Sequence record: MN453779.2 | Direction: 5' to 3' (one strand) | Length of the DNA stretch: 64,000 nucleotides | In this document: positions 1 to 64,000 of the stretch, piece after piece | How positions within the stretch are numbered: the first letter of the stretch is position 1 | Layout of the letters: each line of letters begins with the position of its first letter | Translations under genes and position numbers: made by a program | Notes under the pieces: generated by a model | Database searches by the model: none | Told to the model about the DNA's origin: nothing | The model's input: the letters and a program-made list of their open reading frames with translations, nothing else

Positions 1-1596
1 TACCTGTATACAGATAACTTGATGTTAACTATTTTACTGGGTAATTTATATGCTTCACTAGTCTCAGCTATTTTGATGATAAGGGAAGAGGCAGAAGGTA
101 CACGTTATGTGCACGAATTCCACATATGGTCAAAGTTAACAAGTCATGGCATTAGTCCGATCTATAAATCGGTACTTGATAACAAACAAACAATGTGGCT
201 ATATCGCAATATAGATTGGGTACTTCGCAAACAAGGTAGAATCCAAACCTTTGACTCTTTAGTGGATATTATTCTTACTCACAGAAATATACCGCTAGCA
301 AGACATGAAGCTCTACAGACCACCACTGACCAACTAGATAATTTAGTTCCTACTCCAGCGTTTATTTCTAGACCAGTCAACTTACAAAATAGACTTGGGT
401 TATCAAGCCGGATGTTAACTGTTAGTGAGTTGATAGTTAAGGAAAACAAAGTTGCTATTGATAATGCGCAGGAAGAGTCCTACAGCATTGCAACAGCGGA
501 GTACAACATCTCCACCGGTGTACACTCGGACATCCCTACAAAGGTGTTAGAGTCCACTATGGTGGATGCCACAGATCGTAATCCCAATACGATCATGCGT
601 GTCCTCCATAATCACTGGATTTATTTAGCGGCTAATGATATTTATCAAATCAACCACGATTTTGTTGACTTTAGATCCGGAACGCGCTTTAAATTATCCA
701 CTAAAGACGCCTACATTCTCTGGGCTTACTTACTAGATAGAAATAGGAAAACGACCCAAGAACATATCCCTGCTTATACTTACTTTAACGTAAGGAAGAT
801 CCTACCTCCTAACTATCTTGTCTTAATGGGATTAGGAGATAAAGATATTCTTACTGAGGATGTTGCAAAAGACATTCTTAAAGTAACTGTTGAGTATTCA
901 AGGATTATTTCTCCTGACGTGTTTTTCCTTAAAGCAAAAGAGATCTTTGATAAACAGTGGGATCATCGTAAACTTTATTCCAGAGTACTGAACCTTTTTA
1001 CTCACACCAGAGTTAAAAATGCGGTAGAGAGTTTATACGAAACTGGTGCTGTTAAGCTAACCAATAAAACACGGTATAAAGATTGGTTGACTAGACTAGA
1101 ACTTAACTTTGATGATTACAGTGAAGATGATTGTTTAGAATTAGCTTGGAACATCTGGAAGAAAGTGACCGGATGGGAAAATGCAGCTTTCATGACAATA
1201 GCCGATCAACAGAAACAGTTGATTAACTTGATGAAAGATCTCACCAGCTACACCGTTCAGTACATCGGTTCTACTACTGAAGGTGAGGTAGAAGGACAAA
1301 TCCAGTTAATGGATTTAGTTGATTCTGATATTTGGTCTCCTAATTCAGAAACCGGTTTAGAGTCTGATAATAAAGATCAACTTGTACTAGATGCATTAAA
1401 GGGTACCAAAGAAGCTAGTTTAACAGCTAAAGAGCATAGAGGTTCCCCAGAAGGTAATATGGTGGATCACTTAGAAATCGAATCGATTGGTTCTGGTGAT
1501 ATTCCTATTAATAGTTATTTGAAATATGTGGAAACTGAACCCGATTTCTCTCCATTCCATTTAAACGTCGGGCTAAGGCTTCGAGAAGCTGTTTAA
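1..1596 (+). CDS. putative virion structural (baseplate-region) protein, 5'-truncated
   Basis: Frame is open from base 1 (YLYTDNLMLT...), so the gene starts before the window; context of structural genes. Confidence 0.55.
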   Translation, partial: YLYTDNLMLTILLGNLYASLVSAILMIREEAEGTRYVHEFHIWSKLTSHGISPIYKSVLDNKQTMWLYRNIDWVLRKQGRIQTFDSLVDIILTHRNIPLARHEALQTTTDQLDNLVPTPAFISRPVNLQNRLGLSSRMLTVSELIVKENKVAIDNAQEESYSIATAEYNISTGVHSDIPTKVLESTMVDATDRNPNTIMRVLHNHWIYLAANDIYQINHDFVDFRSGTRFKLSTKDAYILWAYLLDRNRKTTQEHIPAYTYFNVRKILPPNYLVLMGLGDKDILTEDVAKDILKVTVEYSRIISPDVFFLKAKEIFDKQWDHRKLYSRVLNLFTHTRVKNAVESLYETGAVKLTNKTRYKDWLTRLELNFDDYSEDDCLELAWNIWKKVTGWENAAFMTIADQQKQLINLMKDLTSYTVQYIGSTTEGEVEGQIQLMDLVDSDIWSPNSETGLESDNKDQLVLDALKGTKEASLTAKEHRGSPEGNMVDHLEIESIGSGDIPINSYLKYVETEPDFSPFHLNVGLRLREAV

Positions 1597-1604
1597 GGAT
1601 AAAT

Positions 1605-1925
1605 ATGCAACGACTAAAAGACCGTTATCCTGATAGTCGTTCTTTCCATGTATTGGCTAATCAAGAACAGGAAGTTTTACTCCTACTTGATAACAGACAT
1701 GTGAAACACGAAAAGGATAACTTAGCATATCTCACTGGAATACTAGATAAAACGAATAAACCTGATTTAAATGAGCGTGATGTTGTAAGTCACGTATTTG
1801 AAAAGTATCCGTTTTTGTATTCCGAAGATATCGAAAAGATACAAGAGTTTGATAACTACTTTACGGTAAGTGTTTATCCTAATACACTTATTCACTTTGG
1901 ACAGTTTAATATCTATAAGGGTTAA
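1605..1925 (+). CDS. hypothetical protein
   Basis: 106 aa ORF, AAGGA RBS, tightly packed. Confidence 0.6.
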   Translation: MQRLKDRYPDSRSFHVLANQEQEVLLLLDNRHVKHEKDNLAYLTGILDKTNKPDLNERDVVSHVFEKYPFLYSEDIEKIQEFDNYFTVSVYPNTLIHFGQFNIYKG

Positions 1926-1927
1926 TC

Positions 1928-2845
1928 ATGGTAGATGTAATTGATAATGGTCGTACTAAAAGTAAACTCCCGAGTCAACTGATCTCCCCTACTGGATTTG
2001 GTACGGTAGTTTCAGCTGCTGTGAACTGTAAGCAACCTTTTAACATTCCAGCTAATACTACTCTTAATGAGAAATACGATGTACTAGCTGTTGAATCGGT
2101 TGGAATGAAACACGGTAAAGATTTCAGTCTGGGTTATTACGGTATTGGTATCGGCGGTTCTCGCTCAGTGGGTGCAGACACCAATGGCTTGGAAGGTCGT
2201 AAAGTATATCAACACAAAGCTACCGACCAGGCTGCTTTCTACCCAATCCCTTTCTTGATCCGCACCATTGATAACGACATTGATCCAGCTATTCGCGAAA
2301 ACTATCGGATGCGCGTGGTTCGCAAAATCGGCGAAATCACTTATGTAATGTATTACCTTAAGAAAATCGGATTCCAGCTGTTTGATCCGTCTGTTAAGAT
2401 CGGTACTCGTGATGAGACCACTGGTAATGAAACCGAATATCCTTACGAGTATAAGAAAGAAGATCTTTCCCCTACTCCGTATGAACTCCTTACCACTGAT
2501 AGTATTCCACTTTCCAACACTTATGCTAATGGCACTGGTAAACTAGATCTCTCTTTGAACAGTAGTGATCTTAATGAAATCCGTAACGTTTGCACCATTC
2601 TCTTTAATGACGTTACTAAAGCTGCTATCAATGAGATGTATCTGGTGCACGGAATTGAAACTACTTTCGATGGTCAGATCGGTTCCGGCGGTACTGTTAA
2701 CTATAAAGAGCTTCTCTCCGCAGTGACTAGTTTCACTATCACTGAAGCCTGGGCACGTGATGCTAACGCTAACTCTACCATGCCGTGGTATTTCCACATT
2801 GGTAACTCACTACCCATGCTGGTTGCTCAAGACGCCCTAGTATAA
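1928..2845 (+). CDS. putative virion structural protein (phiKZ-like baseplate region)
   Basis: 305 aa; YYGIGIGG...FYPIPFLIR pattern recalled from phiKZ-like structural proteins; synteny. Confidence 0.55.
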   Translation: MVDVIDNGRTKSKLPSQLISPTGFGTVVSAAVNCKQPFNIPANTTLNEKYDVLAVESVGMKHGKDFSLGYYGIGIGGSRSVGADTNGLEGRKVYQHKATDQAAFYPIPFLIRTIDNDIDPAIRENYRMRVVRKIGEITYVMYYLKKIGFQLFDPSVKIGTRDETTGNETEYPYEYKKEDLSPTPYELLTTDSIPLSNTYANGTGKLDLSLNSSDLNEIRNVCTILFNDVTKAAINEMYLVHGIETTFDGQIGSGGTVNYKELLSAVTSFTITEAWARDANANSTMPWYFHIGNSLPMLVAQDALV

Positions 2846-2856
2846 AGGAATGTTCA

Positions 2857-3057
2857 ATGTCAAATAAAAATGGTATTCACCATGTTGTTAAAGAACCAGA
2901 TAGCAAGCTTTGGCCAAAGGTAACACTTTGTGGTAAAAAAGTTTGGTACCATGACATGCCAATTGGCATTGAACATGCTAGAGCTTGTGTAGAGCAAGGT
3001 ACATATCTTCAACCATGTAAGAACTGTATGAAGAAAGCACCCAAAGAACAGGAGTGA
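2857..3057 (+). CDS. small Cys/His-rich hypothetical protein
   Basis: 66 aa, AAGGA RBS, C...H..C...CKNC. Confidence 0.55.
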   Translation: MSNKNGIHHVVKEPDSKLWPKVTLCGKKVWYHDMPIGIEHARACVEQGTYLQPCKNCMKKAPKEQE

Positions 3058-3554
3058 TTATGACTGATCAATTCAGTCAGTTTTCTCCAAAGGACAGTTA
3101 CTCCCAATCAGGGAGTAACTTTTCTGGAACTAACTGGCGCGCAGAACAACTTCCTACTGAAGCAGTAAAGAATAGTGATGAATTGGAATATAAACACCAC
3201 CCTAAAGAGTGCCAATACCCATTGATTAATAAACACTTTACTGTTCAGATCAATACTAAAGTAGAATTGGAGTTTCTAAGTAACGTTGAACAGAATACTC
3301 CTTTTGATTATAAGAAATTTGGATTATCTATTCCAAGACAACTCATGACATTATTGAATCAATATAATATCGGAGATGGTTGGAGTTGTAATCCACAACG
3401 TGGTAACAGTGTTGCTGCTTTCTCCCTACTCTATTTTGGAGTAGGTTCCTTAACCCCAACACAATACCAGTTGAATCGTAAAACTCCTCTAGTGGCAATT
3501 GTGGAAGTCGATACGTTTAACGGTAAAGAGGTGTTAAGTCTTGCTGTGAGATAA
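3054..3554 (+). CDS. hypothetical protein
   Basis: 166 aa, GTGA overlap with upstream stop; ATG at 3060 also possible. Confidence 0.6.
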   Translation: MIMTDQFSQFSPKDSYSQSGSNFSGTNWRAEQLPTEAVKNSDELEYKHHPKECQYPLINKHFTVQINTKVELEFLSNVEQNTPFDYKKFGLSIPRQLMTLLNQYNIGDGWSCNPQRGNSVAAFSLLYFGVGSLTPTQYQLNRKTPLVAIVEVDTFNGKEVLSLAVR

Positions 3555-3556
3555 AA

Positions 3557-4129
3557 ATGACAATAAAGATACTCGGGATAGACCCAGGAACTAATAGCTT
3601 AGGGTGTGCAGCTCTTGAGTTAGATGTTTACACTAAGAAATCATTTAAACTAATTTACGCTGATACTATTCTAGGTCAGAATAATGAGTTTGGCGTCCAG
3701 AACGATAATCCTCATCAGGTAAGGGCTAAAGGACTTACAAGAGTCTATTCTCACATCTTTGATATGATCGATCCTAATGTGGTGGCTTGTGAAGACAACT
3801 TCCTAGGAATCAATCCTGCTTCGTTTAAACGCCTTATCGAAGTAGTCTCTTATTTTAATATCCACACTGTGTTGAATAAATCAGATTGTCCATTTAAACT
3901 AGTACTCCCTAGACTTGCTAAACAGATTGTTAAAGCGGATTTCAAAGGTAGTACTAAGGACGATGTAACTCTTGGGTTGAAGAAATGTCCTTTTCTAGAT
4001 TTAAATGGTTTTGACCTAGATCAACTTACTGAGCACGCTAACGACGCAATTCTTCTGGCCCTTTATATTGCAGTTCAATACTACAAAGATTTAGGGTGGG
4101 ATATTGTAAATGACAGTAAACAACAATAA
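3557..4129 (+). CDS. ruvC: RuvC-like Holliday junction resolvase
   Basis: ILGIDPGTNSLG, ACEDNF and HANDAI acidic motifs of the RuvC fold. Confidence 0.85.
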   Translation: MTIKILGIDPGTNSLGCAALELDVYTKKSFKLIYADTILGQNNEFGVQNDNPHQVRAKGLTRVYSHIFDMIDPNVVACEDNFLGINPASFKRLIEVVSYFNIHTVLNKSDCPFKLVLPRLAKQIVKADFKGSTKDDVTLGLKKCPFLDLNGFDLDQLTEHANDAILLALYIAVQYYKDLGWDIVNDSKQQ

Positions 4130-4766
4130 AGAAATCACGGATAAGAATGATCCGGCTTATTACGATTGGATTCCTGCTGTATTAAGATCTACAGCGGGAT
4201 TTAACTCTTGTATGACAGTTGCCGTTACAAGCATCATTTTTATTATGACCATTTACCATGGTGTAATAGAAAATCAAAAAGGTTGGTTTAACGGTGTTCA
4301 GATGGTGCTTATGCTCTGCGGCCCGATAGTTATTGCATGGAACTTTTGTAATGCTAAGTCTATTCTCTCAACTGTATTAACAATAGATGAAACAGAAATT
4401 ATCGAGCAAACTAAGAAAGAGATAAAGATACCACAAACAGCAGGTGTGGTAACGGACAATGACATCGCTATTGAAAGAGAACTGTTTGGTCTAAGTACCG
4501 TTCTCATGAGAGCTATAGCCGGCTGTATTTCAGTGCATGTTATCTGTTTTGTTAGTATTGTATTCACAATTACTATTAGACAAGCTGCGATAGACGGAAA
4601 GGTTCTACCAGGTGATATGGAAGTATTACTGGCTGTCATTGGACCAGTGATTACCAGCTGGTCTTTTGTTAGAGCAGCTAATACTCTTGCTGTACTAATG
4701 AACTCCGGCAGTAGTTTAATAAACCTTAGAGAAAAACTTGCAGACATCATTAGACCAGGTAAATAA
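4110..4766 (+). CDS. four-TM membrane protein with internal duplication (holin candidate)
   Basis: Four hydrophobic segments in two homologous halves; convergent with spanins. Confidence 0.6.
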   Translation: MTVNNNKEITDKNDPAYYDWIPAVLRSTAGFNSCMTVAVTSIIFIMTIYHGVIENQKGWFNGVQMVLMLCGPIVIAWNFCNAKSILSTVLTIDETEIIEQTKKEIKIPQTAGVVTDNDIAIERELFGLSTVLMRAIAGCISVHVICFVSIVFTITIRQAAIDGKVLPGDMEVLLAVIGPVITSWSFVRAANTLAVLMNSGSSLINLREKLADIIRPGK

Positions 4767-4777
4767 ACATAGGACAT

Positions 4778-4809
4778 AACTCTCACTCTCCAGTTGGAGA
4801 GTGAGAGTT
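4778..4809. terminator. 14-bp stem hairpin between convergent genes
   Basis: aactctcactctcc-agtt-ggagagtgagagtt. Confidence 0.75.
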
Positions 4810-4823
4810 AACTTATCTTTAAG

Positions 4824-5252
4824 TTATTTTTCGTTCAAGCTAGTGATAATCAAATCAATATTTTTAATGAGTTTATCTACAACTTGATTCAACCCATTGA
4901 TTTGTTCACTAGAGACATCTAATTCCTTAGTAGTTGCAATAAGAATTAAACGAGTAGTTGCATAACAAGCATCTTTCGCTACTTCCTTAGTGCAGTCGTT
5001 GTGTTCAAGGAATAGATTGAGTTTATCCATCCTGGATTCACGTTTCTTCCAGTCTGGAACGTAAACGGAACTTGGTACTTCAGTTAGGTTTTGTTTTAGC
5101 GCTACTATCTGATCCTTGTAAAGCTGAAGCTTTGCTAACTCCGACTTCATCTCCACGTAATTCCCCGCTGCCGTTACTGTCGGCTGCGATGAGCAACTGG
5201 CGAGCGTAAAGATCATCAAGAGGACTGTCAATAACCGTGTTATCATATCCAT
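4824..5252 (-). CDS. o-spanin (outer-membrane lipoprotein)
   Basis: Signal MDMITRLLTVLLMIFTLAS-C with lipobox LASC; overlaps 3' end of i-spanin in another frame; start Met uncertain. Confidence 0.75.
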   Translation of the reverse strand: MDMITRLLTVLLMIFTLASCSSQPTVTAAGNYVEMKSELAKLQLYKDQIVALKQNLTEVPSSVYVPDWKKRESRMDKLNLFLEHNDCTKEVAKDACYATTRLILIATTKELDVSSEQINGLNQVVDKLIKNIDLIITSLNEK

Positions 5253-5559
5253 ATTTCTCATAGATGCCTTTGTAACCTCTTTCAAGAAGTCGATTATTAA
5301 GGATCAATTGTTGTTCCAAGCTGGATGCCCACTCACGCTGTTTAATCGCGGCTTGCGTGATACTATCAGTGGCCTTAGCAAACTTATCAACAGCAACAAC
5401 CAACTTATCTACCGTCTCTTGATTTAGTTTATTAGGATCTTCTCTAAAAAACAAAAAGAAAGTGAGACAAAACACCATTATCCAAATACCTAGGGTATTC
5501 AGTAGTTTAGTTTTATCCACTTCCCCAAGAAACGACAAGGGGGTTGGAATAAGACTCAT
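5080..5559 (-). CDS. i-spanin (inner-membrane anchored coiled coil)
   Basis: Single N-terminal TM (LGIWIMVFCLTFFLFF) then helical periplasmic region; ATG just after upstream TGA. Confidence 0.7.
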   Translation of the reverse strand: MSLIPTPLSFLGEVDKTKLLNTLGIWIMVFCLTFFLFFREDPNKLNQETVDKLVVAVDKFAKATDSITQAAIKQREWASSLEQQLILNNRLLERGYKGIYEKYGYDNTVIDSPLDDLYARQLLIAADSNGSGELRGDEVGVSKASALQGSDSSAKTKPN

Positions 5560-5560
5560 C

Positions 5561-6793
5561 TCATACTGCCTCAAACGTCACGCCAGAAATCTTAAATAAA
5601 TATCCCCTAGGAAACACTCCAGGATCACCTTGGTTGATTTCCATGCTGTTATACGGACTACCAGCCAGATTACCTGAGGATTGAATGGGATAGTATCTAG
5701 AAATTCTGACATCGTGGTTTAACAAACGCTGTCCGTTTCCATACGTCTTAATATATGGAACAGGGAACAGCCCGTTATCTAGCACAATCGGATGTTGGAA
5801 CCGCTCCTCAGTGTGCAAGACATTAGGATAATTAAAAGTTGTCAATGGCACAACTTCTATTCCTAATGTAGGGTTGTTAACCAGTAGAATAAAAGAGTTA
5901 TGCATAGTTAATGCGTCTTTCTTATACTGATCAAGCTTAGTAAAGTTTGTTAGTTTGGGAGTACGAGTAAATTCACGATAAACTTGATAATGTTTAACAG
6001 CATCAAAACCAGATAGATTAACCATTAAGGTATCTACGCCGACTTGATAAATCATTTCACTATCAGTTATCAATTGACCATTAACTACCATCCAGATGGT
6101 TTTATTGTTAAGGTCTGTATTTTCAAGTTTTACTTTCCAGCTCTTTACACCATTGCTATCATAGTCAAAGAGGTTATCTTTGGTAATAGGGATGGTTTTT
6201 AAAGTACCTAGTTTTTCAAAGCTTAATGCGGAAGCTCTTACATCACGTTTAAGTTTAACGTAGTCAGCACCAGCTCCCAGTAGGTAAACACCGTCAGAAC
6301 GTCCTACAGACCTGTAGAAAACACCGTTTACATTAAAGAGTGCTTTATCGGCCTGTTCGTTGTAATTAATACCGTCAATGTATTTATAGTGTGTCAGCCT
6401 AATGTCAGGCGCCGCTTCAGAAATAAGGTCGTTTTGTCTATCCTTTGCAAGATTAAGGTCTGCTGGATAGTGGTAAAATCCGTGAGTAAATAACCGCTCT
6501 AGCTTAACAAATTTACGGTCTTTTCCAGGTATCAAAGGAGATTGTTTTAATACATCCCCTACCTTGGTATCTAGCCATTCTTGAATAGTGAGCAGTGGTG
6601 TTTTAGCAAAACTTAACCGGTAGTCATCAAGTGTTAAACAGATCTTCGTATTATAAAGAGTATCTGTCGCTACAATGTAAAGTACACTGTATAGTTTCTC
6701 CAGATCCCCAACAGGATAAGAAGAGATATTAACAACGTGAAATCCCGGTTGATAATCCTTAAAACGTCCCACTGCATATAAGTAATTGTACAT
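5561..6793 (-). CDS. putative virion structural protein
   Basis: 410 aa ORF in structural region. Confidence 0.55.
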   Translation of the reverse strand: MYNYLYAVGRFKDYQPGFHVVNISSYPVGDLEKLYSVLYIVATDTLYNTKICLTLDDYRLSFAKTPLLTIQEWLDTKVGDVLKQSPLIPGKDRKFVKLERLFTHGFYHYPADLNLAKDRQNDLISEAAPDIRLTHYKYIDGINYNEQADKALFNVNGVFYRSVGRSDGVYLLGAGADYVKLKRDVRASALSFEKLGTLKTIPITKDNLFDYDSNGVKSWKVKLENTDLNNKTIWMVVNGQLITDSEMIYQVGVDTLMVNLSGFDAVKHYQVYREFTRTPKLTNFTKLDQYKKDALTMHNSFILLVNNPTLGIEVVPLTTFNYPNVLHTEERFQHPIVLDNGLFPVPYIKTYGNGQRLLNHDVRISRYYPIQSSGNLAGSPYNSMEINQGDPGVFPRGYLFKISGVTFEAV

Positions 6794-6825
6794 GCATTTT
6801 CACCTTTTGATACAGAGGTTCATCT

Positions 6826-7587
6826 ATGACAAATAATACCTCGGCGCTACAAGGACAACTGGTTTATCCTTGGAACCCGTTCCAAGATTTAGCGAGTAAT
6901 GACATTAAAGGTGAGGTTCACCATATTCCCGCTAGTGCAGCAGGAAGCATCATTATTCCTCGCTGTTCACCTTTGTTCTCGCGCAACATAAAGATTAAGC
7001 AACTGGATAGTTCTAGAGAACTATCCCTAGAAGCTGGCGATTACTCTTTCGTTTTCCCATTTGGTAATTTCATTGGTAAATACAATCGACTGGTATACGG
7101 CGGTATTGTAATTAACAATGTCTCTAGCCCCATTAACGTTGAACTAGATTACTCAACTATTGGTGGGGATTTTGTGCTTGATGAGATTAAGTACTTAGAA
7201 GCAGTAGCTAATGCTCAGATTGCGCCACGACGTGAAGATTGGGATAAGATCATTAATCTCCCATCTGAGTGGCCGGTGGATCCTCATCCGCACCCAGTTT
7301 CTGATACTTATAACTACGAAGACATGATCACCGTCATGCGTAGTTATATTGACGCGATGTCTGGTACCGAGAACCCATTAGCTGTTCAACAGCTTCTAGA
7401 GGAACATCTCAAAGCCGATCTACAATCTGCACATAAAGGTGATCTGCAATCTCTAGGTGTAACTAACCTGGAAGATTGGAAGATGGCGACAGTTGATGAT
7501 CTTGGTGGAAATAGTACCGAGCTGCTAGTAAACATCAATGTCCTCAAACAAGCTATTCGGGGATTTGCGCAAGGTACTTGGAAATAA
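6826..7587 (+). CDS. tail/baseplate fibre-family protein
   Basis: Shares N-terminal P.S.PLF...I and H...AH....LG..NL.D motifs with the next three genes. Confidence 0.65.
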   Translation: MTNNTSALQGQLVYPWNPFQDLASNDIKGEVHHIPASAAGSIIIPRCSPLFSRNIKIKQLDSSRELSLEAGDYSFVFPFGNFIGKYNRLVYGGIVINNVSSPINVELDYSTIGGDFVLDEIKYLEAVANAQIAPRREDWDKIINLPSEWPVDPHPHPVSDTYNYEDMITVMRSYIDAMSGTENPLAVQQLLEEHLKADLQSAHKGDLQSLGVTNLEDWKMATVDDLGGNSTELLVNINVLKQAIRGFAQGTWK

Positions 7588-7624
7588 TATCTCCGGTATT
7601 TTCTTTTAGAAGGATGTATCGTGT

Positions 7625-8899
7625 ATGATGCTTACTCCAGATGTACCTCGTTTTAAGTTAGACTTGGAGGGAAACTCTAAGTTTAACTTTATCCCAAAAG
7701 AGTATGGTAAACGAAGTAATGAAAAGAACAACGAAATATTTGTTCCTCAATATGCTCCGTTTTACATAAACAGTTTTAAGATGTATTTCAAAACCGGAGA
7801 ACCGATGGTCCTTGGCGAGGATTATGAGTTCTACGGAATTATGTCTAAGTTAACCGAATACACTGCTAAACCAGTAGGTTTGTTTGTTAAACTACTCAAA
7901 CCAGAAATTACTGAATGGTATAGTAGTTACCAAGTGGTGGGTAACTTTAACAAAGTCAATGACGATATCATCCTGATGTTAAAGGCTATAGCTGAAGATG
8001 ATAGAACTGTTGACTGGAATAACATCGACGGTAAACCAGAATGGTTTAATCCAAAACTTCACCAGCATGATCTTACTTATGAAATCTTTGGCTTTACTGA
8101 TCTGATTAATGCTTGGGAAATGCTCATTGATAAAGATATCCTTGGTAAAGGTAATCTTACAATGATGTTAGAATCTTTCGAAGAGAAGCTGGATGTTTAT
8201 ATCAATGGATTTAGACAGCAAACTGTTAAGCTCTTAGAAAGACATAAAGCTAATAAAACAGATGCTCATGGTGTACAGAAAGATCAGATTGGCTTAGATA
8301 AACTGGATAACTTTAAAACAGCCAGTTTAAGTGAGACAGTAGACGGTAAAACTACAGAACGGCACATCACGGTTTATAATGCTGCAAAAGTAGCAACCAT
8401 GATGACTGGTCAGAACGCCAGGTTATTAGATAGTGGGAAGTTACCTATCTTTACATTCCCCTCTGACCCAGCCGATCCAGTAGTTACCAAATCTACTGTT
8501 CCTGGTGAATACGTTCTTTACTGCAAAGCTGTACCTATGTGTATAGTTGGTGGTAAACGTTATTCCGTTCCTGAAGCGGTCATTGATATTACTGATACTA
8601 TCAGCAACCCAGTTAACAAAACTTTGTATTTTTATCTGAACTATAAATCAGGGTCTGTTAATTACGTCATTACTGAGATTGAAACTCAGGAAACAGCTAG
8701 TAATGGTCTAGTTGCATTGCTGACTTGTAACGCCTCTGGTATAAACACCCTTGAGAGTTATAACCGATTTACAATTGACGGATTGGGGATCGTCCCACGG
8801 AGACAAGGTAATATAATACCTGCTACTAGTGGATCACTTTATACTCAAAACGATGCTAGTGATATCTTTAATAAATCCACAGATTTGTTACCAGAATAA
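7625..8899 (+). CDS. tail/baseplate fibre-family protein
   Basis: HKANKTDAHGVQKDQIGLDKLDNF repeat motif; paralogous C-terminus (GNIIPATSG). Confidence 0.65.
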   Translation: MMLTPDVPRFKLDLEGNSKFNFIPKEYGKRSNEKNNEIFVPQYAPFYINSFKMYFKTGEPMVLGEDYEFYGIMSKLTEYTAKPVGLFVKLLKPEITEWYSSYQVVGNFNKVNDDIILMLKAIAEDDRTVDWNNIDGKPEWFNPKLHQHDLTYEIFGFTDLINAWEMLIDKDILGKGNLTMMLESFEEKLDVYINGFRQQTVKLLERHKANKTDAHGVQKDQIGLDKLDNFKTASLSETVDGKTTERHITVYNAAKVATMMTGQNARLLDSGKLPIFTFPSDPADPVVTKSTVPGEYVLYCKAVPMCIVGGKRYSVPEAVIDITDTISNPVNKTLYFYLNYKSGSVNYVITEIETQETASNGLVALLTCNASGINTLESYNRFTIDGLGIVPRRQGNIIPATSGSLYTQNDASDIFNKSTDLLPE

Positions 8900-8910
8900 C
8901 CTTTAATTAC

Positions 8911-8944
8911 TTAGAGAGTGCGATCTTTTGATCGCACTCTCTAA
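8911..8944. terminator. 15-bp stem hairpin
   Basis: ttagagagtgcgatc-tttt-gatcgcactctctaa. Confidence 0.7.
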
Positions 8945-8961
8945 TCACATCTGAGGTTCCC

Positions 8962-11550
8962 ATGAAAGATTTAAATATAGTCAATATCGACTATACGGGA
9001 TCCAATTCGGCTTATCGTAAAGAAGATCTCGTCGATACTTCTACTCTTTCCGGATTTTGGATAGTACCAGAGGAAGCGCCTTTTTATACTGATTCTCTTC
9101 GTATCTTAAATGGTGGAACATTTCTAACCAAAGGTGACGATTATGAACCAGTAGAACCAGTAACCGATTTAACTGAGCTAACTGGTAAAAGCGTTTCCCT
9201 ATATATCGAATTAAAACCACATTTAGTAAACAACAAACACAACTTAGTTGTTATCTACCAGAAAGTAGGAAGTCCTGTCATTAGTCGGAAAGTCTTATTA
9301 AAACTTTTCGAAGATATGGGGGTTTCTGGCGGGATTGTAGATTTCAATAAGAATGTAGTAAATGTTCCTGACACTGTACCTAGTGCTCATCACTTGATGG
9401 ATATGTCAAGTTCTGAGGAGATGATTGGTTTCGGTGGTCTAGTTGAACTCTTTAAACATTTTACTGCTGATGAACGTAGTAAATACTCGGCTGTTGATGG
9501 TTTATTGGAACAAACACAACAAGACATTTTTACCCAATTAAATCTACAACATAAAGTACGCAAAGATCAACTCTTTGCTCATATTCAAAATTACCTTAAT
9601 CCACACGGTTTAAAGCCAAGTGATGTCGAACTAGGTAATTTGAGTAACTTTAGTACTGCTCATCCTCAACAGGATTTGGATGGTGAACGTAGTGATCTTT
9701 ACTCCACCCCTTATGGTTTACGTAGAGTAATTGAGGAAACTGAACCAGATACTGATCCTTGGGTACTTCAAAACGAACTCCCGATGAGTTTCTACGGAAC
9801 AGGTATTTACTTACCACCTCCTATTTTCTCTGGCGTGGTGGAATCTACCACCGAATATCAGAATGGTGTTTTTGTTAAAGAAGCTAACGGTTGGATCATT
9901 GGATTAGTAAAACGAGTTTACGGCGGCGCTCGTGGACTTTATTACATCTACAATGATAAACTTATTAATCGTTATAACAAAGATAAGTTTAGACATTCCA
10001 ATGAGAAATACACTCACTCTCACTTTACTACAGTTGGTTTAACTCCTGATGCAGTGTTATCTGGTTCTGGTGATGAATTCCTTATTGCACTTGATAGTAT
10101 TGCTAAACGCGGATTCATTACTTACAGCCAATCTAGTTTAGATCCTAGAAAACACAAGTATAAAGAGATTGATTTTACTTTAATCAGGAACGCAACAGGA
10201 GCAGAAGACTTTATTGCTAATTCTCATTTTGCTAAAATTGGTGATTACATTTATTTGTTTGTAAATACTAATCAAGTAAGTGAAGAACAAGCTTTAGGTA
10301 ACTATGTTCCAGCTGGAACTGGTGAAGATGATCGTAGTCGTAACTGGACAACTAAGGTCTTTAGATTCCCTGTTAGCGAAGTAAGCTCTGCTAGTAGTTC
10401 TATTGTTCCTACTCTAGTAACTTTGAACTATGACAACGTTGATCGTGTCAGACGCACTAACCAGAATCGTTTTAACTTGTGTAATCATGTTAAAGGCGAT
10501 GGAACTGAGTTACTTTCCTCATTAGTTAACTATAGTGGACCAGTTACTAATTCAGTATTGGGTAAACGACGTTCTTATTTCATCGTAGAGAACCCCAATA
10601 ACAAAACCCAAGCAAGGGTAAGAATACTTGCCCCGCATTTTTGCAATACGGGGCAAGGTGGGAAGTACTTTGTTATTGTTGTTGATTACCTATTTGATAC
10701 TGTCACCAACACATTGACGTTAGATCCTAATTGGGTTAAACCAACTCTGGATGTCGTTAATAACACGTTTACTAATCTCAATGAGCAACAGTATTTAAAA
10801 GAGATAGCTCTGGGGTCTCTAGAAAGTTTCTGTTTGAACGGGGATGAAATGACTAATAGTTGGGTGGTCGGTTTTGGTCCGATTACCGTAACGTCATCCC
10901 AGGGCATTAGAGATCGCATGAAGAAAATCATAGACAATGCGATTAATGCTTGTTGGCCTAACTCTATTTTTGAACCTAAGTTAGATCTGGATGTAGTTCC
11001 GCCTTTATCTGTCGTGTACTTACAAAGTAATCATTGGGATAATCATCTTCGTGATTACGAGTCCATGGGATTGCCAGTAAATCAGTTAAACGATATTGAT
11101 GACCTTAATAGTTTCAGTGAAGTTATGGTTGTAGATAAAACTGATGAAGGAATTCCTATTCCAAGCTACCCTTGGGTACTTAGAGTAGGGACAGATATGG
11201 AAGTGGTGTTTAATGGAATCTCTGTAAAAGCAAAACAGACCACGTTTAACTTAAGTGGAATAGCGACCGTTTATAAGAACACTGTTTTCTATTTATACTG
11301 TATGTTAAATGGTTCAACCGCAACTTATGAGATTACTAAACATCCAAGATTCACTAGTGGGACACAACTACTAGTAGCTAAAGTCGCTACCAATGAAACC
11401 GGTATCAGTAACATTGAACGTTACAGTCCAATTGCTATCTCCGGATTCCCGATTACTCGAGTACGTGAAACAGGTATTCCTGCTACTGAAGGATTATTAA
11501 GTGTCCCAGGTGAATACCAGTTCCTAAAAGCGTCAGAACTTATTAGCTAA
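8962..11550 (+). CDS. tail/baseplate fibre-family protein
   Basis: HIQNYLNPHGLKPSDVELGNLSNF motif; C-terminus paralogous to 7625..8899. Confidence 0.65.
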   Translation: MKDLNIVNIDYTGSNSAYRKEDLVDTSTLSGFWIVPEEAPFYTDSLRILNGGTFLTKGDDYEPVEPVTDLTELTGKSVSLYIELKPHLVNNKHNLVVIYQKVGSPVISRKVLLKLFEDMGVSGGIVDFNKNVVNVPDTVPSAHHLMDMSSSEEMIGFGGLVELFKHFTADERSKYSAVDGLLEQTQQDIFTQLNLQHKVRKDQLFAHIQNYLNPHGLKPSDVELGNLSNFSTAHPQQDLDGERSDLYSTPYGLRRVIEETEPDTDPWVLQNELPMSFYGTGIYLPPPIFSGVVESTTEYQNGVFVKEANGWIIGLVKRVYGGARGLYYIYNDKLINRYNKDKFRHSNEKYTHSHFTTVGLTPDAVLSGSGDEFLIALDSIAKRGFITYSQSSLDPRKHKYKEIDFTLIRNATGAEDFIANSHFAKIGDYIYLFVNTNQVSEEQALGNYVPAGTGEDDRSRNWTTKVFRFPVSEVSSASSSIVPTLVTLNYDNVDRVRRTNQNRFNLCNHVKGDGTELLSSLVNYSGPVTNSVLGKRRSYFIVENPNNKTQARVRILAPHFCNTGQGGKYFVIVVDYLFDTVTNTLTLDPNWVKPTLDVVNNTFTNLNEQQYLKEIALGSLESFCLNGDEMTNSWVVGFGPITVTSSQGIRDRMKKIIDNAINACWPNSIFEPKLDLDVVPPLSVVYLQSNHWDNHLRDYESMGLPVNQLNDIDDLNSFSEVMVVDKTDEGIPIPSYPWVLRVGTDMEVVFNGISVKAKQTTFNLSGIATVYKNTVFYLYCMLNGSTATYEITKHPRFTSGTQLLVAKVATNETGISNIERYSPIAISGFPITRVRETGIPATEGLLSVPGEYQFLKASELIS

Positions 11551-11608
11551 TTGTAAATAACGAAAGGGGAGGTAATACTTCCCTTCTTCTTTAAAGGAGT
11601 TGGTCTTT

Positions 11609-14600
11609 ATGTATGTTAATAAGGTCAGACCTCTACCGATATTGGAAGATAAGAAAGATCCACTAGGTGGGTTGCTTAACTCTTTCATTAAAGTAGAACG
11701 AGAACGTGATAAGTTACAAGGTGATCCAGCTGGACAACTAAAACAGATCGCTGATTTTAAAACCAGAATGCAAAGCAAAGTCAATAGCTTTAGCAATGAT
11801 CTAAATAGTTTAATCTTAGGTCATAGTGAAGCTAAAGGCGCCCTGCACGGTGAAACTAAAAAGACAGTTGGTTTAGGTAATAAAGATAACTTTGCTATGG
11901 GTACAATCGATGATCATATTTCTGGTCTTCGAAAGGATCTATTTTGTAATCCAGAAGGTTTGAGTTATCTCGTTAAAGATCGTGTAACTATCGATCCTAA
12001 TAGTTATCTTCCAGCTAAAGCCATTCCAATTGCTTCTGGTGGGATCTTTGGTGAAGTTCCCCAGATTACCTACCATATTAACAGAAATGATACAGAACAG
12101 AGTTCTGCTAATCCTGTTAATTACATTGGCGAGTCTAACTGGGAGTTTTGTACTCCAGCCGGAATGTTCATTTATCCAATGATGAACAACTCTCCTATTG
12201 TGGGTGTGTTTTCAGACGCTAGTAGTGAGACTGCTAAAACGGTTCAAACTCCTTGGGGTGGAACTAAGGTAAGATACTACGAAAGAGGTATCGTGCCAAG
12301 ACGCACCAGACCTGTCACAATGACTTCCAATAAGTTAGCTGGACAAGGTGGTGGAGAAATGCTCAGAAGCGCTGAGGCGTTGTTTGAGCGCTCTACAGTA
12401 CACTACCTGGAAGGTGGAGTACAAAAGGTACGAGCATTAAATAGAAATCATCTACCTTTTGATGTGTTTGATACCGAAGAAACAAATAACAAAGCCTTTG
12501 GTGGTGTTTTTGCTTCTAGAGAAAACATGTTGTATCACATTCTGGTAGACATGGATTTTGGCGAGCTACTACCTATTGATCAACAACCGATGCTTGATTA
12601 CATTGCTAACCAAGTTTGGCCTCGGTCCTCCCAGTATCCGTTTGATGAAAATAATCGCTCTAGATTTGACTTTATTGTTAATAGGGACTTGCCTCCTATC
12701 CCGGATGATCCTTATAGCGGTCCAATTAGACGTTTCTTTGATAAAGCACTGAACTTCACTTATCCGAAAGATCCAGTAAAACGGCATCGTAATAAGTTCA
12801 TGGAATATATCGACCGTGGCTTAAATGCAATGTGGCCTGTTAGTAGAACTTCGATCTATAGTAGAGAGGAGTTAGAACTAGTTGATATGGTAATTAACAA
12901 GTTCTGGCCCGGACCACGGTCTGAGAGTCAAGTTGAAGGTGAGATCATCATCAAACTGGACTTTGTTGTCAGATCAATGTTGGAACGTGATTATCCATTA
13001 TCTACTAAGAGTACGGATGGTGATGAGTTAATCTACAAAACCAATAAGAAGTTTGGTCAACAGTTCTTAGTTCCAGCTCACGGTAAGATTACTTCTAAGC
13101 TAAGAGATACCGGTACATTAGGTTTGGATATCAAACTTAAAGATATCATTGAACACGATGTTCAAGGATACGGTAAACTTATCAGACATATCGACAAGAC
13201 ACGTTGTCAACTGGTCTCTTTTGCTTGGCGTAACCGACTGGAAGGTAAAGCTACTGTTAGATTAAGTATTGGTTGGTACACTGTTAACAAGAGTAACTTT
13301 GTTCATGCTTATCTTGATTTGGATCTACATTTTGATGATAATGCAGGAACTTTTACTTCCACAGTGAACGTAGAAACAAGTGACAGTTGGAACCGTGTTA
13401 AACAGGAACTCAATGACAATCTGGAAGTAGTTACTGAAGGTTTGTTCAAGATGTACCCAGGAGACGTGAAAGAGCAACCCACTCACCCAGCGGTGATTGG
13501 TGGAGTGTTCGAAACACAAGGTGGTCATATGAAGTCTTATAGCTTCTATAACCGTCAGTACATTGGCTACTACCGTCATGGTGTGAAATCTACCCTTGAG
13601 TTTATCAATCAAGAAAATAACCTCATTCCAACACCTACCGAATACAGTTACAACATTCAGTCCGTGATCAACGGTGATATGTTCTACGGGGATCATTTAC
13701 GTCATATTCCGGTTAAAGTAGATACCGTTAATAAAACAGTTCTGTATCTTACCCAAACCAGGGATTGGAAGAACAACTACCGTTGGGCTTTTGTAAACGT
13801 AGAATCAGAAACGCCTGTAGTTCAACCCAACGGTTATGTTGGACCTATGCGGTTAAGTCGCAAATGGGTAGAAGATCGTAAAGCTTACGTTCCCAGTATG
13901 TTAATTGAGAACGATGAAACAAGTGCTACGATGAACATCTCCCCAGTGGTATTTAACAACTGGAATAACTTTACTGGTTATACCAATTACTCTCTTGATG
14001 AGAACTCTGATCGTCACCCAATTACTGGTGTGAACGAAGTTCAGTTGAGTGTGGAAATTACTAACTGGATTAAGAACCACGTTGTAGACTGGAAGAGTAG
14101 TTATAAACAGTACTTCTTACTGCAAGGTAATTTGTATTGGATTGTACAAACTCTTGATAGTAAAGAGATGTTATCCGATGGAACAGATTGCTACTACGGC
14201 GTTATTAAGAGCTGTAGTATTCAAACTACCCAGGAGAACATTAGAACTGTAATTGCTAACAACTCTATTGCTAGTTCTATCACAGTGAGTAAAACCAATG
14301 TCAACACCAAAGCCAGTTTAGATATTGATACTGGTTCAGTGTTTGGTTTTGATCAATTGGCCGGGTTAGATGTCTACGCTTTGAAAGTATTTGATGATGC
14401 AAGGGAAACCAAGTATGAAGTCATGCTTAACGTTGCACCATTTAACAACTTCTACGTAGAAATGAGAATTGTGATCAATAAGCAAACTGGTGAAGTAACA
14501 TTCAAACCTAAATACGATGCTGTTGATCCTATATTCCCTTACAGTACGGCAATTGGTTATCAGATTGACTATGATTCATTGAACAAGTATGGAAGTAAGA

Positions 14601-15130
14601 TTCCCCATCGTGTTCATGTTAACTATCAATCGCCAGTGATGTTGAAAAAAGGCTTATTTAGTTTTAGAAAGACACCTAATAACTATGGTTTCTTTACTAA
14701 GTCTGACGGATTTGTGGTGATTAATGGTCGTGTCATGGATAAGGTCCAAAGTGTACCTCTTTATCCCATAGGTTCTGCGATCACTATTGACGGGGAAACT
14801 TTAATCGTTAAGCAACCGATTGATATGTTAATCAGTGAATTCCAGAGTAATGATGAACTGTTTGTAACCAGAGATGGAAATAATCAGTTTGTTGTTTATG
14901 GTAGATATAACCATAAAGGTTATAACATAGAACCAGATCACACTTGCGTACCTGTAGGGTTTATTAGTGATGGTAAATTTACTTATCACGATCCTAACAG
15001 TTATCGCAATTCACTGTTCCCTGCTATTAGATGGAAACGTCTAAATATAGGTAATGCTGGTAACTCCTTCCCGGCGTTCTACGGTAAACCAGGCGAGAGT
15101 ACACCGAAGAATCTTTTCTTTAAGAAATAA
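11609..15130 (+). CDS. large tail/baseplate fibre-family protein
   Basis: HSEAKGALHGETKKTVGLGNKDNF motif; ATG at 11609 fits AAGGAG RBS better than TTG 11600. Confidence 0.65.
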   Translation: MYVNKVRPLPILEDKKDPLGGLLNSFIKVERERDKLQGDPAGQLKQIADFKTRMQSKVNSFSNDLNSLILGHSEAKGALHGETKKTVGLGNKDNFAMGTIDDHISGLRKDLFCNPEGLSYLVKDRVTIDPNSYLPAKAIPIASGGIFGEVPQITYHINRNDTEQSSANPVNYIGESNWEFCTPAGMFIYPMMNNSPIVGVFSDASSETAKTVQTPWGGTKVRYYERGIVPRRTRPVTMTSNKLAGQGGGEMLRSAEALFERSTVHYLEGGVQKVRALNRNHLPFDVFDTEETNNKAFGGVFASRENMLYHILVDMDFGELLPIDQQPMLDYIANQVWPRSSQYPFDENNRSRFDFIVNRDLPPIPDDPYSGPIRRFFDKALNFTYPKDPVKRHRNKFMEYIDRGLNAMWPVSRTSIYSREELELVDMVINKFWPGPRSESQVEGEIIIKLDFVVRSMLERDYPLSTKSTDGDELIYKTNKKFGQQFLVPAHGKITSKLRDTGTLGLDIKLKDIIEHDVQGYGKLIRHIDKTRCQLVSFAWRNRLEGKATVRLSIGWYTVNKSNFVHAYLDLDLHFDDNAGTFTSTVNVETSDSWNRVKQELNDNLEVVTEGLFKMYPGDVKEQPTHPAVIGGVFETQGGHMKSYSFYNRQYIGYYRHGVKSTLEFINQENNLIPTPTEYSYNIQSVINGDMFYGDHLRHIPVKVDTVNKTVLYLTQTRDWKNNYRWAFVNVESETPVVQPNGYVGPMRLSRKWVEDRKAYVPSMLIENDETSATMNISPVVFNNWNNFTGYTNYSLDENSDRHPITGVNEVQLSVEITNWIKNHVVDWKSSYKQYFLLQGNLYWIVQTLDSKEMLSDGTDCYYGVIKSCSIQTTQENIRTVIANNSIASSITVSKTNVNTKASLDIDTGSVFGFDQLAGLDVYALKVFDDARETKYEVMLNVAPFNNFYVEMRIVINKQTGEVTFKPKYDAVDPIFPYSTAIGYQIDYDSLNKYGSKIPHRVHVNYQSPVMLKKGLFSFRKTPNNYGFFTKSDGFVVINGRVMDKVQSVPLYPIGSAITIDGETLIVKQPIDMLISEFQSNDELFVTRDGNNQFVVYGRYNHKGYNIEPDHTCVPVGFISDGKFTYHDPNSYRNSLFPAIRWKRLNIGNAGNSFPAFYGKPGESTPKNLFFKK

Positions 15131-15136
15131 CTAATA

Positions 15137-15170
15137 AACTCTCTACTCCCAATTAAGGGAGTAGAGAGTT
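15137..15170. terminator. 14-bp stem hairpin between convergent genes
   Basis: aactctctactccc-aattaa-gggagtagagagtt. Confidence 0.75.
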
Positions 15171-15180
15171 ACTTTTATGT

Positions 15181-16143
15181 TTAATGCGCTATACTTGTGT
15201 CGTTACCGTCACCTTGTTCTCTGTGAACGTGTTTGAGCAGACTAATGTCACCAGCAGAAACGTCACCACTGGATTTCATGTCACCAGCGGAACTAATACC
15301 CGCTGTGTTAGTGAGTGTTCCTGATTGAGTCATATTCCCTTCATGGTCTATATCACCCACTAGTTTAATAGTTGGGGATTTAATAGTCGCTGAATCTGTC
15401 GCTGACATATCGAATGTTTCACATGCTGCTGTGATGCGTTTGGCTTTCAAACCAATATGTTCTTTACCGTGAAATAGAATCTCATCTTCACAAGAAGCGA
15501 TGATCTTTTTCTTATCAATAGCAAAGGTAGATTTTTCTTGATTTGAAAACGACCAGAAATGCTTCATAGAGTTTAGAATGAACATGTTCTGTTCACCATC
15601 TACTAAACTAAACCCACCTTGACCAGTATCAAGTGTAATAGCGTAGTTGGTTGGTTCCCCATTTCCCATACCGGTTAGTAATTGAATCTTTTTAGTATGA
15701 GAAGAAATTAAGAAGATGTAATAGTTATCTGGGGTTAGAGGAGCATCTTCTTTAATATTAGGAGTGGCCGAGAAAGCATAAATGACTGTCTCCAGACGAA
15801 GTGTACCGTCCATCCCGAAGTACATCCACCTGTAGGTTGATTGACCTTTAAACTTGTATACAACTACTTTACTACCCTTTCTGACATCAGGAGCAGTTAC
15901 CCTATTTGTATTAAACGGTAACCACTTCATCATTACTGCGTTAGAACTTAATCCAGAACTGGAGGTAGTATCACCTGTCGGGGATTGTATTGTTACATCT
16001 TTCTTTTCTGCGGTAGCGACTACCTCGCCATCAGCTTCTGGATATAGAGAAGGAAGATATACCAATACTTCATCAGTGTCAGTAACTTTATCCTCCGCTA
16101 CTGTAGCGACGCCATAACACTCTAATACATTCATAACGAACAT
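15181..16143 (-). CDS. baseplate central spike / puncturing needle (gpV-like)
   Basis: N-terminal OB-like region, beta-strand repeats, C-terminal SLLKHVHREQGDG HxH metal-binding apex. Confidence 0.8.
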   Translation of the reverse strand: MFVMNVLECYGVATVAEDKVTDTDEVLVYLPSLYPEADGEVVATAEKKDVTIQSPTGDTTSSSGLSSNAVMMKWLPFNTNRVTAPDVRKGSKVVVYKFKGQSTYRWMYFGMDGTLRLETVIYAFSATPNIKEDAPLTPDNYYIFLISSHTKKIQLLTGMGNGEPTNYAITLDTGQGGFSLVDGEQNMFILNSMKHFWSFSNQEKSTFAIDKKKIIASCEDEILFHGKEHIGLKAKRITAACETFDMSATDSATIKSPTIKLVGDIDHEGNMTQSGTLTNTAGISSAGDMKSSGDVSAGDISLLKHVHREQGDGNDTSIAH

Positions 16144-16158
16144 CCTTAAGAGGAATCT

Positions 16159-18642
16159 ATGATAACTGGTTTGATTTTGAAAAACTATTCTCCTCTTTAT
16201 AAAAAGGGAGTTAAGTATATTGAGCTTGATACCAAAGAAATCTTTAATATTATCTTAGGTAGAAATGGCTTTGGTAAAACCTCATTACTTCAAGAGCTTT
16301 CCCCTCTTCCACCTGATAACGGAAGTTATGAACAAGGTGGTTATAAGGAAGTTAGAATAGTTAATGAAAACGGAACTTATATCCTCAAATCATCAACTGG
16401 TAAATCTAGCCAACACGAATTTATTCACAATGGTAAGAACCTTAACGAAGGTAACACACTATTGGTGCAAAAGGAGTTAGTGAAGATTCACTTCAAGCTA
16501 ACTAACAATATCAAGAACATCTTAAGTGGTTTGGATGTAAGGGATCTCTTTACTACTTTAAGTACTGCTAGACGTAAAGACTTTTTGATGTCGATCAATC
16601 CTAACGATACAAGTTATGCATTGAAGATATTTGAGAAACTTAAGTCCAACTTAAGTACTATCAAAGGCGGGTTGAAAACACAGCGTCAACGTTTAGTATC
16701 TGAGGAATCAAGAGCTAAACAATTAGCTTCCCTTTCTCCAGAAGAGTTGCAAAAAGAAATTAGTTTGATGGATAATCAAATTAAGAATGCACTGTTAATC
16801 CACGGAATGTTTTCTAATGTTGAATTTGAACAATACGGTGACTTGAAAAATCAGATTGGCAACATTATATCTAGATTAATGAGTAATGATGTTAGAATCA
16901 AATTCCCTAAGAGCATTTATCAAGAACAGTTAGATTTTCGTTATAAGGAACTCGACCGTTCTGAAAAGATGAATCTAAAGTTAACTACTGTACTGGCCGA
17001 AGTTACTACTCAGTTACAGGGTTTAGATTCTTCTACTCAAAGTTTAGACGGTTATAAATCTAGACTGGAAATGATCGAGACTAGTTTGGAGTTGTTTACT
17101 CAAGAAATCGATAATGTTCAAAGCTACTTTGTTACTCACGAGCTCTTTAGTGATAATCGGCTTTATAAGAACGATGTAGTTTATCGTTACTGTAATGAAT
17201 TGATTGATCAGCTACAACAAGTTAGTCGTGCTAGGGATTTGGATATCACTAGCCAAGCGTTTGCTAAAGCTCAACAAGATTTAGTACATGCCACTAATGA
17301 GAAGAGTAACATTGATAGGGAGATAAGTTCTATTAATCACTCTATCGATCACTTTAACAAAGCTGAATCTGTAGAATGTCCAGACTGTAATAGCAAATTC
17401 AAATTAGGATTTGAGAAGTTTAACATTAAAGAACTGGAAGTTAAGCGTAATGACTTAGTAAGAGTAAAGGAGAACCTTGTAGAACGCATCCAGAAGCTCT
17501 CAGATTACATTGAAGCTAACGAAGACTGGTATTCGTCTATGCAAGGGTTCCATCGCTTCCTACGTCGATTGGAAAGCTCTGAGGTAATCTATCAAATTGT
17601 TGATTATTACCAAGTTGGTAAGAAAGACCTCACTAGTTTGATTGAATTGCTAAGAAGGACTATACGTTATAACGATCTGGTTAAACAAATTGACTTGTTA
17701 GAGAAAGAACGGGTTCAAGTAAAAGCTCAAATTAACTTCTTGGAAAGTTCTGATATCAACGCACTATTTCAAAGAGCTGAAGATGTAGAACGAGAGTTGG
17801 CAATTACTCAACGTTCTATCGGTAGATTGAAAGTCGAGATTAAAGAACATCTGGAGTTAATTGATATTATTAATGGGGATGAACAACTAAGAGATCAGTT
17901 ACACATTCTGGTAGAAGAGTTAAAAGAGAAAGTTGAGAATAACGGTAAGTATAAGGTAAAGCAGAAGGTAGAACAACTTATCTCTGATTTAACCCCTCGT
18001 AAAGATCAACTTATCAGTAACTTAATTCGTGCAGAATCTTTGAATTCCGTTATTCAATCTATAGCGGATAATATCAAAGAGCTAGAGAAACGAGAGAAAC
18101 ACACTTTACTGCTGATGGACGGACTATCACCTGTTAAAGGACTGATTGGGTATTTGATGAATGATTTCTTGGTTGCCGTAATTGCTAATATGAACGCGGT
18201 AATTCAGCCTATTTGGAGTAATCGTTTACAGATACTGAATTGTTCGACTAGTAAGTCTGATGACGATGTTGATCTTAGCTACATTTTCCCGGCGGTAACT
18301 GGTGATAACAACACTCCCATCAAAGACGTGGGCGATTGTTCCGGCGGTGAGCGGGAGATGGTTAACCTTGCGTTCCGTTGGGTTATTCTCCAGTATCTTG
18401 GTAAAAACTGCGGGATGCCTTTGATAATGGATGAAGTGGGTGTAGCTCTAGATGAACTGCATAGAGGGAGGTTCTGCTCTTGGGTTGCTGAACAATACAG
18501 ACTGGATAAAATCAATCAATCTTTCTTAGTAAGTCATTATGTTAATCAATTTGGTATGTTCACAAATGCTAACGTAATCGCGCTAAACATAGAAGGTTTA
18601 AACATTCCCGTCAAGGTAAATAGTAAAGCAATAATTAAATAA
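16159..18642 (+). CDS. SbcC/Rad50-like SMC ATPase
   Basis: Walker A GRNGFGKT, coiled coils, CPDC zinc hook, SGGERE signature, LIMDE Walker B. Confidence 0.9.
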   Translation: MITGLILKNYSPLYKKGVKYIELDTKEIFNIILGRNGFGKTSLLQELSPLPPDNGSYEQGGYKEVRIVNENGTYILKSSTGKSSQHEFIHNGKNLNEGNTLLVQKELVKIHFKLTNNIKNILSGLDVRDLFTTLSTARRKDFLMSINPNDTSYALKIFEKLKSNLSTIKGGLKTQRQRLVSEESRAKQLASLSPEELQKEISLMDNQIKNALLIHGMFSNVEFEQYGDLKNQIGNIISRLMSNDVRIKFPKSIYQEQLDFRYKELDRSEKMNLKLTTVLAEVTTQLQGLDSSTQSLDGYKSRLEMIETSLELFTQEIDNVQSYFVTHELFSDNRLYKNDVVYRYCNELIDQLQQVSRARDLDITSQAFAKAQQDLVHATNEKSNIDREISSINHSIDHFNKAESVECPDCNSKFKLGFEKFNIKELEVKRNDLVRVKENLVERIQKLSDYIEANEDWYSSMQGFHRFLRRLESSEVIYQIVDYYQVGKKDLTSLIELLRRTIRYNDLVKQIDLLEKERVQVKAQINFLESSDINALFQRAEDVERELAITQRSIGRLKVEIKEHLELIDIINGDEQLRDQLHILVEELKEKVENNGKYKVKQKVEQLISDLTPRKDQLISNLIRAESLNSVIQSIADNIKELEKREKHTLLLMDGLSPVKGLIGYLMNDFLVAVIANMNAVIQPIWSNRLQILNCSTSKSDDDVDLSYIFPAVTGDNNTPIKDVGDCSGGEREMVNLAFRWVILQYLGKNCGMPLIMDEVGVALDELHRGRFCSWVAEQYRLDKINQSFLVSHYVNQFGMFTNANVIALNIEGLNIPVKVNSKAIIK

Positions 18643-18674
18643 ATACAGTTAGTTTAATATGTTATGTAACTGTC

Positions 18675-18705
18675 TCCGGTAAATACCAGTGAGGTATTTA
18701 CCGGG
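18675..18705. terminator. 12-bp stem hairpin after SbcC
   Basis: ccggtaaatacc-agtga-ggtatttaccgg. Confidence 0.7.
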
Positions 18706-18730
18706 ATTTAATTGTCATTTTAACCAGTCT

Positions 18731-18752
18731 ATAATTTTTCAAACAGATATTA
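18731..18752 (+). promoter_or_regulatory. putative early promoter
   Basis: ATAATTT-ttcaaaca-GATATTA; recurs 10 times with fixed 8-nt spacing; resembles phiKZ early TATATTAC. Confidence 0.65.
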
Positions 18753-18830
18753 TTATCATGTTACACACTAGGAGTGTTACTCTAAGTCACTGAAACAAAC
18801 TGTATAACCAAACTTAAGGAAATGATCGAA

Positions 18831-19598
18831 ATGAAGACTTTAACCCTAATGCTCGTTCTCTTGTTGACGAGCATGACAGTGAACGCCTCACAGTCGACCA
18901 CCACCCGTAAGTATAGCGAACACAGTAAAACCGTTATGCTAGAGCGCTTTGACCAGATCAAAGGCGATCTGTACCACGCATCCGTTACTGCCGGAATTTC
19001 AATGGCAGAACTCACAGCTCTTGGAAGTCTAGAATCTAAACTAAGAGTGAAAGCTAAGAATCCACACAGCACCGCAGCAGGTGTTCTCCAGTACACTAGT
19101 GGTACTTGGAAGAGTAAGAAGAAACTCTACGGTAAAGAGCTAGGAATTAAACCTAATGCACATCAGTACGATGTAAAGGCTAATCTACTGATCGGTGCCA
19201 GAGATATGCAAGAAACCAAGAAAACCATTATCGAGAAAACTCACTTGACCAATGAGACCATACGACTTGGTGATCTATATATTCTTCACTTCGTCGGGGA
19301 GAATGGTGGACTTAAACTAATTAACTCCTACTCGCATAAACCGATTAATCAGATCATCAAACTCCATAAGGGTAACAGCCGTTACTATTACAAACCCAAC
19401 GGTCAGATCCGCACAGCAAGGGAGTTCCGTCTGTTCATGGATACTATTGCTCAAGCCGAGCTCAAGGTTTATGAACAACGTATTGTAAAATACCAGATGA
19501 AACAGTTTTTCCGTGATATCAAGCAGATTGTGACTGATTTCAATCCGATAGTTGAAATTGCTAAACTGAGTAGATATCAGGAACGACCACTAGGTTAA
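18831..19598 (+). CDS. lytic transglycosylase (SLT) with signal peptide
   Basis: LGSLES catalytic Glu, STAAGVLQYTSGTW, LYILHFVGENG; signal MKTLTLMLVLLLTSMTVNA. Confidence 0.8.
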   Translation: MKTLTLMLVLLLTSMTVNASQSTTTRKYSEHSKTVMLERFDQIKGDLYHASVTAGISMAELTALGSLESKLRVKAKNPHSTAAGVLQYTSGTWKSKKKLYGKELGIKPNAHQYDVKANLLIGARDMQETKKTIIEKTHLTNETIRLGDLYILHFVGENGGLKLINSYSHKPINQIIKLHKGNSRYYYKPNGQIRTAREFRLFMDTIAQAELKVYEQRIVKYQMKQFFRDIKQIVTDFNPIVEIAKLSRYQERPLG

Positions 19599-19666
19599 AA
19601 CAATACGACGACCTTGATGTTCTGAACAAGATATAATAATTTTCATTTTTATAAGGTATTATTGCT

Positions 19667-19927
19667 ATGTTGCAGCAACTTCATTGCGTCGTTAATAACG
19701 ATTACACACTTTCTCCTGTCTCTTCTCCTGTTAGTAATGGTGTAATTGTTTCCCTAGCGGTTAGTTCTGATCCAGTGGGTGGAACAACAGGTGTGCTGAG
19801 TTGGAATAACCAGCCGCAAGCATTTATAGTTTACGATCTTACTGGGACTCGCATCAATGGTTACACCCCTGTAAGTACTGACCCTGTTACCATTAGATCA
19901 ATTGACAATATCATTCAGTCTTTGTAA
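19667..19927 (+). CDS. hypothetical protein
   Basis: 86 aa, AAGG RBS. Confidence 0.55.
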   Translation: MLQQLHCVVNNDYTLSPVSSPVSNGVIVSLAVSSDPVGGTTGVLSWNNQPQAFIVYDLTGTRINGYTPVSTDPVTIRSIDNIIQSL

Positions 19928-19945
19928 TGTTAAGTGTAAAGGTTA

Positions 19946-19981
19946 AACTCTAGAGCTGACCAAGTGGTCAGCTCTAGAGTT
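19946..19981. terminator. 16-bp stem hairpin
   Basis: aactctagagctgacc-aagt-ggtcagctctagagtt. Confidence 0.75.
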
Positions 19982-20013
19982 ATGTTTATCCAAAGTCTAG
20001 TTAAGGAATATTT

Positions 20014-20700
20014 ATGAATTATAACAAAGTACGTTCTTATTCTAAATCGTTTCTAACTACCAAAGTTGGAAATACCTCTGTCCAAGTCACTAGATTATTA
20101 ACAGGTGTGTTCTCTTTTGATGTTTGGTTTAATCCGACCCAGACAGACGTCTGCTATAATGTCGGGTTTGAGTTTGAAGCTAAACCCAGTAGGGAGAAAG
20201 TTTATAACCTCTTTATGGAAACCATCACGGCGGATTATGATAGTTTTCCAGACGAAATTAAAATAGTTGTAGAAGATTTTCTTAAACAACTTCGAAAAGG
20301 CAGGACTAAAGGTAGACTATTAACTTTATTTCATAGTTGCGTAAAAGAAGTGTTATACGACTATGAGAAGTTGGAAAACGTTATTAGTGTTAAATCATCT
20401 TTTAACTACAAAGTTAATCTAGGTGAAAAAGAAACTTTGACCCTAACCTTTGGTTTCTCCCAAGGTAAACGTCACGTTAGCGCTAACTTTGTGTTGGGTG
20501 TTCAAACATTTGGGTTTAGAGATGTGTTGGGGCAATGGACCCTAGAGGGTATTTTATCTGAAATTAGAAGACAGCTTGATTTAAGAGCTATCGTTAGAAA
20601 AGAAAAGTTCTTTAATATAATCTCTACTCATGTTCGTGGTAATAAGGAACAACTTGATCACTTATTGCACAGGTTCAATAATAACTTAAATATATTCTAG
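20014..20700 (+). CDS. hypothetical protein
   Basis: 228 aa, AAGGA RBS. Confidence 0.65.
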   Translation: MNYNKVRSYSKSFLTTKVGNTSVQVTRLLTGVFSFDVWFNPTQTDVCYNVGFEFEAKPSREKVYNLFMETITADYDSFPDEIKIVVEDFLKQLRKGRTKGRLLTLFHSCVKEVLYDYEKLENVISVKSSFNYKVNLGEKETLTLTFGFSQGKRHVSANFVLGVQTFGFRDVLGQWTLEGILSEIRRQLDLRAIVRKEKFFNIISTHVRGNKEQLDHLLHRFNNNLNIF

Positions 20701-20709
20701 GGGTAAGAA

Positions 20710-20889
20710 ATGGGAACCACCGTTATATACGAAAGAGAAGAGATTGTATTAAACTTTGAAAAGTTCACTTTAGTTAAAGTGGAAACTGACAAAGGTACTT
20801 ATCAGTCTAGTCTACGTGGACACAATCATAGCCACGATAAATTAAAACGTACTGCACAAGGTATTGTTCAGTATGTAAACAGACATTAA
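20710..20889 (+). CDS. small hypothetical protein (not in ORF track)
   Basis: 59 aa MGTTVIYEREE...YVNRH fills the gap between two genes. Confidence 0.55.
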   Translation: MGTTVIYEREEIVLNFEKFTLVKVETDKGTYQSSLRGHNHSHDKLKRTAQGIVQYVNRH

Positions 20890-20898
20890 GGGGTTAAT

Positions 20899-22836
20899 AT
20901 GAAAAACGGTATAAAAGAACTTCTTGAATTGGAAGCTAAAATTCGTTATCACGACTATCTGTACTTTGTTGCTGATAAACCCTCTATTTCTGATACGGAA
21001 TATGATCAACTGGTCTATAGACGTGAAGAACTACTTAAAGAGAATCCTGGATATCGCCCCGGATTACCACCTGGGTTTATTGAAGACAACGGTGGTTTGA
21101 AAACCGTTGTTATTGATGAACCTATGATTTCGGTGGTTAAGAAGAAAACACGTGACGATATTGAACTCTGGCGTAAACGCAATGTAAAGGGTACTGTAAG
21201 CTACGAAGAGAAACTGGATGGATTGTCCATCCGGTTAGTCTATCGTCACGGTAAGCTCGTACAGGGACATTTAAGGGGGACTGGCTTAGAGGGGACTGAC
21301 GTTACTCACCGCCTTCATATGTTGCGAGACGTACCTACCGAGATCCCTGAGTATAAAGACATTCCCTATTTCAAAGTAACTGGCGAAGGTTACTGTACTT
21401 ATAAGGATCTTCTTGATTACTGTGAACAATGGGATCTTGATCCTAAGGAAACAGAAAGTAGAACAACTTGTTCGGGGATCATGAAGCGTCTTTATCCTAG
21501 TGAGAGGGATACACTTTATTTGTACTTTAAAGCCTACAATGTAAGTAAGGTACTAAGGGATAAGGTCAAGACTTACCCAGAACTCCGTGAACTGATGGTT
21601 AATATGGGTTTTGATATCCCAATGCCGTTTAATGGAAGTTTGCTTAATGAACTGTTTTCATTAAAAGAGAAACCTGATTTTGGTTATGCTATCGATGGAA
21701 TCGTTGTTAAGGATGACGACTTAAGTGTTTGGAAAGATGACAAGATGCAAGGTTATTGGAATTATGCAGCTTGTTATAAGTTCCCTACTGCTTCAATGAC
21801 GACTACCTTGATTGGCGTAGAATGGGGATTAACCACCAAAGGCTATTTAACAGGAACTTTAATTTACGAACCAGTTAACTACGATGGTACAACTTTACGA
21901 CGTGCTAAGTTTGACTATCCAGATAAGTATATCAAAGATGGATTACGAATTGGGAGTGTTATCCAGATTACCAAGTCTAATGAAATCATTCCTAATATCA
22001 TTGGGATGAAAGAAGCTGGAACAGGTAAGAAGGTAGAGTTCCCTAAATTCTGTCCATGCTGTAATCAACCTGTAGTGGTAGAATCACCTAGCATGGTTCG
22101 TTGCGTTAACGATAGCTGTGTAGGGCTACTAATCTCTCATTTGGAGCGTTTGGGTGAGAAGAAGGGCCTGAATATACTTGGGTTGGGAAGTGCTCGTATA
22201 ACAGCTCTGGTGGACGCTGGTTACTTGTCAGAACCTAGTAACATCTTCAAGATCACTTTTGAAGATTATATCAAGTTGGATTTGGTTGATGAGAACACTG
22301 CAAGATCAATTGTTGATCAAGTAGGGAACTCAAGTAAACTCTCTTTACAGAACTGGATCTTTGCGGCCTGTATTCCTAATATCGGATATGTCCGTGCTGG
22401 AGAACTGGCTGATCAACAGGGGGTGTTGTTTACTGAATTAAATACTTTCTTAGCCGCCATGAAAGATCAAAAGGTAATGGAAGAACTTTTTGGTTTAGAT
22501 GGCGTTGTGGCTTGCGAGTATGTAAACAACAATGAAAATGAGCTGGTTAATTTCTTTATTCATTACGATTTTGATAAGGAGATTAAAGTAGAAGACAAAT
22601 TAATTCCAATTGGTATTACTGGATCTTGGAATATCACTCGTGATCAGTTAACAGAACAACTAGCGGAAGTTGGTTATGAACTTGCTGATAAAGTGAGTAA
22701 AAGTATCACTAAACTGTTAGTTGGTAAAGCGCCTAGCCCAGGTAAGATTGCTAAAGCAGAGAAATGGAATATCCCTGTAATAGAAATTACACCTATGACT
22801 ACCTTCGATCAGATCGTAAAGAAATTGAGAGGCTAA
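20899..22836 (+). CDS. ligA: NAD+-dependent DNA ligase
   Basis: YHDYLY..PSISDTEYD, EEKLDG adenylation motif, IDGIVVK, CPCC zinc finger, HhH, C-terminal BRCT. Confidence 0.92.
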   Translation: MKNGIKELLELEAKIRYHDYLYFVADKPSISDTEYDQLVYRREELLKENPGYRPGLPPGFIEDNGGLKTVVIDEPMISVVKKKTRDDIELWRKRNVKGTVSYEEKLDGLSIRLVYRHGKLVQGHLRGTGLEGTDVTHRLHMLRDVPTEIPEYKDIPYFKVTGEGYCTYKDLLDYCEQWDLDPKETESRTTCSGIMKRLYPSERDTLYLYFKAYNVSKVLRDKVKTYPELRELMVNMGFDIPMPFNGSLLNELFSLKEKPDFGYAIDGIVVKDDDLSVWKDDKMQGYWNYAACYKFPTASMTTTLIGVEWGLTTKGYLTGTLIYEPVNYDGTTLRRAKFDYPDKYIKDGLRIGSVIQITKSNEIIPNIIGMKEAGTGKKVEFPKFCPCCNQPVVVESPSMVRCVNDSCVGLLISHLERLGEKKGLNILGLGSARITALVDAGYLSEPSNIFKITFEDYIKLDLVDENTARSIVDQVGNSSKLSLQNWIFAACIPNIGYVRAGELADQQGVLFTELNTFLAAMKDQKVMEELFGLDGVVACEYVNNNENELVNFFIHYDFDKEIKVEDKLIPIGITGSWNITRDQLTEQLAEVGYELADKVSKSITKLLVGKAPSPGKIAKAEKWNIPVIEITPMTTFDQIVKKLRG

Positions 22837-22837
22837 A

Positions 22838-23344
22838 ATGCAATTAGTTATTTCTGCTTTTCCAGGTTGTGGTAAATCAAGTATCTTTAATAATGGAGAG
22901 GAATATAATTTAGTTCCTGTCCCGTTTAATAAGGATTTGCTTGAATTAGGTAAGATCGAGCGTAAGGAAGGTCAAACTTTAGTTTTTGATTCCGATAGCT
23001 CTAATTTTGATAAAACACATTTCCCAGGTAACTATATTAGTTATATTAAGTCACTATTGGAAATGTTTGACGATGTTGTTATCTTTGTTTCGTCTCATAT
23101 TGGCGTAAGGGAGGCTCTTGCTAAAGCCGGCGTGGAATATGTTCTTGTATATCCAGAACCTTATTTGAAACAACAATATCTTGATCGCTATGTAAAACGC
23201 GGTTCTCCGGATGGGTTTATTAAACTACTGGATGAAAAGTGGCTGGAATGGCTAGATTCTTGCGAGAAAGACGAAAATGCTATTAGTCATTATAAATTGT
23301 CCAATGGTCAGTATTTAAGTGACCTGTTTGAAGACTTTAAATAA
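22838..23344 (+). CDS. P-loop NTPase / nucleotide-kinase-like protein
   Basis: ISAFPGCGKS Walker A. Confidence 0.7.
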   Translation: MQLVISAFPGCGKSSIFNNGEEYNLVPVPFNKDLLELGKIERKEGQTLVFDSDSSNFDKTHFPGNYISYIKSLLEMFDDVVIFVSSHIGVREALAKAGVEYVLVYPEPYLKQQYLDRYVKRGSPDGFIKLLDEKWLEWLDSCEKDENAISHYKLSNGQYLSDLFEDFK

Positions 23345-23349
23345 GTTAT

Positions 23350-23379
23350 ACCTTACACTCCGAGTTTGGAGTGTAAGGT
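23350..23379. terminator. 12-bp stem hairpin
   Basis: accttacactcc-gagttt-ggagtgtaaggt. Confidence 0.7.
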
Positions 23380-23445
23380 TATTTATTTGTTTACTGTAGT
23401 GACTTTATATGAAAGAAGTCAATTTATTCTAGGAGATAAGAAACT

Positions 23446-23766
23446 ATGTCAAACTCTATGAAAATCCATCTGACCTTTAAATCGGACATTACTGAACGTC
23501 AGGTTAAAGACTTGTCTACAGCTTTAGATGGTTCTGATAATGTTCGGATTTACGATTACACCAAACGCACTATCGTAGTCATCATACTGGATCGTCAGAA
23601 AATTAATAATCAGATATTTGATCAACTGGCTAACGTTATGTGTTGTAAGGTTGTGACACAAACTGGTTGTGACGATCGTGGTGATAACATCTATGTTTTC
23701 GTATCTCCGTCCAGAACTATTGTTGATACCTCAGCTACTGCTAACGCTGTTCAGAAACTCTTTTAA
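23446..23766 (+). CDS. hypothetical protein
   Basis: 106 aa, AGGAG RBS. Confidence 0.65.
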   Translation: MSNSMKIHLTFKSDITERQVKDLSTALDGSDNVRIYDYTKRTIVVIILDRQKINNQIFDQLANVMCCKVVTQTGCDDRGDNIYVFVSPSRTIVDTSATANAVQKLF

Positions 23767-23778
23767 AAGGAATTTATC

Positions 23779-24393
23779 GTGTCAATGATCATTGATGTAG
23801 AAATTGGTGAAAAAGAACGTCGCGTTGATATATTTAACGGTGAACAACGTTTAGTATTCGTATCTGATAATGTAGCCACTAAAGTGTTTAACAATAAAGG
23901 GGAACAAGTACTTTGGGTTGAATGCCATATCAGTTTTGCAACTGTCTATCCAGGGATTACCGAGATCGTTAAGAAGTACATTGCTGGTGTTAACCTTGGG
24001 TTTGATAGACCCCTACTAGCTAATCAACGTCACACTTACTTCCAGTTGTTAAGTGAGTGCATCGAAATAGTTGAAGGTAGGAAACACACTATCGATGTTA
24101 GTACTAGTGAAACGGAATGGGTTCGGTTACCTCTAGGTGGTATTAGTGGTAAACTTTCAACCTCTGATGAGCAAGGTAATGAAATTACTTACGAAGTTCA
24201 TCGTAAGATCAAGCAACGTGAATTCGTTACCCATATCGTAAAGAAGATTAATCAAAAGTCAGAAGACTTTACTGATCGTAATCAGATTGAACACGGGAAC
24301 GTTTATCACATCCACACTCAGATTGCAAAGCCTTTGAAGAGTATTGTCGATATTGAGAGGTTCCTATGCGATCATGTAAGAGGATATAAATAA
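23779..24393 (+). CDS. hypothetical protein
   Basis: 204 aa, AAGGA RBS. Confidence 0.65.
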   Translation: MSMIIDVEIGEKERRVDIFNGEQRLVFVSDNVATKVFNNKGEQVLWVECHISFATVYPGITEIVKKYIAGVNLGFDRPLLANQRHTYFQLLSECIEIVEGRKHTIDVSTSETEWVRLPLGGISGKLSTSDEQGNEITYEVHRKIKQREFVTHIVKKINQKSEDFTDRNQIEHGNVYHIHTQIAKPLKSIVDIERFLCDHVRGYK

Positions 24394-24779
24394 TGAAAAG
24401 AGATCCTAAATTGAATCCGTTTGATCCACGTAATCCAGAGTACTGGTTACGTAAACACCTAATTGGTACTACTAAGATTGACTATGGTACCAGTGTTAAC
24501 CCCACTCCGGGAAACTGGGGTTATAACCAGTATCTTTTTGAACCTAAAGCTATTTCGTTAATCAATCCAGCTTTGATCAAAGATTGGAATGAACGTAGTT
24601 ATTCTGTTTCTATGGATCCTAATCCAGCTGAAGAAGAACTTGTGTTTATGTTAGCACAGGAATATCCTGCTGATCCAGATTTCATTAAAGAGATTCTGGA
24701 GAATCCTAACACCGATCCTTGGATTCTTAATAAGATCAAAGAAACCAAGAAAATGATGGAAAATAAAATTACCCATTAA
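24393..24779 (+). CDS. hypothetical protein
   Basis: 128 aa, TAATG coupling. Confidence 0.65.
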   Translation: MKRDPKLNPFDPRNPEYWLRKHLIGTTKIDYGTSVNPTPGNWGYNQYLFEPKAISLINPALIKDWNERSYSVSMDPNPAEEELVFMLAQEYPADPDFIKEILENPNTDPWILNKIKETKKMMENKITH

Positions 24780-24798
24780 AATAATTAGGAGTCTAGAA

Positions 24799-25485
24799 AT
24801 GTTTAATGTTAGATTAATAGATTTTTGTTTCCACATCTGTCCAGAAAAGACATTTGGTGAAATGTGGAAGTTTGCTGAAGAGTTGTTTAAGATCAGAGAT
24901 GGTCTTGCTAACGGAACAGAGTACAATCCAATCATTGGAATAGTAGACGGTCAACAGATCATCTTGACTCCCATCCATACTAAAAACTCTATTACTTATA
25001 AGCTAGAACTAGGTTCTCTTGTTTGGGTTATTCACGATAACATTACTGGGGTACCTAACCAGGATTTTAGTAGAGAAATACTACGGTACATGGGTTGGCA
25101 TTTTAACGATAAGACACTGTACGATATATTTAATCTTGAAGACAGGCTGCGCAAACCTGAATTCGCGGATCTTTATGCTCTTTGGATTAAACTTATTGAA
25201 GAGTTCAATATTAATAATGAAGGATTTGAAGAAAGTAATATTTGGCTAGGCCCCGAGAAATGTATTAGGATAATTAAACCTAGACCAGCTACACGTCCTG
25301 ACGAAATCATCGGTAAAGTGGACATTATTAAAAATGGTGTCTTTGATAGTTTTGTATTCACTACCGACGGAATACCCTTTAAGAAAGCCATGGAACTTAG
25401 AACTACCTGGATTAGACAGGAAGGTAGTTTTATTACACAACCAACTCTTAGTTCTAATCCAGATTTTACTCAAAAGGAATTTTAA
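24799..25485 (+). CDS. hypothetical protein
   Basis: 228 aa, AGGAG RBS. Confidence 0.65.
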   Translation: MFNVRLIDFCFHICPEKTFGEMWKFAEELFKIRDGLANGTEYNPIIGIVDGQQIILTPIHTKNSITYKLELGSLVWVIHDNITGVPNQDFSREILRYMGWHFNDKTLYDIFNLEDRLRKPEFADLYALWIKLIEEFNINNEGFEESNIWLGPEKCIRIIKPRPATRPDEIIGKVDIIKNGVFDSFVFTTDGIPFKKAMELRTTWIRQEGSFITQPTLSSNPDFTQKEF

Positions 25486-25486
25486 T

Positions 25487-26161
25487 ATGGATATGTTCCA
25501 AGAAAAACTTAAATCTTACGAAGAAGTACCTGAAGGTGTTACTTATCGTAGACAGATGGTCAGAGACCCCTCAATTGGTCAGGAACAGATAGTCGATCAA
25601 TTGATCGTGTACAAGCACGGTTTCTTTATCAATTGCAATAAGACAGTTGTGGAGATTTGTCCTACAGTTAGCTCATATTCAGGTGGTTTTTCGCACTTAG
25701 GAAATAACGTAAAGATAGGTGTTAAGTTACTTATCAATGGTGACGAAGTTTTATCCATTAAAGAAGTACAACATGTAGACGACTGGATCGACTATAAGAA
25801 CATCAAAATGATTGACTTCGTTGCAAACATGGTTGTTCTTGGGTATTTAAAACCGTGGTATGAACTCGATAAAGTCGTCGGATTGATGTATCCTTGTTTT
25901 CAATCGTTAGGCATTGTTTATCATCCCAGTGTTGAAAATTGGGTGGATATCCCATTTGACGATGGTGATATTCAAAAATCTATAGATGGTAAGGTTTATT
26001 GGTGTATGAGAAAATACACCAACGGTTATTATGTAACCAAGTATATGTCATCAAGTTACCATAAACACTTGGAATGTCCTGGTAGTAAAGTGGTAATTAG
26101 TGAGAAAACTAAAGAAGCACTCCCTGTGACTTTACAGGAGGCTTTAGACGCCTTGTCATAA
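25487..26161 (+). CDS. hypothetical protein
   Basis: Start reassigned to ATG 25487 (AAGGA RBS, directly after upstream stop). Confidence 0.65.
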   Translation: MDMFQEKLKSYEEVPEGVTYRRQMVRDPSIGQEQIVDQLIVYKHGFFINCNKTVVEICPTVSSYSGGFSHLGNNVKIGVKLLINGDEVLSIKEVQHVDDWIDYKNIKMIDFVANMVVLGYLKPWYELDKVVGLMYPCFQSLGIVYHPSVENWVDIPFDDGDIQKSIDGKVYWCMRKYTNGYYVTKYMSSSYHKHLECPGSKVVISEKTKEALPVTLQEALDALS

Positions 26162-26171
26162 GGAGTTTGTA

Positions 26172-26300
26172 ATGGAAGATTGTAAAGAGACTAAAAGTTG
26201 GATTTGTTACACTGACGGTTCAAAATTGGGTGAAAGTACCACCGATGGAGGACCTGGTGGGTGGAAAGTTATTGTTCAGTATAATATAAAGACTTTATGA
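26172..26300 (+). pseudogene. orphan N-terminal fragment of RNase H (42 codons)
   Basis: AAGGAG RBS then MEDCKETKSWICYTDGSKLGESTTDGGPGGW, homologous to WVCYTDGS...GGSGAW of the full gene. Confidence 0.8.
26291..26299 (+). promoter_or_regulatory. putative late promoter for HNH
   Basis: GACTTTATG, matches GAYYTTATG motif; overlaps orphan stop. Confidence 0.45.
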
Positions 26301-26315
26301 CCGGGGTATATAATA

Positions 26316-27800
26316 ATGTCTATTAAAACACTAACTGAAATCCTTGGTCTTTCTCTTGAATTGAAAGATTATGAAGACAGAGTACAGAAAAGATACGATT
26401 ACATTCAAGAACAATTGAAGCTTGATCCTGAGTTTGTAGCTTATGACTATTTGGAATACTGGGATGGTCGTGCCGATATTCATTATATCATTGATAAGTA
26501 TGTTATTGACACTAAAGGTAATTATTACTTAAATAATAACGGCATTTGTTCTCCACTAAAGGATAAAGAGAATAAGTGGGGAAAGTGGGTAGCTATAAAC
26601 CAGAAATGCGAATATTTTCAAACCCGCCGCATTGTTGCTAGTATGTATGTGCCTAAATCAGATAGTATCTTATTTATTCCATATTGGAAATTGGACGTAA
26701 AATATAAGGATGGGGATAGTAAAAATAAAAACTTTGACAACCTTGACTGGAGTGAAATAAAAGAAGGAAAAGATTATTTAGCTAGTTTACCTAAAACTTT
26801 AACTGAAATCCTTGGGTTAAAGTATGATGAAACAATGAGTTACGAAGAACGTGTTCAAAAGCGTTACAATTACGTTAAAGAGCAATTGGAACTAGATCCT
26901 AACTATGAAGGTTGGGATGTGGTGGAATTTATTAGCGGTGGAATTTATCTAAAACACTTAGTGTGTTTTAATTACCTAATTTCTACCTCTGGTAGGGTTT
27001 TAACGACCGATAAAGACGAAAGAGGATATAAAATACTAACTGGAACGGTTGGTACGGATGAGTATAAGTTCCAAAATTTTCGCGTGAATAAAGATAGACA
27101 TCGTTGTACTATACACCGTGCAGTATCTTCCACGTTTATTTACAAACCACCGCACTACCAACAAAAATTAAATCGCCTGGTTGTTAACCACAAAGATTTA
27201 GACAAATTAAATAATCATTTTACTAATCTTGAATGGTGTACTACTAAAGAGAATGTCCGACATAGAGTTTTGGGATATCAGGCGACGAATATCTATTTCA
27301 ATACAATCTTCGAAGGGACAGTAGAAATAGATTGTAAATATAAAGGTGTTAAGTTTAAAGTTTTTGGCGGTGAAGGTTTGGAGAGTATAGGGTTAGGACC
27401 TAATACTTTAAGTGGGGTATTTACAAAAGGATATGAACTTTCATTTGGGTGTAGCTGGAAGATAATAAACCAAGAAGAAGCTGATAGACTTCCGGATATT
27501 CCTGAGTTTATTAAGGGCAAACTTCTTAATGATAGAAGTTTTATGGACTACCGCATTAAACCTACGAAGGGAACTGTTGTTAAGGACTGTGAATTTAAGG
27601 ACCTGGAGTTTGTTATATTCGGTAGGAGAGAGTTTGTTGGATCTGGTTTTGACCAAGGGTCTGTAGGTAAGGCAATGAAAACTGATACTTTACACCAGGG
27701 GTGTAAGTGGGAGTTTATTACTAGAGATGAGGCTGAACTGTTACCAAGAGGACTAACTAAAGAACAAATGAAAACTATTATTACTAAAAGATGGCCTTAA
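26316..27800 (+). CDS. HNH homing endonuclease with duplicated N-terminal module
   Basis: VNHKDLDKLNNHFTNLEWCT HNH motif; KTLTEILGL...RVQKRY module occurs twice; two C-terminal repeats. Confidence 0.85.
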   Translation: MSIKTLTEILGLSLELKDYEDRVQKRYDYIQEQLKLDPEFVAYDYLEYWDGRADIHYIIDKYVIDTKGNYYLNNNGICSPLKDKENKWGKWVAINQKCEYFQTRRIVASMYVPKSDSILFIPYWKLDVKYKDGDSKNKNFDNLDWSEIKEGKDYLASLPKTLTEILGLKYDETMSYEERVQKRYNYVKEQLELDPNYEGWDVVEFISGGIYLKHLVCFNYLISTSGRVLTTDKDERGYKILTGTVGTDEYKFQNFRVNKDRHRCTIHRAVSSTFIYKPPHYQQKLNRLVVNHKDLDKLNNHFTNLEWCTTKENVRHRVLGYQATNIYFNTIFEGTVEIDCKYKGVKFKVFGGEGLESIGLGPNTLSGVFTKGYELSFGCSWKIINQEEADRLPDIPEFIKGKLLNDRSFMDYRIKPTKGTVVKDCEFKDLEFVIFGRREFVGSGFDQGSVGKAMKTDTLHQGCKWEFITRDEAELLPRGLTKEQMKTIITKRWP

Positions 27801-27853
27801 ACCAATTTGGTCATACCCAAGGTGTAATAGTTTCATTGTCATTGAGGAAAGGT

Positions 27854-28396
27854 ATGGAAAACATGCAATGGGTTTGTTACACAGATGGGAGTTGTCTTGA
27901 CCAAAACAGTGGAACAGGAGGAAGTGGCGCGTGGGCATTTCATGCTATTTTTGGAGAATCGATAGTAGAGAAGTCTTGTGGGTATTTTAAGACTACTAAT
28001 AATAGGATGGAGATATTAGCCATTATCTCTTTTCTAGAGGAGTTTCAAGAGCCCACTAAGGTTACTATACGAAGCGATTCTCAATACACCATTGATGCCG
28101 TTACTAAATGGATCTATGGTTGGATTAAGAATGACTGGGTAACTTCTCAGGGACAACCTGTAAAGAACAAAGACTTATTTGAACGATTGTTTAAATTGGT
28201 AAAGTTTCATACAGTGAAGTTTGAAAAAGTAAAAGCTCACTCTGGCATTATTGGTAATGAACGTGCTGATGAATTAGCCAAGGAAGCAGCAGGAAATCCA
28301 ACATTAGTTGATGAAGGTTATATACCTCCAGATCCTAATGAGGTTAAACCTGTGGTTGTAAAAAAACCTTGGTGGGTAAAATATAAAAAGAAATAA
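27854..28396 (+). CDS. rnhA: ribonuclease HI
   Basis: YTDGS, TTNNRMEILA, IRSDSQY, VKNKDL, KVKAHSGIIGNERADELA. Confidence 0.93.
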   Translation: MENMQWVCYTDGSCLDQNSGTGGSGAWAFHAIFGESIVEKSCGYFKTTNNRMEILAIISFLEEFQEPTKVTIRSDSQYTIDAVTKWIYGWIKNDWVTSQGQPVKNKDLFERLFKLVKFHTVKFEKVKAHSGIIGNERADELAKEAAGNPTLVDEGYIPPDPNEVKPVVVKKPWWVKYKKK

Positions 28397-28397
28397 A

Positions 28398-28427
28398 GTT
28401 CACCCAACTCTATTGAGTTGGGTGAAC
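28398..28427. terminator. 13-bp stem hairpin
   Basis: gttcacccaactc-tatt-gagttgggtgaac. Confidence 0.75.
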
Positions 28428-28435
28428 AATTCAGA

Positions 28436-28458
28436 ATAATTTATTTATTTTATATTAC
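28436..28458 (+). promoter_or_regulatory. putative early promoter facing tailspike A 3' end
   Basis: ATAATTT-atttattt-TATATTAC. Confidence 0.6.
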
Positions 28459-28603
28459 ATTGACCAAGTAAATGACATTGGTAGAACACGATCGTATATT
28501 CTATTACAACTTCAATAAATACAAACCCGGCGAAGCGGGGTAGTGTTTCACTCAAAAACTGGACCCGGGAGTGTTATTGCCCCGTCAATTACACCCGCAT
28601 TGA

Positions 28604-28705
28604 ATTGTACCTGAGCCGTACCGGCCATTGACAGTATTTTGGGTGACGTATTGGGTAGGTTCAACCAGAGCAAGCGCTAATAAGGATTCGTTGATACGAC
28701 GGTGA
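28604..28705 (+). pseudogene. relic C-terminus of small membrane (holin-like) gene
   Basis: ...VFWVTYWVGSTRASANKDSLIRR*; 18/20 aa identical to right-arm copy. Confidence 0.55.
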
Positions 28706-28711
28706 AAAGAA

Positions 28712-28734
28712 AAAGCCCCTGTGAAAGGGGCTTT
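28712..28734. terminator. bidirectional Rho-independent terminator of tailspike A
   Basis: aaagcccct-gtgaa-aggggcttt with A/U tracts. Confidence 0.85.
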
Positions 28735-28767
28735 ATTTTGCGGAGCATCTTCTGGTTGTGCCACTAG

Positions 28768-30732
28768 TCAAACATGTCGCACCACGCCCGTACAGCTATA
28801 TGTCTGCACCGAGCTGTAGAAACTGTCAAACGTCAGGCGAATAAACCCGCCATTATTGGACACAGCAACGGTTTTATCAAACCCATCATGTGACTTGGCT
28901 TTGTCGCCATAAATGTTACCAAACAGTTCATAAGCGCTTAACTCATCTGCTATCGTTATGCGGTACGCTAACAGAGCTGCGTGCTTATTGAATGCTATCT
29001 TTGTGTCTATGATTATAGAGAAAGTGGTGCCGGCTGTTTTTGAGTGCTCACAGAACGCCACCGTCCCTGCTTTAGGCCCCCCTGCCTTACCCTCGTAATT
29101 GAACGGCACTAGAGTGTTACCATGCACCTGAGTCTTAATCATCCCAAACCCAGTGGCCGAATCGAAAAGAATGTTTTCATGCCGAACTCTGGATTTCCCG
29201 CCAAGCGCGTAACCAGCCGGGATTGATGGGTAGCCGTTATTGGCGATGGGGACAGGGGCTATCTCGACCTCACCTAAATCGTTGTAGTTATCCAGCCCTG
29301 AGATTACATTTGGACAAGCAAGGAATCGGTTATTTTCATAAACATGAATTCGGGAGCCATTCGTTCCTCTGTTTATAGCTGTTCCGCATTTGTTGAAGAA
29401 GCAGTTATCAAAGGTCACATCATATTTGAAACCGCCAGCGGACAGGTCCACACCGATCCCAGAATCCCCCTCTAGGTAACACGTATCGAGCTTGATAGGG
29501 CCAGTCTCGCCGGAAATGATAATCCCGTTTGTGCACCCCTCAGCCGAGCAGCAATACAGAGTCTGGCCGTTAGCCCCGCTCGATATTTCAATCCCAGTGA
29601 CACGCCCACTTACAAACACCGATTCAATCGCGCAGACGTTGACAAAATCACGGAAGTAAAAAGCCGGCAACGTGGTTCCCCCTCCACTACCGCGAGAGAA
29701 CAGGTTAACGAAACGCCCGTAGAAACAGCGAGCAGCATAAACAGGTTGAGTACAGTTGGTGAAGTAGATGTTACTAAGCTCACTGTTGAACAGAAAGTTG
29801 TATAGATTAAATACCTTACCACAATCTCTAATACTGGCATTTTTTACAGCAGCCTGCCGAACCAGAATTGTTTCTGGTGGGGCACCGATGTTGCTTATGA
29901 CAGCGCCGCCGGATAAATACCCGCTCTGGAAAACGTCTACAGAACTCCCCAGACCCGGGCCAATAATTTCAGAGTTGCAGAAGTCTAGCTCTACGCAAGA
30001 TGGTACGATCACCGTTTCCGTCAACTTGTAAGATCTATATGGTGCGATTATGCGCCCACCGCCAGCAAGCGCGACATACAGTATCGCGGAGACGAATGCG
30101 GGTGAGTCATTAGTTGTGCCATCCCCCGCTGCGCCAAAGTCGAGGACGTTAAATATAAGCCTGGAGCGCAGTAGCTCACCGCTGCGATCAACAAACCCAC
30201 CGCTCGCTGGGTCAGTACCAGCGGCAACTACACCAGCAGGCCCGGAGAATACCTTACCAGTGCGCTCTTGCAGCAACACATCATTACTATTTACAAGAAC
30301 ACCACCTTGTTCAAAACTCCCTTCAACAAGATCATATCCTGCTTCTTGATAAGTTCTACGAAGTGCTTCTCTTGCTATTACACGTTCATCCCTAGTAACA
30401 ATACCCCATCCTTTCTTACCACCTGGGGTAGGAGAACTATTAGCTGGAACTACATAAGGTAATTTACCATTCCAACTGTACCAATATCCATCTGTTGGAT
30501 AAAAAACACATTTATCACGATCACCGATGCCTAAAGTGCCACCATTAACAAAGTCAAATCCTGCTGGTTTGAACCCAACATCTTTCAAAGCCTGTTGTAC
30601 AGTTTTGTGTTGTTTACCGAAACGATCCTGCCACAATGCAGCTGGGGAATTCATCGCATAATCAAACGAAATAGCGTTATCTTGTAAGTCTTCAGTTGCT
30701 GAAGACCCAATAGGGTTTTGTGTGAAAAACAT
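28768..30732 (-). CDS. tailspike A, polysaccharide depolymerase-type receptor-binding protein
   Basis: N-terminal anchor plus TSP/gp66-like docking modules; NVLDFGAAGDGTTNDSPAF pectate-lyase-3-like start; beta-helix; GC-rich C-terminal region. Confidence 0.85.
   Translation of the reverse strand: MFFTQNPIGSSATEDLQDNAISFDYAMNSPAALWQDRFGKQHKTVQQALKDVGFKPAGFDFVNGGTLGIGDRDKCVFYPTDGYWYSWNGKLPYVVPANSSPTPGGKKGWGIVTRDERVIAREALRRTYQEAGYDLVEGSFEQGGVLVNSNDVLLQERTGKVFSGPAGVVAAGTDPASGGFVDRSGELLRSRLIFNVLDFGAAGDGTTNDSPAFVSAILYVALAGGGRIIAPYRSYKLTETVIVPSCVELDFCNSEIIGPGLGSSVDVFQSGYLSGGAVISNIGAPPETILVRQAAVKNASIRDCGKVFNLYNFLFNSELSNIYFTNCTQPVYAARCFYGRFVNLFSRGSGGGTTLPAFYFRDFVNVCAIESVFVSGRVTGIEISSGANGQTLYCCSAEGCTNGIIISGETGPIKLDTCYLEGDSGIGVDLSAGGFKYDVTFDNCFFNKCGTAINRGTNGSRIHVYENNRFLACPNVISGLDNYNDLGEVEIAPVPIANNGYPSIPAGYALGGKSRVRHENILFDSATGFGMIKTQVHGNTLVPFNYEGKAGGPKAGTVAFCEHSKTAGTTFSIIIDTKIAFNKHAALLAYRITIADELSAYELFGNIYGDKAKSHDGFDKTVAVSNNGGFIRLTFDSFYSSVQTYSCTGVVRHV
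30187..30375 (-). repeat. shared tailspike junction module, copy A
   Basis: REALRRTY...DVLLQERTG...GFVD; exact blocks gaagcacttcgtagaac and tgctgcaagagcgcac in all three spikes. Confidence 0.9.
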
Positions 30733-30794
30733 ATAAAACCTCTTTCTATTAATAGGTAGTTAAAGAAGTCATTTAAGCTTCTTTAAAATCAGTT

Positions 30795-30803
30795 CATAAG
30801 ATC
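30795..30803 (-). promoter_or_regulatory. putative late promoter for tailspike A
   Basis: GATCTTATG on minus strand. Confidence 0.6.
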
Positions 30804-30812
30804 TGGGGAAAC

Positions 30813-30821
30813 GATTTTATG
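30813..30821 (+). promoter_or_regulatory. putative late promoter, back-to-back with previous
   Basis: GATTTTATG. Confidence 0.6.
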
Positions 30822-30848
30822 TTCATATACTTTAAGAAAGGTCTAATT

Positions 30849-31838
30849 ATGGAACTTGCTAATTTTAAAAAATCCAAGCTTCGGGAGTTTTATCTAACTG
30901 CCAAAGCGGATCTTCAGTTGGTTGAAACTAATATTCTTGGAAATAAAGAAAAATACGAGGGGTGTGAATCTTCCAGCGAAGAACATGCTCTTTTAATTCA
31001 AGTCGCTTCTTATGCCAAGGAAACCTATAATGCTAACGTCACACCAGATATCGATGGAATGGAAGGGTTTGCCGAGGCACTAAAAACTGGACTCAAGCGA
31101 GTAGCTGAATTATTCAAGTCAAAACCAAATAAAGAGCAATTGGCTGTTCTTAAGAAAAATGCCAGTGAGATCACAGCTGCAATAGATCTTTATAAAAGTT
31201 CCAAATGGTTGGACGCACAAACCTTTATCAATGTTGGTCATGTCAAGTTCAATACACCTAAGTTGTTTGGTGAAGTTAAAACAATCGATGATGTTAAAAA
31301 GATCATTGAAGAGATCACCAAAAAGTACGACGCTGTTTTTAAACCCACCTTGGACGACGCATGGAAACGCTTAAGCAAGGGTAGTTCAATTTTTAGCAAA
31401 TATGAAGATAAAGAACCTTCTGAAAAACTGATTAAAGAAGTGGCGGGGTTGGTTCCTATTGCACCGATCTTTAAACCATTCCCTAAAGATTTCATTACGA
31501 GCGCTCTGGGCGGAAATAAAGTCACTATCTCTATCTCGGCACTCACTAAAAGCGACGTTCAAAACGTTGTGGACTTGATGGTGGAGTTAAAGAAGTTCTT
31601 TTGGGAAAAAGAAGAAGCCATGGAAGTGTTACTTTTCGACCTGATGAGCTATGAAGAATATTGGGATAGCGATTTTTGGTCAGAAGTCCCAGAAGAAATT
31701 ATGACGAAGATGGAGAGCGCTACTGAATGGCGTAGCGTTAATGAAACCATCCTCGGACCTCTTTCTAAAGAGTTAGGTGGGATTGTCATGACCATCGGAA
31801 GATTTCTGGAAGATTGGATTCTTTACTCCATTAAATAG
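30849..31838 (+). CDS. putative internal head / virion protein
   Basis: DIDGMEGFAEALK region resembles cleaved head-protein families of phiKZ-like phages (recall); late motif upstream. Confidence 0.45.
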   Translation: MELANFKKSKLREFYLTAKADLQLVETNILGNKEKYEGCESSSEEHALLIQVASYAKETYNANVTPDIDGMEGFAEALKTGLKRVAELFKSKPNKEQLAVLKKNASEITAAIDLYKSSKWLDAQTFINVGHVKFNTPKLFGEVKTIDDVKKIIEEITKKYDAVFKPTLDDAWKRLSKGSSIFSKYEDKEPSEKLIKEVAGLVPIAPIFKPFPKDFITSALGGNKVTISISALTKSDVQNVVDLMVELKKFFWEKEEAMEVLLFDLMSYEEYWDSDFWSEVPEEIMTKMESATEWRSVNETILGPLSKELGGIVMTIGRFLEDWILYSIK

Positions 31839-31850
31839 TTATTTACTATG

Positions 31851-31878
31851 CCCCACCTAACCAAGTGGTTAGGTGGGG
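31851..31878. terminator. 12-bp stem hairpin
   Basis: ccccacctaacc-aagt-ggttaggtgggg. Confidence 0.75.
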
Positions 31879-31913
31879 TTATGTTTATAATAATTAAAAA
31901 TTTACTGGGTTCT

Positions 31914-31935
31914 ATATTTTTTCAGATAGATATTA
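31914..31935 (+). promoter_or_regulatory. putative early promoter
   Basis: ATATTTT-ttcagata-GATATTA. Confidence 0.65.
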
Positions 31936-31984
31936 TTAAGTTGTATAAACCAAGTAAGTTGTTCAATAGTCTAGGAGAAAGTAT

Positions 31985-32353
31985 ATGCGTTTTAAACATG
32001 AATCTTTAATGAAAGTTAAGAAAGTTTTAATGACCCGTGTAAGTTACATTATTAACTTGCAAATTCGTAATGGTGAAAAAGCTGTTGATCTTTCAACCAA
32101 GTACAAAATCAACCCCACTACTATTTCTGAACTGAAACTTCAGAAAGTTGATAAGATGAGTCTTGATCGATTGATTACCTGTGCCGATAAAATGGGATTA
32201 GAATACTCCATTGGGATTACTAACTTCAATGGTTATAAGACCGTTGACGTTTCTTTACCCAAATACGATAACGACCCAGTAATACGTCAGATCGATATGA
32301 AACGTCATCAGCACACTGGTCAGGTATCTCAACAATCTACTCAAGCGGTGTAA
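31985..32353 (+). CDS. XRE-family HTH DNA-binding protein
   Basis: KAVDLSTKYKINPTTISEL...KMSLDRLITCADKMG HTH pattern. Confidence 0.65.
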   Translation: MRFKHESLMKVKKVLMTRVSYIINLQIRNGEKAVDLSTKYKINPTTISELKLQKVDKMSLDRLITCADKMGLEYSIGITNFNGYKTVDVSLPKYDNDPVIRQIDMKRHQHTGQVSQQSTQAV

Positions 32354-32356
32354 TAA

Positions 32357-32662
32357 ATGATCAAGGAAATTTTGTCAAATAGTGAATGTGTAGAGAAGCA
32401 GTTGTTGAAAACCTTTCCTAATTTCAATCAAGAGTTTCCAGAGGAGTTGAAACTCACATTGATTAACATGATCAAACACGATGAAACAGTTACTGTCTTC
32501 CCAAATACAGTAGAAGTTAAGAACAGTTCTTTCAAAGAGTTGGTAATTAAAATCTGTAAGGAGTGGATTATTTTTATCACTGAAGAGTTGAAGGATTACA
32601 CCTGTTTCTACCGACAAGCTAATTTGGATAAAATCAAATCTTTTATTAGCTTACACAGTTAA
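32357..32662 (+). CDS. hypothetical protein
   Basis: 101 aa, tightly packed. Confidence 0.6.
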   Translation: MIKEILSNSECVEKQLLKTFPNFNQEFPEELKLTLINMIKHDETVTVFPNTVEVKNSSFKELVIKICKEWIIFITEELKDYTCFYRQANLDKIKSFISLHS

Positions 32663-32710
32663 TAAACACTCTTGGTGAAATTATTAGCTAAGCATCGGGA
32701 GGTTTGTTAA

Positions 32711-32809
32711 ATGAAATTAACAAAGCGTTCTGGATTGGTGATTGTAATTACAATCACCTTCTGGGTTATAACTGGGATAGTTGGTTACCAACTTTATCAA
32801 CAAGGGTAA
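32711..32809 (+). CDS. small single-TM protein (not in ORF track)
   Basis: GGAGG RBS; MKLTKRSGLVIVITITFWVITGIVGYQLYQQG. Confidence 0.55.
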   Translation: MKLTKRSGLVIVITITFWVITGIVGYQLYQQG

Positions 32810-32818
32810 GGGAACATT

Positions 32819-34174
32819 ATGTCTAAGAAAGCTAAAGAAGTTAAAGCGGTTAAAGTCGCTGAAACCAAAACTGTGGATGGGTTGGAAGACAACGTACAAA
32901 ACGAACAGGAAGAATCTGATACCCAAGATTCTTCCTGTGTTTTTTCTGCCTTAATTGAACCATCTTCACCACCTATTGTAGAACTGGAAAATGTCGAGGT
33001 TAAACCTAAGTACGTGTTGGATAACATAACCAACAAACCAAAGCTGAAAGTTGGTGATAAAGAAATTGAGCTTAAAGAAGTTCAACTGACCAGTGATCAT
33101 TTCTTTAATGTTAATAGTTTCCGTAGCTCCCCAAGACATTATCACTTTAGTAATCATTACAGTGAAAATGAAATGAGAAAGGTTGAAGGCGAACCTAAGT
33201 GGTACGGCGCGGAAGTTAACGGAGTCCAATTCTTCCTGACCCAAGGTTCTGTTGTAGACCTTAAACGCCTAGATAACCAAACCGGTTATGGTGGACCCAA
33301 CACCGATGGTCGTAAACCTTGTGTTAAGGTTACTTATTCTACTATCATTACTGATAACCTTTCCATTCGTGGATTTGAAGAGAATCGACTGTTTAATGTC
33401 GGATTAACTGGCGAGTGGATTTGCATTGATAATGTTTCTTTGTCAGATGGTAAAGTAGAAATTGAAAACTCCATAGATCTTACAAATGTGAGTCTAAGTG
33501 TTTTCAGCATTACTCGTACAAACTCTCTCGATCTTAACCAGTTTAACGGTAGTAGAATTTCGTTGAAAGGGTTTAATTCGATCAGAATTTACAACAGTAG
33601 CTGCTACTGTCATTTTGAAAATTCTTTCATTCTTGATTTACCAAATAAGAAGATGGTCAATCTTTCCATTGGAAAGACCACTCTTAGTGATTTCAAGTTT
33701 ATTAACTATAATCATAATCTTTGCGAGGGGTTAGATGTTAACTCCAAAATCGTTATAGATAAACGTATTGACTATGGTTATATCACTGGTCTGAAGCCTG
33801 TTCCTTTTGTGCGTGTTGGTCGCAGTGGGATCTTGGTAGGTAGTCAGTATTTTACCGCTGTAGAAATGTTGGGTAAAATCAATACAGCTACTCTGCACGA
33901 GATCACACCTATCTCTCCGTGGTATCCCACTCCTACCTTTGGTTCTCCAAGAGCTCTAGATCCATTGGTTGGGCGTGATGTTGCTGATAAAGCTTATAGC
34001 GTAGCTTTTAACTCTGGTTATAAAGGTAAGGTTCCTGAACATCAACCTGATCAACTTGTAGTAGATATTGTCCAAACCACAATTGACCAGATTCGTTCCA
34101 AAGTCAAGGTTTTTGCTTTGATTGACACTCTAATTTCTGGTGACTTTGAATATGACGATGAATACCCCTACTGA
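32819..34174 (+). CDS. hypothetical protein, possible beta-solenoid
   Basis: 451 aa; acidic N-terminus; N/S/L/I-rich repetitive middle. Confidence 0.65.
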   Translation: MSKKAKEVKAVKVAETKTVDGLEDNVQNEQEESDTQDSSCVFSALIEPSSPPIVELENVEVKPKYVLDNITNKPKLKVGDKEIELKEVQLTSDHFFNVNSFRSSPRHYHFSNHYSENEMRKVEGEPKWYGAEVNGVQFFLTQGSVVDLKRLDNQTGYGGPNTDGRKPCVKVTYSTIITDNLSIRGFEENRLFNVGLTGEWICIDNVSLSDGKVEIENSIDLTNVSLSVFSITRTNSLDLNQFNGSRISLKGFNSIRIYNSSCYCHFENSFILDLPNKKMVNLSIGKTTLSDFKFINYNHNLCEGLDVNSKIVIDKRIDYGYITGLKPVPFVRVGRSGILVGSQYFTAVEMLGKINTATLHEITPISPWYPTPTFGSPRALDPLVGRDVADKAYSVAFNSGYKGKVPEHQPDQLVVDIVQTTIDQIRSKVKVFALIDTLISGDFEYDDEYPY

Positions 34175-34859
34175 TACCTTAGAAAGACTAACTAGAAAAT
34201 TTGGGAATCTGTTTCTCCATATTTCTGGTGAAAGTAAGGTTTCATTCTTAGGACTGAAAGGTAATTCTTGGAATGGGTTTATTACAACCTGTTTTGACGG
34301 AGACTTAGGTTGTATGGAACGGATTGAAGACGAAAGACCTTCCGCTCTAGACAACGCTTTTCGGTTCATGAGAGATTTAACCATAACACCTCATTTGAAC
34401 TTGGATGAGAACTCTAAGTATACACTTACGGAAGAAGAGTGGAATAGTGAACTCGATCAGTTTCTAAAGTTTATTGAAAGCAACCCGTTCAATAAAACTT
34501 ATCAACATTATGTTTACCATAAAGGTGAAACTAATAAGGTTGAAACTGTTATAACTATCCAACTTAAACCTCTCTGTAACACATATGTTGTTGGGGAGTA
34601 TCATGCTAGTAATGAAGCTGAGTTTCTTGGGGAAGTAACCGCTGTTAATAGTGAGGATGGTTCTGATGCTCTAATTTTCTCATGTGATAAATTTGCTTTT
34701 CTATTGGAAACTACCAATGATAAACATCTTTACTCAAATGAGAATTGTATAAAGTACCGAGAACATATTCCTACGAAAGGTGATTTTCTTGTACGAGATA
34801 ATGGAACTGGTAAATTAGTTATCTTACCTAAAAATGATTACTGTGGATATTTCCACTAA
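34152..34859 (+). CDS. hypothetical protein
   Basis: ~235 aa, overlaps upstream gene; start uncertain. Confidence 0.6.
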   Translation: MTMNTPTDTLERLTRKFGNLFLHISGESKVSFLGLKGNSWNGFITTCFDGDLGCMERIEDERPSALDNAFRFMRDLTITPHLNLDENSKYTLTEEEWNSELDQFLKFIESNPFNKTYQHYVYHKGETNKVETVITIQLKPLCNTYVVGEYHASNEAEFLGEVTAVNSEDGSDALIFSCDKFAFLLETTNDKHLYSNENCIKYREHIPTKGDFLVRDNGTGKLVILPKNDYCGYFH

Positions 34860-34864
34860 CATAA

Positions 34865-34892
34865 AGGGTAACTGGGAACACCCAGTTACCCT
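34865..34892. terminator. 12-bp stem hairpin
   Basis: agggtaactggg-aaca-cccagttaccct. Confidence 0.7.
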
Positions 34893-34908
34893 CATTTTCT
34901 TATGCTCT

Positions 34909-34930
34909 ATAATTTTTGAGATAGATATTA
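34909..34930 (+). promoter_or_regulatory. putative early promoter
   Basis: ATAATTT-ttgagata-GATATTA. Confidence 0.65.
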
Positions 34931-34969
34931 TTATTGTGTAAGTATAGGGAGTATAAAAGGAAAAGTAGC

Positions 34970-35737
34970 ATGTCTAATAAAAAGAAGCGTAATGAAGCCA
35001 AGAACCAAAAGAAAAAGCAAGCAATTGCCAATCACAAACAGTTCTTTGCACATCGAGCCAAAGTGACACATATCACTCAATCGCTCAATCATGCATTGGG
35101 TAAGTTCTATGTCATTGGTGACAAGAATCACCTACCAATGACCTTTGGGCTGTGGGATCTTAAAAACAGGCTGAAGGGGGACGATCTAAAAATAGGCTTG
35201 GAAGAAGCGATGAAGTTTCTTCTCGATACTCCAAATACTTGGGTAATTGCAATTTATCATTTCTTTGATATTGATGGTATTGTTGAGGTAATACCAGTTA
35301 CTTGCACAGTTCCAGATTTTACCTTAGGAATTGCTTGCGATTTAGTTCCGGCCTTAATAGAAGAGACTAAGGCTTGTATTCTTGAAAAGGAAGAGTACAA
35401 AGATTTAGAAAGTTATTATAGTCATCATGCTTATTATATCAATTATGGAGATGATCTTAATTTTGATAAAATGGATGGTGATTTAATTAACGCTATGTTC
35501 ACAGTCAGTAATGACTTACAGAAGACTTCAGATATCGTTCCTGTTGTAAATGGCTATAAGGTATTGGACAACATTCTTAAAGATCCTGGAGAAGTTGCAG
35601 GAGGTTCAGAGAGTGTTCCGTTGTGTAGCAATATGGTAGAGTTAACAGAGGAAGTTTTAAATAGTTTTGGAATGACATCTACAGATATTGATGAAATGTT
35701 TTCTGAATCATCAGAAGGTCATTTGGAAGTTGCTTAA
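34970..35737 (+). CDS. hypothetical protein, basic N-terminus and acidic C-terminus
   Basis: Start reassigned to ATG 34970 after AAGGA. Confidence 0.65.
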   Translation: MSNKKKRNEAKNQKKKQAIANHKQFFAHRAKVTHITQSLNHALGKFYVIGDKNHLPMTFGLWDLKNRLKGDDLKIGLEEAMKFLLDTPNTWVIAIYHFFDIDGIVEVIPVTCTVPDFTLGIACDLVPALIEETKACILEKEEYKDLESYYSHHAYYINYGDDLNFDKMDGDLINAMFTVSNDLQKTSDIVPVVNGYKVLDNILKDPGEVAGGSESVPLCSNMVELTEEVLNSFGMTSTDIDEMFSESSEGHLEVA

Positions 35738-35770
35738 TCAATTATTTTAGTCTAGATAAAGGAAAGTAAA

Positions 35771-36148
35771 ATGAAACAAGTGCATATTGAAAAACTGGCA
35801 GATATTATCTCCAAAGAGAAGTCTGAATTCCGTATTAACATCCCGGCTCTTAATGGTAAAGGTGAATTTCGGCTAGGGGGTAGTACATTCCCTACCGGGA
35901 CCTTCGAGATCGTAGTCCATTATCACGGTAAAGAAGTTTCTTGTTCTGGACACATGGGTCGACAGTACATAACTATGACACAGGTTAAGAATGAAGAAAT
36001 CGATAAGTCCAAACCTTGTTTGAAAATCAACATCACTCGTCGCAATGGTGCGTTTATTAAAAATGATCGATTCATTAAGAACGACGTAGCTAGTCTTATC
36101 GAGTTCTTTAATGACTGGACCGCAGAAGTTACTCTTGACAATAAATAG
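35771..36148 (+). CDS. hypothetical protein
   Basis: 125 aa, AAGGA RBS. Confidence 0.65.
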   Translation: MKQVHIEKLADIISKEKSEFRINIPALNGKGEFRLGGSTFPTGTFEIVVHYHGKEVSCSGHMGRQYITMTQVKNEEIDKSKPCLKINITRRNGAFIKNDRFIKNDVASLIEFFNDWTAEVTLDNK

Positions 36149-36157
36149 GGATTCGTG

Positions 36158-36550
36158 ATGAGTACCATATCTGCTAATGTCTTTAATAGGATTGTTGATT
36201 CTATCATTTCTGCCGGAGGAGTAGGTTTCTGGGTAGAAGACGACTTGCTTAGGAACTTGAAACAACGTAATCTACTACAGTTCTGGCAAACTAGTAATCA
36301 TAGACCAGAGTTGTCTATTGAAAGTCCTAAGGCTAAACTGGAGTTTCGTTTAGTCAATCCGCGCAATCATGAATGGTCTTTCACTATTAGTTCTCAGACT
36401 GGAATGAGGAAGTCTGTAAGTTTAACCTGGATGGGGAATTTGTCTAATCCTAAAACTAATCACGAACAGGGCAAATTACTTAGAAGTGAGATAGGTTTAG
36501 TTTTAAGGCAATTCCTAGTCCAATCAGGAATTAAATTTATTCCAAATTGA
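36158..36550 (+). CDS. hypothetical protein
   Basis: ~130 aa in operon. Confidence 0.6.
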   Translation: MSTISANVFNRIVDSIISAGGVGFWVEDDLLRNLKQRNLLQFWQTSNHRPELSIESPKAKLEFRLVNPRNHEWSFTISSQTGMRKSVSLTWMGNLSNPKTNHEQGKLLRSEIGLVLRQFLVQSGIKFIPN

Positions 36551-36561
36551 AGGTTATTGAC

Positions 36562-36957
36562 ATGCCAGATCCAAATTTGAAGTTCCTACCTATTAGTAAG
36601 AGTATTGCTCTAACTATTGATAAAAACAATATTGATATTTGGACTAAACATATTCTTCCCCACCCAACCCCTTTCTGGGATTTTTGGGAGAAAGACGAAG
36701 AGTTTAAATATCTCTTTGTTTCACTAAGCACTATTTATAACGAAGAGGGGTTAATTAAACCTGAATTGTTGGTAGCAAAACCTGGTATTAACTACGAGGA
36801 TGCAATTAAACATCTGGAATTAGTTTTATTTCCAAACTCTTGGATCTTACACAAAGAAGCTGGAATTCGTGTTGGATCATATTTGATCGCTCTTTGGTTT
36901 ACACCTGAAAGCGTTCATTACGAATTGAAAAGATTATTAGGAGATAAAAATGGATAA
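36562..36957 (+). CDS. hypothetical protein
   Basis: ATG 36562 after GAAGG. Confidence 0.6.
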   Translation: MPDPNLKFLPISKSIALTIDKNNIDIWTKHILPHPTPFWDFWEKDEEFKYLFVSLSTIYNEEGLIKPELLVAKPGINYEDAIKHLELVLFPNSWILHKEAGIRVGSYLIALWFTPESVHYELKRLLGDKNG

Positions 36958-37546
36958 CAACTTCCCTTATAACCATCGTATTAACTACAACACTTTTGTA
37001 ACTGGTGTTTGGATCCCATATAACGGTTGGCGTGTAAAGAGTCTTCATGACGTAAAGTTACGGGACGGGACTATTGTTACACAACTTCGGCCTAATGGCG
37101 CCGCCTGGTATGGGTCTAAATTCGACATCAAAGACGATGACGTTATCGCGATCAGGGTAGTCCCCGATGAAGAACGCGGTAAATACGAATACACTGGTGA
37201 TTTCAGAATTGAAAGAGATATCCATTATTTTGGTCATGTTATTCCCGTCTGGCTAGAAGATGAGCAACGTTTCATTTATCCTGACGAAGTACCTGAAGGT
37301 AAATTCATTACTCCTTTGCAACAAGCTTTGTGGAAGAAGTGTTGTACAAAAGAAGGTGATAAAGAAGAATCATGGGAAGTTATTGTTTTAACAGTAACGG
37401 GACGACTCTCTGATAACAAACTTTTAAGCTTTACTAATGACGAATTAGTACTTTTGTTTGATCATAGTGACAGTAGATTAACCACGCCAGAAGTTCTTTC
37501 AGAAAGGATTAGAAACAAAGCTCTTACTGGTTTTAATAGTTTTTAA
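36950..37546 (+). CDS. hypothetical protein
   Basis: 198 aa, AGGAG RBS. Confidence 0.65.
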   Translation: MDNNFPYNHRINYNTFVTGVWIPYNGWRVKSLHDVKLRDGTIVTQLRPNGAAWYGSKFDIKDDDVIAIRVVPDEERGKYEYTGDFRIERDIHYFGHVIPVWLEDEQRFIYPDEVPEGKFITPLQQALWKKCCTKEGDKEESWEVIVLTVTGRLSDNKLLSFTNDELVLLFDHSDSRLTTPEVLSERIRNKALTGFNSF

Positions 37547-37552
37547 GGATAA

Positions 37553-37876
37553 ATGAAGATGGAAACAGTATTTGAAAATTTGACAGATAAAGATAAAGAA
37601 AGACTAATCTATGGATTGGAGGTCAGTATTAACTCTTTCAGTAAATCTAAAAATAAAGATTTTAAAAGGTTTCATTTAAGCAATGGAACCTCAGTGTTGG
37701 TAAAACTAGAACCTCACATGGGAAACAGAGAACATCTGTCAGTTTTAATTACAAACCCCAAATCTAAACAAGTTATTAAAGAAGATTTCTATTTCTTTTT
37801 AGTGACAGTTGGAAGGGCTTTGGTGCTTGAAAACAAAGCAAAAGAAATGATTAAAGTTATTTCTAACTATATGTAA
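37553..37876 (+). CDS. hypothetical protein
   Basis: 107 aa, AAGGA RBS. Confidence 0.6.
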   Translation: MKMETVFENLTDKDKERLIYGLEVSINSFSKSKNKDFKRFHLSNGTSVLVKLEPHMGNREHLSVLITNPKSKQVIKEDFYFFLVTVGRALVLENKAKEMIKVISNYM

Positions 37877-37907
37877 TAACAACCTTAAGTCTAGATAAGG
37901 ATATATC

Positions 37908-38258
37908 GTGAAAGCTCTTGTAACACTTTGTATTGGGTTTATGTTAGCTCTGTTTAGCTTTACAGCAATTAGTAAAGTAGATCAAACTAACACCTCTCAA
38001 AAGCGTTATATGAAAGGGACAGTCGTCCATGTTGACAACTGCGGTGTAGAAACTAACTATAATAGTCTTTGCTTGGTTATAATTGAACACAATGGCATAG
38101 ATAAACCAGCCACTGTTCTAGGTAAAGTTGGCATCGGATCTGTAGTATACAAAGAGTGTAGAGTTAAGCTTGGTTCTGTCCAGTGTAAGGAAGATTGGAA
38201 GAACTATATTAATGAAGATTTCCTAACTGGCGGAATTTATATTAAGGATAACACATGA
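37908..38258 (+). CDS. exported/membrane-anchored hypothetical protein
   Basis: N-terminal hydrophobic signal-like segment, four Cys in mature part. Confidence 0.6.
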   Translation: MKALVTLCIGFMLALFSFTAISKVDQTNTSQKRYMKGTVVHVDNCGVETNYNSLCLVIIEHNGIDKPATVLGKVGIGSVVYKECRVKLGSVQCKEDWKNYINEDFLTGGIYIKDNT

Positions 38259-38923
38259 CATTACTAGCACGTTTGGAACAGGAAGATTTGTTATTCGGTT
38301 TAAAGGGTTATGACGTGGACGATTTCCTGCGTCGTTGGAAGAAAGAACTTTCTTTACTGGAGAGTGCTTGTTCTGAAGATCCAAAATGTAGCTACCATAA
38401 TTTTAGCCACGCTGTTGGTGTGGGGATGATTATGGAAAAACTACTGGATGGATCTGAAAAGTTTTCAGTAAGCGAAAAACATCGTGGCGTGGTGGCTGGG
38501 ATCTATCACGATTTCAAGTACAATGGTGACAAAGATGACAGTGCAAATATTCGTATTACCATTGATAATTTCATGTTTACTGGACTATCAGTACTAGGAC
38601 ACACAGTTGATCGTGATTTTGTTTGTACTATCATTGCTCAAACAAGATACCCGTATAAACCAGACGACATACTGACCGATCTTGGTAAGTTACTAAGAGA
38701 CGCAGATCGTCTATATGGGTTGGTATTCTCATCCACACAAATGGTTAATCGTCTCTATCTCGCTCTTGGTCATAAACTAGGTATTTATTATCTAAATGAT
38801 TTTGTTGAAAGGAATATCAATTTCCTTGAAGAATTTGTGTGCTTCTCAGAAGAAGGTAAGAAAATTTACGATCAAACAGTTCACCAGGCAATTGATATCC
38901 ACAGGCGTGTTCTCTGGGGGTGA
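38255..38923 (+). CDS. HD-domain phosphohydrolase
   Basis: YHNFSH, GIYHD and LRDAD motifs. Confidence 0.8.
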   Translation: MTLLARLEQEDLLFGLKGYDVDDFLRRWKKELSLLESACSEDPKCSYHNFSHAVGVGMIMEKLLDGSEKFSVSEKHRGVVAGIYHDFKYNGDKDDSANIRITIDNFMFTGLSVLGHTVDRDFVCTIIAQTRYPYKPDDILTDLGKLLRDADRLYGLVFSSTQMVNRLYLALGHKLGIYYLNDFVERNINFLEEFVCFSEEGKKIYDQTVHQAIDIHRRVLWG

Positions 38924-38926
38924 TTG

Positions 38927-39313
38927 ATGGATAAGAAAATTATTGGTGACTTGAAGTGGGTTATTTCTGGGTTGGTTATTGCGTTTTTGTTTTATCCAAT
39001 GGCAATATCAAACTGGCGAAGTGCGACATCTGGTAAAATCTTGGAGTGTTACACTGAACAAACTGTCAATGGAAATGTTTACTACTGCGACTTCAAAATA
39101 AATAATGATGAAATTGTTACCATTAAACACCAAAGACAACTCTGGAATGAACATAAAGAACAAATTGGGACCATTGTGTCAGTTCATCCTGGTCAAACAC
39201 CAAGATCTCTTGCCCCTTTATTTCTAGGGACAATTGGGATGTTATCAATGGTAGTTGGCGTTATATCAATCATCCAAAGAAAACTTAAAGTTAAAGATAT
39301 TTACCAGATTTAA
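38927..39313 (+). CDS. two-TM membrane protein
   Basis: Hydrophobic segments at both ends. Confidence 0.6.
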   Translation: MDKKIIGDLKWVISGLVIAFLFYPMAISNWRSATSGKILECYTEQTVNGNVYYCDFKINNDEIVTIKHQRQLWNEHKEQIGTIVSVHPGQTPRSLAPLFLGTIGMLSMVVGVISIIQRKLKVKDIYQI

Positions 39314-39322
39314 CTAAGATAT

Positions 39323-39357
39323 AACTCTCTACTCCCAATTAAAGGGAGTAGAGAGTT
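39323..39357. terminator. 14-bp stem hairpin, near-identical to 15137..15170
   Basis: aactctctactccc-aattaaa-gggagtagagagtt. Confidence 0.75.
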
Positions 39358-39369
39358 ACTTTAATATCC

Positions 39370-39391
39370 ATAAATTTATAGACCGATATTA
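39370..39391 (+). promoter_or_regulatory. putative early promoter
   Basis: ATAAATT-tatagacc-GATATTA(C). Confidence 0.6.
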
Positions 39392-39488
39392 CTAGAGTGT
39401 ATAAACATGAATGATTTATCATTCACTTGTTTAAGATAAGAGATTCTTCAATCTCTTCAACCTTTAAGTATAGATAAGGAATATAATT

Positions 39489-39956
39489 ATGTTTACTGAA
39501 TCTGAAAAACAAGCTTTCAAAAATAACCTTTCCTTGGTAACTTCCAATTCTTCTTTGGTTAAATTGGATGTGGTAAACGAAGAGGTTATGGAGAGACGTC
39601 ACCTGCTAGTTGCTAAACGTAATCGCAAGCTAGAAGCTTTCTCCTCAGCTGTACTAGTTTACTTTTGTAACGTGTTGAACCAAAGGGGATACGCAGCTGG
39701 TAGTAAAGAACAGTTTAAATCCACTCTTGCGGTAGCTGACGTTTTAACCACCGGCTGGACAATTTATCACGCAAGTTGTGTGATCTCTGACGACAAATAT
39801 TCTACCATAGAACAAATGTCAACTTGGGTAGAGAAAAAGTTGAAAGAAGCTTTCTCATATGGACTGAATGATACAATGAGACCGACCGCGTATTCCCTGA
39901 AATATATTCTCGACGACTTCGATCGTATTAATAAAATTTCTTCACTGGCCAAGTAG
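39489..39956 (+). CDS. hypothetical protein
   Basis: 155 aa, AAGGA RBS. Confidence 0.65.
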   Translation: MFTESEKQAFKNNLSLVTSNSSLVKLDVVNEEVMERRHLLVAKRNRKLEAFSSAVLVYFCNVLNQRGYAAGSKEQFKSTLAVADVLTTGWTIYHASCVISDDKYSTIEQMSTWVEKKLKEAFSYGLNDTMRPTAYSLKYILDDFDRINKISSLAK

Positions 39957-39961
39957 TAATC

Positions 39962-39988
39962 TTTCCCACTCCTTTAAGGAGTGGGAAA
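39962..39988. terminator. hairpin terminator
   Basis: tttcccactcc-tttaa-ggagtgggaaa. Confidence 0.7.
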
Positions 39989-40019
39989 CTATTATCATTA
40001 TTTGTTTTTTTTGTTTTAA

Positions 40020-40028
40020 GATCTTATG
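40020..40028 (+). promoter_or_regulatory. putative late promoter for tailspike B
   Basis: GATCTTATG. Confidence 0.6.
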
Positions 40029-40085
40029 ACCGTTCTGAGGAATCGCTATTAAAGTGGTTTGAATTTTCATAAGAGGAACAGATTA

Positions 40086-42395
40086 ATGTCTAGCAATAAA
40101 CCTTTCCCGTCGTCAGATCTTGACGTATTTAAAGAAAACAGTCTTATATTAGACAATTTTGTCAACAGTCAGGAAAACGAACATCCTGATCGTTTTGCAA
40201 GAAAAAGGCCAACTATTACAGGGATTATCAAAGAAGCTTTTAATGTCCGCACTGATATTTCCAATATGAATGAAACTCTTATTGGTCAAAGTCGTTGGGA
40301 TGCTGTTCCCAAGAACACTAGCTTAGCCCTAGGTGGGGATAATGGTGCTTTGAACAAACAAGCACAAGCTTTATTTAACCGAACCGAATTGTTGAAAACC
40401 CATGCAAGAGAAGCACTTCGTAGAACTTATTTAGAAGCTGGTTTAAATCTTGTTGAAGGTAGTTTTGAGGCTGGCGGTACTCTCGTAAAGGCTAATGACG
40501 TGTTGCTGCAAGAGCGCACCGGCAGGGTGTTCTCTGGTCCTGTCGGTGTAGTTGCCGCGGGGACTGACCCAGCGAGCGGTGAGTTTGTTGATAGAAGTTC
40601 AGTACTTCTAAGAGATATGTCGCAGAAAATATTCAGTACTACCGCGGCCGTGATATCAGCGGCAGCAACATTGAAAATCGGCGATTTAGTCAGCACAGCA
40701 GGTCACACTACGGTCGGGGTCGGGGCGGCAGATTACGTGGTCTCTACAGACATCGCCCGCCCTTTCTTGGACATTAGCTTGGGGGATGGACGGATAGCCA
40801 AAATGCTTATCAAGGAATACATAGACCCAGCTTCTTGTGGTGTTGATACAACTGGTGTTCAGCCGGCCTCGCTGGCGCTTGCTGAAATTTCAAAGCATGG
40901 TTCTATCTCGTGGATTGGTTCGCTTTATATAGACCAAGAGTTCATTTTCGCAGCAGGCAATGACCTGATAGGGCAAGGCCAGCATAAATCGAAGTTGTTA
41001 TTCAAGAATTCCGGTGTTGGCAAGGGTATCGTCAAGTCTACCAGGAGCCGATTCTATAACTTTGGTGTTACGTTAAAGGATTTTTTGGCTCCATTCGATG
41101 GGCAGATGATCACGGTATCAGTGCAGTATGATTACTATATCTACGGCACAGTCCCACGTGAATCAACTGGATATGACCGGCTGGTGTTGGATCACAGTAG
41201 TGATATTTATGCTGTCTCAACAGGTGGAACCAGCCCAAGCGGGGCATCAACAGGCCGCTTCTTGGTGCTGGATACAGGTGATATTAATGGCATCCCAATC
41301 CCCCCGCTAGCAACTCAGCTTGGTATTTACAAATCCCGGTTTGATAACTGCACTGCTATTGGTTTCTATTGTCCATTGACTTTGTTGAGCCGTACTGATC
41401 GCGCTAATCAAGGTGCTCCTTGGATGCACTCCAACCGATTCGCTGGTTGGGTTACAAAAAACAACGTGGTCGAGTTTGAGGCATTGATTCAGACGGTTAC
41501 ACCGAGAGCCGGGTCATTCACTGATAACAAGATAGAAGATTGGGTAACTCAGCCATACAAGAACTCTCAGCGCATCGCCACCATGGAAGGGGCTGGGTTC
41601 AAATTCGTGGACTGTTTCTTCTGGGATCAACACCTCTACCCAGACCAGAGCAAACTGATTGTACTGAGGAAATCAGCCACAGGGGACACAAATTGGATTG
41701 AAAGAAATTCTTTCTACAATGACCACAGACCATCACTGGAATTTGTGCGCTGTCCAATCACCAGAAATAAGATTTCTGTCGAGAATATGACGACAAATCT
41801 ATGGCCTGCTGTCATCAAAATCACCGATAAATTTGGCAATGGAGATTGTGTCGGTGATATACCCATACTTAGTAACATTACAACAGGGACCAATATATCG
41901 AGGTTCATGGCTGTTAACTTCACTACACCGCAGACGGTCGGTGCTGTAGCGCAGTGTACATTCAAAATTAAATCAAAATGGCCGTTAGCTACCGACCCAT
42001 TCCGGGGGGCCATCTACGCCATTGACATTGCTATCAACGTCAAGTTGACTGCTACGGGGTTTGAAGTGAAAACGCACTTGCTAACACCTTACACAGGAAT
42101 CAAAACAGGTATTGATATCTATGCAGATAACCCCCGCCTCGTTAACGGCGAGTACATGTTAGATATTGTTGCATCTCAGAACAGTGTGGCAGCGCCTTTC
42201 CCGTCAATACGACTCAATGACAGCCCTTTACAGAACGGGGACTGGCAGTTATCTAATTCATACGGTATCATTTTGCCTATTCCGTCTGGCCATGGGGCAA
42301 CGACACTATCTGACGCTGCGGTGAAGATAGTGGACACGTTAGATCTGATTGCAGCGAATACAGTCATATCAAAGACAACCGCAATCAGCATATAG
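40086..42395 (+). CDS. tailspike B, depolymerase-type receptor-binding protein
   Basis: ATG 40086 after GAGGA; distinct N-terminus (LGGDNGALNKQAQALFNRT), shared junction module, GC-rich beta-helix region. Confidence 0.8.
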   Translation: MSSNKPFPSSDLDVFKENSLILDNFVNSQENEHPDRFARKRPTITGIIKEAFNVRTDISNMNETLIGQSRWDAVPKNTSLALGGDNGALNKQAQALFNRTELLKTHAREALRRTYLEAGLNLVEGSFEAGGTLVKANDVLLQERTGRVFSGPVGVVAAGTDPASGEFVDRSSVLLRDMSQKIFSTTAAVISAAATLKIGDLVSTAGHTTVGVGAADYVVSTDIARPFLDISLGDGRIAKMLIKEYIDPASCGVDTTGVQPASLALAEISKHGSISWIGSLYIDQEFIFAAGNDLIGQGQHKSKLLFKNSGVGKGIVKSTRSRFYNFGVTLKDFLAPFDGQMITVSVQYDYYIYGTVPRESTGYDRLVLDHSSDIYAVSTGGTSPSGASTGRFLVLDTGDINGIPIPPLATQLGIYKSRFDNCTAIGFYCPLTLLSRTDRANQGAPWMHSNRFAGWVTKNNVVEFEALIQTVTPRAGSFTDNKIEDWVTQPYKNSQRIATMEGAGFKFVDCFFWDQHLYPDQSKLIVLRKSATGDTNWIERNSFYNDHRPSLEFVRCPITRNKISVENMTTNLWPAVIKITDKFGNGDCVGDIPILSNITTGTNISRFMAVNFTTPQTVGAVAQCTFKIKSKWPLATDPFRGAIYAIDIAINVKLTATGFEVKTHLLTPYTGIKTGIDIYADNPRLVNGEYMLDIVASQNSVAAPFPSIRLNDSPLQNGDWQLSNSYGIILPIPSGHGATTLSDAAVKIVDTLDLIAANTVISKTTAISI
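40404..40591 (+). repeat. shared tailspike junction module, copy B
   Basis: 40404-40430 is the exact reverse complement of 30349-30375. Confidence 0.9.
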
Positions 42396-42411
42396 GCTGA
42401 CTTATGAAATC

Positions 42412-42433
42412 AAAGCCCCTTCACAGGGGCTTT
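42412..42433. terminator. bidirectional terminator of tailspike B
   Basis: aaagcccct-tcac-aggggcttt, one base different from tailspike A terminator read in gene direction. Confidence 0.85.
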
Positions 42434-42701
42434 TCCATTTTGCAGTATTCCATTACTAAGTCCTGTACATCGATTTACCCTCAACCAGACTTCCTGTCTC
42501 ACCTGATCAAATGCGTCCTCAGTCTGTATCTGGGACACGAACACGGGGCGCGAATCCCCAACATGTGGATGTTGTATTGGATCTAATCAATTGATGTACA
42601 TTTCATAAATGTACACGTTGTAGTTTGCTCGACATCCATGCAATAATTACTATAGAAAATGAGCAAACATATTTGTAAACTAGATTAAAACAATTAATTT
42701 A

Positions 42702-42734
42702 AACTCTACTTACTCCTTAGGAGTAAGTAGAGTT
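42702..42734. terminator. 15-bp stem hairpin
   Basis: aactctacttactcc-tta-ggagtaagtagagtt. Confidence 0.7.
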
Positions 42735-42756
42735 ATTTTATATTCTTTATTTTATT

Positions 42757-42765
42757 GATTTTATG
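42757..42765 (+). promoter_or_regulatory. putative late promoter
   Basis: GATTTTATG. Confidence 0.6.
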
Positions 42766-42795
42766 ACCCTTTAATTTAACTTAAGGAAATGAATT

Positions 42796-43188
42796 ATGCA
42801 TAATACTGGGAATGACTTAGAATCGAACGATATTCTTGACTTTGAAGACAATACCGTCAATCTTGACATTCTAATGAATGCCGATCAAGAGTACTGGATA
42901 GACCGTCTTGGTAATAAGCGACCCACCATTGATTACGCTTTGCGTATGGCTGGGTTCACACCTGCTGGGTTTGATTTCACCACAGGTGGTGTTTTAAAGA
43001 ATGGTGATCGAAATAAATGCGTATTTAACCAAGCTGATCAAACTTGGTATAGTTGGTCAGGCGATCTTCCTTATAATGTAATTGCTGGTAGTACGCCTGG
43101 GGAAGGTTGGAAAGTACAAGTCACTCCTTCTGTTATTACCAAACTTCAAGAATTGGAAACTAGAATAACTGTTTTGGAAAATAAATAA
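42796..43188 (+). CDS. anchor-only tailspike paralog (no receptor-binding domain)
   Basis: Homologous to N-termini of spikes A and C (DRLGNKRPTID..AGFDF..GG.L...DRNK..YSW.G.LP), then short coiled coil. Confidence 0.8.
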   Translation: MHNTGNDLESNDILDFEDNTVNLDILMNADQEYWIDRLGNKRPTIDYALRMAGFTPAGFDFTTGGVLKNGDRNKCVFNQADQTWYSWSGDLPYNVIAGSTPGEGWKVQVTPSVITKLQELETRITVLENK

Positions 43189-43589
43189 TGACTTTACAAA
43201 ATTTTCTTTCTCACTATCAATACAAACCTGATCCTGTTAAGAAAGACATTTGGATCATTCCTAACAAAGTTAACAATCAATATCTTGATGATTGCGATGG
43301 TTTCTGTTTAGGCGTGTTATATTTTTGTTTAGCTGAGGAATCTTTATTTAAGTTCTGGTTACTTCTTGTGTTTTACGACACTAAAATAATCTATTGTAAA
43401 ACTAAATCGAATGTTGGTCACGTGGTACTTAAACATAAAGGCAAATACATCGATACGTTTTCCAAAGAGTGGGTGGATAAACAGCAAATGTTAAACTATG
43501 GACATAAGTTTAACAAACTGTTTATGTTCAACTTTTTGCAGGTGGCACTCAAGATGTTAATTGGTAAGATCTTAGTTAAAATGAAATAG
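43188..43589 (+). CDS. transglutaminase-like cysteine protease candidate
   Basis: DDCDGF, GHVVL and YIDT resemble the Cys-His-Asp triad of BTLCP-type proteins; TAATG coupling. Confidence 0.55.
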   Translation: MTLQNFLSHYQYKPDPVKKDIWIIPNKVNNQYLDDCDGFCLGVLYFCLAEESLFKFWLLLVFYDTKIIYCKTKSNVGHVVLKHKGKYIDTFSKEWVDKQQMLNYGHKFNKLFMFNFLQVALKMLIGKILVKMK

Positions 43590-43600
43590 TAATAAATACT

Positions 43601-43630
43601 CTCTACTTCTCCTTAATTGGAGAAGTAGAG
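43601..43630. terminator. 12-bp stem hairpin
   Basis: ctctacttctcc-ttaatt-ggagaagtagag. Confidence 0.7.
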
Positions 43631-43648
43631 TTACTTTTGTTATTTCCT

Positions 43649-43670
43649 ATAATTTCTTAAACCTATATTA
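43649..43670 (+). promoter_or_regulatory. putative early promoter for second HNH
   Basis: ATAATTT-cttaaacc-TATATTA. Confidence 0.6.
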
Positions 43671-43699
43671 TTGTAGAGAAGTATTAAGGAGTTATAGTT

Positions 43700-44746
43700 A
43701 TGATAAATGTTTATTTCTCGGAATTACCTAAAACTTTAACTGAAATATTAGAGTTAAAGTATGATGAAACAATGTCTTATGAGGAAAGAGTTCAAAAGCG
43801 TTACAATTATATTAAAGAACAATTGGAAAAGAATCCAGGGTATGAAGGATGGGATTATCTTGAAAATGTTAAATATGGATTAAAGTTTGAACACTTAATC
43901 ACCTTTGAATATATGATTTCTACTAGAGGTAGAATTTTAACTTTGTTTATGCAGGAAGGAATATATAAGGTACTTAAAGGTAAGTTATCCAATTATGGTT
44001 ATAGGGAACAAATCATATCAATTAATAAGTTGTCATATGGTTGTAAACCGCATAGAACATTATGCTCTACCTTCATACCTAAACCAAGTCATTATAAACA
44101 AGGAATAAATCGTTTAGTGGTTAATCATAAAGATTTAATTAAGTTGAATAATCACTTTACTAATCTTGAATGGTGTACTAATCAAGAGAATACCAGACAT
44201 CAATTAATAGAATATGGGAATAGAAATACTTACTTTAATTCAATATTCCAAGGAACCATAGAACTTGATTGTAAATATAAAGGCGTTAAGTTTAAAGTAT
44301 ATGGAACTGAAGGTCTAGAAGACATTGGGTTGGATGGTAATGCTTTGAGTAAAGTCTTTACCAAGGGTTACGAGCTATCTTTCGGGTGTAGTTGGAAATA
44401 TATAACCCAAGAAGAAGCTGATAAACTACCGGATATTCCTGAATTTATTAAGAATAAGTTTCTTAATGATAGAAACTATATGAATCATCGTATTAAACCT
44501 TTAAAAGGAACAGTTGTTAGGGAATGTGAATATAAAGGTTTAGAGTTTGTTATTTACGGTAAACAGGAATTGCAAAGCTTTGATATTAATCAAGGTAATG
44601 TTTCGGTTTCTATTGTTACTGGAAAGGTCATACACAGTTGTTTGTGGGAATATATTACTAGAGACGAAGCTGAACTATTGCAAAGGGGTTTAACTAAAGA
44701 GCAACAAAAAGTTATTGTTACTAAGAGAGGGCCTAATAAGAAGTAA
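43700..44746 (+). CDS. HNH homing endonuclease (paralog of 26316..27800 second module)
   Basis: VNHKDLIKLNNHFTNLEWCT; long shared nucleotide blocks with 26787-27790. Confidence 0.85.
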   Translation: MINVYFSELPKTLTEILELKYDETMSYEERVQKRYNYIKEQLEKNPGYEGWDYLENVKYGLKFEHLITFEYMISTRGRILTLFMQEGIYKVLKGKLSNYGYREQIISINKLSYGCKPHRTLCSTFIPKPSHYKQGINRLVVNHKDLIKLNNHFTNLEWCTNQENTRHQLIEYGNRNTYFNSIFQGTIELDCKYKGVKFKVYGTEGLEDIGLDGNALSKVFTKGYELSFGCSWKYITQEEADKLPDIPEFIKNKFLNDRNYMNHRIKPLKGTVVRECEYKGLEFVIYGKQELQSFDINQGNVSVSIVTGKVIHSCLWEYITRDEAELLQRGLTKEQQKVIVTKRGPNKK

Positions 44747-44748
44747 AT

Positions 44749-44776
44749 CCAACACCTTCCATTAGGAAGGTGTTGG
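44749..44776. terminator. 12-bp stem hairpin
   Basis: ccaacaccttcc-atta-ggaaggtgttgg. Confidence 0.7.
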
Positions 44777-44803
44777 TATAAATAATCTCATTTTTATTTT
44801 GTT

Positions 44804-44812
44804 GATTTTATG
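44804..44812 (+). promoter_or_regulatory. putative late promoter for tailspike C
   Basis: GATTTTATG; its ATG was taken as start by the ORF track. Confidence 0.6.
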
Positions 44813-44842
44813 TACCTTAAGATAAACAATAGGAATACTGTT

Positions 44843-46981
44843 ATGACTAGATTTAATACAGGTAATGTCATTCCATCGCTAGCCGAAGAAGATTTTTATG
44901 ATAACTCCATGGCTTTAGATGAAGCCATGAATAGCACTGATCCAACTTGGAGAGATAGATTTGGAGTTGAGAAGCCTACGATCGACGCAGCTTTGAAATC
45001 TGCCGGGTTTATGCCGGCTGGATTTGACTTTGTAACTGGCGGGACTCTTCAACCTGGAGATCGCAATAAAGCTGTTTACAATCCTGCTCCTAACGGCGAT
45101 AATAATTGGTATCGTTGGAATGGTGCATTTCCGAAAGAAATTGCTGCTAATAGTCAACCTAATCCCAAAGATGAAAATAATTGGGTATTGGCACATTTTA
45201 GAATTGGAATAGTCGAAAAGGAAGCACTTCGTAGAACATATTTGGAAGCAGGTTATAATCTTGTTAACGGTAGCTTTGAACAAGGTGGGACGTTAGTAAA
45301 TAGTAATGATGTGCTGCTGCAAGAGCGCACAGGGAAAGTATTCACCGGCCCTGCGGGTATAGTTGCCGCCGGAACGAATCCGGCGAGCGGCGGGTTTGTT
45401 GATGTGTCGCCATTCGTATTGAAGACTGAGCCGCCACTGATAGCAAAAACAGGTTCATTCTCATCTGGTGGGCGTGCGGAATCTATGAAATCTGCGCTTC
45501 TTTCTTCAGACGGTTACTACTACACACCGAGAACTGGTGTTATCACAGCGGCTCCAGGATCATCTCCTAATTCTATGTGGGTCTGTGTGGGTCTGCTTAA
45601 CGGAGCGCCCATAGACGACATGCTAAACTGGCTTGATGGTCGCCCGCATCTAAATGCTTTCATTGCTGCTCGCGACAGCAAGTCAATTCGTGGCGGCGGG
45701 GTGGTCACTTTCCCTGCTGGCGATTACACGTTTGCTGATGAATTCGTGTGCGTAGATTACGTCAAGTTTGTGGGTGAAGATCGTAGCAAGTGTCGCATAT
45801 TTGGTGCAGCGGGTTCAGGAGCGGGAAAGGCTGTAGTGAGAGCTTGCAAGTCGCCTGTCGGTTCTGCTGACATACCGGAATATCTATCTTATTCGGGGTT
45901 TAGTAACTGCACAATTAACGGCAACGCAACTTGGGATGTTGGCCTTTACGTTCGCCACTGTACAAACGAATCTGTTTTCGATAACGTTACAGCGCAGAAC
46001 TGTAAAAAGGCTAACTCAATTTTTATCGGCGTCTTTTATGTTAGTGCCAAAAATCACGTAAGCCGAGACGCACGTGACTTGGGTGCTGTCATCGGTAAGA
46101 AGATTTTCAGCGAAGGCGGGCTTCGTGAGGTTAATGCTTCAGCTTTCAATAACCTCAGAGGCAATTACGCAGGACTTGACGACGCCTATGATCCGACCAC
46201 AAACCCATATGCAGGTGCCTGCATAACAATATGGACCGCTAACAGTTGCGCATTTGATTATGTTGGTGCCGAGAATGCTTACGGTGCTGGTGCTATTATC
46301 CGCAAAGGGATAAACAGCACAATCCCGAACTTGTATGTCGAGTCCAATGGGAAGGGCACTGCTGCTGTGGATAAGATCGGAGCCAGGATCATTGCTGCAG
46401 ATTTCCCTTCACTGATCATTGGTTCCCTCTTTGCAACAAGACAGCAGAAGATTTATCTGGAGGGGAGCTCACTGCTGCAAGTTGGCGAAATCTACTCTGA
46501 GTCTTTTGCAAATGGAATTTTCATGGGCACAGGCAAAGTGCTGTTGATGAATGGCCACAGCGCCAATAATTACATTGGGGCAGATCAAGCATTCATTAAT
46601 AACATTGAAACTAAACGCATTGCTCAGTTTGGGAATGTCCCTTTCACCAACTTCGCGAGCCTAGACTCCACAGCTGTTATTTTTGGCGAGGCAATGACAA
46701 ATGTCCAAGTGGTGATGGTGCCTAGAGTAACTTTAACCACGGCAGACCCGATAGTCATTGGGCTGTCAAATTCTCTATCCGGGGGGCAAGTGCTAGAATT
46801 TGGGACATCGTTTACTGCGGGAGTGCCTATTACCAAAACGTTCAGCAAAGTTTCTAAAGGTGCTGGAAGACTTACTCACCGGTCAAATTACCTGCCATCT
46901 ACAACAACAAACTTTGCAATGGACGTGTTCATTATTCAGTACGTTTGTGATTACCAGGCTATTTATAACAAGTGGTTTTAA
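44843..46981 (+). CDS. tailspike C, depolymerase-type receptor-binding protein
   Basis: ATG 44843 after AGGA; anchor like A; GGGVVTFPAGDY beta-helix start; GC-rich C-terminal region. Confidence 0.85.
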   Translation: MTRFNTGNVIPSLAEEDFYDNSMALDEAMNSTDPTWRDRFGVEKPTIDAALKSAGFMPAGFDFVTGGTLQPGDRNKAVYNPAPNGDNNWYRWNGAFPKEIAANSQPNPKDENNWVLAHFRIGIVEKEALRRTYLEAGYNLVNGSFEQGGTLVNSNDVLLQERTGKVFTGPAGIVAAGTNPASGGFVDVSPFVLKTEPPLIAKTGSFSSGGRAESMKSALLSSDGYYYTPRTGVITAAPGSSPNSMWVCVGLLNGAPIDDMLNWLDGRPHLNAFIAARDSKSIRGGGVVTFPAGDYTFADEFVCVDYVKFVGEDRSKCRIFGAAGSGAGKAVVRACKSPVGSADIPEYLSYSGFSNCTINGNATWDVGLYVRHCTNESVFDNVTAQNCKKANSIFIGVFYVSAKNHVSRDARDLGAVIGKKIFSEGGLREVNASAFNNLRGNYAGLDDAYDPTTNPYAGACITIWTANSCAFDYVGAENAYGAGAIIRKGINSTIPNLYVESNGKGTAAVDKIGARIIAADFPSLIIGSLFATRQQKIYLEGSSLLQVGEIYSESFANGIFMGTGKVLLMNGHSANNYIGADQAFINNIETKRIAQFGNVPFTNFASLDSTAVIFGEAMTNVQVVMVPRVTLTTADPIVIGLSNSLSGGQVLEFGTSFTAGVPITKTFSKVSKGAGRLTHRSNYLPSTTTNFAMDVFIIQYVCDYQAIYNKWF
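45221..45403 (+). repeat. shared tailspike junction module, copy C
   Basis: gtaaatagtaatgatgtgYtgctgcaagagcgcac shared with A (1 mismatch). Confidence 0.9.
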
Positions 46982-46984
46982 GCC

Positions 46985-47008
46985 AAAGCCCCTCAATCGA
47001 GGGGCTTT
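46985..47008. terminator. bidirectional terminator of tailspike C
   Basis: aaagcccctc-aatc-gaggggcttt. Confidence 0.85.
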
Positions 47009-47012
47009 CCTT

Positions 47013-47186
47013 TCACCGTCGTATCAATGAGTCTTTATTTGCACTCGTCCTGGTTGAACCAACCCGGTAGGTCACGCAAGACGTTAATATTCTTGATACT
47101 GGCCCAGCCATGTAAACCACGATATCCTTGTTCTCACCAGGAATAGCCCAGATAAACAGAGCGCCGATAATGGCTCCGGTTTTTGA
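47013..47186 (-). pseudogene. relic C-terminal part of small membrane (holin-like) gene
   Basis: SKTGAIIGALFIWAIPGENKDIVVYMAGPVSRILTSCVTYRVGSTRTSANKDSLIRR*; no proper start. Confidence 0.6.
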
Positions 47187-47281
47187 GTAAATACATTGCC
47201 CCCGCTTCGGCGGGTTTGTATTTATTGAAGTTGTAATAGAATGTACGATCGTGTTCTACTTGTCTCGCTTATTCTGTCAAT

Positions 47282-47304
47282 GTAATATACAATAAATATA
47301 TTAT
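47282..47304 (-). promoter_or_regulatory. putative early promoter facing tailspike C 3' end
   Basis: ATAATAT-atttattg-TATATTAC on minus strand. Confidence 0.6.
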
Positions 47305-47312
47305 TCTGAATT

Positions 47313-47342
47313 GTTCACCCAACTCAATAGAGTTGGGTGAAC
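47313..47342. terminator. 13-bp stem hairpin (copy of 28398..28427)
   Basis: gttcacccaactc-aata-gagttgggtgaac. Confidence 0.75.
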
Positions 47343-47347
47343 TTTAT

Positions 47348-50300
47348 TTATCTTTTCATTTCGACGTTAACTATTACATCCCAACTTCTTTCATTATCTG
47401 TTAAAATAATTCTTAGTTGTGTTTCCCCTATCTTACCAGAACTACTGACATTTATTCTGTATTTTCCATCTTCCACTAATTTAACTTTACTGTTAATAAC
47501 TGTTATGAAAGTAGGATCAAAATCAACTTTACCGATTTCTATTGCGTTAAGAGGAACATCAGGTTCATTGTACTTATCTAACTTAACAGTAAAATCTATA
47601 TCAGAATTCACATTAAGAACAGCTATTCCATCAGATACTTCCGAAACCTTAGGAATAACTGGATTAACTTCAATACCAACCTTACCTGAACTCACTGTTA
47701 TACCGCCTAAGTTTACACTAATAATAAACCCACCATTACCGCCCAAATGACTTAACATCAAATGCGATTGATAAATGCCATTTACTGGATCTATTAGTTC
47801 TATAAAACTATCGGTCCCGATAATGGTTGGTAAATTATTATCTCTATTTTGATACCCTACTCCAGCTGTTCTGGCGTTATAAATATAAGAACCAGCTTGG
47901 TCTTTTAGTTTATACAAAATAGCTTGTTTGGTACTAGCTGTAAGGTTATTAGTTAGTAATTCAACAGTTATCCCACTGACAACTCTTCTTGTTACTTGTA
48001 CTAATCCACCTACTTCCTTCCTATATAAGCTAACGTCATCTAACAATCTAACTTCCAAATCTATTTCGGAAATATCGTCTTCCCCCATAGGAACAGATTT
48101 AGTTGTTTCTAAAATTATCCCGTTAGGTTCAATTGACTTAACAAAGACTTCAATGGAAGATAAACTTACATTTACACTAACTCTTGGGTCATTAAGAGAA
48201 ACGCTAGCCCCGTTGTAAATAACAGAAACATTGAGTTTATTACTTAAATAAGACTCAATACTAACCACCCCATCCATAATAACTTTCAATGGATAACTTG
48301 GTGAGATATCGGTTATTACGCTTAGTTCCCCTAATAATCCAGGTTCATTAGGATCTATGCATCTCAGGATGGAAGTAACCAATCCTTGTTCTATTAAACT
48401 ATATCCAATAGTAATAAACTGATCAGTTACTTTCTTTAATCCACTAAAGGTTACATTGGGATGTAAAGTAGAAAGTTCGGGTTTATACAAGACTCGATTA
48501 TTTATCCGCTCACGTTTATTGTAAACGCAAACATCAAACTCTCCGCTTTCTAACTCCCTTCCTTCTATATCTTTAATTCCAGGAATTAAAGCTAAATCAG
48601 GTCCTGTATAACCTAAGATTTCAAACTCTTGTTCCCAAGAAAAGTCTTTCTCAATCCCATCTACCAAAATCTTAAACTTAAAGTTAACAGTCTGAAGACT
48701 AGTCTGAGTACCGCCGTCAACCACAATCCAAGTTTCTTTTATAGTCCAAGGATCAAAGTTAATTATCACTGGAGAAGTTTCACTATTCTCAACATTAACA
48801 GATCTAACTTTATCACTAGATTCATTACCATTAATGTAAACTTGGAATGGCAATGGTCCTTTTTGATATTTAGTCACTGTTTTGTTAAAGCTAGTTCTAG
48901 GTCTTAAATCAACAGTAGAGACTTTAATAACTTCAACATATAGTTTATCACTTCTGGTGTGCAGTTCACCATTACTAGCTGGGTGTTTTAATCCAAGATT
49001 AATACTATCGGTAATAACCATTCCAGGTGAATTAGAATCTTGAACTATTCCGTATCCAAAGCTCTCTGTATCGATCTGTGTTACATTTACAAGTTGTCTT
49101 TGACCAACCAGTCCTGTATTAAGTCCGCATTGATTTAAAGCTAATACAGACCCTTTTAAAGTAACTTGGTAATTGACATTACCAATATCACCTCTCTCCC
49201 CTTTAATTAAAACTGGTTCTAAATTAACCAATTCTAATTGTTCTTGTTCACCCAAGGGTTTAGTAACTTCCAATTCAACAAACAAATTACCTTTATTACC
49301 TTGGTAACTAAACTCTCCAATAATCAAATCTTTAAAACTAGAGTTGTAATCAGGGAGGATGGTTGTTGGAACACCTATATAAAGTAAACCATCTTTCCAA
49401 GTTTTGTCTAAAGTGTATTTGTCGTTAGTTAGTTTACAAGTTAGCCAGTTAGGGTATACGTCAGGGATAACTTCAGTTCCATTAACTTGACATTTAACAA
49501 CAATACCTAATTTGTATAAAGTAGAAGTTCTAATAGTTTCAGTTTGCGCTGAAACAATTAGATTACCAACTTCATCATGATTAACCACAAAACCTACTGT
49601 AACGACTTTAGAGAAGATGTAATCGTCATGGGTTACATTGATGCTGATTTCTACTTCATCGCTTAATACGGAGCCTGCAGAGCCTTTGATGAAGGTAAAA
49701 ATACTTTCTAGTTTATTAGGAGATTGTTTCCCAGAAATAAAACCATTTTTACTTCTGTAAGTTAATTCCGTTTTAGCGGTTACATCAACACCATTAGCAG
49801 TAAAGAGATTAGTAAACCTAACTTCTTCACCTCGTTTACCAGAAAAGGAGCTAGGGAAGTTATCAGTCACTGTATTAAGATCAAGTTGTTCTTGAACTAA
49901 CTCTTCTACAAATAAGTGTACCGGTTCTGTACCTACTGAGTCGTCGGTAATCAATACACCGCCCGATGTTAACTCGCTCTTACTAATATAAGTTTCATCT
50001 TCCCGATAGAACTCAGATTGCTCAAAGAACACATCGCCCATTAGTTCATTGAATTTAGCTAACCCAAAAGCATCTTCGTGTTTAACACAATACCCTAAAG
50101 CATTTCTCCAAACTAAGTTAAGTAGTTTCCCCTGTACTTCTTTCCTATTAAACTTATTCTTAAAATCAGTTAAATTATTACAAACAACAACTTCTCTATT
50201 AAAGTCTTTAGCAATAGTCAACAAGTTAACTGTGGAAACAGGAATATCTACTCTAGCAAATGACTTAGCGCGCTTCACTAAACAGATCTTCTTAGACCCA

Positions 50301-50497
50301 TCGTCGTCAGTATAAACTGATTCAATCATAAAGTCTTCAGGTTCCAAACCAGAGTAACGAGTATCAGCTAAATAACGTTCTACTAAGTTACCTTGTTCGT
50401 TTACAATTTCATGTCTTTGTTTAAAAAACTGTTTCACAATAGAGAATAAAGGATCATTTATCTTCTTTGGGAATAACTTATGTTCATTAGCTACCAT
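47348..50497 (-). CDS. large beta-rich, Ig-like repeat protein (putative virion accessory)
   Basis: ATG 50497 after AAAGGA; beta-strand-rich ~100 aa modules; N-terminal domain homologous to 57720..58319. Confidence 0.6.
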   Translation of the reverse strand: MVANEHKLFPKKINDPLFSIVKQFFKQRHEIVNEQGNLVERYLADTRYSGLEPEDFMIESVYTDDDGSKKICLVKRAKSFARVDIPVSTVNLLTIAKDFNREVVVCNNLTDFKNKFNRKEVQGKLLNLVWRNALGYCVKHEDAFGLAKFNELMGDVFFEQSEFYREDETYISKSELTSGGVLITDDSVGTEPVHLFVEELVQEQLDLNTVTDNFPSSFSGKRGEEVRFTNLFTANGVDVTAKTELTYRSKNGFISGKQSPNKLESIFTFIKGSAGSVLSDEVEISINVTHDDYIFSKVVTVGFVVNHDEVGNLIVSAQTETIRTSTLYKLGIVVKCQVNGTEVIPDVYPNWLTCKLTNDKYTLDKTWKDGLLYIGVPTTILPDYNSSFKDLIIGEFSYQGNKGNLFVELEVTKPLGEQEQLELVNLEPVLIKGERGDIGNVNYQVTLKGSVLALNQCGLNTGLVGQRQLVNVTQIDTESFGYGIVQDSNSPGMVITDSINLGLKHPASNGELHTRSDKLYVEVIKVSTVDLRPRTSFNKTVTKYQKGPLPFQVYINGNESSDKVRSVNVENSETSPVIINFDPWTIKETWIVVDGGTQTSLQTVNFKFKILVDGIEKDFSWEQEFEILGYTGPDLALIPGIKDIEGRELESGEFDVCVYNKRERINNRVLYKPELSTLHPNVTFSGLKKVTDQFITIGYSLIEQGLVTSILRCIDPNEPGLLGELSVITDISPSYPLKVIMDGVVSIESYLSNKLNVSVIYNGASVSLNDPRVSVNVSLSSIEVFVKSIEPNGIILETTKSVPMGEDDISEIDLEVRLLDDVSLYRKEVGGLVQVTRRVVSGITVELLTNNLTASTKQAILYKLKDQAGSYIYNARTAGVGYQNRDNNLPTIIGTDSFIELIDPVNGIYQSHLMLSHLGGNGGFIISVNLGGITVSSGKVGIEVNPVIPKVSEVSDGIAVLNVNSDIDFTVKLDKYNEPDVPLNAIEIGKVDFDPTFITVINSKVKLVEDGKYRINVSSSGKIGETQLRIILTDNERSWDVIVNVEMKR

Positions 50498-50688
50498 AAC
50501 GTAGTTTCCTTTGGTTTTAAGGATAGTCAAAACATCTTTATTTTATTTTTCAATCAAGTCTACTATATTATAACTGACTAGGAAATCCCGGTTAGCCCGG
50601 TAGGGCAGTTTGTTTGTTATATAGCGGAATGAACGTAGTGAATGACTTCCTTATTTATTTAATCTTTAATGTTTATTTTCCTACTTCC

Positions 50689-50710
50689 AAATATTTTCAA
50701 ACATATATTA
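50689..50710 (+). promoter_or_regulatory. putative early promoter
   Basis: AAATATT-ttcaaaca-TATATTA. Confidence 0.6.
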
Positions 50711-50757
50711 TTATAATGGATAAACAGTAATATTAATTTAATATAGGAGAGAATACC

Positions 50758-51558
50758 ATGCAATCACGTAACAAAGACATTTTTGTAAAATCAGCTTACT
50801 GGGGTACTTGGTCTCGGGTTCTGTTCAGAATGGGTGGTGGGAATCTTTATCAGGTTGAGGTAGACGTCACCCCTATCAATCCCCAGTTTGCCAGTTCGTG
50901 GATCGGGACCAAAGAAGTCAGGATTAGAAGACACTGCACGCTTCCCAGCAAGAGCGATCGATATACCCACCATCTTCCTGATGAAGTTGTCGAGAGTATG
51001 AAAAAGCACATCTCTCAAGAAACCATTGATATTATTATTCATTCTGATCTCTACAATCTGATCGATTGGGAGCGTTTTGACGATGTTCACAACGCAAGTG
51101 GCGGAGGTGTTCATCTCTTTGATTGTATTAAAACTATTACTCCTATATTTAGACTGGGGTATGTTAATGATCAAGGTGGTGATATTCTCTACTGTGGTGT
51201 AGATTCCTTTATCAATAAACTCAAAGAAGATTTTGGTAAAGAGATCAACATTGACGAGTACCTTGTAACAGGCTGGGTGGAGATCCAAACTAAAGGCACA
51301 GTTTGTATTTACATCACTTGTAATAAAGATACTGGGGTTTACACGACTCACTTTATTAATAAGGAAGGGAATGAACAACTTTACGCTAATGCGTTAATGG
51401 AAAAGTTCCCAAGTGATTGGTACAGTCAAATCAAACCTTTGGTTAATCAGCTGTTAGGTGGTAAAGTAGACCAGTTGGAAATTAAAGCCGAGCTTGATAG
51501 TTATATCGATCAAGTTAAACTGATTCTGGAACATGACGTGTTGTGGAGATTAGTATAG
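50758..51558 (+). CDS. hypothetical protein
   Basis: 266 aa, AGGAG RBS. Confidence 0.7.
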   Translation: MQSRNKDIFVKSAYWGTWSRVLFRMGGGNLYQVEVDVTPINPQFASSWIGTKEVRIRRHCTLPSKSDRYTHHLPDEVVESMKKHISQETIDIIIHSDLYNLIDWERFDDVHNASGGGVHLFDCIKTITPIFRLGYVNDQGGDILYCGVDSFINKLKEDFGKEINIDEYLVTGWVEIQTKGTVCIYITCNKDTGVYTTHFINKEGNEQLYANALMEKFPSDWYSQIKPLVNQLLGGKVDQLEIKAELDSYIDQVKLILEHDVLWRLV

Positions 51559-51560
51559 TA

Positions 51561-52091
51561 ATGAGTGAATTAGAACAAGAGTTGTCTTTAATTCTTTCTG
51601 AGTCGGTTGGGGTAAGTTCCCCAACCATTACAGATTGTCAATTGATCGAATACATCGGTAAAGATACAGCAAAGAACGTAGTATCTTTCAATATGGGTAA
51701 ACCCGTTTTAACACCTGAACAGGAACTTATAAAGAAAGATCTGTTGAATCGACTGGAACTCATTCCACCAGGAGTACCGGTATCCATTAAATCACTTGGT
51801 TTGGATAAAGACCAACTAGGTAAATTGTTTAAACATTTAACAATAACTGGTTCTACTATTCCTAATAGTTCGGTTGTCGAACAACCTAAACTTGAATTCT
51901 TTTATACCAATTACAAAGGTAACGAAGAAAAAAGAGTTGTTTCAACCAAAGTTCATATCTGGCACGGTGTTTCAAATTACCATAAAGATAAACAACATTT
52001 CTTAAGAGCTTACGATTACGATCGTGAAGGAATAAGAGATTTTGCCATGTCAGATATTTCTTGTTTCTTACAAGTTCCAGGGGTGATTTAA
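51561..52091 (+). CDS. WYL-domain protein
   Basis: C-terminal LEFFYTNYKG...KRVV...HFLRAYDYDREGIRDFAMSDI matches WYL pattern. Confidence 0.7.
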   Translation: MSELEQELSLILSESVGVSSPTITDCQLIEYIGKDTAKNVVSFNMGKPVLTPEQELIKKDLLNRLELIPPGVPVSIKSLGLDKDQLGKLFKHLTITGSTIPNSSVVEQPKLEFFYTNYKGNEEKRVVSTKVHIWHGVSNYHKDKQHFLRAYDYDREGIRDFAMSDISCFLQVPGVI

Positions 52092-52493
52092 ATGAATATC
52101 TTTAGTTTGGAATATCAATTGTTGTTTTATAAGAAAATGGAGTTGTGGGTAAAGTTAAATAAAACTAAAGCTCAATTCGCCATCCTTTTATATAAAGAGA
52201 AACTCCACAAGTTGATCTTTGGAGAACGTATTAGATTTGTTATAGCTACATGGGGTTGGAAAGAAAATGAATATCCCAATGGTCAAGTAATCAAGTATCG
52301 TAAAGTCTCATGGTTTTGGACTTATCAACGTTTTGATTTTTCGGAAAAAGTAATTGTTACCGGCTATCAACTAGATGGGGAAGATGGGATATATCTTACC
52401 AATGTAGAACCAGAACAATTCCAAAACCATTTACTGTATTTGGAAGACATTTATAGTATAGCAAGTAATCTTTGTATCAGATTGGATTTTTGA
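52092..52493 (+). CDS. hypothetical protein
   Basis: 133 aa in operon. Confidence 0.6.
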   Translation: MNIFSLEYQLLFYKKMELWVKLNKTKAQFAILLYKEKLHKLIFGERIRFVIATWGWKENEYPNGQVIKYRKVSWFWTYQRFDFSEKVIVTGYQLDGEDGIYLTNVEPEQFQNHLLYLEDIYSIASNLCIRLDF

Positions 52494-52515
52494 CTAACGA
52501 AATGGAGAAACGTAA

Positions 52516-52974
52516 ATGAATGTAGCAGAAAGTTCGTTCAAAGAGTTGATGGGTGATATCCAAGATTTTGCTCCCATCCACGTTCGAGATATTATTATTG
52601 GAACTTTGAAAAACATCACTCATCAAAGTTTTGACGATAAGAATATCTTTGAAAGTTCTTTAGTGAATTTTAAAGAGCGTGTTAAGTATAAGTACGAGTC
52701 ATTCCCTAATCAAATTTCTAAAGAAAACTTTGAGGAAATAACAGATTTCCGTGTCATCTACAGAGAGTTTCTCTCAGGATTCTCTATTCCGTTAGAAACC
52801 CCAAAATGGTCGGTTGGGAGTCGGGCTAGGTTGGTCATAGCCATTCCTGACAATTTCCCTATTCCACAGATCTCAATACAGTTTTATGTTGACAATGTAA
52901 ATAAATGGGTTTCTGTTCCTTGCCGTACAAATACAGTAAAAGAAACCATCATGAATCTGTTTCCTCAAGAATAA
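52516..52974 (+). CDS. hypothetical protein
   Basis: 152 aa, GGAG RBS. Confidence 0.65.
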   Translation: MNVAESSFKELMGDIQDFAPIHVRDIIIGTLKNITHQSFDDKNIFESSLVNFKERVKYKYESFPNQISKENFEEITDFRVIYREFLSGFSIPLETPKWSVGSRARLVIAIPDNFPIPQISIQFYVDNVNKWVSVPCRTNTVKETIMNLFPQE

Positions 52975-52985
52975 AGGATAAAGTA

Positions 52986-53519
52986 ATGGAAAAGTTTGAT
53001 AGTGTAGTTCCCGCAGACCAATCTCTTTTTACCAAGGATTCTCCATTTCAAGAACCAGTAATCGGTAGTGTTAACCAAAATAAAGAACTTGATCTGGAAA
53101 AGGATTTCACTCTTTACCAGTTGTCCTTTAAAAACATCATCTTTGGTTTGGTTGCTGTCAACAATAAGACCAGTGATGATCTTGCGGAACTCCAAAAGCA
53201 AGTTTGTGGCATTAAGAAGTACAAACATCCCTTCCATGATGCTGTCCGCATTAGTCCTGTTTCTGATCGTTATGGATATAAGTGGTTGGGTCAAGCCATT
53301 GCTAATTACGTTGGTCAATCACCCATCCAGGTCCACTCATACATTAATCCAGATCAGAGTGTTGGGATGTTGATGTGTTGTCCTCGTAAAGCTTTACGTA
53401 AGGGTTTTGTTAACGCTGTTGTATGGCAGGGTGTGAACGACCTTGATGGTGTAAAATTTGGTAAATACATCTATCCAATTCTGGAAGCTGGTGGGTTTAT
53501 CAGTGTAGAAAAGGTATAG
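52986..53519 (+). CDS. hypothetical protein
   Basis: Start reassigned to ATG 52986 after AAGGA. Confidence 0.65.
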   Translation: MEKFDSVVPADQSLFTKDSPFQEPVIGSVNQNKELDLEKDFTLYQLSFKNIIFGLVAVNNKTSDDLAELQKQVCGIKKYKHPFHDAVRISPVSDRYGYKWLGQAIANYVGQSPIQVHSYINPDQSVGMLMCCPRKALRKGFVNAVVWQGVNDLDGVKFGKYIYPILEAGGFISVEKV

Positions 53520-53530
53520 CATCAATTATT

Positions 53531-53558
53531 CTCTCTAACCGAATATTCGGTTAGAGAG
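53531..53558. terminator. perfect 28-bp palindrome
   Basis: ctctctaaccgaat/attcggttagagag. Confidence 0.7.
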
Positions 53559-53586
53559 TTTTATTTAAATCTAGGAGAGAAAAGAT

Positions 53587-54072
53587 ATGTTGCAACAAGT
53601 ATGTGTTCATCAAGGTAAACGTCATCGTTTCTTCATTATGGAAGAACAAAATGTTCCTACTTTCGTTAACGCTGTTAAAGAAGCGCGCCGCAGTGATATT
53701 TTTGTTGCTGGACCAATTGAGGTCTTTTATGACAATAAATTTTTTATCTCTACGCACGTTAAAGTTTGTTTCAGCTTGGAAATGGGTTTTGGGGTACTAG
53801 CTTACGGATTAAAGGAAGCAGATGGCGCAGCCATTCCTGGGTTCATTAATAAACACACCGACTGTCGTGAAGCGGTAAATAAAGTTGGTGTAAAGGAATT
53901 CCTTTATCGTGCAGAAATGAAGTTCCTAGAGTGGTTGGAAGATGGTGTTGTATCTGATGATAAATTTCTTGACAAAGCTATCTTTGATAAGATTGACGAA
54001 ACTTTACGTAAGGAAGGTCTGGAGTTAACTCCTTCCCAAATTCTGGTACTTAATAAATATATTAAGGAATAG
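53587..54072 (+). CDS. hypothetical protein
   Basis: 161 aa, AGGAG RBS. Confidence 0.65.
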   Translation: MLQQVCVHQGKRHRFFIMEEQNVPTFVNAVKEARRSDIFVAGPIEVFYDNKFFISTHVKVCFSLEMGFGVLAYGLKEADGAAIPGFINKHTDCREAVNKVGVKEFLYRAEMKFLEWLEDGVVSDDKFLDKAIFDKIDETLRKEGLELTPSQILVLNKYIKE

Positions 54073-54075
54073 TGT

Positions 54076-54420
54076 ATGAAAGAGATCATAACCCTTCACG
54101 CGCTCGCGGATATCGATAAAGGTAAAATTGTTTATATAAAAGGTGAACGAAGATTTGGTGACGTAGCTGAAATTCATCCCGTGGTGAATATTGGTAAGCT
54201 AACCCATGAAGAAACCCGTGTGTTGGGTTTGATCCCGGAACCCACAGTTACGTTGGTTAATCACATTCCTACCTGTGACATTTCCATAATCAACAAAGTT
54301 TGTAAAACAGTCGACAGTTTCTTTAAAGACAAAGCGTTTGAGGGATGCCGAACCCCAGCTCCTTTTCGCAATGACAAGGCGATCTACCGACAACATAAAC
54401 GCCAGAGGAAACATAAATGA
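54076..54420 (+). CDS. hypothetical protein
   Basis: 114 aa, AAGGA RBS. Confidence 0.6.
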   Translation: MKEIITLHALADIDKGKIVYIKGERRFGDVAEIHPVVNIGKLTHEETRVLGLIPEPTVTLVNHIPTCDISIINKVCKTVDSFFKDKAFEGCRTPAPFRNDKAIYRQHKRQRKHK

Positions 54421-54680
54421 GCATAAGGGAATTAATTATTCTGTTCTGCGGTTCGGCGATGTTTTTTGGGTTACTTCCGAACCTTATAGATAAAACAGGT
54501 AAGGAATTTGAAGTTACGTTATTGCTCTTTGGACTAATTGGCTTGTGTCTTTTACTAACCTGTGCTTCTTACTACATAGAGTGGTTAATCAAAAAAGAAA
54601 ATAAAAAGAGATTGAGGAAAGGTCGTAAAGATCATAACGAAAACCTTAGCATATTAAGCGATTTTTTCAAAGATGATTAA
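54417..54680 (+). CDS. two-TM membrane protein
   Basis: ATGA overlap; two hydrophobic segments, basic tail. Confidence 0.6.
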   Translation: MSIRELIILFCGSAMFFGLLPNLIDKTGKEFEVTLLLFGLIGLCLLLTCASYYIEWLIKKENKKRLRKGRKDHNENLSILSDFFKDD

Positions 54681-54685
54681 TATCC

Positions 54686-54707
54686 AAATAGTTTTAGATC
54701 TATATTA
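54686..54707 (+). promoter_or_regulatory. putative early promoter (weaker match)
   Basis: AAATAGT-tttagatc-TATATTA. Confidence 0.45.
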
Positions 54708-54748
54708 TTTAAGTGTTATTAAACCATAATGTTTAAGGAATCTAGGAT

Positions 54749-55132
54749 ATGATGAACGAACTGAAAGCTCAAATCTTCAAAAAGAAACTCTTTGGTCTGA
54801 AACACAAGTTTCGTTTCCTCAAAGATGATGAAGTTATTCAAGAAGGTGATCTTCACTTTAAGGCTAGTGGGTACGGCGTTTTTGAATTTAAATCTAAAGA
54901 CGCTCTGATGGAATATTTGGAACATCGTATCAAAGAAGCTGAGGTTAGTAACTGGGAAGGTAAAGTCCTTAAATATCTTTCTGAAAACCTGGATAAATAT
55001 CAGGAAGGTTACAAGTTGATCTTGATTGCAAGATTGCTCGATAGTCCTGAACATACAGGTCTTTGGACCGCCACTAGTTACGGCGAACCAGTTACCGAGT
55101 TCCCACTACGCGTGTTTGTACGTAAAATCTAA
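54749..55132 (+). CDS. hypothetical protein
   Basis: 127 aa, AGGA RBS. Confidence 0.65.
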   Translation: MMNELKAQIFKKKLFGLKHKFRFLKDDEVIQEGDLHFKASGYGVFEFKSKDALMEYLEHRIKEAEVSNWEGKVLKYLSENLDKYQEGYKLILIARLLDSPEHTGLWTATSYGEPVTEFPLRVFVRKI

Positions 55133-55150
55133 TCTATAAAGGGTGACAGT

Positions 55151-55501
55151 ATGAAAATTATTAAATATTTCTGGATAGTGTTTTTCCTTACAGTTTCGGG
55201 TGTACAGGCTAATCAACAAAACCCCATCAAACTCCAAACTGGCGAAGTTGGTAATTACCTAGTCGTAAGGCTGACCTCGCTTGTTGACCAAATAGTCATC
55301 AATAATGTAACTATTAATCGTGGGGCTTGCGAAAACCCGTCAATTGGAAATCCTAAGAAAGGAACGATATTGAAGTTCGGGCAAAGTAAAGATTGGCGAT
55401 GGATGGTACATAATTCATATAACGGGAATAACTATCCGTGTGAAATATTGGAAATCGCAATAAACACCAATGGTGGTGTTTTGACCTATACCCCACAGTA
55501 A
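55151..55501 (+). CDS. secreted small beta-protein
   Basis: Signal MKIIKYFWIVFFLTVSGVQA; INRGAC...LKFGQ...CEILE pattern. Confidence 0.65.
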   Translation: MKIIKYFWIVFFLTVSGVQANQQNPIKLQTGEVGNYLVVRLTSLVDQIVINNVTINRGACENPSIGNPKKGTILKFGQSKDWRWMVHNSYNGNNYPCEILEIAINTNGGVLTYTPQ

Positions 55502-55520
55502 ATAATAAAGGAGAATAAAA

Positions 55521-55958
55521 ATGCATCAAGTCAGCTTTCCTGTAAAAAGCGGGTGTATCAATATTTTTCTTATGGACTATAATGACCGTAATGGTAGAGT
55601 AGTACCGTGCTTGATTTTTATAGCTGGAGATACGCAGGAAGAACTACTACAGGTTCCAGATAGTGTCTCAGATGTCTATGAACTTTCAGAACAAATTGAA
55701 TATTACGTTGACGACCTGGAAGATTTGTATGACGTTATGAAATATGAAAATTTAGGATCTGAGAAAATAAGGGAAGTGATATTGGAAATTCTCAAAGATT
55801 CTGATTATGAACCCAGGTGCTTTGAGATTGAAGATGACGACTTCCAAGCAATTTTGGTAATAGCGGAGAAGGGTTACGATGGAAAGCTTCGTGATCATTG
55901 GAATCCTGTAAACGAAGCAGATGCATTTGAACGACTCTCCATTATCGCCAATGTTTAA
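55521..55958 (+). CDS. acidic hypothetical protein
   Basis: 145 aa, AAGGAG RBS. Confidence 0.65.
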   Translation: MHQVSFPVKSGCINIFLMDYNDRNGRVVPCLIFIAGDTQEELLQVPDSVSDVYELSEQIEYYVDDLEDLYDVMKYENLGSEKIREVILEILKDSDYEPRCFEIEDDDFQAILVIAEKGYDGKLRDHWNPVNEADAFERLSIIANV

Positions 55959-56012
55959 ATAACAACGTTTGCAATACTAAGCAATAAACAACCCACTAAA
56001 AAGGAATAGAAG

Positions 56013-56390
56013 ATGATCAAAGGTATCAAACAAGGTCAGGTTGTAGTTGGTAAAGTTAAGCATCCTAAAGTAGGTATGCTTCCTACCAATCTCATTCTGT
56101 TTGCAGTAGAAGGTGAAGTGGAGGACCTTGGTCTGGATTTAGAGTGGGTTCAAGAACCTGTAGTGTTTGAAACCACCGTGGATCTTGGTCATAAAGAAGG
56201 TTACGTGAAAGCTATTAAAGGTTTTGCTCGCACTCTGGAAAAAGAGCCCGGTCGTAAACTGGAATGTTTGGCTGATTCAATTCACGGTTCATCTTCTAGT
56301 TACTTCTTTGACGTACTCGATTCGTCTCACTCCATCTGCTTGCTGTTGAGCAAAAACCACGGTGTGCAACTGGACGAACGCTGGAAATAA
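56013..56390 (+). CDS. hypothetical protein
   Basis: 125 aa, AAGGA RBS. Confidence 0.65.
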   Translation: MIKGIKQGQVVVGKVKHPKVGMLPTNLILFAVEGEVEDLGLDLEWVQEPVVFETTVDLGHKEGYVKAIKGFARTLEKEPGRKLECLADSIHGSSSSYFFDVLDSSHSICLLLSKNHGVQLDERWK

Positions 56391-56405
56391 GTATAGGAGA
56401 AAGAA

Positions 56406-56855
56406 ATGTTGAAATATCTTTATGGAAAACTTCCAGTTACTTCCACACTTAATCAAGGTTCTAAGGAAAAAATAGAGAGGGTTAGCGCCCTCCTCTTTTC
56501 TGTTCGCTGTGATGAGTTTCAACACCGCGACATGGAATTTGCGACGGCCTTTATCCCTTTCAACGGTGGCTTTGGAAACCTCCACCCAACTGATCCAGCC
56601 CGTCATTTTTATGGCGAAAGTATTTCTTGTAATGTTCAAACTGACCCTGACGTCATCGACAATATGATAGAGTTGAAAGAAACTGGAAATGTTTTTTACA
56701 CCCACCCTAATGATAGTAAACACCGAGTGTTTGCCATTATCGAAAAGGGTGTAGGTTACCCTTGCAAAACCGGACGTGCTGGAGATTGGATTCCATGTTC
56801 TTTGCAAGAGATGGAAAAACTCTGTAACGAAGAACGCTCTACATTCCCTTATTGA
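56406..56855 (+). CDS. hypothetical protein, tandem paralog 1
   Basis: D.FQHRDM...IP..GGF..L...SISCNV shared with next gene. Confidence 0.7.
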   Translation: MLKYLYGKLPVTSTLNQGSKEKIERVSALLFSVRCDEFQHRDMEFATAFIPFNGGFGNLHPTDPARHFYGESISCNVQTDPDVIDNMIELKETGNVFYTHPNDSKHRVFAIIEKGVGYPCKTGRAGDWIPCSLQEMEKLCNEERSTFPY

Positions 56856-56871
56856 GTATAGGAAAGAAAAT

Positions 56872-57291
56872 ATGTTTAAATATTTGGCTGGTCAATATTC
56901 TATCAACGAAGACGAAGGTATCTGTCAATCACTTTTACTCACAGTAAAACGTGATAGTTATCAACACCGCGACATGGCCGGTAATTTTGGTTATATTCCT
57001 CAGGTAGGGGGCTTCGCCGCGCTGCAACAAGAAACCCCGGATGAAATGTTCTTTGGTGGATCGATATCTTGTAACGTCTCCACATCAAAAGAACTCAACC
57101 CTACTTTGATGGAACTGGTTAAAAACGGAAACATTTTCCATTGCTCCACTTATAAAGTAAAGGATGTATGGTTGTTTCTCGAAAAAGATTACACGCCAGA
57201 ACCGGATGAAGGTGTTGAATTTAAACGAGTTACAATGGAAGAGTTCAAAGCTAGAACTGATGAACTCATCAACGATCCATATTACTTTTGA
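56872..57291 (+). CDS. hypothetical protein, tandem paralog 2
   Basis: Start reassigned to ATG 56872. Confidence 0.7.
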   Translation: MFKYLAGQYSINEDEGICQSLLLTVKRDSYQHRDMAGNFGYIPQVGGFAALQQETPDEMFFGGSISCNVSTSKELNPTLMELVKNGNIFHCSTYKVKDVWLFLEKDYTPEPDEGVEFKRVTMEEFKARTDELINDPYYF

Positions 57292-57299
57292 GGTGCAAA

Positions 57300-57662
57300 A
57301 TGGCTGAACCAGTAGCAAGATTCAATATCTATACTGTAAACGATTTGATCACTTATCTGTCAGCTTGTGTTAACCAGGACCAACTTGTTTCTGGAATGTA
57401 TATAGTCAATCCAGATCCTGTTGTTCAAGAAGAGTACTCAACGAAGTTTGGACTAGTATTATCACAAGTTCCGGTTAAGTACCAACCTTACGAACTCGAT
57501 ATTGATCTTATCATTTCTGAGAACGTTACTATTGATCAAGTTATCGGTATTTTGAAGAAAGTTAAAGATCCGTTTACTTTGATTAAACATATTAGACTCA
57601 AAGGTGCAAGTAATAAAATTTATGCTTGTGTTGATGAGAACGGTTTTGTAATGCATGATTAA
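57300..57662 (+). CDS. hypothetical protein
   Basis: ATG 57300 after GAGG. Confidence 0.6.
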   Translation: MAEPVARFNIYTVNDLITYLSACVNQDQLVSGMYIVNPDPVVQEEYSTKFGLVLSQVPVKYQPYELDIDLIISENVTIDQVIGILKKVKDPFTLIKHIRLKGASNKIYACVDENGFVMHD

Positions 57663-57671
57663 TAAGGTATT

Positions 57672-57701
57672 CCCAACCTAACCCAATTGGGTTAGGTTGG
57701 G
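57672..57701. terminator. perfect 30-bp palindrome between convergent genes
   Basis: cccaacctaaccc-aatt-gggttaggttggg. Confidence 0.75.
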
Positions 57702-57719
57702 TTCTTTTACATGTTTATT

Positions 57720-58319
57720 TTATTCTTGTAGATGAGGTTTATAATAAATAGGAACGACTCTATCATCCATGTTTAATGATTTAATTAAAACACTCCCAGA
57801 ACGCTCTGTAACGGGATCTTTAGTATCAGGTATAGTAAGTGTCATCTCGTACCAATGGATCTTCCCAAGAAGCTGATAAACCGCCTCTATGGTTTTATTG
57901 CCTGGATCTAGAACAAGTACCTGCTCTACCGTGTCAGTTAACTGGTACAGTCCAACGGAAACATCTTGGGTTTTTATTGCGTCTCTTAATTTGCTCTCTG
58001 TGTATTCTGCTAATGGCTTAACATTAAAATCAGTTAAGATATCATTGAACGTTACTTTCTCAATAATTGCATCAGCGTGAAAGAACCCTCTGGTTCTTGA
58101 TACAAAACAGGCTCTAATCTTACCATTATCAAACCTAATACCAGGTTCTATTTGTACGTCCGTATGACGAAGATCTTCATATCTCTGTTTAGCAACTTTG
58201 ATCTTTTCTTCATTACCTTCCGCAATAATGAGTGTTAATTGATTTTCTAGATATTTCTTTATTGAACTAAATAATGGATCATAAATTTTCTTATATTTAA
58301 TAGATTCTTCATAAATCAT
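57720..58319 (-). CDS. stand-alone paralog of N-terminal domain of 47348..50497
   Basis: KKIYDPLFSSIK vs KKINDPLFSIVK; SGSVLI vs SGGVLI. Confidence 0.7.
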   Translation of the reverse strand: MIYEESIKYKKIYDPLFSSIKKYLENQLTLIIAEGNEEKIKVAKQRYEDLRHTDVQIEPGIRFDNGKIRACFVSRTRGFFHADAIIEKVTFNDILTDFNVKPLAEYTESKLRDAIKTQDVSVGLYQLTDTVEQVLVLDPGNKTIEAVYQLLGKIHWYEMTLTIPDTKDPVTERSGSVLIKSLNMDDRVVPIYYKPHLQE

Positions 58320-58394
58320 GTTAATTCCTTACTTAGTGTACTATTCTAAGAAGAATGTTAAAAGTCATTCAAACGATCTTAAATTGATAGCCCT

Positions 58395-58416
58395 ATATTT
58401 TTTCAAGCAGATATTA
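58395..58416 (+). promoter_or_regulatory. putative early promoter
   Basis: ATATTTT-ttcaagca-GATATTA. Confidence 0.65.
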
Positions 58417-58452
58417 TTAAGTTGAGTAAGTATAGAGTATTAAGGAATATAC

Positions 58453-58956
58453 ATGTCAAACACCGCGTTCATAAGCGATCTACATTTAGATCACCCAAAG
58501 GCATTGCAGGTAAGAGGTTGGTTTCCTACCCTAAAGGAATACCAGGAATATGTTTGCGACATTTGGGTTGATAAAGTCACACCAAGAACTACCATATATC
58601 TTTTAGGTGATATTGCTTTCACTTGGGAAGGTTTAGGTATTCTAAAGAAGTTACCTGGAAAGAAGCTTCTTGTGTGTGGTAATCACGATCACACACGTAA
58701 TTCAACTAGAGATCTATTAGAAGTTTATAAAGAGATTTATGGACTTCACAGACATCGTTCGGGTCTGTGGTTAAGTCACGCCCCAATTCATCATTCGGAA
58801 CTACGTGGTAAATTGAATGTACATGGACATACACATGAAAAGGTCATACAAGATCCTAGGTACATAAACGTCGCCATAGATCATTTAAGAAATGGTCCAG
58901 TTGATTTGGAATTAATTAGATCTGGTGAGTATAGAACATGGAGAGATAATAAATGA
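58453..58956 (+). CDS. calcineurin-like metallophosphoesterase
   Basis: SDLH, LGD, GNHD, SHAP, HGHTH motifs. Confidence 0.88.
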   Translation: MSNTAFISDLHLDHPKALQVRGWFPTLKEYQEYVCDIWVDKVTPRTTIYLLGDIAFTWEGLGILKKLPGKKLLVCGNHDHTRNSTRDLLEVYKEIYGLHRHRSGLWLSHAPIHHSELRGKLNVHGHTHEKVIQDPRYINVAIDHLRNGPVDLELIRSGEYRTWRDNK

Positions 58957-59426
58957 GTGAAGGTTCTATAAAGGTAATGGAGATTGAGTTTAAGATTGCC
59001 GTGCGTTCTCTAAGGTTTAGATTGGAAGAGGATTACGATACATTCTACCAGAAAGCCCCTGATTCAGACAGAACCGATTTCTGTGTAAAGATGTTAGGGA
59101 TTGTACCTACACATAAGGAAGCTGGAAGGTATATTGTCCCTAAGTTGCTCAAAGTTCTTGACAGTATTAACAATGGTAAACTTCACACTCTTCTTTCTAA
59201 TGAAAGGGACTGCCGTGAAACTAACATGTTGTTGCAAACAGAATTTTGTAGATCAGTTACAAAGATTGATTATAAGGGAAATTTAGATTTCTTTATAAAT
59301 AGAGATATCAACATCCCTGAATCAAGAACTGTGTTAAAGGACATGTTCGACCTGATAGTATTTGTAGAAGCCATTAATCGGTTTATTAAGATCGAGTCAA
59401 TTAAACCAATCTTCACTGGAGTGTAA
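58953..59426 (+). CDS. hypothetical protein
   Basis: 157 aa, ATGA overlap. Confidence 0.6.
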   Translation: MSEGSIKVMEIEFKIAVRSLRFRLEEDYDTFYQKAPDSDRTDFCVKMLGIVPTHKEAGRYIVPKLLKVLDSINNGKLHTLLSNERDCRETNMLLQTEFCRSVTKIDYKGNLDFFINRDINIPESRTVLKDMFDLIVFVEAINRFIKIESIKPIFTGV

Positions 59427-59428
59427 TA

Positions 59429-61687
59429 ATGTCAAAAGGTTCCGTAATGAAAACGAATCTTGATCCTGCCAAATGTCCTTTCTGCGGTTCGCCCGAAGTG
59501 GAGTACCCAACACCCCGGACTGTTTATTCTTGCGGGACTAATGATTATGACGGCCGCCCTGAATCAGCAATGCAATCTGAAACGTGTAAAGAGCGTGTGC
59601 TAGCTAAACCTGTTCACACTACCCAGTTTGAAAAGAAATTTGGTATTAAGGAAGAAGATTGCAAAAACAAATATGAGTTGTGGTATTTCAAAACACTTCT
59701 TTCTTTACTGGAAGATGGAACAGTTAAAGACGACCGGACCAATACAGGAACACGTTCTATTCCGTTCCATACATATCAACACGATCTTCGTGAATCTTAT
59801 CCGCTGATGAAGTCTCGTTATCTGGATCCCTTTAATCCTATTAAAGAAATGATCTGGATGTTGAGTGGTTCTTCTAATGTTAAACCTCTTCAGGAAATGG
59901 GAGTTCCTTTCTGGAATAGTTTTGCTGATGAAGACGGAGAGTTGGGTCCTGTTTACGGTGTACAGTGGCGTCATTGGAAAACCCCTGATGGTGAAGAAGT
60001 AGATCAAATCCAATATGTTCTTGACCTACTGGAGAATGAACCTACGTCTCGTCGTATGGTGGTTAGTTGCTGGAATCCATCCTTTATCCCAGTCGCTAAA
60101 ACCGCACCGAAAGATAATCCGAAGCTAGGTAAGATGAGCTTGACACCTTGCTTTGTAGCAGGAACACCTGTTTTAACACCACATGGCTATGTTGATATAG
60201 AAAGTTTAAACGCAGGAGATTTGGTTGTAACGGATAAGGGTAATATACAGCCGATAAATCATAAATGGATAACTGAATACACTGGCGAAATTATAGGCCT
60301 TTCTATGGTCTACCAGACAGAATTAATACAGTGTACACCAAACCACCCGTTTCTAATTAAAAATAAAGGGTATATTGAATGTAAGGATATCAAGATTGGT
60401 GATAAACTTGGGATATTAAGGCCTAAATTTTCCGATCGAGTGCATGTAAACAACTGGTCAGTGTTAAATAGTTATCACCAAACCATTTCACATAGCGAGG
60501 AACTTAATAAAAACGATTATTATTTTCTTGGGTATTTTTTAGGAAATGGATGGGTGTCACAAACACAACCTAGAGTTAGTGTGGCAATACCAAACAGTAA
60601 AGTGGAATGGTTGTTACCTAAAATAAGAAATTCGATAAAATTGATTCATAAACCAGGCATTTCCCCTAACGTAGCTACATACGCTACAAAATCGCAAAAG
60701 TGGTGGGGGTTGTTAAAAGAATTTGGTCATGGTGCTAGTAACAAAAAGATACCTGAATGGATTTTTACTTCCCCTATCGAGTTTGTAGAGGAGTTTATTA
60801 AAGGGTATAAAGACGCCGATGGGTTCGAATCTAAAAATAGAAAAGTGATCTCTTATACAACCACTTCTAGATCTTTAGCCTATGGACTTCAAAGATTATA
60901 CGCTGGTTTAGGTAGACACGCGGCGGTATACAAACAAAAAAGACCTACAACAACTATTATCGAGGGAAGGTGTGTAAATCAAAAAGACACTTACATGGTA
61001 AACCTTAGATCAAGAACAGTACATGATGTGGAAATGGATGGAGACTACCTATGGGTCCCAGTGAACGGTATAGGGAAAAAGACAACTTCATGTTTGGTTT
61101 ACAACTACGACGTAGGTCATGACCACACTTACGTGGTGCATAACTACGCCACACACAACTGCCATTTTTCATTTGTTCTCACAGCAACACCAATGAACTT
61201 TGGTGACAGACTAAACTATTTCAAACATTCTCACCCAACCATCTACAGTAATCTTTATCCAATCTCTGGTAAAGGTTGGACCGAGCGTGCTGAAGAAGCA
61301 ATGAATCATCGCAATGTTCCTAAGTTCTATCTTGATCTTAGTTTCATCATGCGGTCTAATGACTTTATTCTTGGTAACCCCGCTAACCTGAATGAATACG
61401 CTGCTCTATGTATGATGTTTGCACAACAACGCAACATGATCGCGCGCTATGTCAATTACACTGGTATTGATGTTCATATCTACTCTAACCACATTGCTGG
61501 TGCTAGAGAACAGATTGATTATGTCAAGAAACATCCGGAGATCTTTACTGATGAACCAGCTAAAATACATATTGGTTTGAACGGGAAACCTAATACAATA
61601 TTTGAATACACTGTTGATCATTTTGTAGTCCAAGATTACCATCGTGAAAATACTGGACCGGTAATTCGTTTCCCAATTGCTGTATAA
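59429..61687 (+). CDS. thyA: thymidylate synthase ThyA containing an intein
   Basis: DDRTNTGT, LGPVYGVQWRHW, PTSRRMVVSCWNP, P-[intein]-CH, RSND..LGNPAN, DVHIYSNH. Confidence 0.92.
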   Translation: MSKGSVMKTNLDPAKCPFCGSPEVEYPTPRTVYSCGTNDYDGRPESAMQSETCKERVLAKPVHTTQFEKKFGIKEEDCKNKYELWYFKTLLSLLEDGTVKDDRTNTGTRSIPFHTYQHDLRESYPLMKSRYLDPFNPIKEMIWMLSGSSNVKPLQEMGVPFWNSFADEDGELGPVYGVQWRHWKTPDGEEVDQIQYVLDLLENEPTSRRMVVSCWNPSFIPVAKTAPKDNPKLGKMSLTPCFVAGTPVLTPHGYVDIESLNAGDLVVTDKGNIQPINHKWITEYTGEIIGLSMVYQTELIQCTPNHPFLIKNKGYIECKDIKIGDKLGILRPKFSDRVHVNNWSVLNSYHQTISHSEELNKNDYYFLGYFLGNGWVSQTQPRVSVAIPNSKVEWLLPKIRNSIKLIHKPGISPNVATYATKSQKWWGLLKEFGHGASNKKIPEWIFTSPIEFVEEFIKGYKDADGFESKNRKVISYTTTSRSLAYGLQRLYAGLGRHAAVYKQKRPTTTIIEGRCVNQKDTYMVNLRSRTVHDVEMDGDYLWVPVNGIGKKTTSCLVYNYDVGHDHTYVVHNYATHNCHFSFVLTATPMNFGDRLNYFKHSHPTIYSNLYPISGKGWTERAEEAMNHRNVPKFYLDLSFIMRSNDFILGNPANLNEYAALCMMFAQQRNMIARYVNYTGIDVHIYSNHIAGAREQIDYVKKHPEIFTDEPAKIHIGLNGKPNTIFEYTVDHFVVQDYHRENTGPVIRFPIAV
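60149..61159 (+). mobile_element. intein (337 aa) with LAGLIDADG domain
   Basis: Begins CFVAGTPV, ends VYNYDVGHDHTYVVHNYATHN, +1 residue Cys; motifs FLGYFLGNG and FIKGYKDADG. Confidence 0.92.
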
Positions 61688-61709
61688 CTAAATAAAGAGG
61701 TCGATTAAA

Positions 61710-61820
61710 ATGTCAGTTGGCGCTTTGTTGTTAATTGCTGTATTGTATCTTATTGGCGTTTTGATCGATCTAGTTATTAATAAGAAGGATAAAAGACCTA
61801 AAGGGTTCAGGGAGGGATAA
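61710..61820 (+). CDS. 36-aa single-TM protein (not in ORF track)
   Basis: GAGG RBS; MSVGALLLIAVLYLIGVLIDLVINKKDKRPKGFREG. Confidence 0.55.
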   Translation: MSVGALLLIAVLYLIGVLIDLVINKKDKRPKGFREG

Positions 61821-61901
61821 ATGATAAAAGGAATTTCTATACTAATAATCTTTGGGATGATTATATTACCATTTATTATACTGATGGAGAATTTATATTG
61901 A
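61821..61901 (+). CDS. 26-aa single-TM peptide (not in ORF track)
   Basis: GGAGG upstream; MIKGISILIIFGMIILPFIILMENLY. Confidence 0.45.
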   Translation: MIKGISILIIFGMIILPFIILMENLY

Positions 61902-62146
61902 CATTTATTATAGAGTTTAGCTTAGGGTTTCTTCAGTTCATCAAAGAGTACTGGGTAACTGTTTTACTGGTATCTTGTATTTTTATTATCTTCGATATTA
62001 TCGATCTAAAGAAACGCGAACATAAATCTGTTAGACAACATCGTGCTATGTTATTTTGGTTATTTATCCAATATAACGTTATTACGGTAGTCTTCGGATA
62101 TATTCTATTACTTGTCGGTAAGACATTTCACTTTATAGTAAGTTAG
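61898..62146 (+). CDS. small membrane protein
   Basis: TTGA overlap, hydrophobic segments. Confidence 0.55.
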   Translation: MTFIIEFSLGFLQFIKEYWVTVLLVSCIFIIFDIIDLKKREHKSVRQHRAMLFWLFIQYNVITVVFGYILLLVGKTFHFIVS

Positions 62147-62155
62147 GAGAATTAA

Positions 62156-62428
62156 ATGGATTTTCTCGCGTTTATTACCAGTCAAGACTTTTTGTTCTGG
62201 GCGCTTATGTTTGTAACTATTGCAGTGGCGTACTTGTTCTCACTACTACGAGTTATTCTAGTTGATGTCAAAGACACTAAACTTGCATATGGTCCTTATT
62301 GCAAGAATCTGAAGTTGTTGTATAAACCCTATAAGCAATGTTTTAAAGAAGCTTTCACCCAAGAGTGGAAGACTATGTTTTTGTTTGTAGTAATTTACAT
62401 TAGCTACTTCTATTACCAATTCGGTTAA
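62156..62428 (+). CDS. small membrane protein
   Basis: AGGAG RBS, hydrophobic ends. Confidence 0.6.
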   Translation: MDFLAFITSQDFLFWALMFVTIAVAYLFSLLRVILVDVKDTKLAYGPYCKNLKLLYKPYKQCFKEAFTQEWKTMFLFVVIYISYFYYQFG

Positions 62429-62433
62429 TTTCA

Positions 62434-62459
62434 TTTGGAGGTGGGAAACTACCTCCAAA
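62434..62459. terminator. hairpin with GAAA loop
   Basis: tttggaggtgg-gaaa-ctacctccaaa (one G-U). Confidence 0.6.
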
Positions 62460-62489
62460 CTCTTTATGTTTTAATATGGGATTTTAATA

Positions 62490-63140
62490 ATGAGTAAATT
62501 GGTTCTAGCATTTGATATAGATGACACCTTGGCGGTCACTGGCGGCTACATTAATAAAAAGATTAAAGAGTTCTTCAAACAAAATGGCATGAAAGAAGAA
62601 CTTGAATATGTACTTGCTAATGAAGAAAATGTTTCTACTATGTTGTACCCAGCTTGGATTAAGAAACACGTAGATAAAGAGATTATCGGTCCTGGTTTTT
62701 ACATGCTCGAAGCTGCTAAGACAGCTCTGTGTTCTGCTTTTTCTATTGGAACATTAGAAGCATTGCTGGAACATCACGGGGATGATATCATCGTTTCGGT
62801 TTGCTCACATCGTGGTTTCCATCCTTATGGTGAAATCTACACACGTCAGTGGTTGGACGAAAATAAACTTCTTCATCTGTTTGAAGATATTCATATGCTG
62901 GATTCGTCTGTTCAACCAGATAAAGTTTCTTTCCTTAAGGAAACTTATCCTGATCATGAAATCTTGTTGATTGACGATAACCCAATGTCCAAGCATCTGG
63001 GTGAAGTAATTCCTCATCATGAAGAAATTATCATTTATGATGAAGAACATAAACTTGACGCTTATGTAAATCAAACCAGGTATCAATCACCTAAACAACT
63101 TTCACGTTTGATTATGGATCGACTGGAACGTCTTCTATAA
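62490..63140 (+). CDS. HAD-family 5'(3')-deoxyribonucleotidase-like phosphatase
   Basis: FDIDDTL motif I, SHRG motif II, K and LIDDNP motif IV. Confidence 0.75.
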   Translation: MSKLVLAFDIDDTLAVTGGYINKKIKEFFKQNGMKEELEYVLANEENVSTMLYPAWIKKHVDKEIIGPGFYMLEAAKTALCSAFSIGTLEALLEHHGDDIIVSVCSHRGFHPYGEIYTRQWLDENKLLHLFEDIHMLDSSVQPDKVSFLKETYPDHEILLIDDNPMSKHLGEVIPHHEEIIIYDEEHKLDAYVNQTRYQSPKQLSRLIMDRLERLL

Positions 63141-63151
63141 GGATAATAAAG

Positions 63152-63637
63152 ATGGAACTCAAATTCCTTTCCGTTAATATTAATACCATTAAGAATGTAC
63201 TTAATGAAAAACAGATCGCTAAAGTTATTGAATTGCAAAACAACTTGATCAAATGGGAAATTGAAAACAAGAAGTTTTTATGTGATCAAGAAACTTTATC
63301 CCCACTATCCACAGATATTAACGGTTTACTCAGACGCGATTGTCAAGTACTTTATGTCGCTATTAATCCTGTTAATAATCTACCAGTAGCAATTACTGTG
63401 GCTGAACCACATCCTGATAATAGAGAAATTTGTGGACTGATGTCGGTCTGTGTTGAACCTATGTACAAACGGGAAGGAATTGGTTCTCAATTGATGAACG
63501 AAATTAAAGAAGATCTTTCTAGTAATGGATTTAAAGAGATCGTCTTGTTTTTAGATTTTAGAAGTCCAGAAGCTTTGGGGTTCTATACAAGTTTAGGTTT
63601 TCAGTTAACTTTTGCAAACGCTTCGTTAGGGATTTAA
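63152..63637 (+). CDS. GNAT acetyltransferase
   Basis: VCVEPMYKREGIGSQLM acetyl-CoA motif A; ALGFYTSLGF. Confidence 0.85.
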   Translation: MELKFLSVNINTIKNVLNEKQIAKVIELQNNLIKWEIENKKFLCDQETLSPLSTDINGLLRRDCQVLYVAINPVNNLPVAITVAEPHPDNREICGLMSVCVEPMYKREGIGSQLMNEIKEDLSSNGFKEIVLFLDFRSPEALGFYTSLGFQLTFANASLGI

Positions 63638-63638
63638 A

Positions 63639-64000
63639 ATGACTTGTCAAGTATCAATGATTTTTGCTAGCGATAAAAATTCAGGAATAGGCCTCAATAA
63701 TAAACTACCATGGGATTCAATCCCAGAAGACATGGAATGGTTTAAACAATGCACAATGGGTAAGACTGTTGTAATGGGTAGAAAGACTTGGGAATCTCTT
63801 CCAGAGCGTTTTAGGCCACTTCCTGGGCGCACTAACGTTGTCTTAACTTCTAATACTGATAACTTTATTGATGCAATTGTTTCACCATCGATAGGAGCAG
63901 TGTTGGAACGATTTAAAGATGAGAAAGAAATTGTTGTAATCGGCGGTGGTGAAGTCTACAAGTCTTTTGCTCCATATGTCACAAGAGTCTATCAAACCAA
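63639..64000 (+). CDS. folA: dihydrofolate reductase, 3'-truncated (not in ORF track)
   Basis: MTCQVSMIFASDKNSGIGLNNKLPW..IPEDMEWFK..TMGKTVVMGRKTWESLP..RPLPGRTNVVLT...VIGGGEVY. Confidence 0.92.
   Translation, partial: MTCQVSMIFASDKNSGIGLNNKLPWDSIPEDMEWFKQCTMGKTVVMGRKTWESLPERFRPLPGRTNVVLTSNTDNFIDAIVSPSIGAVLERFKDEKEIVVIGGGEVYKSFAPYVTRVYQT

Follow-up and report, generated by a model that had tools for sequence, protein, structure and literature searches.

A probable intron-less HNH homing element inside the rnhA coding sequence of Aeromonas phage PS2, carrying a replacement gene start

Homing endonuclease genes are thought to persist in essential or conserved genes solely inside introns or inteins, with division of the gene into two working halves as a rare alternative. 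The closest analogue of the arrangement described here is the mobile open reading frame (mORF) with a foreign 3' gene end of fungal mitochondria, found in atp6 of Allomyces macrogynus, in atp6, atp9, cox2, and nad3 of Glomus, in atp9 of Rhizopus, and in cox2 of Mortierella (PMC3630166). In these genes, an ORF for a LAGLIDADG or GIY-YIG endonuclease is inserted together with a diverged foreign gene end, which replaces the 3' (C-terminal) end in frame with the upstream body and clusters away from the host lineage (PMC3630166), while the native end stays in place as a duplicate that is not expressed. In T4-like phages, the free-standing homing genes SegF, SegG, SegB, and MobE practice intronless homing (PMC2988022, PMC2790892, PMC2330249). 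These endonuclease genes have no intron or intein and are present or absent at one site among close relatives; breaks are repaired from a co-infecting donor with transfer of adjacent donor sequence, and at the presumed site the neighboring target gene of the donor has a different sequence. They are intergenic or split a gene into two working pieces. In the Aeromonas phage Aeh1, a homing gene (mobE) lies inside the conserved coding sequence of nrdA and gene function is kept, the two fragments being complementary and having to reassemble (PMC2988022, PMC3045599). The T4 homing review contains no case with a duplicated gene end (PMC2988022). A literature search that covered few papers from subscription journals found no phage precedent for a homing gene with a duplicated or replacement gene end. 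Among engineered systems, home-and-rescue and cleave-and-rescue drives link a nuclease to a recoded, cleavage-resistant copy of part of its target; these synthetic CRISPR-based drives, built in insects, usually recode the 3' part, with carriers keeping gene function and naive alleles being cut.

The window analyzed here is a stretch of 64,000 nt from the Aeromonas jumbo phage PS2 (MN453779.2). Its rnhA region, in which GenBank labels PS2_0149 as hypothetical, PS2_0150 as HNH, and PS2_0151 as RNase HI, contains the following features.

26172..26264, plus strand: native rnhA 5' end, codons 1-31, the last being the Trp codon, with an RBS directly upstream
26172..26300, plus strand: orphan ORF of 42 codons (42 aa), PS2_0149 in GenBank
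26265..26300, plus strand: non-rnhA tail of the orphan (KVIVQYNIKTL and stop), read from element DNA
26265..26315, plus strand: A+T-rich spacer upstream of the HNH gene, conserved with the L008 spacer
26265..~27936, plus strand: putative mobile cassette of about 1.67 kb (spacer, HNH gene, intergenic RBS, and replacement rnhA codons 1-27/28)
26316..27800, plus strand: gene PS2_0150 for the HNH homing endonuclease, 494 aa; the Pfam HNH_3 match exceeds the gathering score (E 1e-7)
27801..27853, plus strand: cassette-borne intergenic stretch, identical in PS1, L008, and L024/25, whose RBS GAGGAAAGG serves the replacement rnhA start
27854..27936, plus strand: element-carried replacement rnhA 5' end, MENMQW...GGSGAW, then Ala
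27854..28396, plus strand: complete RNase HI gene PS2_0151, a chimera of cassette 5' end and resident gene body
27937..28396, plus strand: resident (recipient-lineage) rnhA body, the proposed right homology arm; its divergence is 6.1% from PS1 and 13-17% from the remaining lineages that have the cassette
28398..28427, strand unassigned: hairpin downstream of rnhA (13-bp stem), listed for context; the call is for the minus strand, and the T-run reads toward rnhA

The original prediction, made from the letters of this DNA, had described a 42-codon orphan with a strong RBS that encodes an RNase H N-terminus, a stop of homology at the Trp codon ending at 26264, an A+T-rich stretch, an HNH gene, and then a complete RNase H with a different N-terminus. 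All of these features were recovered. The orphan RBS, TAAGGAGTTTGTAATG, places AAGGAG 7 nt before the orphan ATG. The rnhA start of the HNH-less phage pAEv1810 is identical to the first 31 codons of the orphan at 29 of 31 residues, and the HNH-less contig L012 matches these codons at 90 of 93 nt, all three differences being synonymous. This PS2-L012 homology extends upstream of the orphan (242/246 nt), whereas the similarity to rnhA within the orphan ends exactly past the Trp codon TGG at 26262-26264. The relation between the orphan and rnhA is one of continuous homology to the orthologous gene, not a motif match, and lies far beyond chance. Moreover, the orphan and the downstream gene are redundant, as both encode the WxCYTDGS...GGxGxW segment.

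The relatives without the HNH gene (pAEv1810, ACP1, AVP1, L011, L012, and L014) also lack the orphan, and their rnhA starts 10 nt after the PS2_0148 homologue; an orphan in such genomes would have spoken against the predicted insertion. Among them, pAEv1810, AVP1, L011, and L012 have a single rnhA, which in pAEv1810, AVP1, and L012 is an uninterrupted gene that corresponds to orphan codons 1-31 and the gene body of PS2. Orphan codons 1-31 joined to PS2 rnhA from codon 28 on, that is, to the codons after W27, reconstitute the uninterrupted gene of L012 and pAEv1810, as had been predicted. The PS2 orphan is of the L012/pAEv1810 type, so that the native terminus is kept beside the insert as a redundant duplicate of the same lineage. 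The gene body of L012 differs from that of PS1 at only 4 of 462 nt.

PS2_0151 matches the Pfam RNase_H model with an E value of 1e-40 over profile positions 3-140 of 141. It starts with MENMQWVCYTDGSCLDQNSGTGGSGAW, and its translation shows the conserved motifs CYTDGS, NNRMEI, IRSDSQY, AHSG, and GNERADE; the RNase H is presumably functional. One alternative is that orphan and downstream gene are bridged at the RNA or protein level, either as exons of a group I/II intron or as pieces of a split RNase H. HNH genes of the I-HmuI family are typically intron-encoded, and the PS2_0150 fold matches I-HmuI, which would fit the first version. HNH-containing introns are spliced in essential genes of ICP1 phages (PMC10448857), and homing genes split genes in Aeromonas phages (PMC2988022). 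However, a Rfam scan of 25800-28800 found no intron or other RNA family even at E<=1, giving only two chance-level miRNA-family matches on the downstream hairpin, so a group I/II intron or other RNA element was rejected. This agrees with the intron-less nature claimed in the original prediction, as does the new 5' end with its own RBS and ATG. Stops at 26298-26300 and 27798-27800 separate the three ORFs, which does not fit an intein. The downstream gene is complete alone, with RBS, ATG, and a full RNase_H domain, and it duplicates the orphan residues where cooperating pieces of the Aeh1 nrdA type would complement each other. In addition, neither the tail nor the frame of the orphan is the same in PS2 and L008, and PS1, which lacks the orphan, retains the same rnhA. 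Bridging at either level is therefore extremely improbable.

The element is present in PS2, PS1, L008, L020/21, L022/23, and L024/25 and absent from an intact site in pAEv1810, AVP1, ACP1, L011, L012, and L014, with close relatives differing in whether this one precise site is occupied. The last cassette-diagnostic base relative to the empty-site allele of L012 is 27936, and the shared cassette identity across lineages runs to 27936-27942. Five phage lineages read GGCGCGTGG followed by GCATTTCA at the right end and begin to differ no more than 8 nt away from the same Trp codon. PS1 and PS2 have no differences in 1562 nt of the cassette (26393-27954) and 28 differences in 462 nt (~6%) beyond it (Fisher p 6e-19). 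Over its last 383 nt, the cassette is 100% identical among PS2, PS1, L008, and L024/25 and 97.9% identical in L022/23, whereas the adjoining 460 nt of the rnhA body are 82.7-93.9% identical (6-17% different) in the same five lineages. For PS2 and L008, the cassette is 85-100% identical, the left flank 35-63% (with the PS2_0148 homologue in L008 likewise only 35-63% identical), and the right flank about 85%; for this pair, the contrast between the last 383 nt of the cassette and the adjoining rnhA body has a p value of 1e-21. The element is thus more similar between genomes than its flanks are, a pattern that points to horizontal spread. The predicted co-travel of the HNH gene with the replacement 5' end is borne out by the identity of PS1 and PS2 across both and by the cassette that is common to five lineages up to the same point.

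Only two divergent lineages have readable left junctions, the PS2 type (including L020/21) and L008, as the other contigs end inside the HNH gene. The L008 orphan, MKSPEWICYTDGSRLGESGTDGGPGGW, is the native type of its own clade (P0006-P0008) and ends at the same Trp codon, with a homologous spacer after it. As the two clades bear orphans of their own types that end at the same codon, repeated entry at the same site is required. These comparisons indicate that the element circulates among related phages and leaves a new lineage-specific orphan with each invasion, rather than being a single accident in PS2.

A simpler history would be a one-off scar, in which an ordinary intergenic homing gene stood upstream of a diverged rnhA in a donor and the orphan arose from a single illegitimate join on the left, was inherited vertically, and has no role in mobility. 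Most paralogues of PS2_0150 are indeed plain intergenic insertions, such as PS2_0172 (43700-44746) and that in L013, and the first origin of the element was probably of this kind. In addition, PS1 shows that illegitimate, microhomology-mediated joins occur at the rnhA locus. However, vertical descent predicts equal divergence throughout, and the 100% identical cassette stands between a right flank with 6-17% divergence and a left flank with about 50%. Own-type orphans ending at one codon in two clades are not expected from it either, nor are the HNH-less alleles that occur within the cassette-bearing clades (L012, L011). We regard this history as quite unlikely. Instead, it is very probable from the comparisons above that PS2 carries an active intron-less homing element inside the rnhA coding sequence, with a built-in 5' rescue segment.

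The endonuclease PS2_0150 consists of a degenerate copy of a NUMOD4-HNH module (residues 1-153), a predicted active NUMOD4-HNH_3 module (residues 154-320), and two C-terminal repeats (residues ~330-490). The two modules form an internal repeat (33% identity, E 2e-21) in which VNHKD has become VKYKD in copy 1. Module 1 matches HNH_3 with an E value of only 0.19, and module 2 bears the motif VNHKD...NNH...NLEW...KENVRH; the protein belongs to a recognized homing nuclease family, and its catalytic residues are intact. I-HmuI of Bacillus phage SPO1 was the best and sole significant structural match (Foldseek, 1U3E, E 3.7e-7) and also the PDB sequence match (E 0.007). The AlphaFold model is of moderate quality (mean pLDDT 70, pTM 0.41, nuclease cores <50) and was used only for the I-HmuI match and the confident C-terminal repeats. 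I-HmuI shares the NUMOD4 and HNH_3 architecture, but it is a protein of 174 aa whose gene lies in a group I intron, whereas PS2_0150 has 494 aa, no intron was found around it in the Rfam scan, and it has the degenerate N-terminal module and the two C-terminal repeats as extras. The dN/dS ratio between PS2 and L008 is 0.15-0.16 in both modules, showing purifying selection on the HNH gene. The HNH_3 match, the I-HmuI fold match, and this ratio count as evidence that PS2_0150 is a functional nuclease.

These observations are consistent with the following cycle. During co-infection with a phage whose rnhA is unoccupied, the endonuclease would cut or nick rnhA near the codon-31/32 junction (...GGN GGN TGG / GGN TTT CA..., with the slash at the junction), and the break would be repaired with the element-bearing genome as template. 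On the left, recipient rnhA codons 1-31 would pair with the donor orphan; on the right, the recipient rnhA body from codon 32 onward would pair with the donor rnhA body. All DNA between the two arms would be copied into the recipient, whose own 5' end would stay upstream as a new lineage-specific orphan, and the RBS and start codons of the cassette would re-head the gene and keep RNase H intact. Cleavage of the naive rnhA and its position are conjectural parts of this scheme; the shared junction suggests where the cleavage may lie. The use of the orphan as a left homology arm had not been proposed in the original prediction.

Co-conversion of the flanks is almost nil (boundaries 0-8 nt), tighter than typical T4 homing tracts. 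Recombination or selection at a later time, and not the individual homing events, could be part of the reason for such tight boundaries.

The imported segment alters the junction from GGNGGNTGG followed by GGN to GGCGCGTGG followed by GCA (GGWG to GAWA). All four naive sites aligned have GGNGGNTGG followed by GGN, and all occupied sites have GCGTGG followed by GCA. The insertion splits the site, and the right-hand site copy in occupied alleles differs consistently, with GGNGGNTGGGGN becoming GGCGCGTGGGCA. Through this change, occupied genomes with the GAWA allele would probably be immune to the endonuclease. Segments of the GAWA type are also found in the HNH-less genes of ACP1 and L014, and these nuclease-free genes may possibly be resistant as well. 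Given their occurrence in ACP1 and L014, the GGWG/GAWA polymorphism could be older than the element and not an immunity adaptation. Furthermore, I-HmuI is a nicking enzyme that also cuts occupied DNA, and with such relatives, immunity of the PS2 element may not be needed. Public data hold the states expected of a homing cycle, namely the naive GGWG allele, the occupied allele with a lineage-specific orphan, the occupied allele later rearranged by deletion (PS1), and the nuclease-free GAWA allele.

PS1 has lost the orphan and the beginning of the HNH gene by deletion, and its HNH protein takes its first 35 residues from the start of the PS2_0144/ACP1_0215 gene, the junction being a 10-nt microhomology (TACGATTACA). 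PS1 was considered as the donor arrangement, with the HNH gene intergenic after PS1_0146, and this was rejected, as the fusion at a microhomology marks a deletion derivative and not the ancestral layout. The deletion indicates that an established element can do without the orphan. These data bear on the possibility that the orphan is useful, either as a translated leader whose strong native RBS recruits ribosomes that then serve the HNH gene by coupling or re-initiation, or as an active 42-aa peptide. The native RBS and ATG of the orphan are intact in PS2, its stop lies 15 nt before the HNH ATG, and free-standing homing genes commonly rely on upstream host signals (T4 review, PMC2988022). In L019, which has a second element, the orphan stop overlaps the likely HNH2 start (ATGA, 4817-4820). 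However, the orphan of L008 ends 44 nt ahead of the HNH ATG, in a different frame. Coupling is therefore not a conserved property of the element found in PS2, and the tail sequence is not conserved either, a 1-nt indel giving the tail RS and a stop in L008. In PS1, the HNH gene is fused to the start of another gene in place of the orphan. As each orphan is newly made from the recipient, its intactness says nothing about selection. A useful orphan is a conceivable but rather doubtful proposition, and it is compatible with the homing-element explanation, not a replacement for it; the peptide itself appears to be without function. The 51-nt spacer (26265-26315) is about 75% A+T and has two TATAAT-like hexamers, which are possible element-borne expression signals. 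The original prediction had described this stretch as promoter-like; a scan for the sigma-70 consensus, which may not be the consensus of PS2 itself, called no promoter in the spacer.

Compared with the described systems, the PS2 element resembles the fungal mORFs in that an endonuclease ORF travels with a diverged gene terminus that functionally replaces the native one, and in that the native terminus is kept as a redundant duplicate. It is their mirror image in that the 5' end is replaced, with a new RBS and ATG, by an HNH element in a dsDNA phage rather than by a LAGLIDADG or GIY-YIG element acting on the 3' end in an organelle genome. A new RBS and ATG are feasible because bacterial-type mRNAs are polycistronic. 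The PS2 element works like the fungal mORF family and is not a member of the described set. Unlike the T4-like homing genes, it lies inside an ORF (codon 31/32), brings a replacement 5' end with its own RBS, would use the orphan as left homology arm, and shows almost no co-conversion. In Aeh1, both nrdA fragments are needed, whereas in PS2 the downstream gene is complete and the upstream fragment redundant. Unlike the engineered drives, the PS2 element is natural, protein-guided, and found in a phage, and its resistance is deduced from sequence; the arrangement is a natural precedent for their recoded-rescue logic.

The PS2 locus adds a replacement gene start to the ways in which homing genes may persist in conserved genes. 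The second element, in L019, has an unrelated HNH gene and the same design at rnhA codon 12, the two HNH enzymes being only 25% identical. More broadly, phage homing endonucleases could have a third general way into conserved genes, besides introns/inteins and gene splitting, that relies on a recoded, self-immune 5' end with its own RBS. The displaced 5' end would serve as homology arm and expression leader, in a natural equivalent of home-and-rescue that would have arisen at least twice in rnhA of Aeromonas jumbo phages (codon 31/32 and codon 12). We advance this generalization tentatively, with the chances for and against it in near balance. The same design may account for many short hypothetical ORFs that directly precede homing genes in other phages. 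For annotation, a short hypothetical ORF ahead of a homing gene may be the displaced start of a gene, and the neighboring gene may have acquired its first codons horizontally. The culturable phages PS1, PS2, pAEv1810, AVP1, and ACP1, grown on a laboratory host, make target choice, immunity by recoding, and loss of such elements directly testable.

Searches for the origin of the cassette gave no close donor in the data covered. Exact-pattern scans found no match to the full spacer in IMG/VR and none to the conserved spacer core in the JGI metagenomes. Protein-based scans of IMG/VR yielded nothing close, and the JGI protein scan returned only paralogues of 54-56% identity and one 1.1-kb fragment. 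The G+C content of the cassette (35.3%) is similar to that of its neighbors (35-36%) and uninformative on foreign origin.

Another locus in the window, at the tailspike gene, was considered as a second case of an orphan, an HNH gene, and a complete gene.

42796-43188: ORF of 130 aa with Tail_spike_N
43700-44746: HNH paralogue PS2_0172
44810-46981: tailspike gene

This candidate was rejected, as PS1 has the 130-aa gene and its neighbor without PS2_0172 and without a duplication there. L013 carries the same 130-aa gene, and the tailspike locus is therefore a normal gene beside a plain intergenic insertion.

Aeromonas phage PS2 (MN453779.2), a jumbo phage of 240 kb in the genus Ferozepurvirus, matches positions 25300-29000 of the window with 100% identity. 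The original prediction described a short ORF with a ribosome-binding site (RBS), an HNH gene, and a complete RNase H gene, and all of these were found in the window.

Features of the PS2 rnhA locus (window positions)
26172-26300: orphan ORF (PS2_0149), 42 codons, AAGGAG RBS upstream; starts MEDCKETKSWICYTDGSKLGESTTDGGPGGW
26316-27800: HNH ORF (PS2_0150), 494 codons; Pfam HNH_3, E 1e-7
26316-26774 and 26775-27275: internal tandem of the HNH gene, N-terminal and active module, respectively
27854-28396: RNase HI gene (rnhA, PS2_0151); Pfam RNase_H, entire model, E 1e-40; starts MENMQWVCYTDGSCLDQNSGTGGSGAW
Left part of the inserted unit, before the HNH gene: A+T-rich spacer, 51 nt
Between the HNH gene and the replacement codons: RBS-bearing stretch, 53 nt
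Right end of the inserted unit: replacement rnhA codons, 27-28 codons

Similarity to rnhA ends after the Trp codon at 26262-26264, and this forms the left edge of the unit. On the right, the final base separating phage PS1 from the empty site of metagenomic contig L012 corresponds to window 27936 (GCA vs. GGA), in the codon directly after the Trp of the new rnhA start. These two edges define an inserted unit, or cassette, of about 1.67 kb (26265 to ~27936). A terminator-pattern scan found a weak hairpin (GCGTGGGCATTTCATGC) and T-run at 27929-27945, exactly on the right junction, a position that may be due to chance. The orphan (26172) and HNH (26316) ORFs of PS2 share one reading frame, separated by TGA and 15 nt; this match is probably a coincidence because the two are out of frame in the cassette-bearing contig L008.

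The PS2 region has matches in only seven records of the phage collection. PS1 carries the HNH gene, and pAEv1810, ACP1, and AVP1 lack both the HNH gene and the orphan; each of the latter three has a single 184-codon rnhA that starts 10 nt past the homolog of PS2_0148, the gene preceding the orphan in PS2. Residues 1-31 of the pAEv1810 RNase H are identical to the PS2 orphan at 29 of 31 positions, and the remainder matches the PS2 gene body. The closer empty site in L012 (protein P0003) is identical to PS2 at 242 of 246 nt over the upstream gene end and rnhA codons 1-31 (90/93 nt for the orphan part alone, with all three differences synonymous), and its rnhA body from codon 32 onward differs from that of PS1 at 4 of 462 positions. 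Orphan codons 1-31 joined to the downstream PS2 gene from its codon 28 therefore reconstitute an uninterrupted rnhA, which is the check that the original prediction had proposed.

Further metagenomic carriers were found by protein search, and their contigs were then fetched. L008 belongs to a clade clearly distinct from PS2, with a native rnhA type that starts MKSPEW..., as do the HNH-less proteins P0005-P0008 (P0005 on contig L011). Its orphan reads MKSPEWICYTDGSRLGESGTDGGPGGW, followed by RS and a stop, and ends on the same Trp codon as the PS2 orphan; next come a PS2-homologous spacer, a 494-codon HNH gene, and an rnhA whose new start is identical to that of PS2. The orphans of the two clades differ, each matching the native type of its clade, and both meet a near-identical cassette at one and the same codon; HNH-less alleles also occur in both clades. 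These patterns rule out a single old insertion that was vertically inherited, and the sequences indicate that every invasion creates the recipient's own orphan. The orphan tails of PS2 and L008 differ through a 1-nt spacer indel, so the peptide past the Trp is not conserved.

In total, five lineages bear the cassette (PS2, PS1, L008, L022/23, and L024/25). PS1 and PS2 have no differences in 1562 nt (26393-27954), compared with 28 of 462 positions in the remaining rnhA (Fisher p 6e-19). Over its final 383 nt, the cassette shows 100% identity in four lineages and 97.9% in the fifth, whereas the 460 nt of rnhA beyond it are only 82.7-93.9% identical between lineages (PS2 vs. L008, p 1e-21). All five read ...GGCGCGTGG|GCATTTCA and then diverge from one another within 8 nt. 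Between L008 and PS2, the PS2_0148 homolog is only 35-63% identical, compared with 85-100% for the cassette. As judged from these comparisons, the unit from 26265 to ~27936 is a mobile, currently spreading element and not a private scar of PS2. The original interpretation, an intron-less homing element that gives rnhA a new start, is therefore supported, and the comparative data extend it to a spreading element. The full mechanism, a homing element with a 5' rescue segment, is in our judgment quite probable; within it, the cleavage site and the immunity are putative, as are the expression and any role of the orphan.

In the four naive (unoccupied) alleles that were aligned, the junction reads GGN GGN TGG | GGN TTT CA (protein GGWG). 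The right junction of all occupied alleles reads GGC GCG TGG | GCA TTT CA (protein GAWA), and at the left junction the site is split by the spacer. The recognition or cleavage site would span rnhA codons ~29-33, and immunity would come from two sources, namely the splitting of the site and two Gly-to-Ala recodings. The junction differences fit both the predicted site and this putative immunity.

Two other states of the locus were found among relatives.

Features of the other rnhA states
PS1 (L002) 2397-2510; window 23446-23560 and 26392-26401: microhomology join of the PS1 fusion
ACP1 (L004) 3366-3470 and contig L014 2125-2230: mosaic rnhA, HNH-less

PS1 has no orphan, and the first 35 residues of its HNH protein are the start of a gene homologous to PS2_0144/ACP1_0215. 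The fusion point is a 10-nt microhomology (TACGATTACA) found in both PS2_0144 and the PS2 HNH gene. Because the HNH start was replaced at this shared microhomology, PS1 looks like a one-step deletion derivative that lost ~2.85 kb, including five genes (0144-0148), the orphan, the spacer, and HNH codons 1-26. Despite this deletion, what remains of its cassette shows 100% identity to PS2. In the HNH-less mosaic rnhA of ACP1 and L014, the native type covers codons 1-16, and a GAWA-type segment with ~80% identity to the cassette version occupies codons 17 to ~32. An older cassette may have been lost when the two direct repeats of the 5' end recombined, or a break may have been repaired from the replacement copy with the HNH gene left uncopied; the mosaic structure is as expected from either. 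The GAWA type may instead be a long-standing polymorphism. If the mosaic is a footprint of loss or HNH-free repair, the allele would be nuclease-free but perhaps resistant. Another presence/absence difference near the locus is a 168-codon gene after the DNA ligase in PS1, PS2, ACP1, and AVP1 (window 22838-23344; ACP1 32-538), which is missing in pAEv1810 (L001 539-640).

A different HNH gene, 25% identical to the first and of the same NUMOD4-HNH_3 family, is inserted after rnhA codon 12 in contigs L019 (4774-6543) and L009 (1-1490), again as orphan, HNH gene, and complete rnhA. Its orphan, downstream of a PS2_0148 homolog, consists of 12 native codons (MKSPEWVCYSDG) followed by LSL and a stop codon that shares an ATGA with the probable start of the HNH gene; the complete rnhA, starting MGELNW..., overlaps the HNH stop. 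L019 and L009 are 100% identical over the HNH end up to rnhA codon 4 and ~88% identical beyond. This second element has the same design as the PS2 cassette.

A review of T4 homing genes lists intergenic, intron, intein, and gene-splitting arrangements and does not mention duplication (PMC2988022), and a survey of ICP1 describes introns and "islands" of homing genes (PMC10448857). Within the literature searched, coverage of which was incomplete, no phage precedent for such a cassette was found. The closest described counterpart is the mobile ORF of fungal mitochondria, where a foreign C-terminal gene end accompanies a LAGLIDADG or GIY-YIG gene and the native C-terminus remains as an unexpressed duplicate (PMC3630166). 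The phage cassette mirrors this design, supplying a new 5' end together with an RBS instead of a new C-terminal end.

In PS2_0150, residues 154-320 form a NUMOD4 and HNH_3 module with an intact catalytic motif. A copy of this module with 33% identity (E 2e-21) occupies residues 1-153; it reads VKYKD in place of VNHKD, so that the catalytic His is gone, and the ENxxH part is lost. Residues ~330-490 form two repeats that are confidently modeled in the predicted structure. Since dN/dS between PS2 and L008 is ~0.16 in both modules, the entire protein, including the dead copy, is under purifying selection. The only significant structural match is I-HmuI, the homing endonuclease of phage SPO1 (Foldseek E 3.7e-7; sequence E 0.007), which is a nicking enzyme. 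The co-conversion tracts beside the cassette are very short; on this basis and that of I-HmuI nicking, PS2_0150 may either nick or cut both strands.

Most paralogs (~330-350 aa) have only one module. A tblastn search with the HNH protein found 9-10 places in PS2 and PS1 and only 2-4 in ACP1, AVP1, and pAEv1810; PS1 and PS2, both isolated from Indian river water on A. hydrophila ATCC 7966, seem unusually rich in this family. One paralog, PS2_0172 (43700-44746), is 64% identical to PS2_0150 residues 154-494 and sits between PS2_0171 and the tailspike gene PS2_0173. At that site PS1 has no such gene, so this is a simple intergenic insertion, present in one phage and absent from the other. A 130-aa Tail_spike_N ORF (42796-43188) was considered as a second orphan and rejected, being a normal gene upstream of PS2_0172.

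What the first reader, a model, noticed from the sequence alone, without database searches (positions are those of the whole stretch)
28391..47349. Candidate system: tailspike cassette capture and exchange with 5' and 3' homology arms
Three depolymerase-type spikes (28768-30732 minus, 40086-42395, 44843-46981) have AT-rich phage-like N-termini that converge on one ~190 bp module. All three share the exact blocks gaagcacttcgtagaac and tgctgcaagagcgcac. After the module the sequences are unrelated and GC-rich (31/60 GC at 29461-29520 vs 21/60 at backbone 17041-17100). Each ends in a near-identical host-type terminator, then a 270-305 bp trailer, then a phage-type hairpin. Two trailers retain the same convergent donor-gene relic. 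Inference: the jumbo phage maintains landing pads on both sides of the receptor-binding domain, so double crossovers with an unrelated ~50% GC phage or prophage family swap in new capsule specificities. RuvC, SbcC, ligase, RNase H and two HNH nucleases are in the window. Modular RBP exchange is established; a fixed two-arm architecture repeated at several loci is what looks new.
Basis: partly seen in the sequence, partly recalled or inferred. Interest (0 to 1): 0.9.

Follow-up and report, generated by a model that had tools for sequence, protein, structure and literature searches.

The report
Swappable tailspike cassettes in Aeromonas phage
A jumbo Aeromonas phage carries three tailspike genes whose enzyme halves, with a short stretch of donor DNA behind each, were taken from a pool shared with unrelated smaller phages. 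This is a clean new example of receptor-binding-domain swapping between conserved flanks, which has already been described.

Summary
The window is Aeromonas phage PS2 (Ferozepurvirus, 240 kb).

- **Loci:** three spikes share a 63-aa junction module. After it come unrelated GC3-rich enzyme parts, the same terminator (T1), a 268-305 nt trailer and a native hairpin. Two trailers hold a relic of a convergent gene.
- **Foreign origin:** sibling phages carry other cassettes at the same loci. Relatives of each PS2 cassette (76-87% nt) sit in unrelated phages, and similarity starts in the module and ends at or after the stop codon.
- **Source of the trailers:** about 42 kb, roughly 50% GC phages have the intact layout: small membrane-protein gene, T1, then a convergent module-bearing spike.
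- **Reuse of the relic:** one relic with the same truncation point flanks three different cassettes in the genus. It has therefore marked the 3' boundary of repeated swaps.
- **Not supported:**
  - The module is conserved as protein only, so landing pads kept by selection are not shown.
  - 3' junctions fall at several places, and some sibling loci lack T1 and relic, so the architecture is not fixed.
  - Pas et al. 2023 already proposed conserved motifs before and after the receptor-binding domain as recombination hotspots, so the idea is not new.

Verdict: a real feature and a new member of a known kind.

The parts
28768..30732 (-). Tailspike A (PS2_0152, 654 aa): anchor 30370-30732, junction module 30181-30369, foreign enzyme cassette 28768-30180
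   Evidence: Annotation. Pfam PF12708 at 34.5 bits, above its cut-off, and Tail_spike_N at 23.8 bits, just below. GC3 is 0.25/0.27/0.52 for the three parts. The cassette is 87% nt identical to L014 and 82% to L015, starting inside the module.
28397..28767 (-). Trailer A: T1 terminator 28712-28734, relic of a convergent membrane-protein gene (coding on + strand, 28643-28699), T2 hairpin 28526-28539, native hairpin 28398-28427
   Evidence: The part from T2 to the hairpin is 88% identical to trailer C. Similarity to PS1 and pAEv1810 resumes at 28540/28548.
40086..42395 (+). Tailspike B (PS2_0169, 769 aa): anchor 40086-40409, module 40410-40592, foreign cassette 40593-42395
   Evidence: Similarity to siblings ends at 40478-40481. 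Positions 40446-42565 are 80% nt identical to a Plateaulakevirus-like metagenomic phage, L011.
42396..42795 (+). Trailer B: T1 42412-42433, conserved donor-type non-coding stretch X about 42434-42565, native hairpin 42702-42734
   Evidence: X also lies behind the spikes of phiA005, phiA009, phiA047, BUCT696 and L011. In L030-L032 it lies between the intact membrane-protein gene and T1. Sibling similarity resumes at 42684-42693.
42796..43188 (+). PS2_0170: anchor-only remnant of a fourth spike (130 aa), lacking module and enzyme part
   Evidence: Tail_spike_N at 33.2 bits. Residues 1-109 are 92-93% identical to the N-termini of the full-length 753-957 aa spikes of AVP1 and ACP1 at the same locus. 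DNA similarity ends at 43115 and resumes at 43153.
43700..44746 (+). Free-standing HNH endonuclease gene (PS2_0172) 97 nt upstream of spike C. It is context only; no role was shown.
   Evidence: Pfam HNH_3 and PHROG HNH families. Absent from PS1 at this site. Nine paralogous places in the PS2 genome.
44843..46981 (+). Tailspike C (PS2_0173, 712 aa): anchor 44843-45220, module 45221-45403, foreign cassette 45404-46981
   Evidence: Tail_spike_N at 30.6 bits. GC3 is 0.29/0.38/0.45 for the three parts. Nucleotide identity is 86% to L016/L017 (podovirus with a P22-type portal), 79% to L018 (T7-like), 76% to L019 (Plateaulakevirus-like) and 70% to a Mu-like prophage of A. hydrophila, L020.
46982..47347 (+). 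Trailer C: T1 46985-47008, relic (minus-strand coding, 47019-47177), T2 47201-47214, native hairpin 47313-47342
   Evidence: Positions 46985-47178 are 83-84% nt identical to T1 plus the 3' end of the intact gene in L033, L035 and L036. The same relic truncation point is present in PS1 and ACP1.

Best explanation
These are mosaic receptor-binding loci of a multi-spike jumbo phage. Each spike has a locus-specific N-terminal anchor, which fixes it to the baseplate. It is joined through a conserved 63-aa junction module to an enzyme domain drawn from a pool shared by many unrelated Aeromonas phages.

Shown:
- The PS2 cassettes at loci A, B and C are foreign.
- Each brought non-coding donor DNA with it: terminator T1, then either stretch X or the 3' end of a small membrane-protein gene.
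- That layout exists intact in about 42 kb, roughly 50% GC phages related to 62AhydR11PP.

Inferred: exchange happens during mixed infection or with prophages. One crossover falls in the module, which is homologous because the protein domain is conserved. A second falls downstream in the trailer (T1/X, relic, T2 or the native hairpin). Once a relic is resident it is homologous to the intact gene next to donor spikes, so later swaps can resolve in it.

The arms are best read as by-products: a conserved protein domain and hitchhiked DNA that make exchange easier. They are not sequences kept for that purpose.
For: - GC3 steps from about 0.25-0.35 to 0.45-0.58 just after the module. This happens only in spikes with foreign-type trailers. 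Sibling spikes with the native terminator directly after the stop codon have low GC3 throughout.
- The cassettes keep GC 0.46-0.49 in every carrier, whose backbones range from 0.365 to 0.616.
- pAEv1810 spike A and BUCT696 (53 kb, Chaseviridae) share 88% nt over 1823 bp, from the module to about 100 nt past the stop codon.
- PS2 B and L011 share 80% nt over 40446-42565.
- PS2 C and L016-L018 are similar from inside the module to 47013, the end of T1.
- phiA047 and L011 are 91% identical up to the module end, unrelated across the cassette, and similar again from T1/X.
- All 15 mapped 5' breakpoints lie between -37 and +189 nt of the module start. All 3' breakpoints lie 0-371 nt after the stop codon.
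- The intact donor layout is seen in L028, L030-L033 and L037.
- The relic truncation point (residue 113 to 115 of the donor protein) is shared by PS2 C, PS1 C, ACP1 C and pAEv1810 A. Upstream of it there are three different cassettes, with T1 alone or T1 plus X.
Against: - No donor above 88% nt was found for any cassette, so no recent event was caught.
- Module nucleotide identity between partners is only 70-84%, with exact runs of 17-21 nt. That is marginal for ordinary homologous recombination.
- 3' junctions are spread over at least five positions.
- Clustering of 5' junctions at a domain boundary is also what selection for working chimeras after illegitimate joining would give.
- The PS1/PS2 difference at locus A is a 3.3 kb tract (28540-31863). 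It includes the anchor and a neighbouring gene, so it is exchange between related jumbo phages, not a module-to-relic swap.
Confidence: 0.7

Rival explanations
1. Ordinary mosaicism without any role for flanking homology. Cassettes enter by illegitimate recombination, and only chimeras joined at the anchor/enzyme domain boundary and ending outside the gene survive. The trailers are passive hitchhikers.
For: - Synonymous sites of the module are not conserved.
- 3' junctions are scattered.
- Relics are truncated at five or more different points in different lineages.
- The relic in pAEv1810 carries a stop codon.
Against: - Several independent comparisons end inside shared sequence rather than at its edge: 30286, 30297, 40446, 40480, 45329, 45339, 45362.
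- One relic truncation point lies behind three different cassettes.
- The same bounded pattern is seen between two Plateaulakevirus-like phages.
Confidence: 0.2
2. A dedicated diversification system. The module, T1 and relic are kept by selection as landing pads, possibly helped by double-strand breaks from the neighbouring free-standing HNH endonucleases.
For: - The architecture is repeated at three loci in PS2.
- The arms are shared across six or more unrelated phage lineages.
- HNH genes sit directly upstream of spike C in PS2 and of spike B in AVP1.
Against: - There is no nucleotide-level constraint in the module.
- The relic is decaying, and sibling loci do without T1 and relic.
- With nine HNH paralogs per genome, adjacency to a spike is not unusual.
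- PS1/PS2 identity beside the HNH insertion equals that of the backbone, 97.4-97.5%, so no co-conversion tract is visible.
Confidence: 0.08
3. No transfer at all. The GC-rich halves reflect the amino-acid make-up of beta-helix proteins and are old residents.
For: Beta-helix domains are rich in Gly, Ala, Ser and Thr. GC1 and GC2 are somewhat raised.
Against: - The shift is largest at third codon positions.
- Sibling spikes of the same fold have low GC3.
- Siblings carry unrelated cassettes at the same loci.
- 76-88% nt relatives exist in unrelated phages.
Confidence: 0.02

Closest known systems
Conserved DNA motifs before and after the receptor-binding domain in lytic E. coli phages (Pas et al. 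2023, Virol J 20:174, PMC10408124)
   Same: [quoted passage not shown]
- A roughly 20 nt terminator motif after the gene.
- Both shared across unrelated genera and proposed as recombination hotspots for domain swapping.
- The PS2 module has homologues in the same E. coli phage groups: Ackermannviridae TSP3 at 74-75% aa, Kagunavirus and Justusliebigvirus.
   Different: - Here the hosts are Aeromonas.
- The 3' flank is not only a terminator but up to 190 nt of donor DNA, including a pseudogene relic of the donor's convergent neighbour. The intact source layout was found.
- Three loci in one jumbo genome show the pattern.
- T1 itself was not seen after the three E. coli spikes examined.
- Whether the module equals their motif one or two could not be checked, because the supplement holds no sequences.
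Branched four-tailspike complexes of Ackermannviridae (CBA120, Kuttervirus), with receptor-binding domains exchanged between tsp1-4, between genera and with distant phages (review PMC11721090)
   Same: - Several spikes per virion.
- Conserved N-terminal assembly domains of the Tail_spike_N type.
- Variable C-terminal domains shared with unrelated phages and prophages.
   Different: - Ferozepurvirus is unrelated to Ackermannviridae.
- Its spike genes are dispersed over 19 kb on both strands rather than lying in one cluster.
- Structural similarity of the anchor and module model to CBA120 TSP1, TSP3 and TSP4 is weak (E above 0.003).
Multi-depolymerase Klebsiella jumbo phages (phiK64-1, RaK2) and Botstein's modular theory of exchange at conserved linkers (my own knowledge, not tested here)
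   Same: A jumbo phage with many enzyme spikes on conserved anchors, and module exchange through short flanking homology.
   Different: No sequence relation was tested. As far as I know, those systems have not been described with a donor-gene relic as the 3' flank.

Membership tests
Modular anchor/enzyme tailspikes (Tail_spike_N type) | N-terminal Tail_spike_N (PF18668) anchor domain | tested here: met
   Spike C 30.6 bits and PS2_0170 33.2 bits, against a cut-off of 25. Spike A 23.8 bits, just below. Spike B has no hit.
Modular anchor/enzyme tailspikes (Tail_spike_N type) | C-terminal right-handed beta-helix or pectate-lyase-like enzyme domain | tested here: inconclusive
   Spike A: PF12708 at 34.5 bits, above the cut-off of 27. 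Spike C: 16.7 bits, below it. Spike B: none. Enzyme activity and substrate are untested.
Modular anchor/enzyme tailspikes (Tail_spike_N type) | Anchor conserved by locus among relatives while the C-terminal part varies and recurs on other anchors | tested here: met
   Anchors of types A, B, B2 and C are conserved in five genomes. Relatives of cassette C sit on T7-tail, phiTE_241_N, P22 head-binding and Calx-beta N-termini.
Receptor-binding-domain swapping between conserved flanking motifs (Pas et al. 2023) | [quoted passage not shown] | tested here: met
   The module was found in 73 phage records from Aeromonas, Escherichia, Klebsiella and Pectobacterium.
Receptor-binding-domain swapping between conserved flanking motifs (Pas et al. 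2023) | Conserved non-coding terminator motif after the gene | tested here: met
   T1 follows all three PS2 spikes and the spikes of pAEv1810 A, ACP1 C, phiA009, L011, L014-L017 and others. Caution: the 23-mer is a generic hairpin also present in unrelated bacteria. Homology rests on the adjoining X and relic sequence.
Receptor-binding-domain swapping between conserved flanking motifs (Pas et al. 2023) | Similarity breakpoints coincide with the motifs | tested here: met
Receptor-binding-domain swapping between conserved flanking motifs (Pas et al. 2023) | Same motif sequences as in the E. coli phages | tested here: inconclusive
   The module is 73-78% nt identical to E. coli phage PC3 TSP3. 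The published motif sequences are not held as text. T1 is not present after the three E. coli spikes read.
Invertible tail-fibre switches (Mu Gin, P1 Cin type) | Site-specific invertase next to alternative fibre segments, with inversion polymorphism | tested here: not met
   No recombinase is annotated in 28-47 kb. Gene order is collinear in five genomes.
Homing-endonuclease co-conversion | A polymorphic endonuclease gene with a flanking tract of altered identity | tested here: not met
   The HNH gene is present in PS2 and absent from PS1 at 43700-44746, but identity on both flanks is 97.4-97.5%, as in the backbone.

The most novel reading that the evidence does not exclude
The spike enzyme cassettes of Aeromonas phages form a semi-autonomous shared pool with their own base composition: GC about 0.47-0.49 in carriers ranging from 0.365 to 0.616. 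They would be bounded by a common 'exchange standard' of junction module and T1/X/relic that is itself favoured by selection, because it lets at least six unrelated phage lineages, jumbo phages with several sockets included, trade specificities.
Probability: 0.12. Interest if true: 0.75.

Novelty: new member of a known kind. Interest (0 to 1): 0.45.

Why it matters
It gives an unusually complete natural record of how a multi-spike phage changes its receptor-binding enzymes:
- the conserved junction on the 5' side;
- the hitchhiked donor DNA on the 3' side;
- the intact source layout in a different phage family;
- an emptied socket, the anchor-only PS2_0170;
- one relic behind three different cassettes.

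This supports the flanking-motif idea proposed for E. coli phages and extends it to Aeromonas. It shows that the 3' flank can be a pseudogene of the donor's neighbouring gene. The constant GC of the cassettes, whatever the carrier, gives a simple compositional marker for finding such cassettes. It does not reveal a new kind of system.

Tried and rejected
- An IMG/VR scan with cassette A found no relative. With cassette C it found only the known Ahp1-like podoviruses at 47%.
- A sequence search of solved structures found nothing for spike C. For spike A it found only an anchor match to the Sf11 tail protein (9occ) and weak beta-helix hits.
- An AlphaFold model of the anchor plus module (mean pLDDT 65) shows a helix followed by a small beta domain in the module. 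Foldseek hits to CBA120 TSP1, TSP3 and TSP4 are weak (E above 0.003), so the module's fold is not assigned.
- Reading stretch X as a second gene relic: a 58-aa open frame ends at T1 but has no protein relative among phages.
- T1 as a 'host-type' terminator was rejected.
- HNH adjacency as a mechanism has no support.
- PS2_0153 (30819-31838) is a conserved jumbo-phage protein of unknown function, not an endonuclease by any profile.
- The membrane-protein gene behind the relic belongs to phrog_1544, of unknown function. My first guess of a holin is not supported by any profile, and the gene follows a helicase operon.
Full report
**Identity and anatomy.** The window is Aeromonas phage PS2 (MN453779.2, genus Ferozepurvirus, 240 kb). 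The three spikes are annotated at the coordinates given.
- Each spike begins with a locus-specific anchor of 108-126 aa, of the Tail_spike_N type in A and C.
- A 63-aa module follows.
- After the module the proteins do not align.
- A fourth locus was missed: PS2_0170 (42796-43188). It keeps only the anchor of a spike that is 753-957 aa long in ACP1, AVP1 and pAEv1810.

**Composition.** GC3 is 0.45-0.52 in the C-terminal parts, 0.27-0.38 in the module and 0.24-0.33 in backbone genes. The shift is therefore not an amino-acid effect.
- Across five genomes of the genus, a GC3 step is seen only in spikes followed by foreign-type trailers.
- Spikes with the native phage terminator directly after the stop codon have low GC3 throughout. 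These are ACP1 A and B, AVP1 A, B and C, and pAEv1810 B.
- The cassettes keep GC 0.46-0.49 in every carrier, whether its backbone is 0.365 or 0.616.

**Trailers.** T1 occurs three times in the window, each just after a spike. A trailer of 268-305 nt and a native hairpin follow.
- Trailers A and C are homologous along their length. They carry T1, a relic, a second hairpin T2 and the same native hairpin.
- The relic is real. On the opposite strand, 47019-47177 encodes 53 aa that are 79% identical to residues 113-164 of a 167-aa membrane protein of phage 62AhydR11PP (phrog_1544, function unknown). Trailer A keeps 19 aa of it.
- Trailer B carries T1 and a conserved non-coding stretch, X.
- The exact T1 23-mer is a generic hairpin found in 37 unrelated bacterial genomes and in no Aeromonas genome. 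Homology rests on X and the relic, not on T1 alone.

**Source of the trailers.** Searching with the intact membrane protein found about 42 kb viral contigs with locus GC of 0.49-0.56. They carry Baseplate_J and helicase genes.
- In these contigs the intact gene is followed by T1, or by X then T1, and then by a convergent spike that carries the module. Examples are L028, L030-L033 and L037.
- Trailer C is 83-84% nt identical to T1 plus the gene's 3' end in L033, L035 and L036.

**Relatives of the cassettes and their breakpoints.**
- **Cassette A:** 87% nt to L014 and 82% to L015, starting at 30286 and 30297, inside the module.
- **Cassette B:** 80% nt to a Plateaulakevirus-like contig over 40446-42565, from the module to 170 nt past the stop codon.
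- **Cassette C:**
  - 86% nt to a podovirus with a P22-type portal;
  - 79% to a T7-like phage;
  - 76% to a Plateaulakevirus-like phage;
  - 70% to a Mu-like prophage of A. hydrophila.

  Where the module is present, similarity starts at 45221-45362. For the two closest relatives it ends at 47013, the end of T1.
- **In the sibling pAEv1810:** spike A shares 88% nt over 1823 bp with BUCT696 (53 kb, Chaseviridae), from the module to about 100 nt after the stop codon.
- **Outside the genus:** phiA047 and L011 are 91% identical up to the module end, unrelated across the cassette, and similar again from T1/X.
- **Against siblings:**
  - 5' breakpoints are 30187/30188 and 30406 at locus A, 40478-40481 at B, and 45186, 45339 and 45410 at C.
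  - 3' resumption points are 28540/28548 (at T2), 28397, 42684-42693, 47013 and 47347.

**Reuse of the relic.** PS2 C, PS1 C and ACP1 C share one relic truncation point at residue 113 of the donor protein, and pAEv1810 A has it at residue 115. They also share the backbone junction behind it. Upstream they carry three different cassettes, with T1 alone or T1 plus X. The relic was therefore acquired once, and cassettes were later replaced in front of it. Other phage lineages carry relics cut at residues 135, 138, 142 and 149.

**Limits.**
- Across 22 module copies the amino acids are conserved but the codons vary freely. The module is a conserved protein domain, not a nucleotide-level landing pad.
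- Exact runs between the PS2 module copies are only 17-21 nt.
- No donor above 88% nt was found.
- The PS1/PS2 difference at locus A is a 3.3 kb tract that includes the anchor and PS2_0153. PS2's A anchor is closer to ACP1 (93.5%) than to PS1 (85.6%). This points to exchange among jumbo relatives.
- The nearby HNH genes show no link to the exchange.

**Prior work.** Pas et al. 2023 describe conserved motifs before the receptor-binding domain and a terminator motif after it, across six genera of lytic E. coli phages, and propose them as recombination hotspots. The PS2 module has homologues in those same phage groups. Exchange of such domains in multi-spike Ackermannviridae is well documented.

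**Verdict.** The history of capture from a roughly 50% GC phage family through a 5' module and a 3' trailer is well supported. Double crossover in both arms is a reasonable inference. Landing pads kept for the purpose and a fixed, new architecture are not supported.

Noticed in passing
window 42796-43188: PS2_0170 (and its PS1 counterpart) is an in-frame, anchor-only remnant of a fourth spike. It has lost the module and the enzyme part, about 620-830 aa, that ACP1, AVP1 and pAEv1810 keep.
   Followed up: yes
window 28540-31863: A 3.3 kb tract differs between PS1 and PS2, whose backbones are 97.5% identical. It covers spike A, its anchor (closer to ACP1 than to PS1) and PS2_0153, a conserved jumbo-phage gene of unknown function. 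PS2_0153 is absent from PS1, ACP1 and AVP1 and only 39% identical in pAEv1810.
   Followed up: partly
window 43700-44746: An HNH endonuclease gene is inserted just upstream of spike C in PS2 but not in PS1. Its closest relative (78% aa) sits elsewhere in PS1. The PS2 genome holds nine paralogous places. AVP1 has an HNH gene just upstream of spike B.
   Followed up: partly
window 30181-30369 and 45221-45403; 28397-28566 and 47172-47347: Spikes A and C lie in opposite orientation, so their modules and trailers form inverted repeats 15-19 kb apart. A crossover between them would invert the segment in between and swap the anchors. All five genomes are collinear, so no such inversion is seen.
   Followed up: no
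L005 4163-4582 and 20406-22444 (pAEv1810): A 139-aa ORF with no family match is inserted between the relic and T2 in trailer A of pAEv1810. Spike C of that phage is annotated as two ORFs (372 and 308 aa), so it is broken once.
   Followed up: no
L033 355-3060: In one contig of the donor-type family the helicase upstream of the membrane-protein gene is 902 aa, against 596 aa in L032 and L037. It carries an intein splicing domain.
   Followed up: no
window 42702-42734, 39322-39358, 43601-43630: The native hairpin terminators form a repeat family. The stretch around 42692-42766 matches 5-10 places in each Ferozepurvirus genome.
   Followed up: no
L009 3744-3800 (BUCT696): The T1 region of the BUCT696 record holds a run of about 17 C in place of the left arm of the hairpin. 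This is probably a sequencing or assembly oddity.
   Followed up: no

What the first reader, a model, noticed from the sequence alone, without database searches (positions are those of the whole stretch)
28391..28734. 19-kb segment bracketed by inverted repeats that begin at unrelated stop codons
28391-28440 equals the reverse complement of 47300-47349 (50 bp exact). Further blocks are shared (tatattacattgac; gtagaacacgatcgta; a 32-bp attctattacaac...aaacccg; cgaagcgggg). On both sides the repeat starts at the stop codon of an unrelated gene (RNase H, Ig-like protein). So spike plus trailer plus hairpin moved as a unit, and the arms could flip the whole 28.4-47.3 kb block.
Basis: partly seen in the sequence, partly recalled or inferred. 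Interest (0 to 1): 0.7.

Follow-up and report, generated by a model that had tools for sequence, protein, structure and literature searches.

The report
Tailspike-swap scars forming an inverted repeat
The inverted repeat is real, but it consists of the leftover 3' flanks of two oppositely oriented tailspike genes in Aeromonas jumbo phage PS2: stacked terminators plus dead fragments of an old tail-fibre gene and of a donor phage's lysis-region gene, which record repeated tailspike swapping rather than a genome-flipping switch.

Summary
The window is Aeromonas phage PS2 (Ferozepurvirus, 240 kb). The 50-nt exact inverted repeat and the further shared blocks are confirmed. The arms are the whole intergenic trailers 28397-28767 and 46982-47347.

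Each arm sits between a tailspike gene and an unrelated convergent gene, and each is layered:
- an outer module found only in this genus, with a 13-bp-stem hairpin and a small hairpin;
- on the spike strand, a relic of a tail-fibre C-terminus like that of phage phiA009;
- on the other strand, a 3' fragment (20 or 54 codons) of a 167-aa membrane protein that in small Aeromonas phages lies after the endolysin and converges on the tailspike;
- a bidirectional terminator.

Differences between the two fragments fall 10/12 on third codon positions, so they diverged as working genes in different donors.

All five Ferozepurvirus genomes show the same block orientation. The arm pair exists only in PS2 and partly in PS1. 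No invertase is encoded. A 24-74-nt patch in the left arm carries right-arm bases, so the arms have probably recombined without flipping the block.

Verdict: these are recombination scars of a known kind of tailspike cassette exchange. Low-level inversion cannot be excluded without reads.

The parts
28397..28767 (.). Left arm: the whole intergenic trailer between the RNase H stop and the stop of tailspike 1
46982..47347 (.). Right arm: the whole intergenic trailer between the stop of tailspike 4 and the stop of the 1060-aa Ig-like/adhesin-like gene
28391..28440 (.). 50-nt exact inverted-repeat core, left copy. It contains the right-arm-type patch (diagnostic bases at 28411, 28414 and 28434).
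47300..47349 (.). 50-nt exact inverted-repeat core, right copy
28398..28427 (.). Outer hairpin, 13-bp stem, -23.2 kcal/mol. Terminator-like on the spike strand; shared 3' end of the convergent pair RNase H / spike 1.
47313..47342 (.). Outer hairpin, right copy, -23.2 kcal/mol
28526..28540 (-). Small GC hairpin followed by a T-rich run, directly after the relic tail-fibre stop: the old gene's terminator
47201..47214 (+). Small GC hairpin with a UUCG loop plus T-rich run, right copy
28548..28658 (-). Relic of a tail-fibre C-terminus (about 36 codons plus stop). 55% identical to the last 42 residues of the phiA009 tail fibre. The inner boundary is uncertain by about 15 nt.
47173..47190 (+). The last five codons plus stop of the same tail-fibre C-terminus; all that remains in the right arm
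28643..28705 (+). Relic of the phrog_1544 membrane (holin-like) gene: the last 20 codons plus stop, 20/20 residues identical to intact homologues, no start codon of its own gene
47013..47177 (-). Relic of the same gene family: the last 54 codons plus stop (residues 114-167), 90.7% identical to the intact protein of L012
28712..28734 (.). Bidirectional terminator hairpin between the relic stop and the spike 1 stop (-13.7 kcal/mol). Same type as in L009, L012, L013, phiA005 and phiA009.
46985..47008 (.). Bidirectional terminator hairpin after spike 4 (-17.7 kcal/mol). Same type as in L014, L011 and phiA047.
28768..30732 (-). Tailspike 1 (654 aa): Tail_spike_N anchor plus pectate-lyase-like beta-helix. 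The receptor-binding part differs in every relative.
44810..46981 (+). Tailspike 4 (723 aa). Residues 211-723 are 66.5% identical to a tail-collar fibre of a 45-kb phage of the same host strain.
30181..30285 (-). Linker of about 100 nt at the anchor/receptor-binding boundary of spike 1. 80-82% nt identity to spikes of unrelated phages (L012, KLEA5). Candidate 5' homology arm.
45308..45405 (+). The same linker in spike 4
27791..28396 (+). RNase H gene, left outer neighbour (Pfam RNase_H, E=1.5e-40)
47348..50530 (-). 1060-aa conserved jumbo-phage protein, right outer neighbour. No Pfam hit; called adhesin in one relative.

Best explanation
The two arms are the paralogous 3' flanks of two tailspike genes that face each other's outer neighbours. 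Spike 1 lies on the minus strand and converges on RNase H. Spike 4 lies on the plus strand and converges on the Ig-like gene. Each flank is a stack of relics left by successive replacement of the receptor-binding part of the spike.

Layers, read from outside to inside:
1. A module found only in this genus: the big hairpin, an AT-rich spacer and a small hairpin. This was the 3' untranslated end of an ancestral tail-fibre gene.
2. The last codons of that ancestral gene.
3. The 3' end of a 167-aa membrane protein gene. In small Aeromonas phages this gene follows the endolysin and converges on the tailspike.
4. The bidirectional terminator that this gene shares with the spike.

The donor-gene fragment and terminator came in as passengers when a spike was taken from such a phage. 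What the arms do today is terminate transcription of the convergent gene pairs. That role is inferred from three terminator-like hairpins in series on the spike strand.

The arms may also serve as homology for further exchange. The spike receptor-binding part is flanked on its 5' side by a ~100-nt linker shared with unrelated Aeromonas phages, and on its 3' side by the terminator plus relic. The arms look like an inverted repeat only because the two spike genes point in opposite directions. This arrangement is ancestral to the genus and is present even where no trailer exists.

Shown: the anatomy, the homologies, the codon-position pattern, the distribution among relatives and the constant block orientation. 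Inferred: the order of events, terminator activity and the role as homology arms.
For: - Identity of the window and gene map.
- Holin-like relics: tblastn matches residues 114-167 at 47016-47177 (90.7%, E=3e-27) and residues 148-167 at 28643-28702 (100%).
- Intact 167-172-aa genes lie after lysis genes and converge on a tailspike in L009, L010, L012, L014 and in phage KLEA5. The family is phrog_1544.
- Left-versus-right differences in the shared 20 codons: 10 of 12 at third positions (binomial P=5e-4), 9 synonymous and 2 non-synonymous codons. Divergence is 20% here against about 10% in the outer module.
- The truncation point differs between contexts: residue 114/115 in PS2-right, PS1-right, ACP1-right and pAEv1810-left; 148 in PS2-left; about 143 in phiA005 (L013 keeps a similar short fragment, judged by eye); 136 in phiA047.
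- Each arm's terminator matches a different donor type.
- Tail-fibre relic: 55% identity over 42 residues up to the shared stop of the phiA009 tail fibre, plus its downstream hairpin.
- The same trailer is linked to different receptor-binding parts in close relatives.
- The linker is 80-82% nt-identical to spikes of unrelated phages.
- Hairpin energies and T-runs.
- Same block orientation in all five genomes, including AVP1, which has no arms.
Against: - No donor was found in which the present receptor-binding part of spike 1 or spike 4 sits next to the holin-like gene. The best relative of spike 4 is in a P2-like tail gene cluster. The passenger fragments may therefore belong to earlier spikes than the present ones.
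- The membrane protein has no Pfam hit and is called holin in only one record at 35% identity, so 'holin' is a label of convenience.
- The perfect amino-acid conservation of the 20-codon left fragment, and a 35-codon ORF with a GTG start in the right arm, would also fit a functional mini-gene.
- Terminator activity is predicted, not measured.
- Only five genomes of the genus exist in the collection.
Confidence: 0.75

Rival explanations
1. Genome isomerism: general homologous recombination between the roughly 350-nt arms flips the 18.9-kb block, so phage stocks hold two isomers. This has been reported for a ~30-kb IR-flanked block in Anabaena cyanophages.
For: The arms are long enough and have a 50-nt exact core. 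A 24-74-nt patch in the PS2 left arm carries right-arm bases, including a flipped hairpin loop, so the arms have probably paired at least once. The crossover would lie in intergenic DNA and would break no gene. There is a precedent with IRs of 400-700 nt and no obligatory recombinase (preprint 10.64898/2026.02.14.705889).
Against: All five genomes of the genus have one orientation, whereas orientations differ among the cyanophage relatives. The arm pair is present only in PS2 and, as the 161-nt outer module, in PS1. pAEv1810 has the left arm only, ACP1 the right arm only, and AVP1 none. The arms are only 82-90% identical outside the core. Hairpin template switching plus one substitution could produce the patch without inter-arm pairing.
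Confidence: 0.12
2. Programmed site-specific inversion of a tail-fibre region, as in the Mu G segment or P1 C segment, which switches host range.
For: Tail-fibre/tailspike genes lie at both ends of an IR-bounded block.
Against: Pfam scans of every ORF of at least 100 aa in the block and beside it found no serine or tyrosine recombinase. The repeats lie downstream of the spike stop codons, so inversion would change no spike protein. One orientation is seen in all relatives.
Confidence: 0.02
3. The conserved parts of the arms are functional genes in their own right. One version is a small membrane peptide: 25 codons from TTG in the left arm, or 35 codons from GTG in the right arm, ending in the same 20 residues. 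The other version is an inward-reading small RNA that starts at a promoter-like site in the outer module and ends at the inner terminator.
For: The ORFs are open in PS2-right and ACP1-right with a GTG start preceded by an AAGGA motif. The 20 C-terminal residues are identical across many contexts. Weak sigma-70-like sites point inward. A stop codon is followed directly by a hairpin and a T-run.
Against: The pAEv1810 copy carries one frameshift. The N-terminal extents differ in every context. The PS2-right copy has five residue differences from the intact L012 protein over 54 codons, against one in ACP1; at least two of them are private to PS2-right. Promoter-like sites are no more frequent than in shuffled sequence. 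No Rfam family matches anywhere in the window. The conservation is explained by recent capture from genes under selection.
Confidence: 0.08

Closest known systems
Modular tailspike exchange with a conserved N-terminal anchor (Ackermannviridae TSP1-4; Sorensen et al. 2021, PMC8432352)
   Same: Several paralogous spikes per genome share a conserved N-terminal anchor, with a Pfam Tail_spike_N (TSP1/Gp66) hit. The C-terminal receptor-binding parts are unrelated. A short conserved motif sits at the junction. Close relatives carry different receptor-binding parts on the same anchor.
   Different: Here the 3' side also has a recognisable shared flank: a terminator plus a dead fragment of a donor's neighbouring gene. 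The same flank recurs in unrelated Aeromonas phages, namely siphophage-sized genomes, Plateaulakevirus and jumbo Ferozepurvirus. Older gene ends are stacked behind it.
Mosaic joints and conserved boundary sequences of lambdoid and other tailed phages (modular evolution; recalled from general knowledge, not checked in a paper here)
   Same: Short stretches shared at gene boundaries mark where modules from different phages were joined. Gene fragments without function remain as scars.
   Different: The scars here occur twice in one genome in opposite orientation, and so mimic a designed inverted repeat around a 19-kb block.
IR-flanked invertible ~30-kb block of Anabaena cyanophages (bioRxiv 10.64898/2026.02.14.705889)
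   Same: Inverted repeats of some hundreds of nt bracket a block of tens of kb in a lytic tailed phage, and no dedicated recombinase is needed in principle.
   Different: In the cyanophages the IRs are present at analogous places in all relatives, orientation differs between relatives, and both isomers were shown in stocks. Here the pair is not conserved and the orientation is constant. Population data are lacking.
Mu G segment / P1 C segment / shufflons (site-specific tail-fibre inversion)
   Same: Tail-fibre genes are associated with inverted repeats.
   Different: There is no invertase. The repeats lie outside the reading frames, the arms are long and imperfect rather than 26-34-bp crossover sites, and inversion has no coding consequence.

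Membership tests
Site-specific invertible tail-fibre segment (Mu G/Gin, P1 C/Cin type) | Invertase (serine or tyrosine recombinase) gene in or next to the segment | tested here: not met
   Pfam scans of the ORFs of the block and its neighbours gave RNase_H, HNH_3, HTH_37 and Tail_spike_N/pectate-lyase hits only, and no recombinase.
Site-specific invertible tail-fibre segment (Mu G/Gin, P1 C/Cin type) | Crossover sites placed so that inversion swaps alternative tail-fibre C-termini | tested here: not met
   The arms lie wholly downstream of the spike stop codons. Inversion would leave all ORFs unchanged.
IR-mediated genome isomerism (cyanophage A-1(L) group) | Inverted repeats of hundreds of nt around a large syntenic block | tested here: met
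   Arms of 366-371 nt, 82% identical overall with a 50-nt exact core, enclose 18.2 kb between them.
IR-mediated genome isomerism (cyanophage A-1(L) group) | The IR pair is conserved at analogous positions in relatives | tested here: not met
   Pair in PS2. PS1 has only the 161-nt outer module on the left. pAEv1810 has the left arm only, ACP1 the right arm only, AVP1 none.
IR-mediated genome isomerism (cyanophage A-1(L) group) | Both orientations among relatives | tested here: not met
   Same gene order and strands in PS2, PS1, pAEv1810, AVP1 and ACP1.
IR-mediated genome isomerism (cyanophage A-1(L) group) | Both isomers coexist in one stock | not testable with these tools
   No reads are available; only finished assemblies.
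Modular tailspikes with exchangeable receptor-binding part | Conserved N-terminal anchor and unrelated C-terminal part among paralogues and among close relatives | tested here: met
   Spikes 1, 2, 3 and 4 share only the first ~100-230 residues (29-58% identity). The left spikes of the five phages share only nt 1-327 to 1-546. Tail_spike_N hits.
Modular tailspikes with exchangeable receptor-binding part | Conserved junction motif shared across spikes that could support recombination | tested here: met
   A ~100-nt linker is 79-82% nt-identical to spikes in L012, L016 (KLEA5), L009 and L003, and 74-76% to L013.
phrog_1544 membrane protein (holin-like, lysis-region gene) | Full-length protein of about 167 aa with an N-terminal glycine-rich part, a coiled middle and C-terminal hydrophobic helices | tested here: not met
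   Only residues 114-167 (right arm) and 148-167 (left arm) are present, and there is no start of the original gene. These are relics, not members.
phrog_1544 membrane protein (holin-like, lysis-region gene) | Holin function of the family | not tested
   PHROG category 'unknown function'; no Pfam hit. One record says 'holin'; neighbours are annotated lysozyme or lytic transglycosylase.
Intrinsic (rho-independent) terminators | GC-rich stem-loop followed by a T-run | tested here: met
   Three per arm on the spike strand. The stems fold at -23.2, -8.1/-11.6 and -13.7/-17.7 kcal/mol. The small middle hairpin is not significant against shuffles.
Intrinsic (rho-independent) terminators | Transcripts end there | not testable with these tools
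   Needs transcript 3'-end data.

The most novel reading that the evidence does not exclude
Two elements may form a portable pair of homology arms that makes receptor-binding modules swappable cassettes across otherwise unrelated Aeromonas phages, from 44-kb siphophages to 120-kb Plateaulakevirus and 240-kb jumbo phages. One element is the terminator plus holin-tail relic; the other is the ~100-nt spike linker. On this reading the relic is kept because it gives access to this shared pool. As a side effect, the two copies in PS2 may allow occasional flipping of the 19-kb block.
Probability: 0.2. Interest if true: 0.5.

Novelty: new member of a known kind. Interest (0 to 1): 0.3.

Why it matters
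The finding turns a striking-looking repeat into a readable record of how a jumbo phage has changed its host-recognition proteins. The layers give the relative order of at least two replacements per locus. They point to the kind of donor: small Aeromonas phages in which a lysis-region gene converges on the tailspike. They also show that the same junctions are reused in several phage groups. For annotation, about 370 nt at each site should be labelled as gene relics and terminators, not as an invertible element or an RNA gene. The result is also a caution for automated searches for invertons in viral genomes: paralogous 3' flanks of oppositely oriented genes give long inverted repeats without any switch.

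Tried and rejected
- **Known RNA family.** My first impression was a small RNA gene with a promoter and terminator. Rfam at gathering thresholds found nothing in the whole window, and promoter-like sites are at the level of shuffled sequence. The periodic substitution pattern showed coding ancestry instead.
- **Strand of the conserved 66-nt segment.** Third positions coincide in the sense frame and one antisense frame, so periodicity alone could not decide. It was settled when intact 167-172-aa genes were found in six IMG/VR contigs. The 198-aa antisense ORF in phiA005 overlaps real genes and was discarded.
- **pAEv1810 gp169.** This 140-aa ORF inside that phage's left trailer was tested as an intact version of the PS2 relics. 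It has no similarity to them and no family hit. It is probably a further relic layer; this was not resolved.
- **Outer hairpin in IMG/VR.** A search for it returned 0 contigs, so no extra relatives could be recruited for the orientation test.
- **Phage CF8.** It is a different genus with a different gene order and was not usable for the orientation test.
- **Donors of the present receptor-binding parts.** Searches found only a P2-like tail cluster for spike 4 and distant hits for spike 1. The link between the present spikes and the relics therefore remains indirect.
- **Pfam holin families.** The intact protein gave no hit.

Full report
**1. Identity and observation**

The window is Aeromonas phage PS2 (MN453779.2, genus Ferozepurvirus, 240,447 bp; window position x = record position x + 124,000). 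It matches at 100% identity over 24.6 kb.

- 28391-28440 is exactly the reverse complement of 47300-47349, and the exact run stops at both ends.
- The repeat extends as 28379-28540 / 47200-47361 (162 nt, 90%) and 28639-28712 / 47006-47079 (74 nt, 81%).
- The full trailers align at 82% identity with a divergent middle.
- The record holds only these two copies.

**2. Context**

The left arm (28397-28767) lies between RNase H (27791-28396, +; Pfam RNase_H, E=1.5e-40) and tailspike 1 (28768-30732, -). The right arm (46982-47347) lies between tailspike 4 (44810-46981, +) and a 1060-aa protein (47348-50530, -) that is conserved in related jumbo phages.

Both arms are therefore the shared 3' space of a convergent gene pair in which the inner gene is a tailspike. 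The block between them holds small genes of unknown function, an HTH protein, tailspike 2 (40059-42395), a spike reduced to its anchor (42796-43188) and an HNH endonuclease (43700-44746).

**3. Anatomy of the arms**

On the spike strand each arm has three terminator-like hairpins in series:
- one directly after the spike stop (-13.7 and -17.7 kcal/mol);
- a small one in the middle (-8.1 and -11.6 kcal/mol);
- a 13-bp-stem hairpin at the outer end (-23.2 kcal/mol).

Between them lie fragments of two genes.

(a) Tail-fibre relic. On the spike strand of the left arm, 28548-28658 translates to about 36 residues that align with the last 42 residues of the tail fibre of Aeromonas phage phiA009. Identity is 55%, E=3e-7 in the small database, and the alignment ends at the same stop. 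The DNA match continues into the hairpin downstream. The right arm keeps only the last five codons and the stop.

(b) Holin-like relic. On the opposite strand, 28643-28705 (left) and 47013-47177 (right) are the last 20 and the last 54 codons of a 167-172-aa protein. This protein is intact in six IMG/VR contigs and in cultured Aeromonas phages.
- The right fragment is 90.7% identical to residues 114-167 of the intact protein.
- The left fragment is identical to residues 148-167.
- The intact gene belongs to phrog_1544 (E=1.2e-31; function unknown) and has no Pfam hit.
- It lies after a lytic transglycosylase or lysozyme gene and converges on the tailspike gene with a shared terminator, for example in phage KLEA5 gp42-gp45 and in L012, L009 and L014.
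- One record calls a 35%-identical homologue a holin. I use 'holin-like' only as a label.

**4. The inner layers were captured separately**

- In the 20 codons present in both arms, 10 of 12 differences fall on third codon positions (binomial P=5e-4). Nine codons differ synonymously and two non-synonymously, and both non-synonymous changes are private to the right arm.
- Divergence there is 20%, twice that of the non-coding outer module. The two fragments therefore diverged while they were parts of working genes, that is, in different donors, and not after a duplication inside PS2.
- In keeping with this, each arm's inner terminator matches a different donor type. The left one matches L009, L012, L013, phiA005 and phiA009. 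The right one matches L014, L011 and phiA047.
- The gene is cut at different residues in different contexts: 114/115 in PS2-right, PS1-right, ACP1-right and pAEv1810-left; 148 in PS2-left; about 143 in phiA005 (L013 keeps a similar short fragment, judged by eye from the sequences); 136 in phiA047.
- The copy in pAEv1810 also carries one frameshift.

**5. Distribution in the genus**

| Phage | Left arm | Right arm |
|---|---|---|
| PS2 | present | present |
| PS1 | 161-nt outer module only (90.7%) | identical to PS2 |
| pAEv1810 | outer module, an extra 140-aa ORF, then a right-arm-type holin relic | none |
| ACP1 | none | present (91%) |
| AVP1 | none (56 nt between RNase H and spike 1) | none |

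In all five genomes the order and strands are the same: RNase H (+), spike 1 (-), the plus-strand genes, spikes 2-4 (+), Ig-like gene (-). The inverted position of spike 1 is therefore ancestral and does not depend on the arms.

The outer hairpin was not found in IMG/VR. The phage collection holds only these five genomes of the genus.

**6. Evidence for cassette exchange**

- The left spikes of the five phages share only their first 327-546 nt. After that each has a different receptor-binding part.
- ACP1 and PS2 have the same right trailer, with the same truncation point, but different spike 4 receptor-binding parts.
- The paralogous PS2 spikes share only the N-terminal ~100-230 residues, with Pfam Tail_spike_N hits.
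- A ~100-nt linker lies at the end of the shared part: spike 1 at 30181-30285, spike 2 at 40497-40592, spike 4 at 45308-45405. It is 79-82% nt-identical to spikes of the unrelated phages L012, KLEA5, L009 and phiA009, and 74-76% to L013.
- The variable part is thus flanked by shared sequence on both sides.
- This matches what is described for Ackermannviridae tailspikes, where a conserved motif at the end of the anchor is proposed as a recombination site (PMC8432352).

**7. Do the arms interact?**

I compared left-arm-type sequences (PS1, pAEv1810) with right-arm-type sequences (PS2/PS1, ACP1). The PS2 left arm has right-type bases at three consecutive diagnostic sites: 28411 and 28414, which together flip the hairpin loop, and 28434. 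It has left-type bases at 28388 and 28390 and from 28465 onwards.

This patch of 24-74 nt explains the 50-nt exact core. It fits a short gene conversion between the inverted arms. It also fits template switching within the hairpin plus one coincident substitution. It is the only sign that the arms pair.

**8. The inversion hypotheses**

- A programmed switch of the Mu G or P1 C kind is excluded. There is no recombinase, the repeats lie outside all reading frames, and inversion would have no coding consequence.
- Isomerism through general recombination has a recent precedent in cyanophages. There, however, the IR pair is conserved and orientations differ among relatives. Here neither is true.
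- Rare inversion in PS2 stocks cannot be excluded without reads.

**9. Verdict**

The repeat is real and non-random, and its cause is historical. The two arms are 3' flanks of oppositely oriented paralogous tailspike genes. Each is built from an old tail-fibre gene end, a passenger fragment of a donor's lysis-region gene, and terminators. It is a new and rather clear example of a known kind of phage mosaicism. Interest is modest.

- While thinking, I loosely recalled from memory what members of a Pfam holin family look like.
- The tblastn table printed shows match bounds on either side of the single frameshift in the pAEv1810 relic.

Noticed in passing
window 42796-43188 (+): A tailspike gene is reduced to its N-terminal anchor (130 aa, Tail_spike_N hit). 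The homologous position holds full-length spikes of about 750-950 aa in pAEv1810, AVP1 and ACP1, and the same short form in PS1. This is one truncation. Whether the anchor alone is still built into the virion is unknown.
   Followed up: partly
window 26316-27800 (+) and 43700-44746 (+): Two paralogous HNH endonuclease genes form direct repeats at 70-78% nt identity, 16,937 nt apart. The second sits directly upstream of spike 4 and is absent from that position in PS1. AVP1 has one upstream of spike 2. These are mobile endonucleases next to spike genes and could promote local recombination.
   Followed up: partly
window 18729, 31912, 34907, 39368, 50687, 58393 (37 nt each): A six-copy direct-repeat family of AT-rich 37-mers (70-86% identity), several of them just upstream of gene starts (for example 31985, 34934, 39489). 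It may be a phage promoter motif.
   Followed up: no
window 30182-30380 versus 40404-40597 and 45210-45403: The spike linker regions are themselves inverted repeats (194 nt, 81-83%) between spike 1 and spikes 2 and 4. A crossover there would exchange anchors and receptor-binding parts between spikes in frame. No sign of this was seen in the five genomes.
   Followed up: no
L004 (phiA005) 3083-3205; L006 (pAEv1810) 3475-3552; also L009, L012, L013, L005, L019: A short conserved ORF of 25-40 codons lies between the stop of the holin-like gene and its terminator in several phages. It is missing from both PS2 arms, L011 and L014, and is rearranged in phiA047.
   Followed up: no
L004 (phiA005) 2472-2985 and L013 6127-6757: An overlapping i-spanin/o-spanin-like gene pair (N-terminal membrane helix protein, with an embedded ORF that has a lipobox-like signal) sits directly upstream of the holin-tail fragment. 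In these phages a different lysis cassette seems to have replaced the holin-like gene and left its last ~25 codons. The assignment was made by eye only.
   Followed up: no
L006 (pAEv1810) 2884-3303 (-): A 140-aa ORF (gp169) lies inside the left trailer of pAEv1810, with no family hit and no similarity to the PS2 arms. It is probably a further relic of an older spike C-terminus.
   Followed up: partly
window 30819-31838 (+): This 339-aa gene next to the start of spike 1 is present in PS2 and pAEv1810 but absent from PS1, AVP1 and ACP1: a presence/absence difference at the other end of the spike 1 locus. It has no Pfam hit.
   Followed up: no
window 42407-42440: The terminator after spike 2 is the same hairpin type as the inner terminator of the left arm (82-88% identity), but no holin-like relic was detected behind it.
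   Followed up: partly
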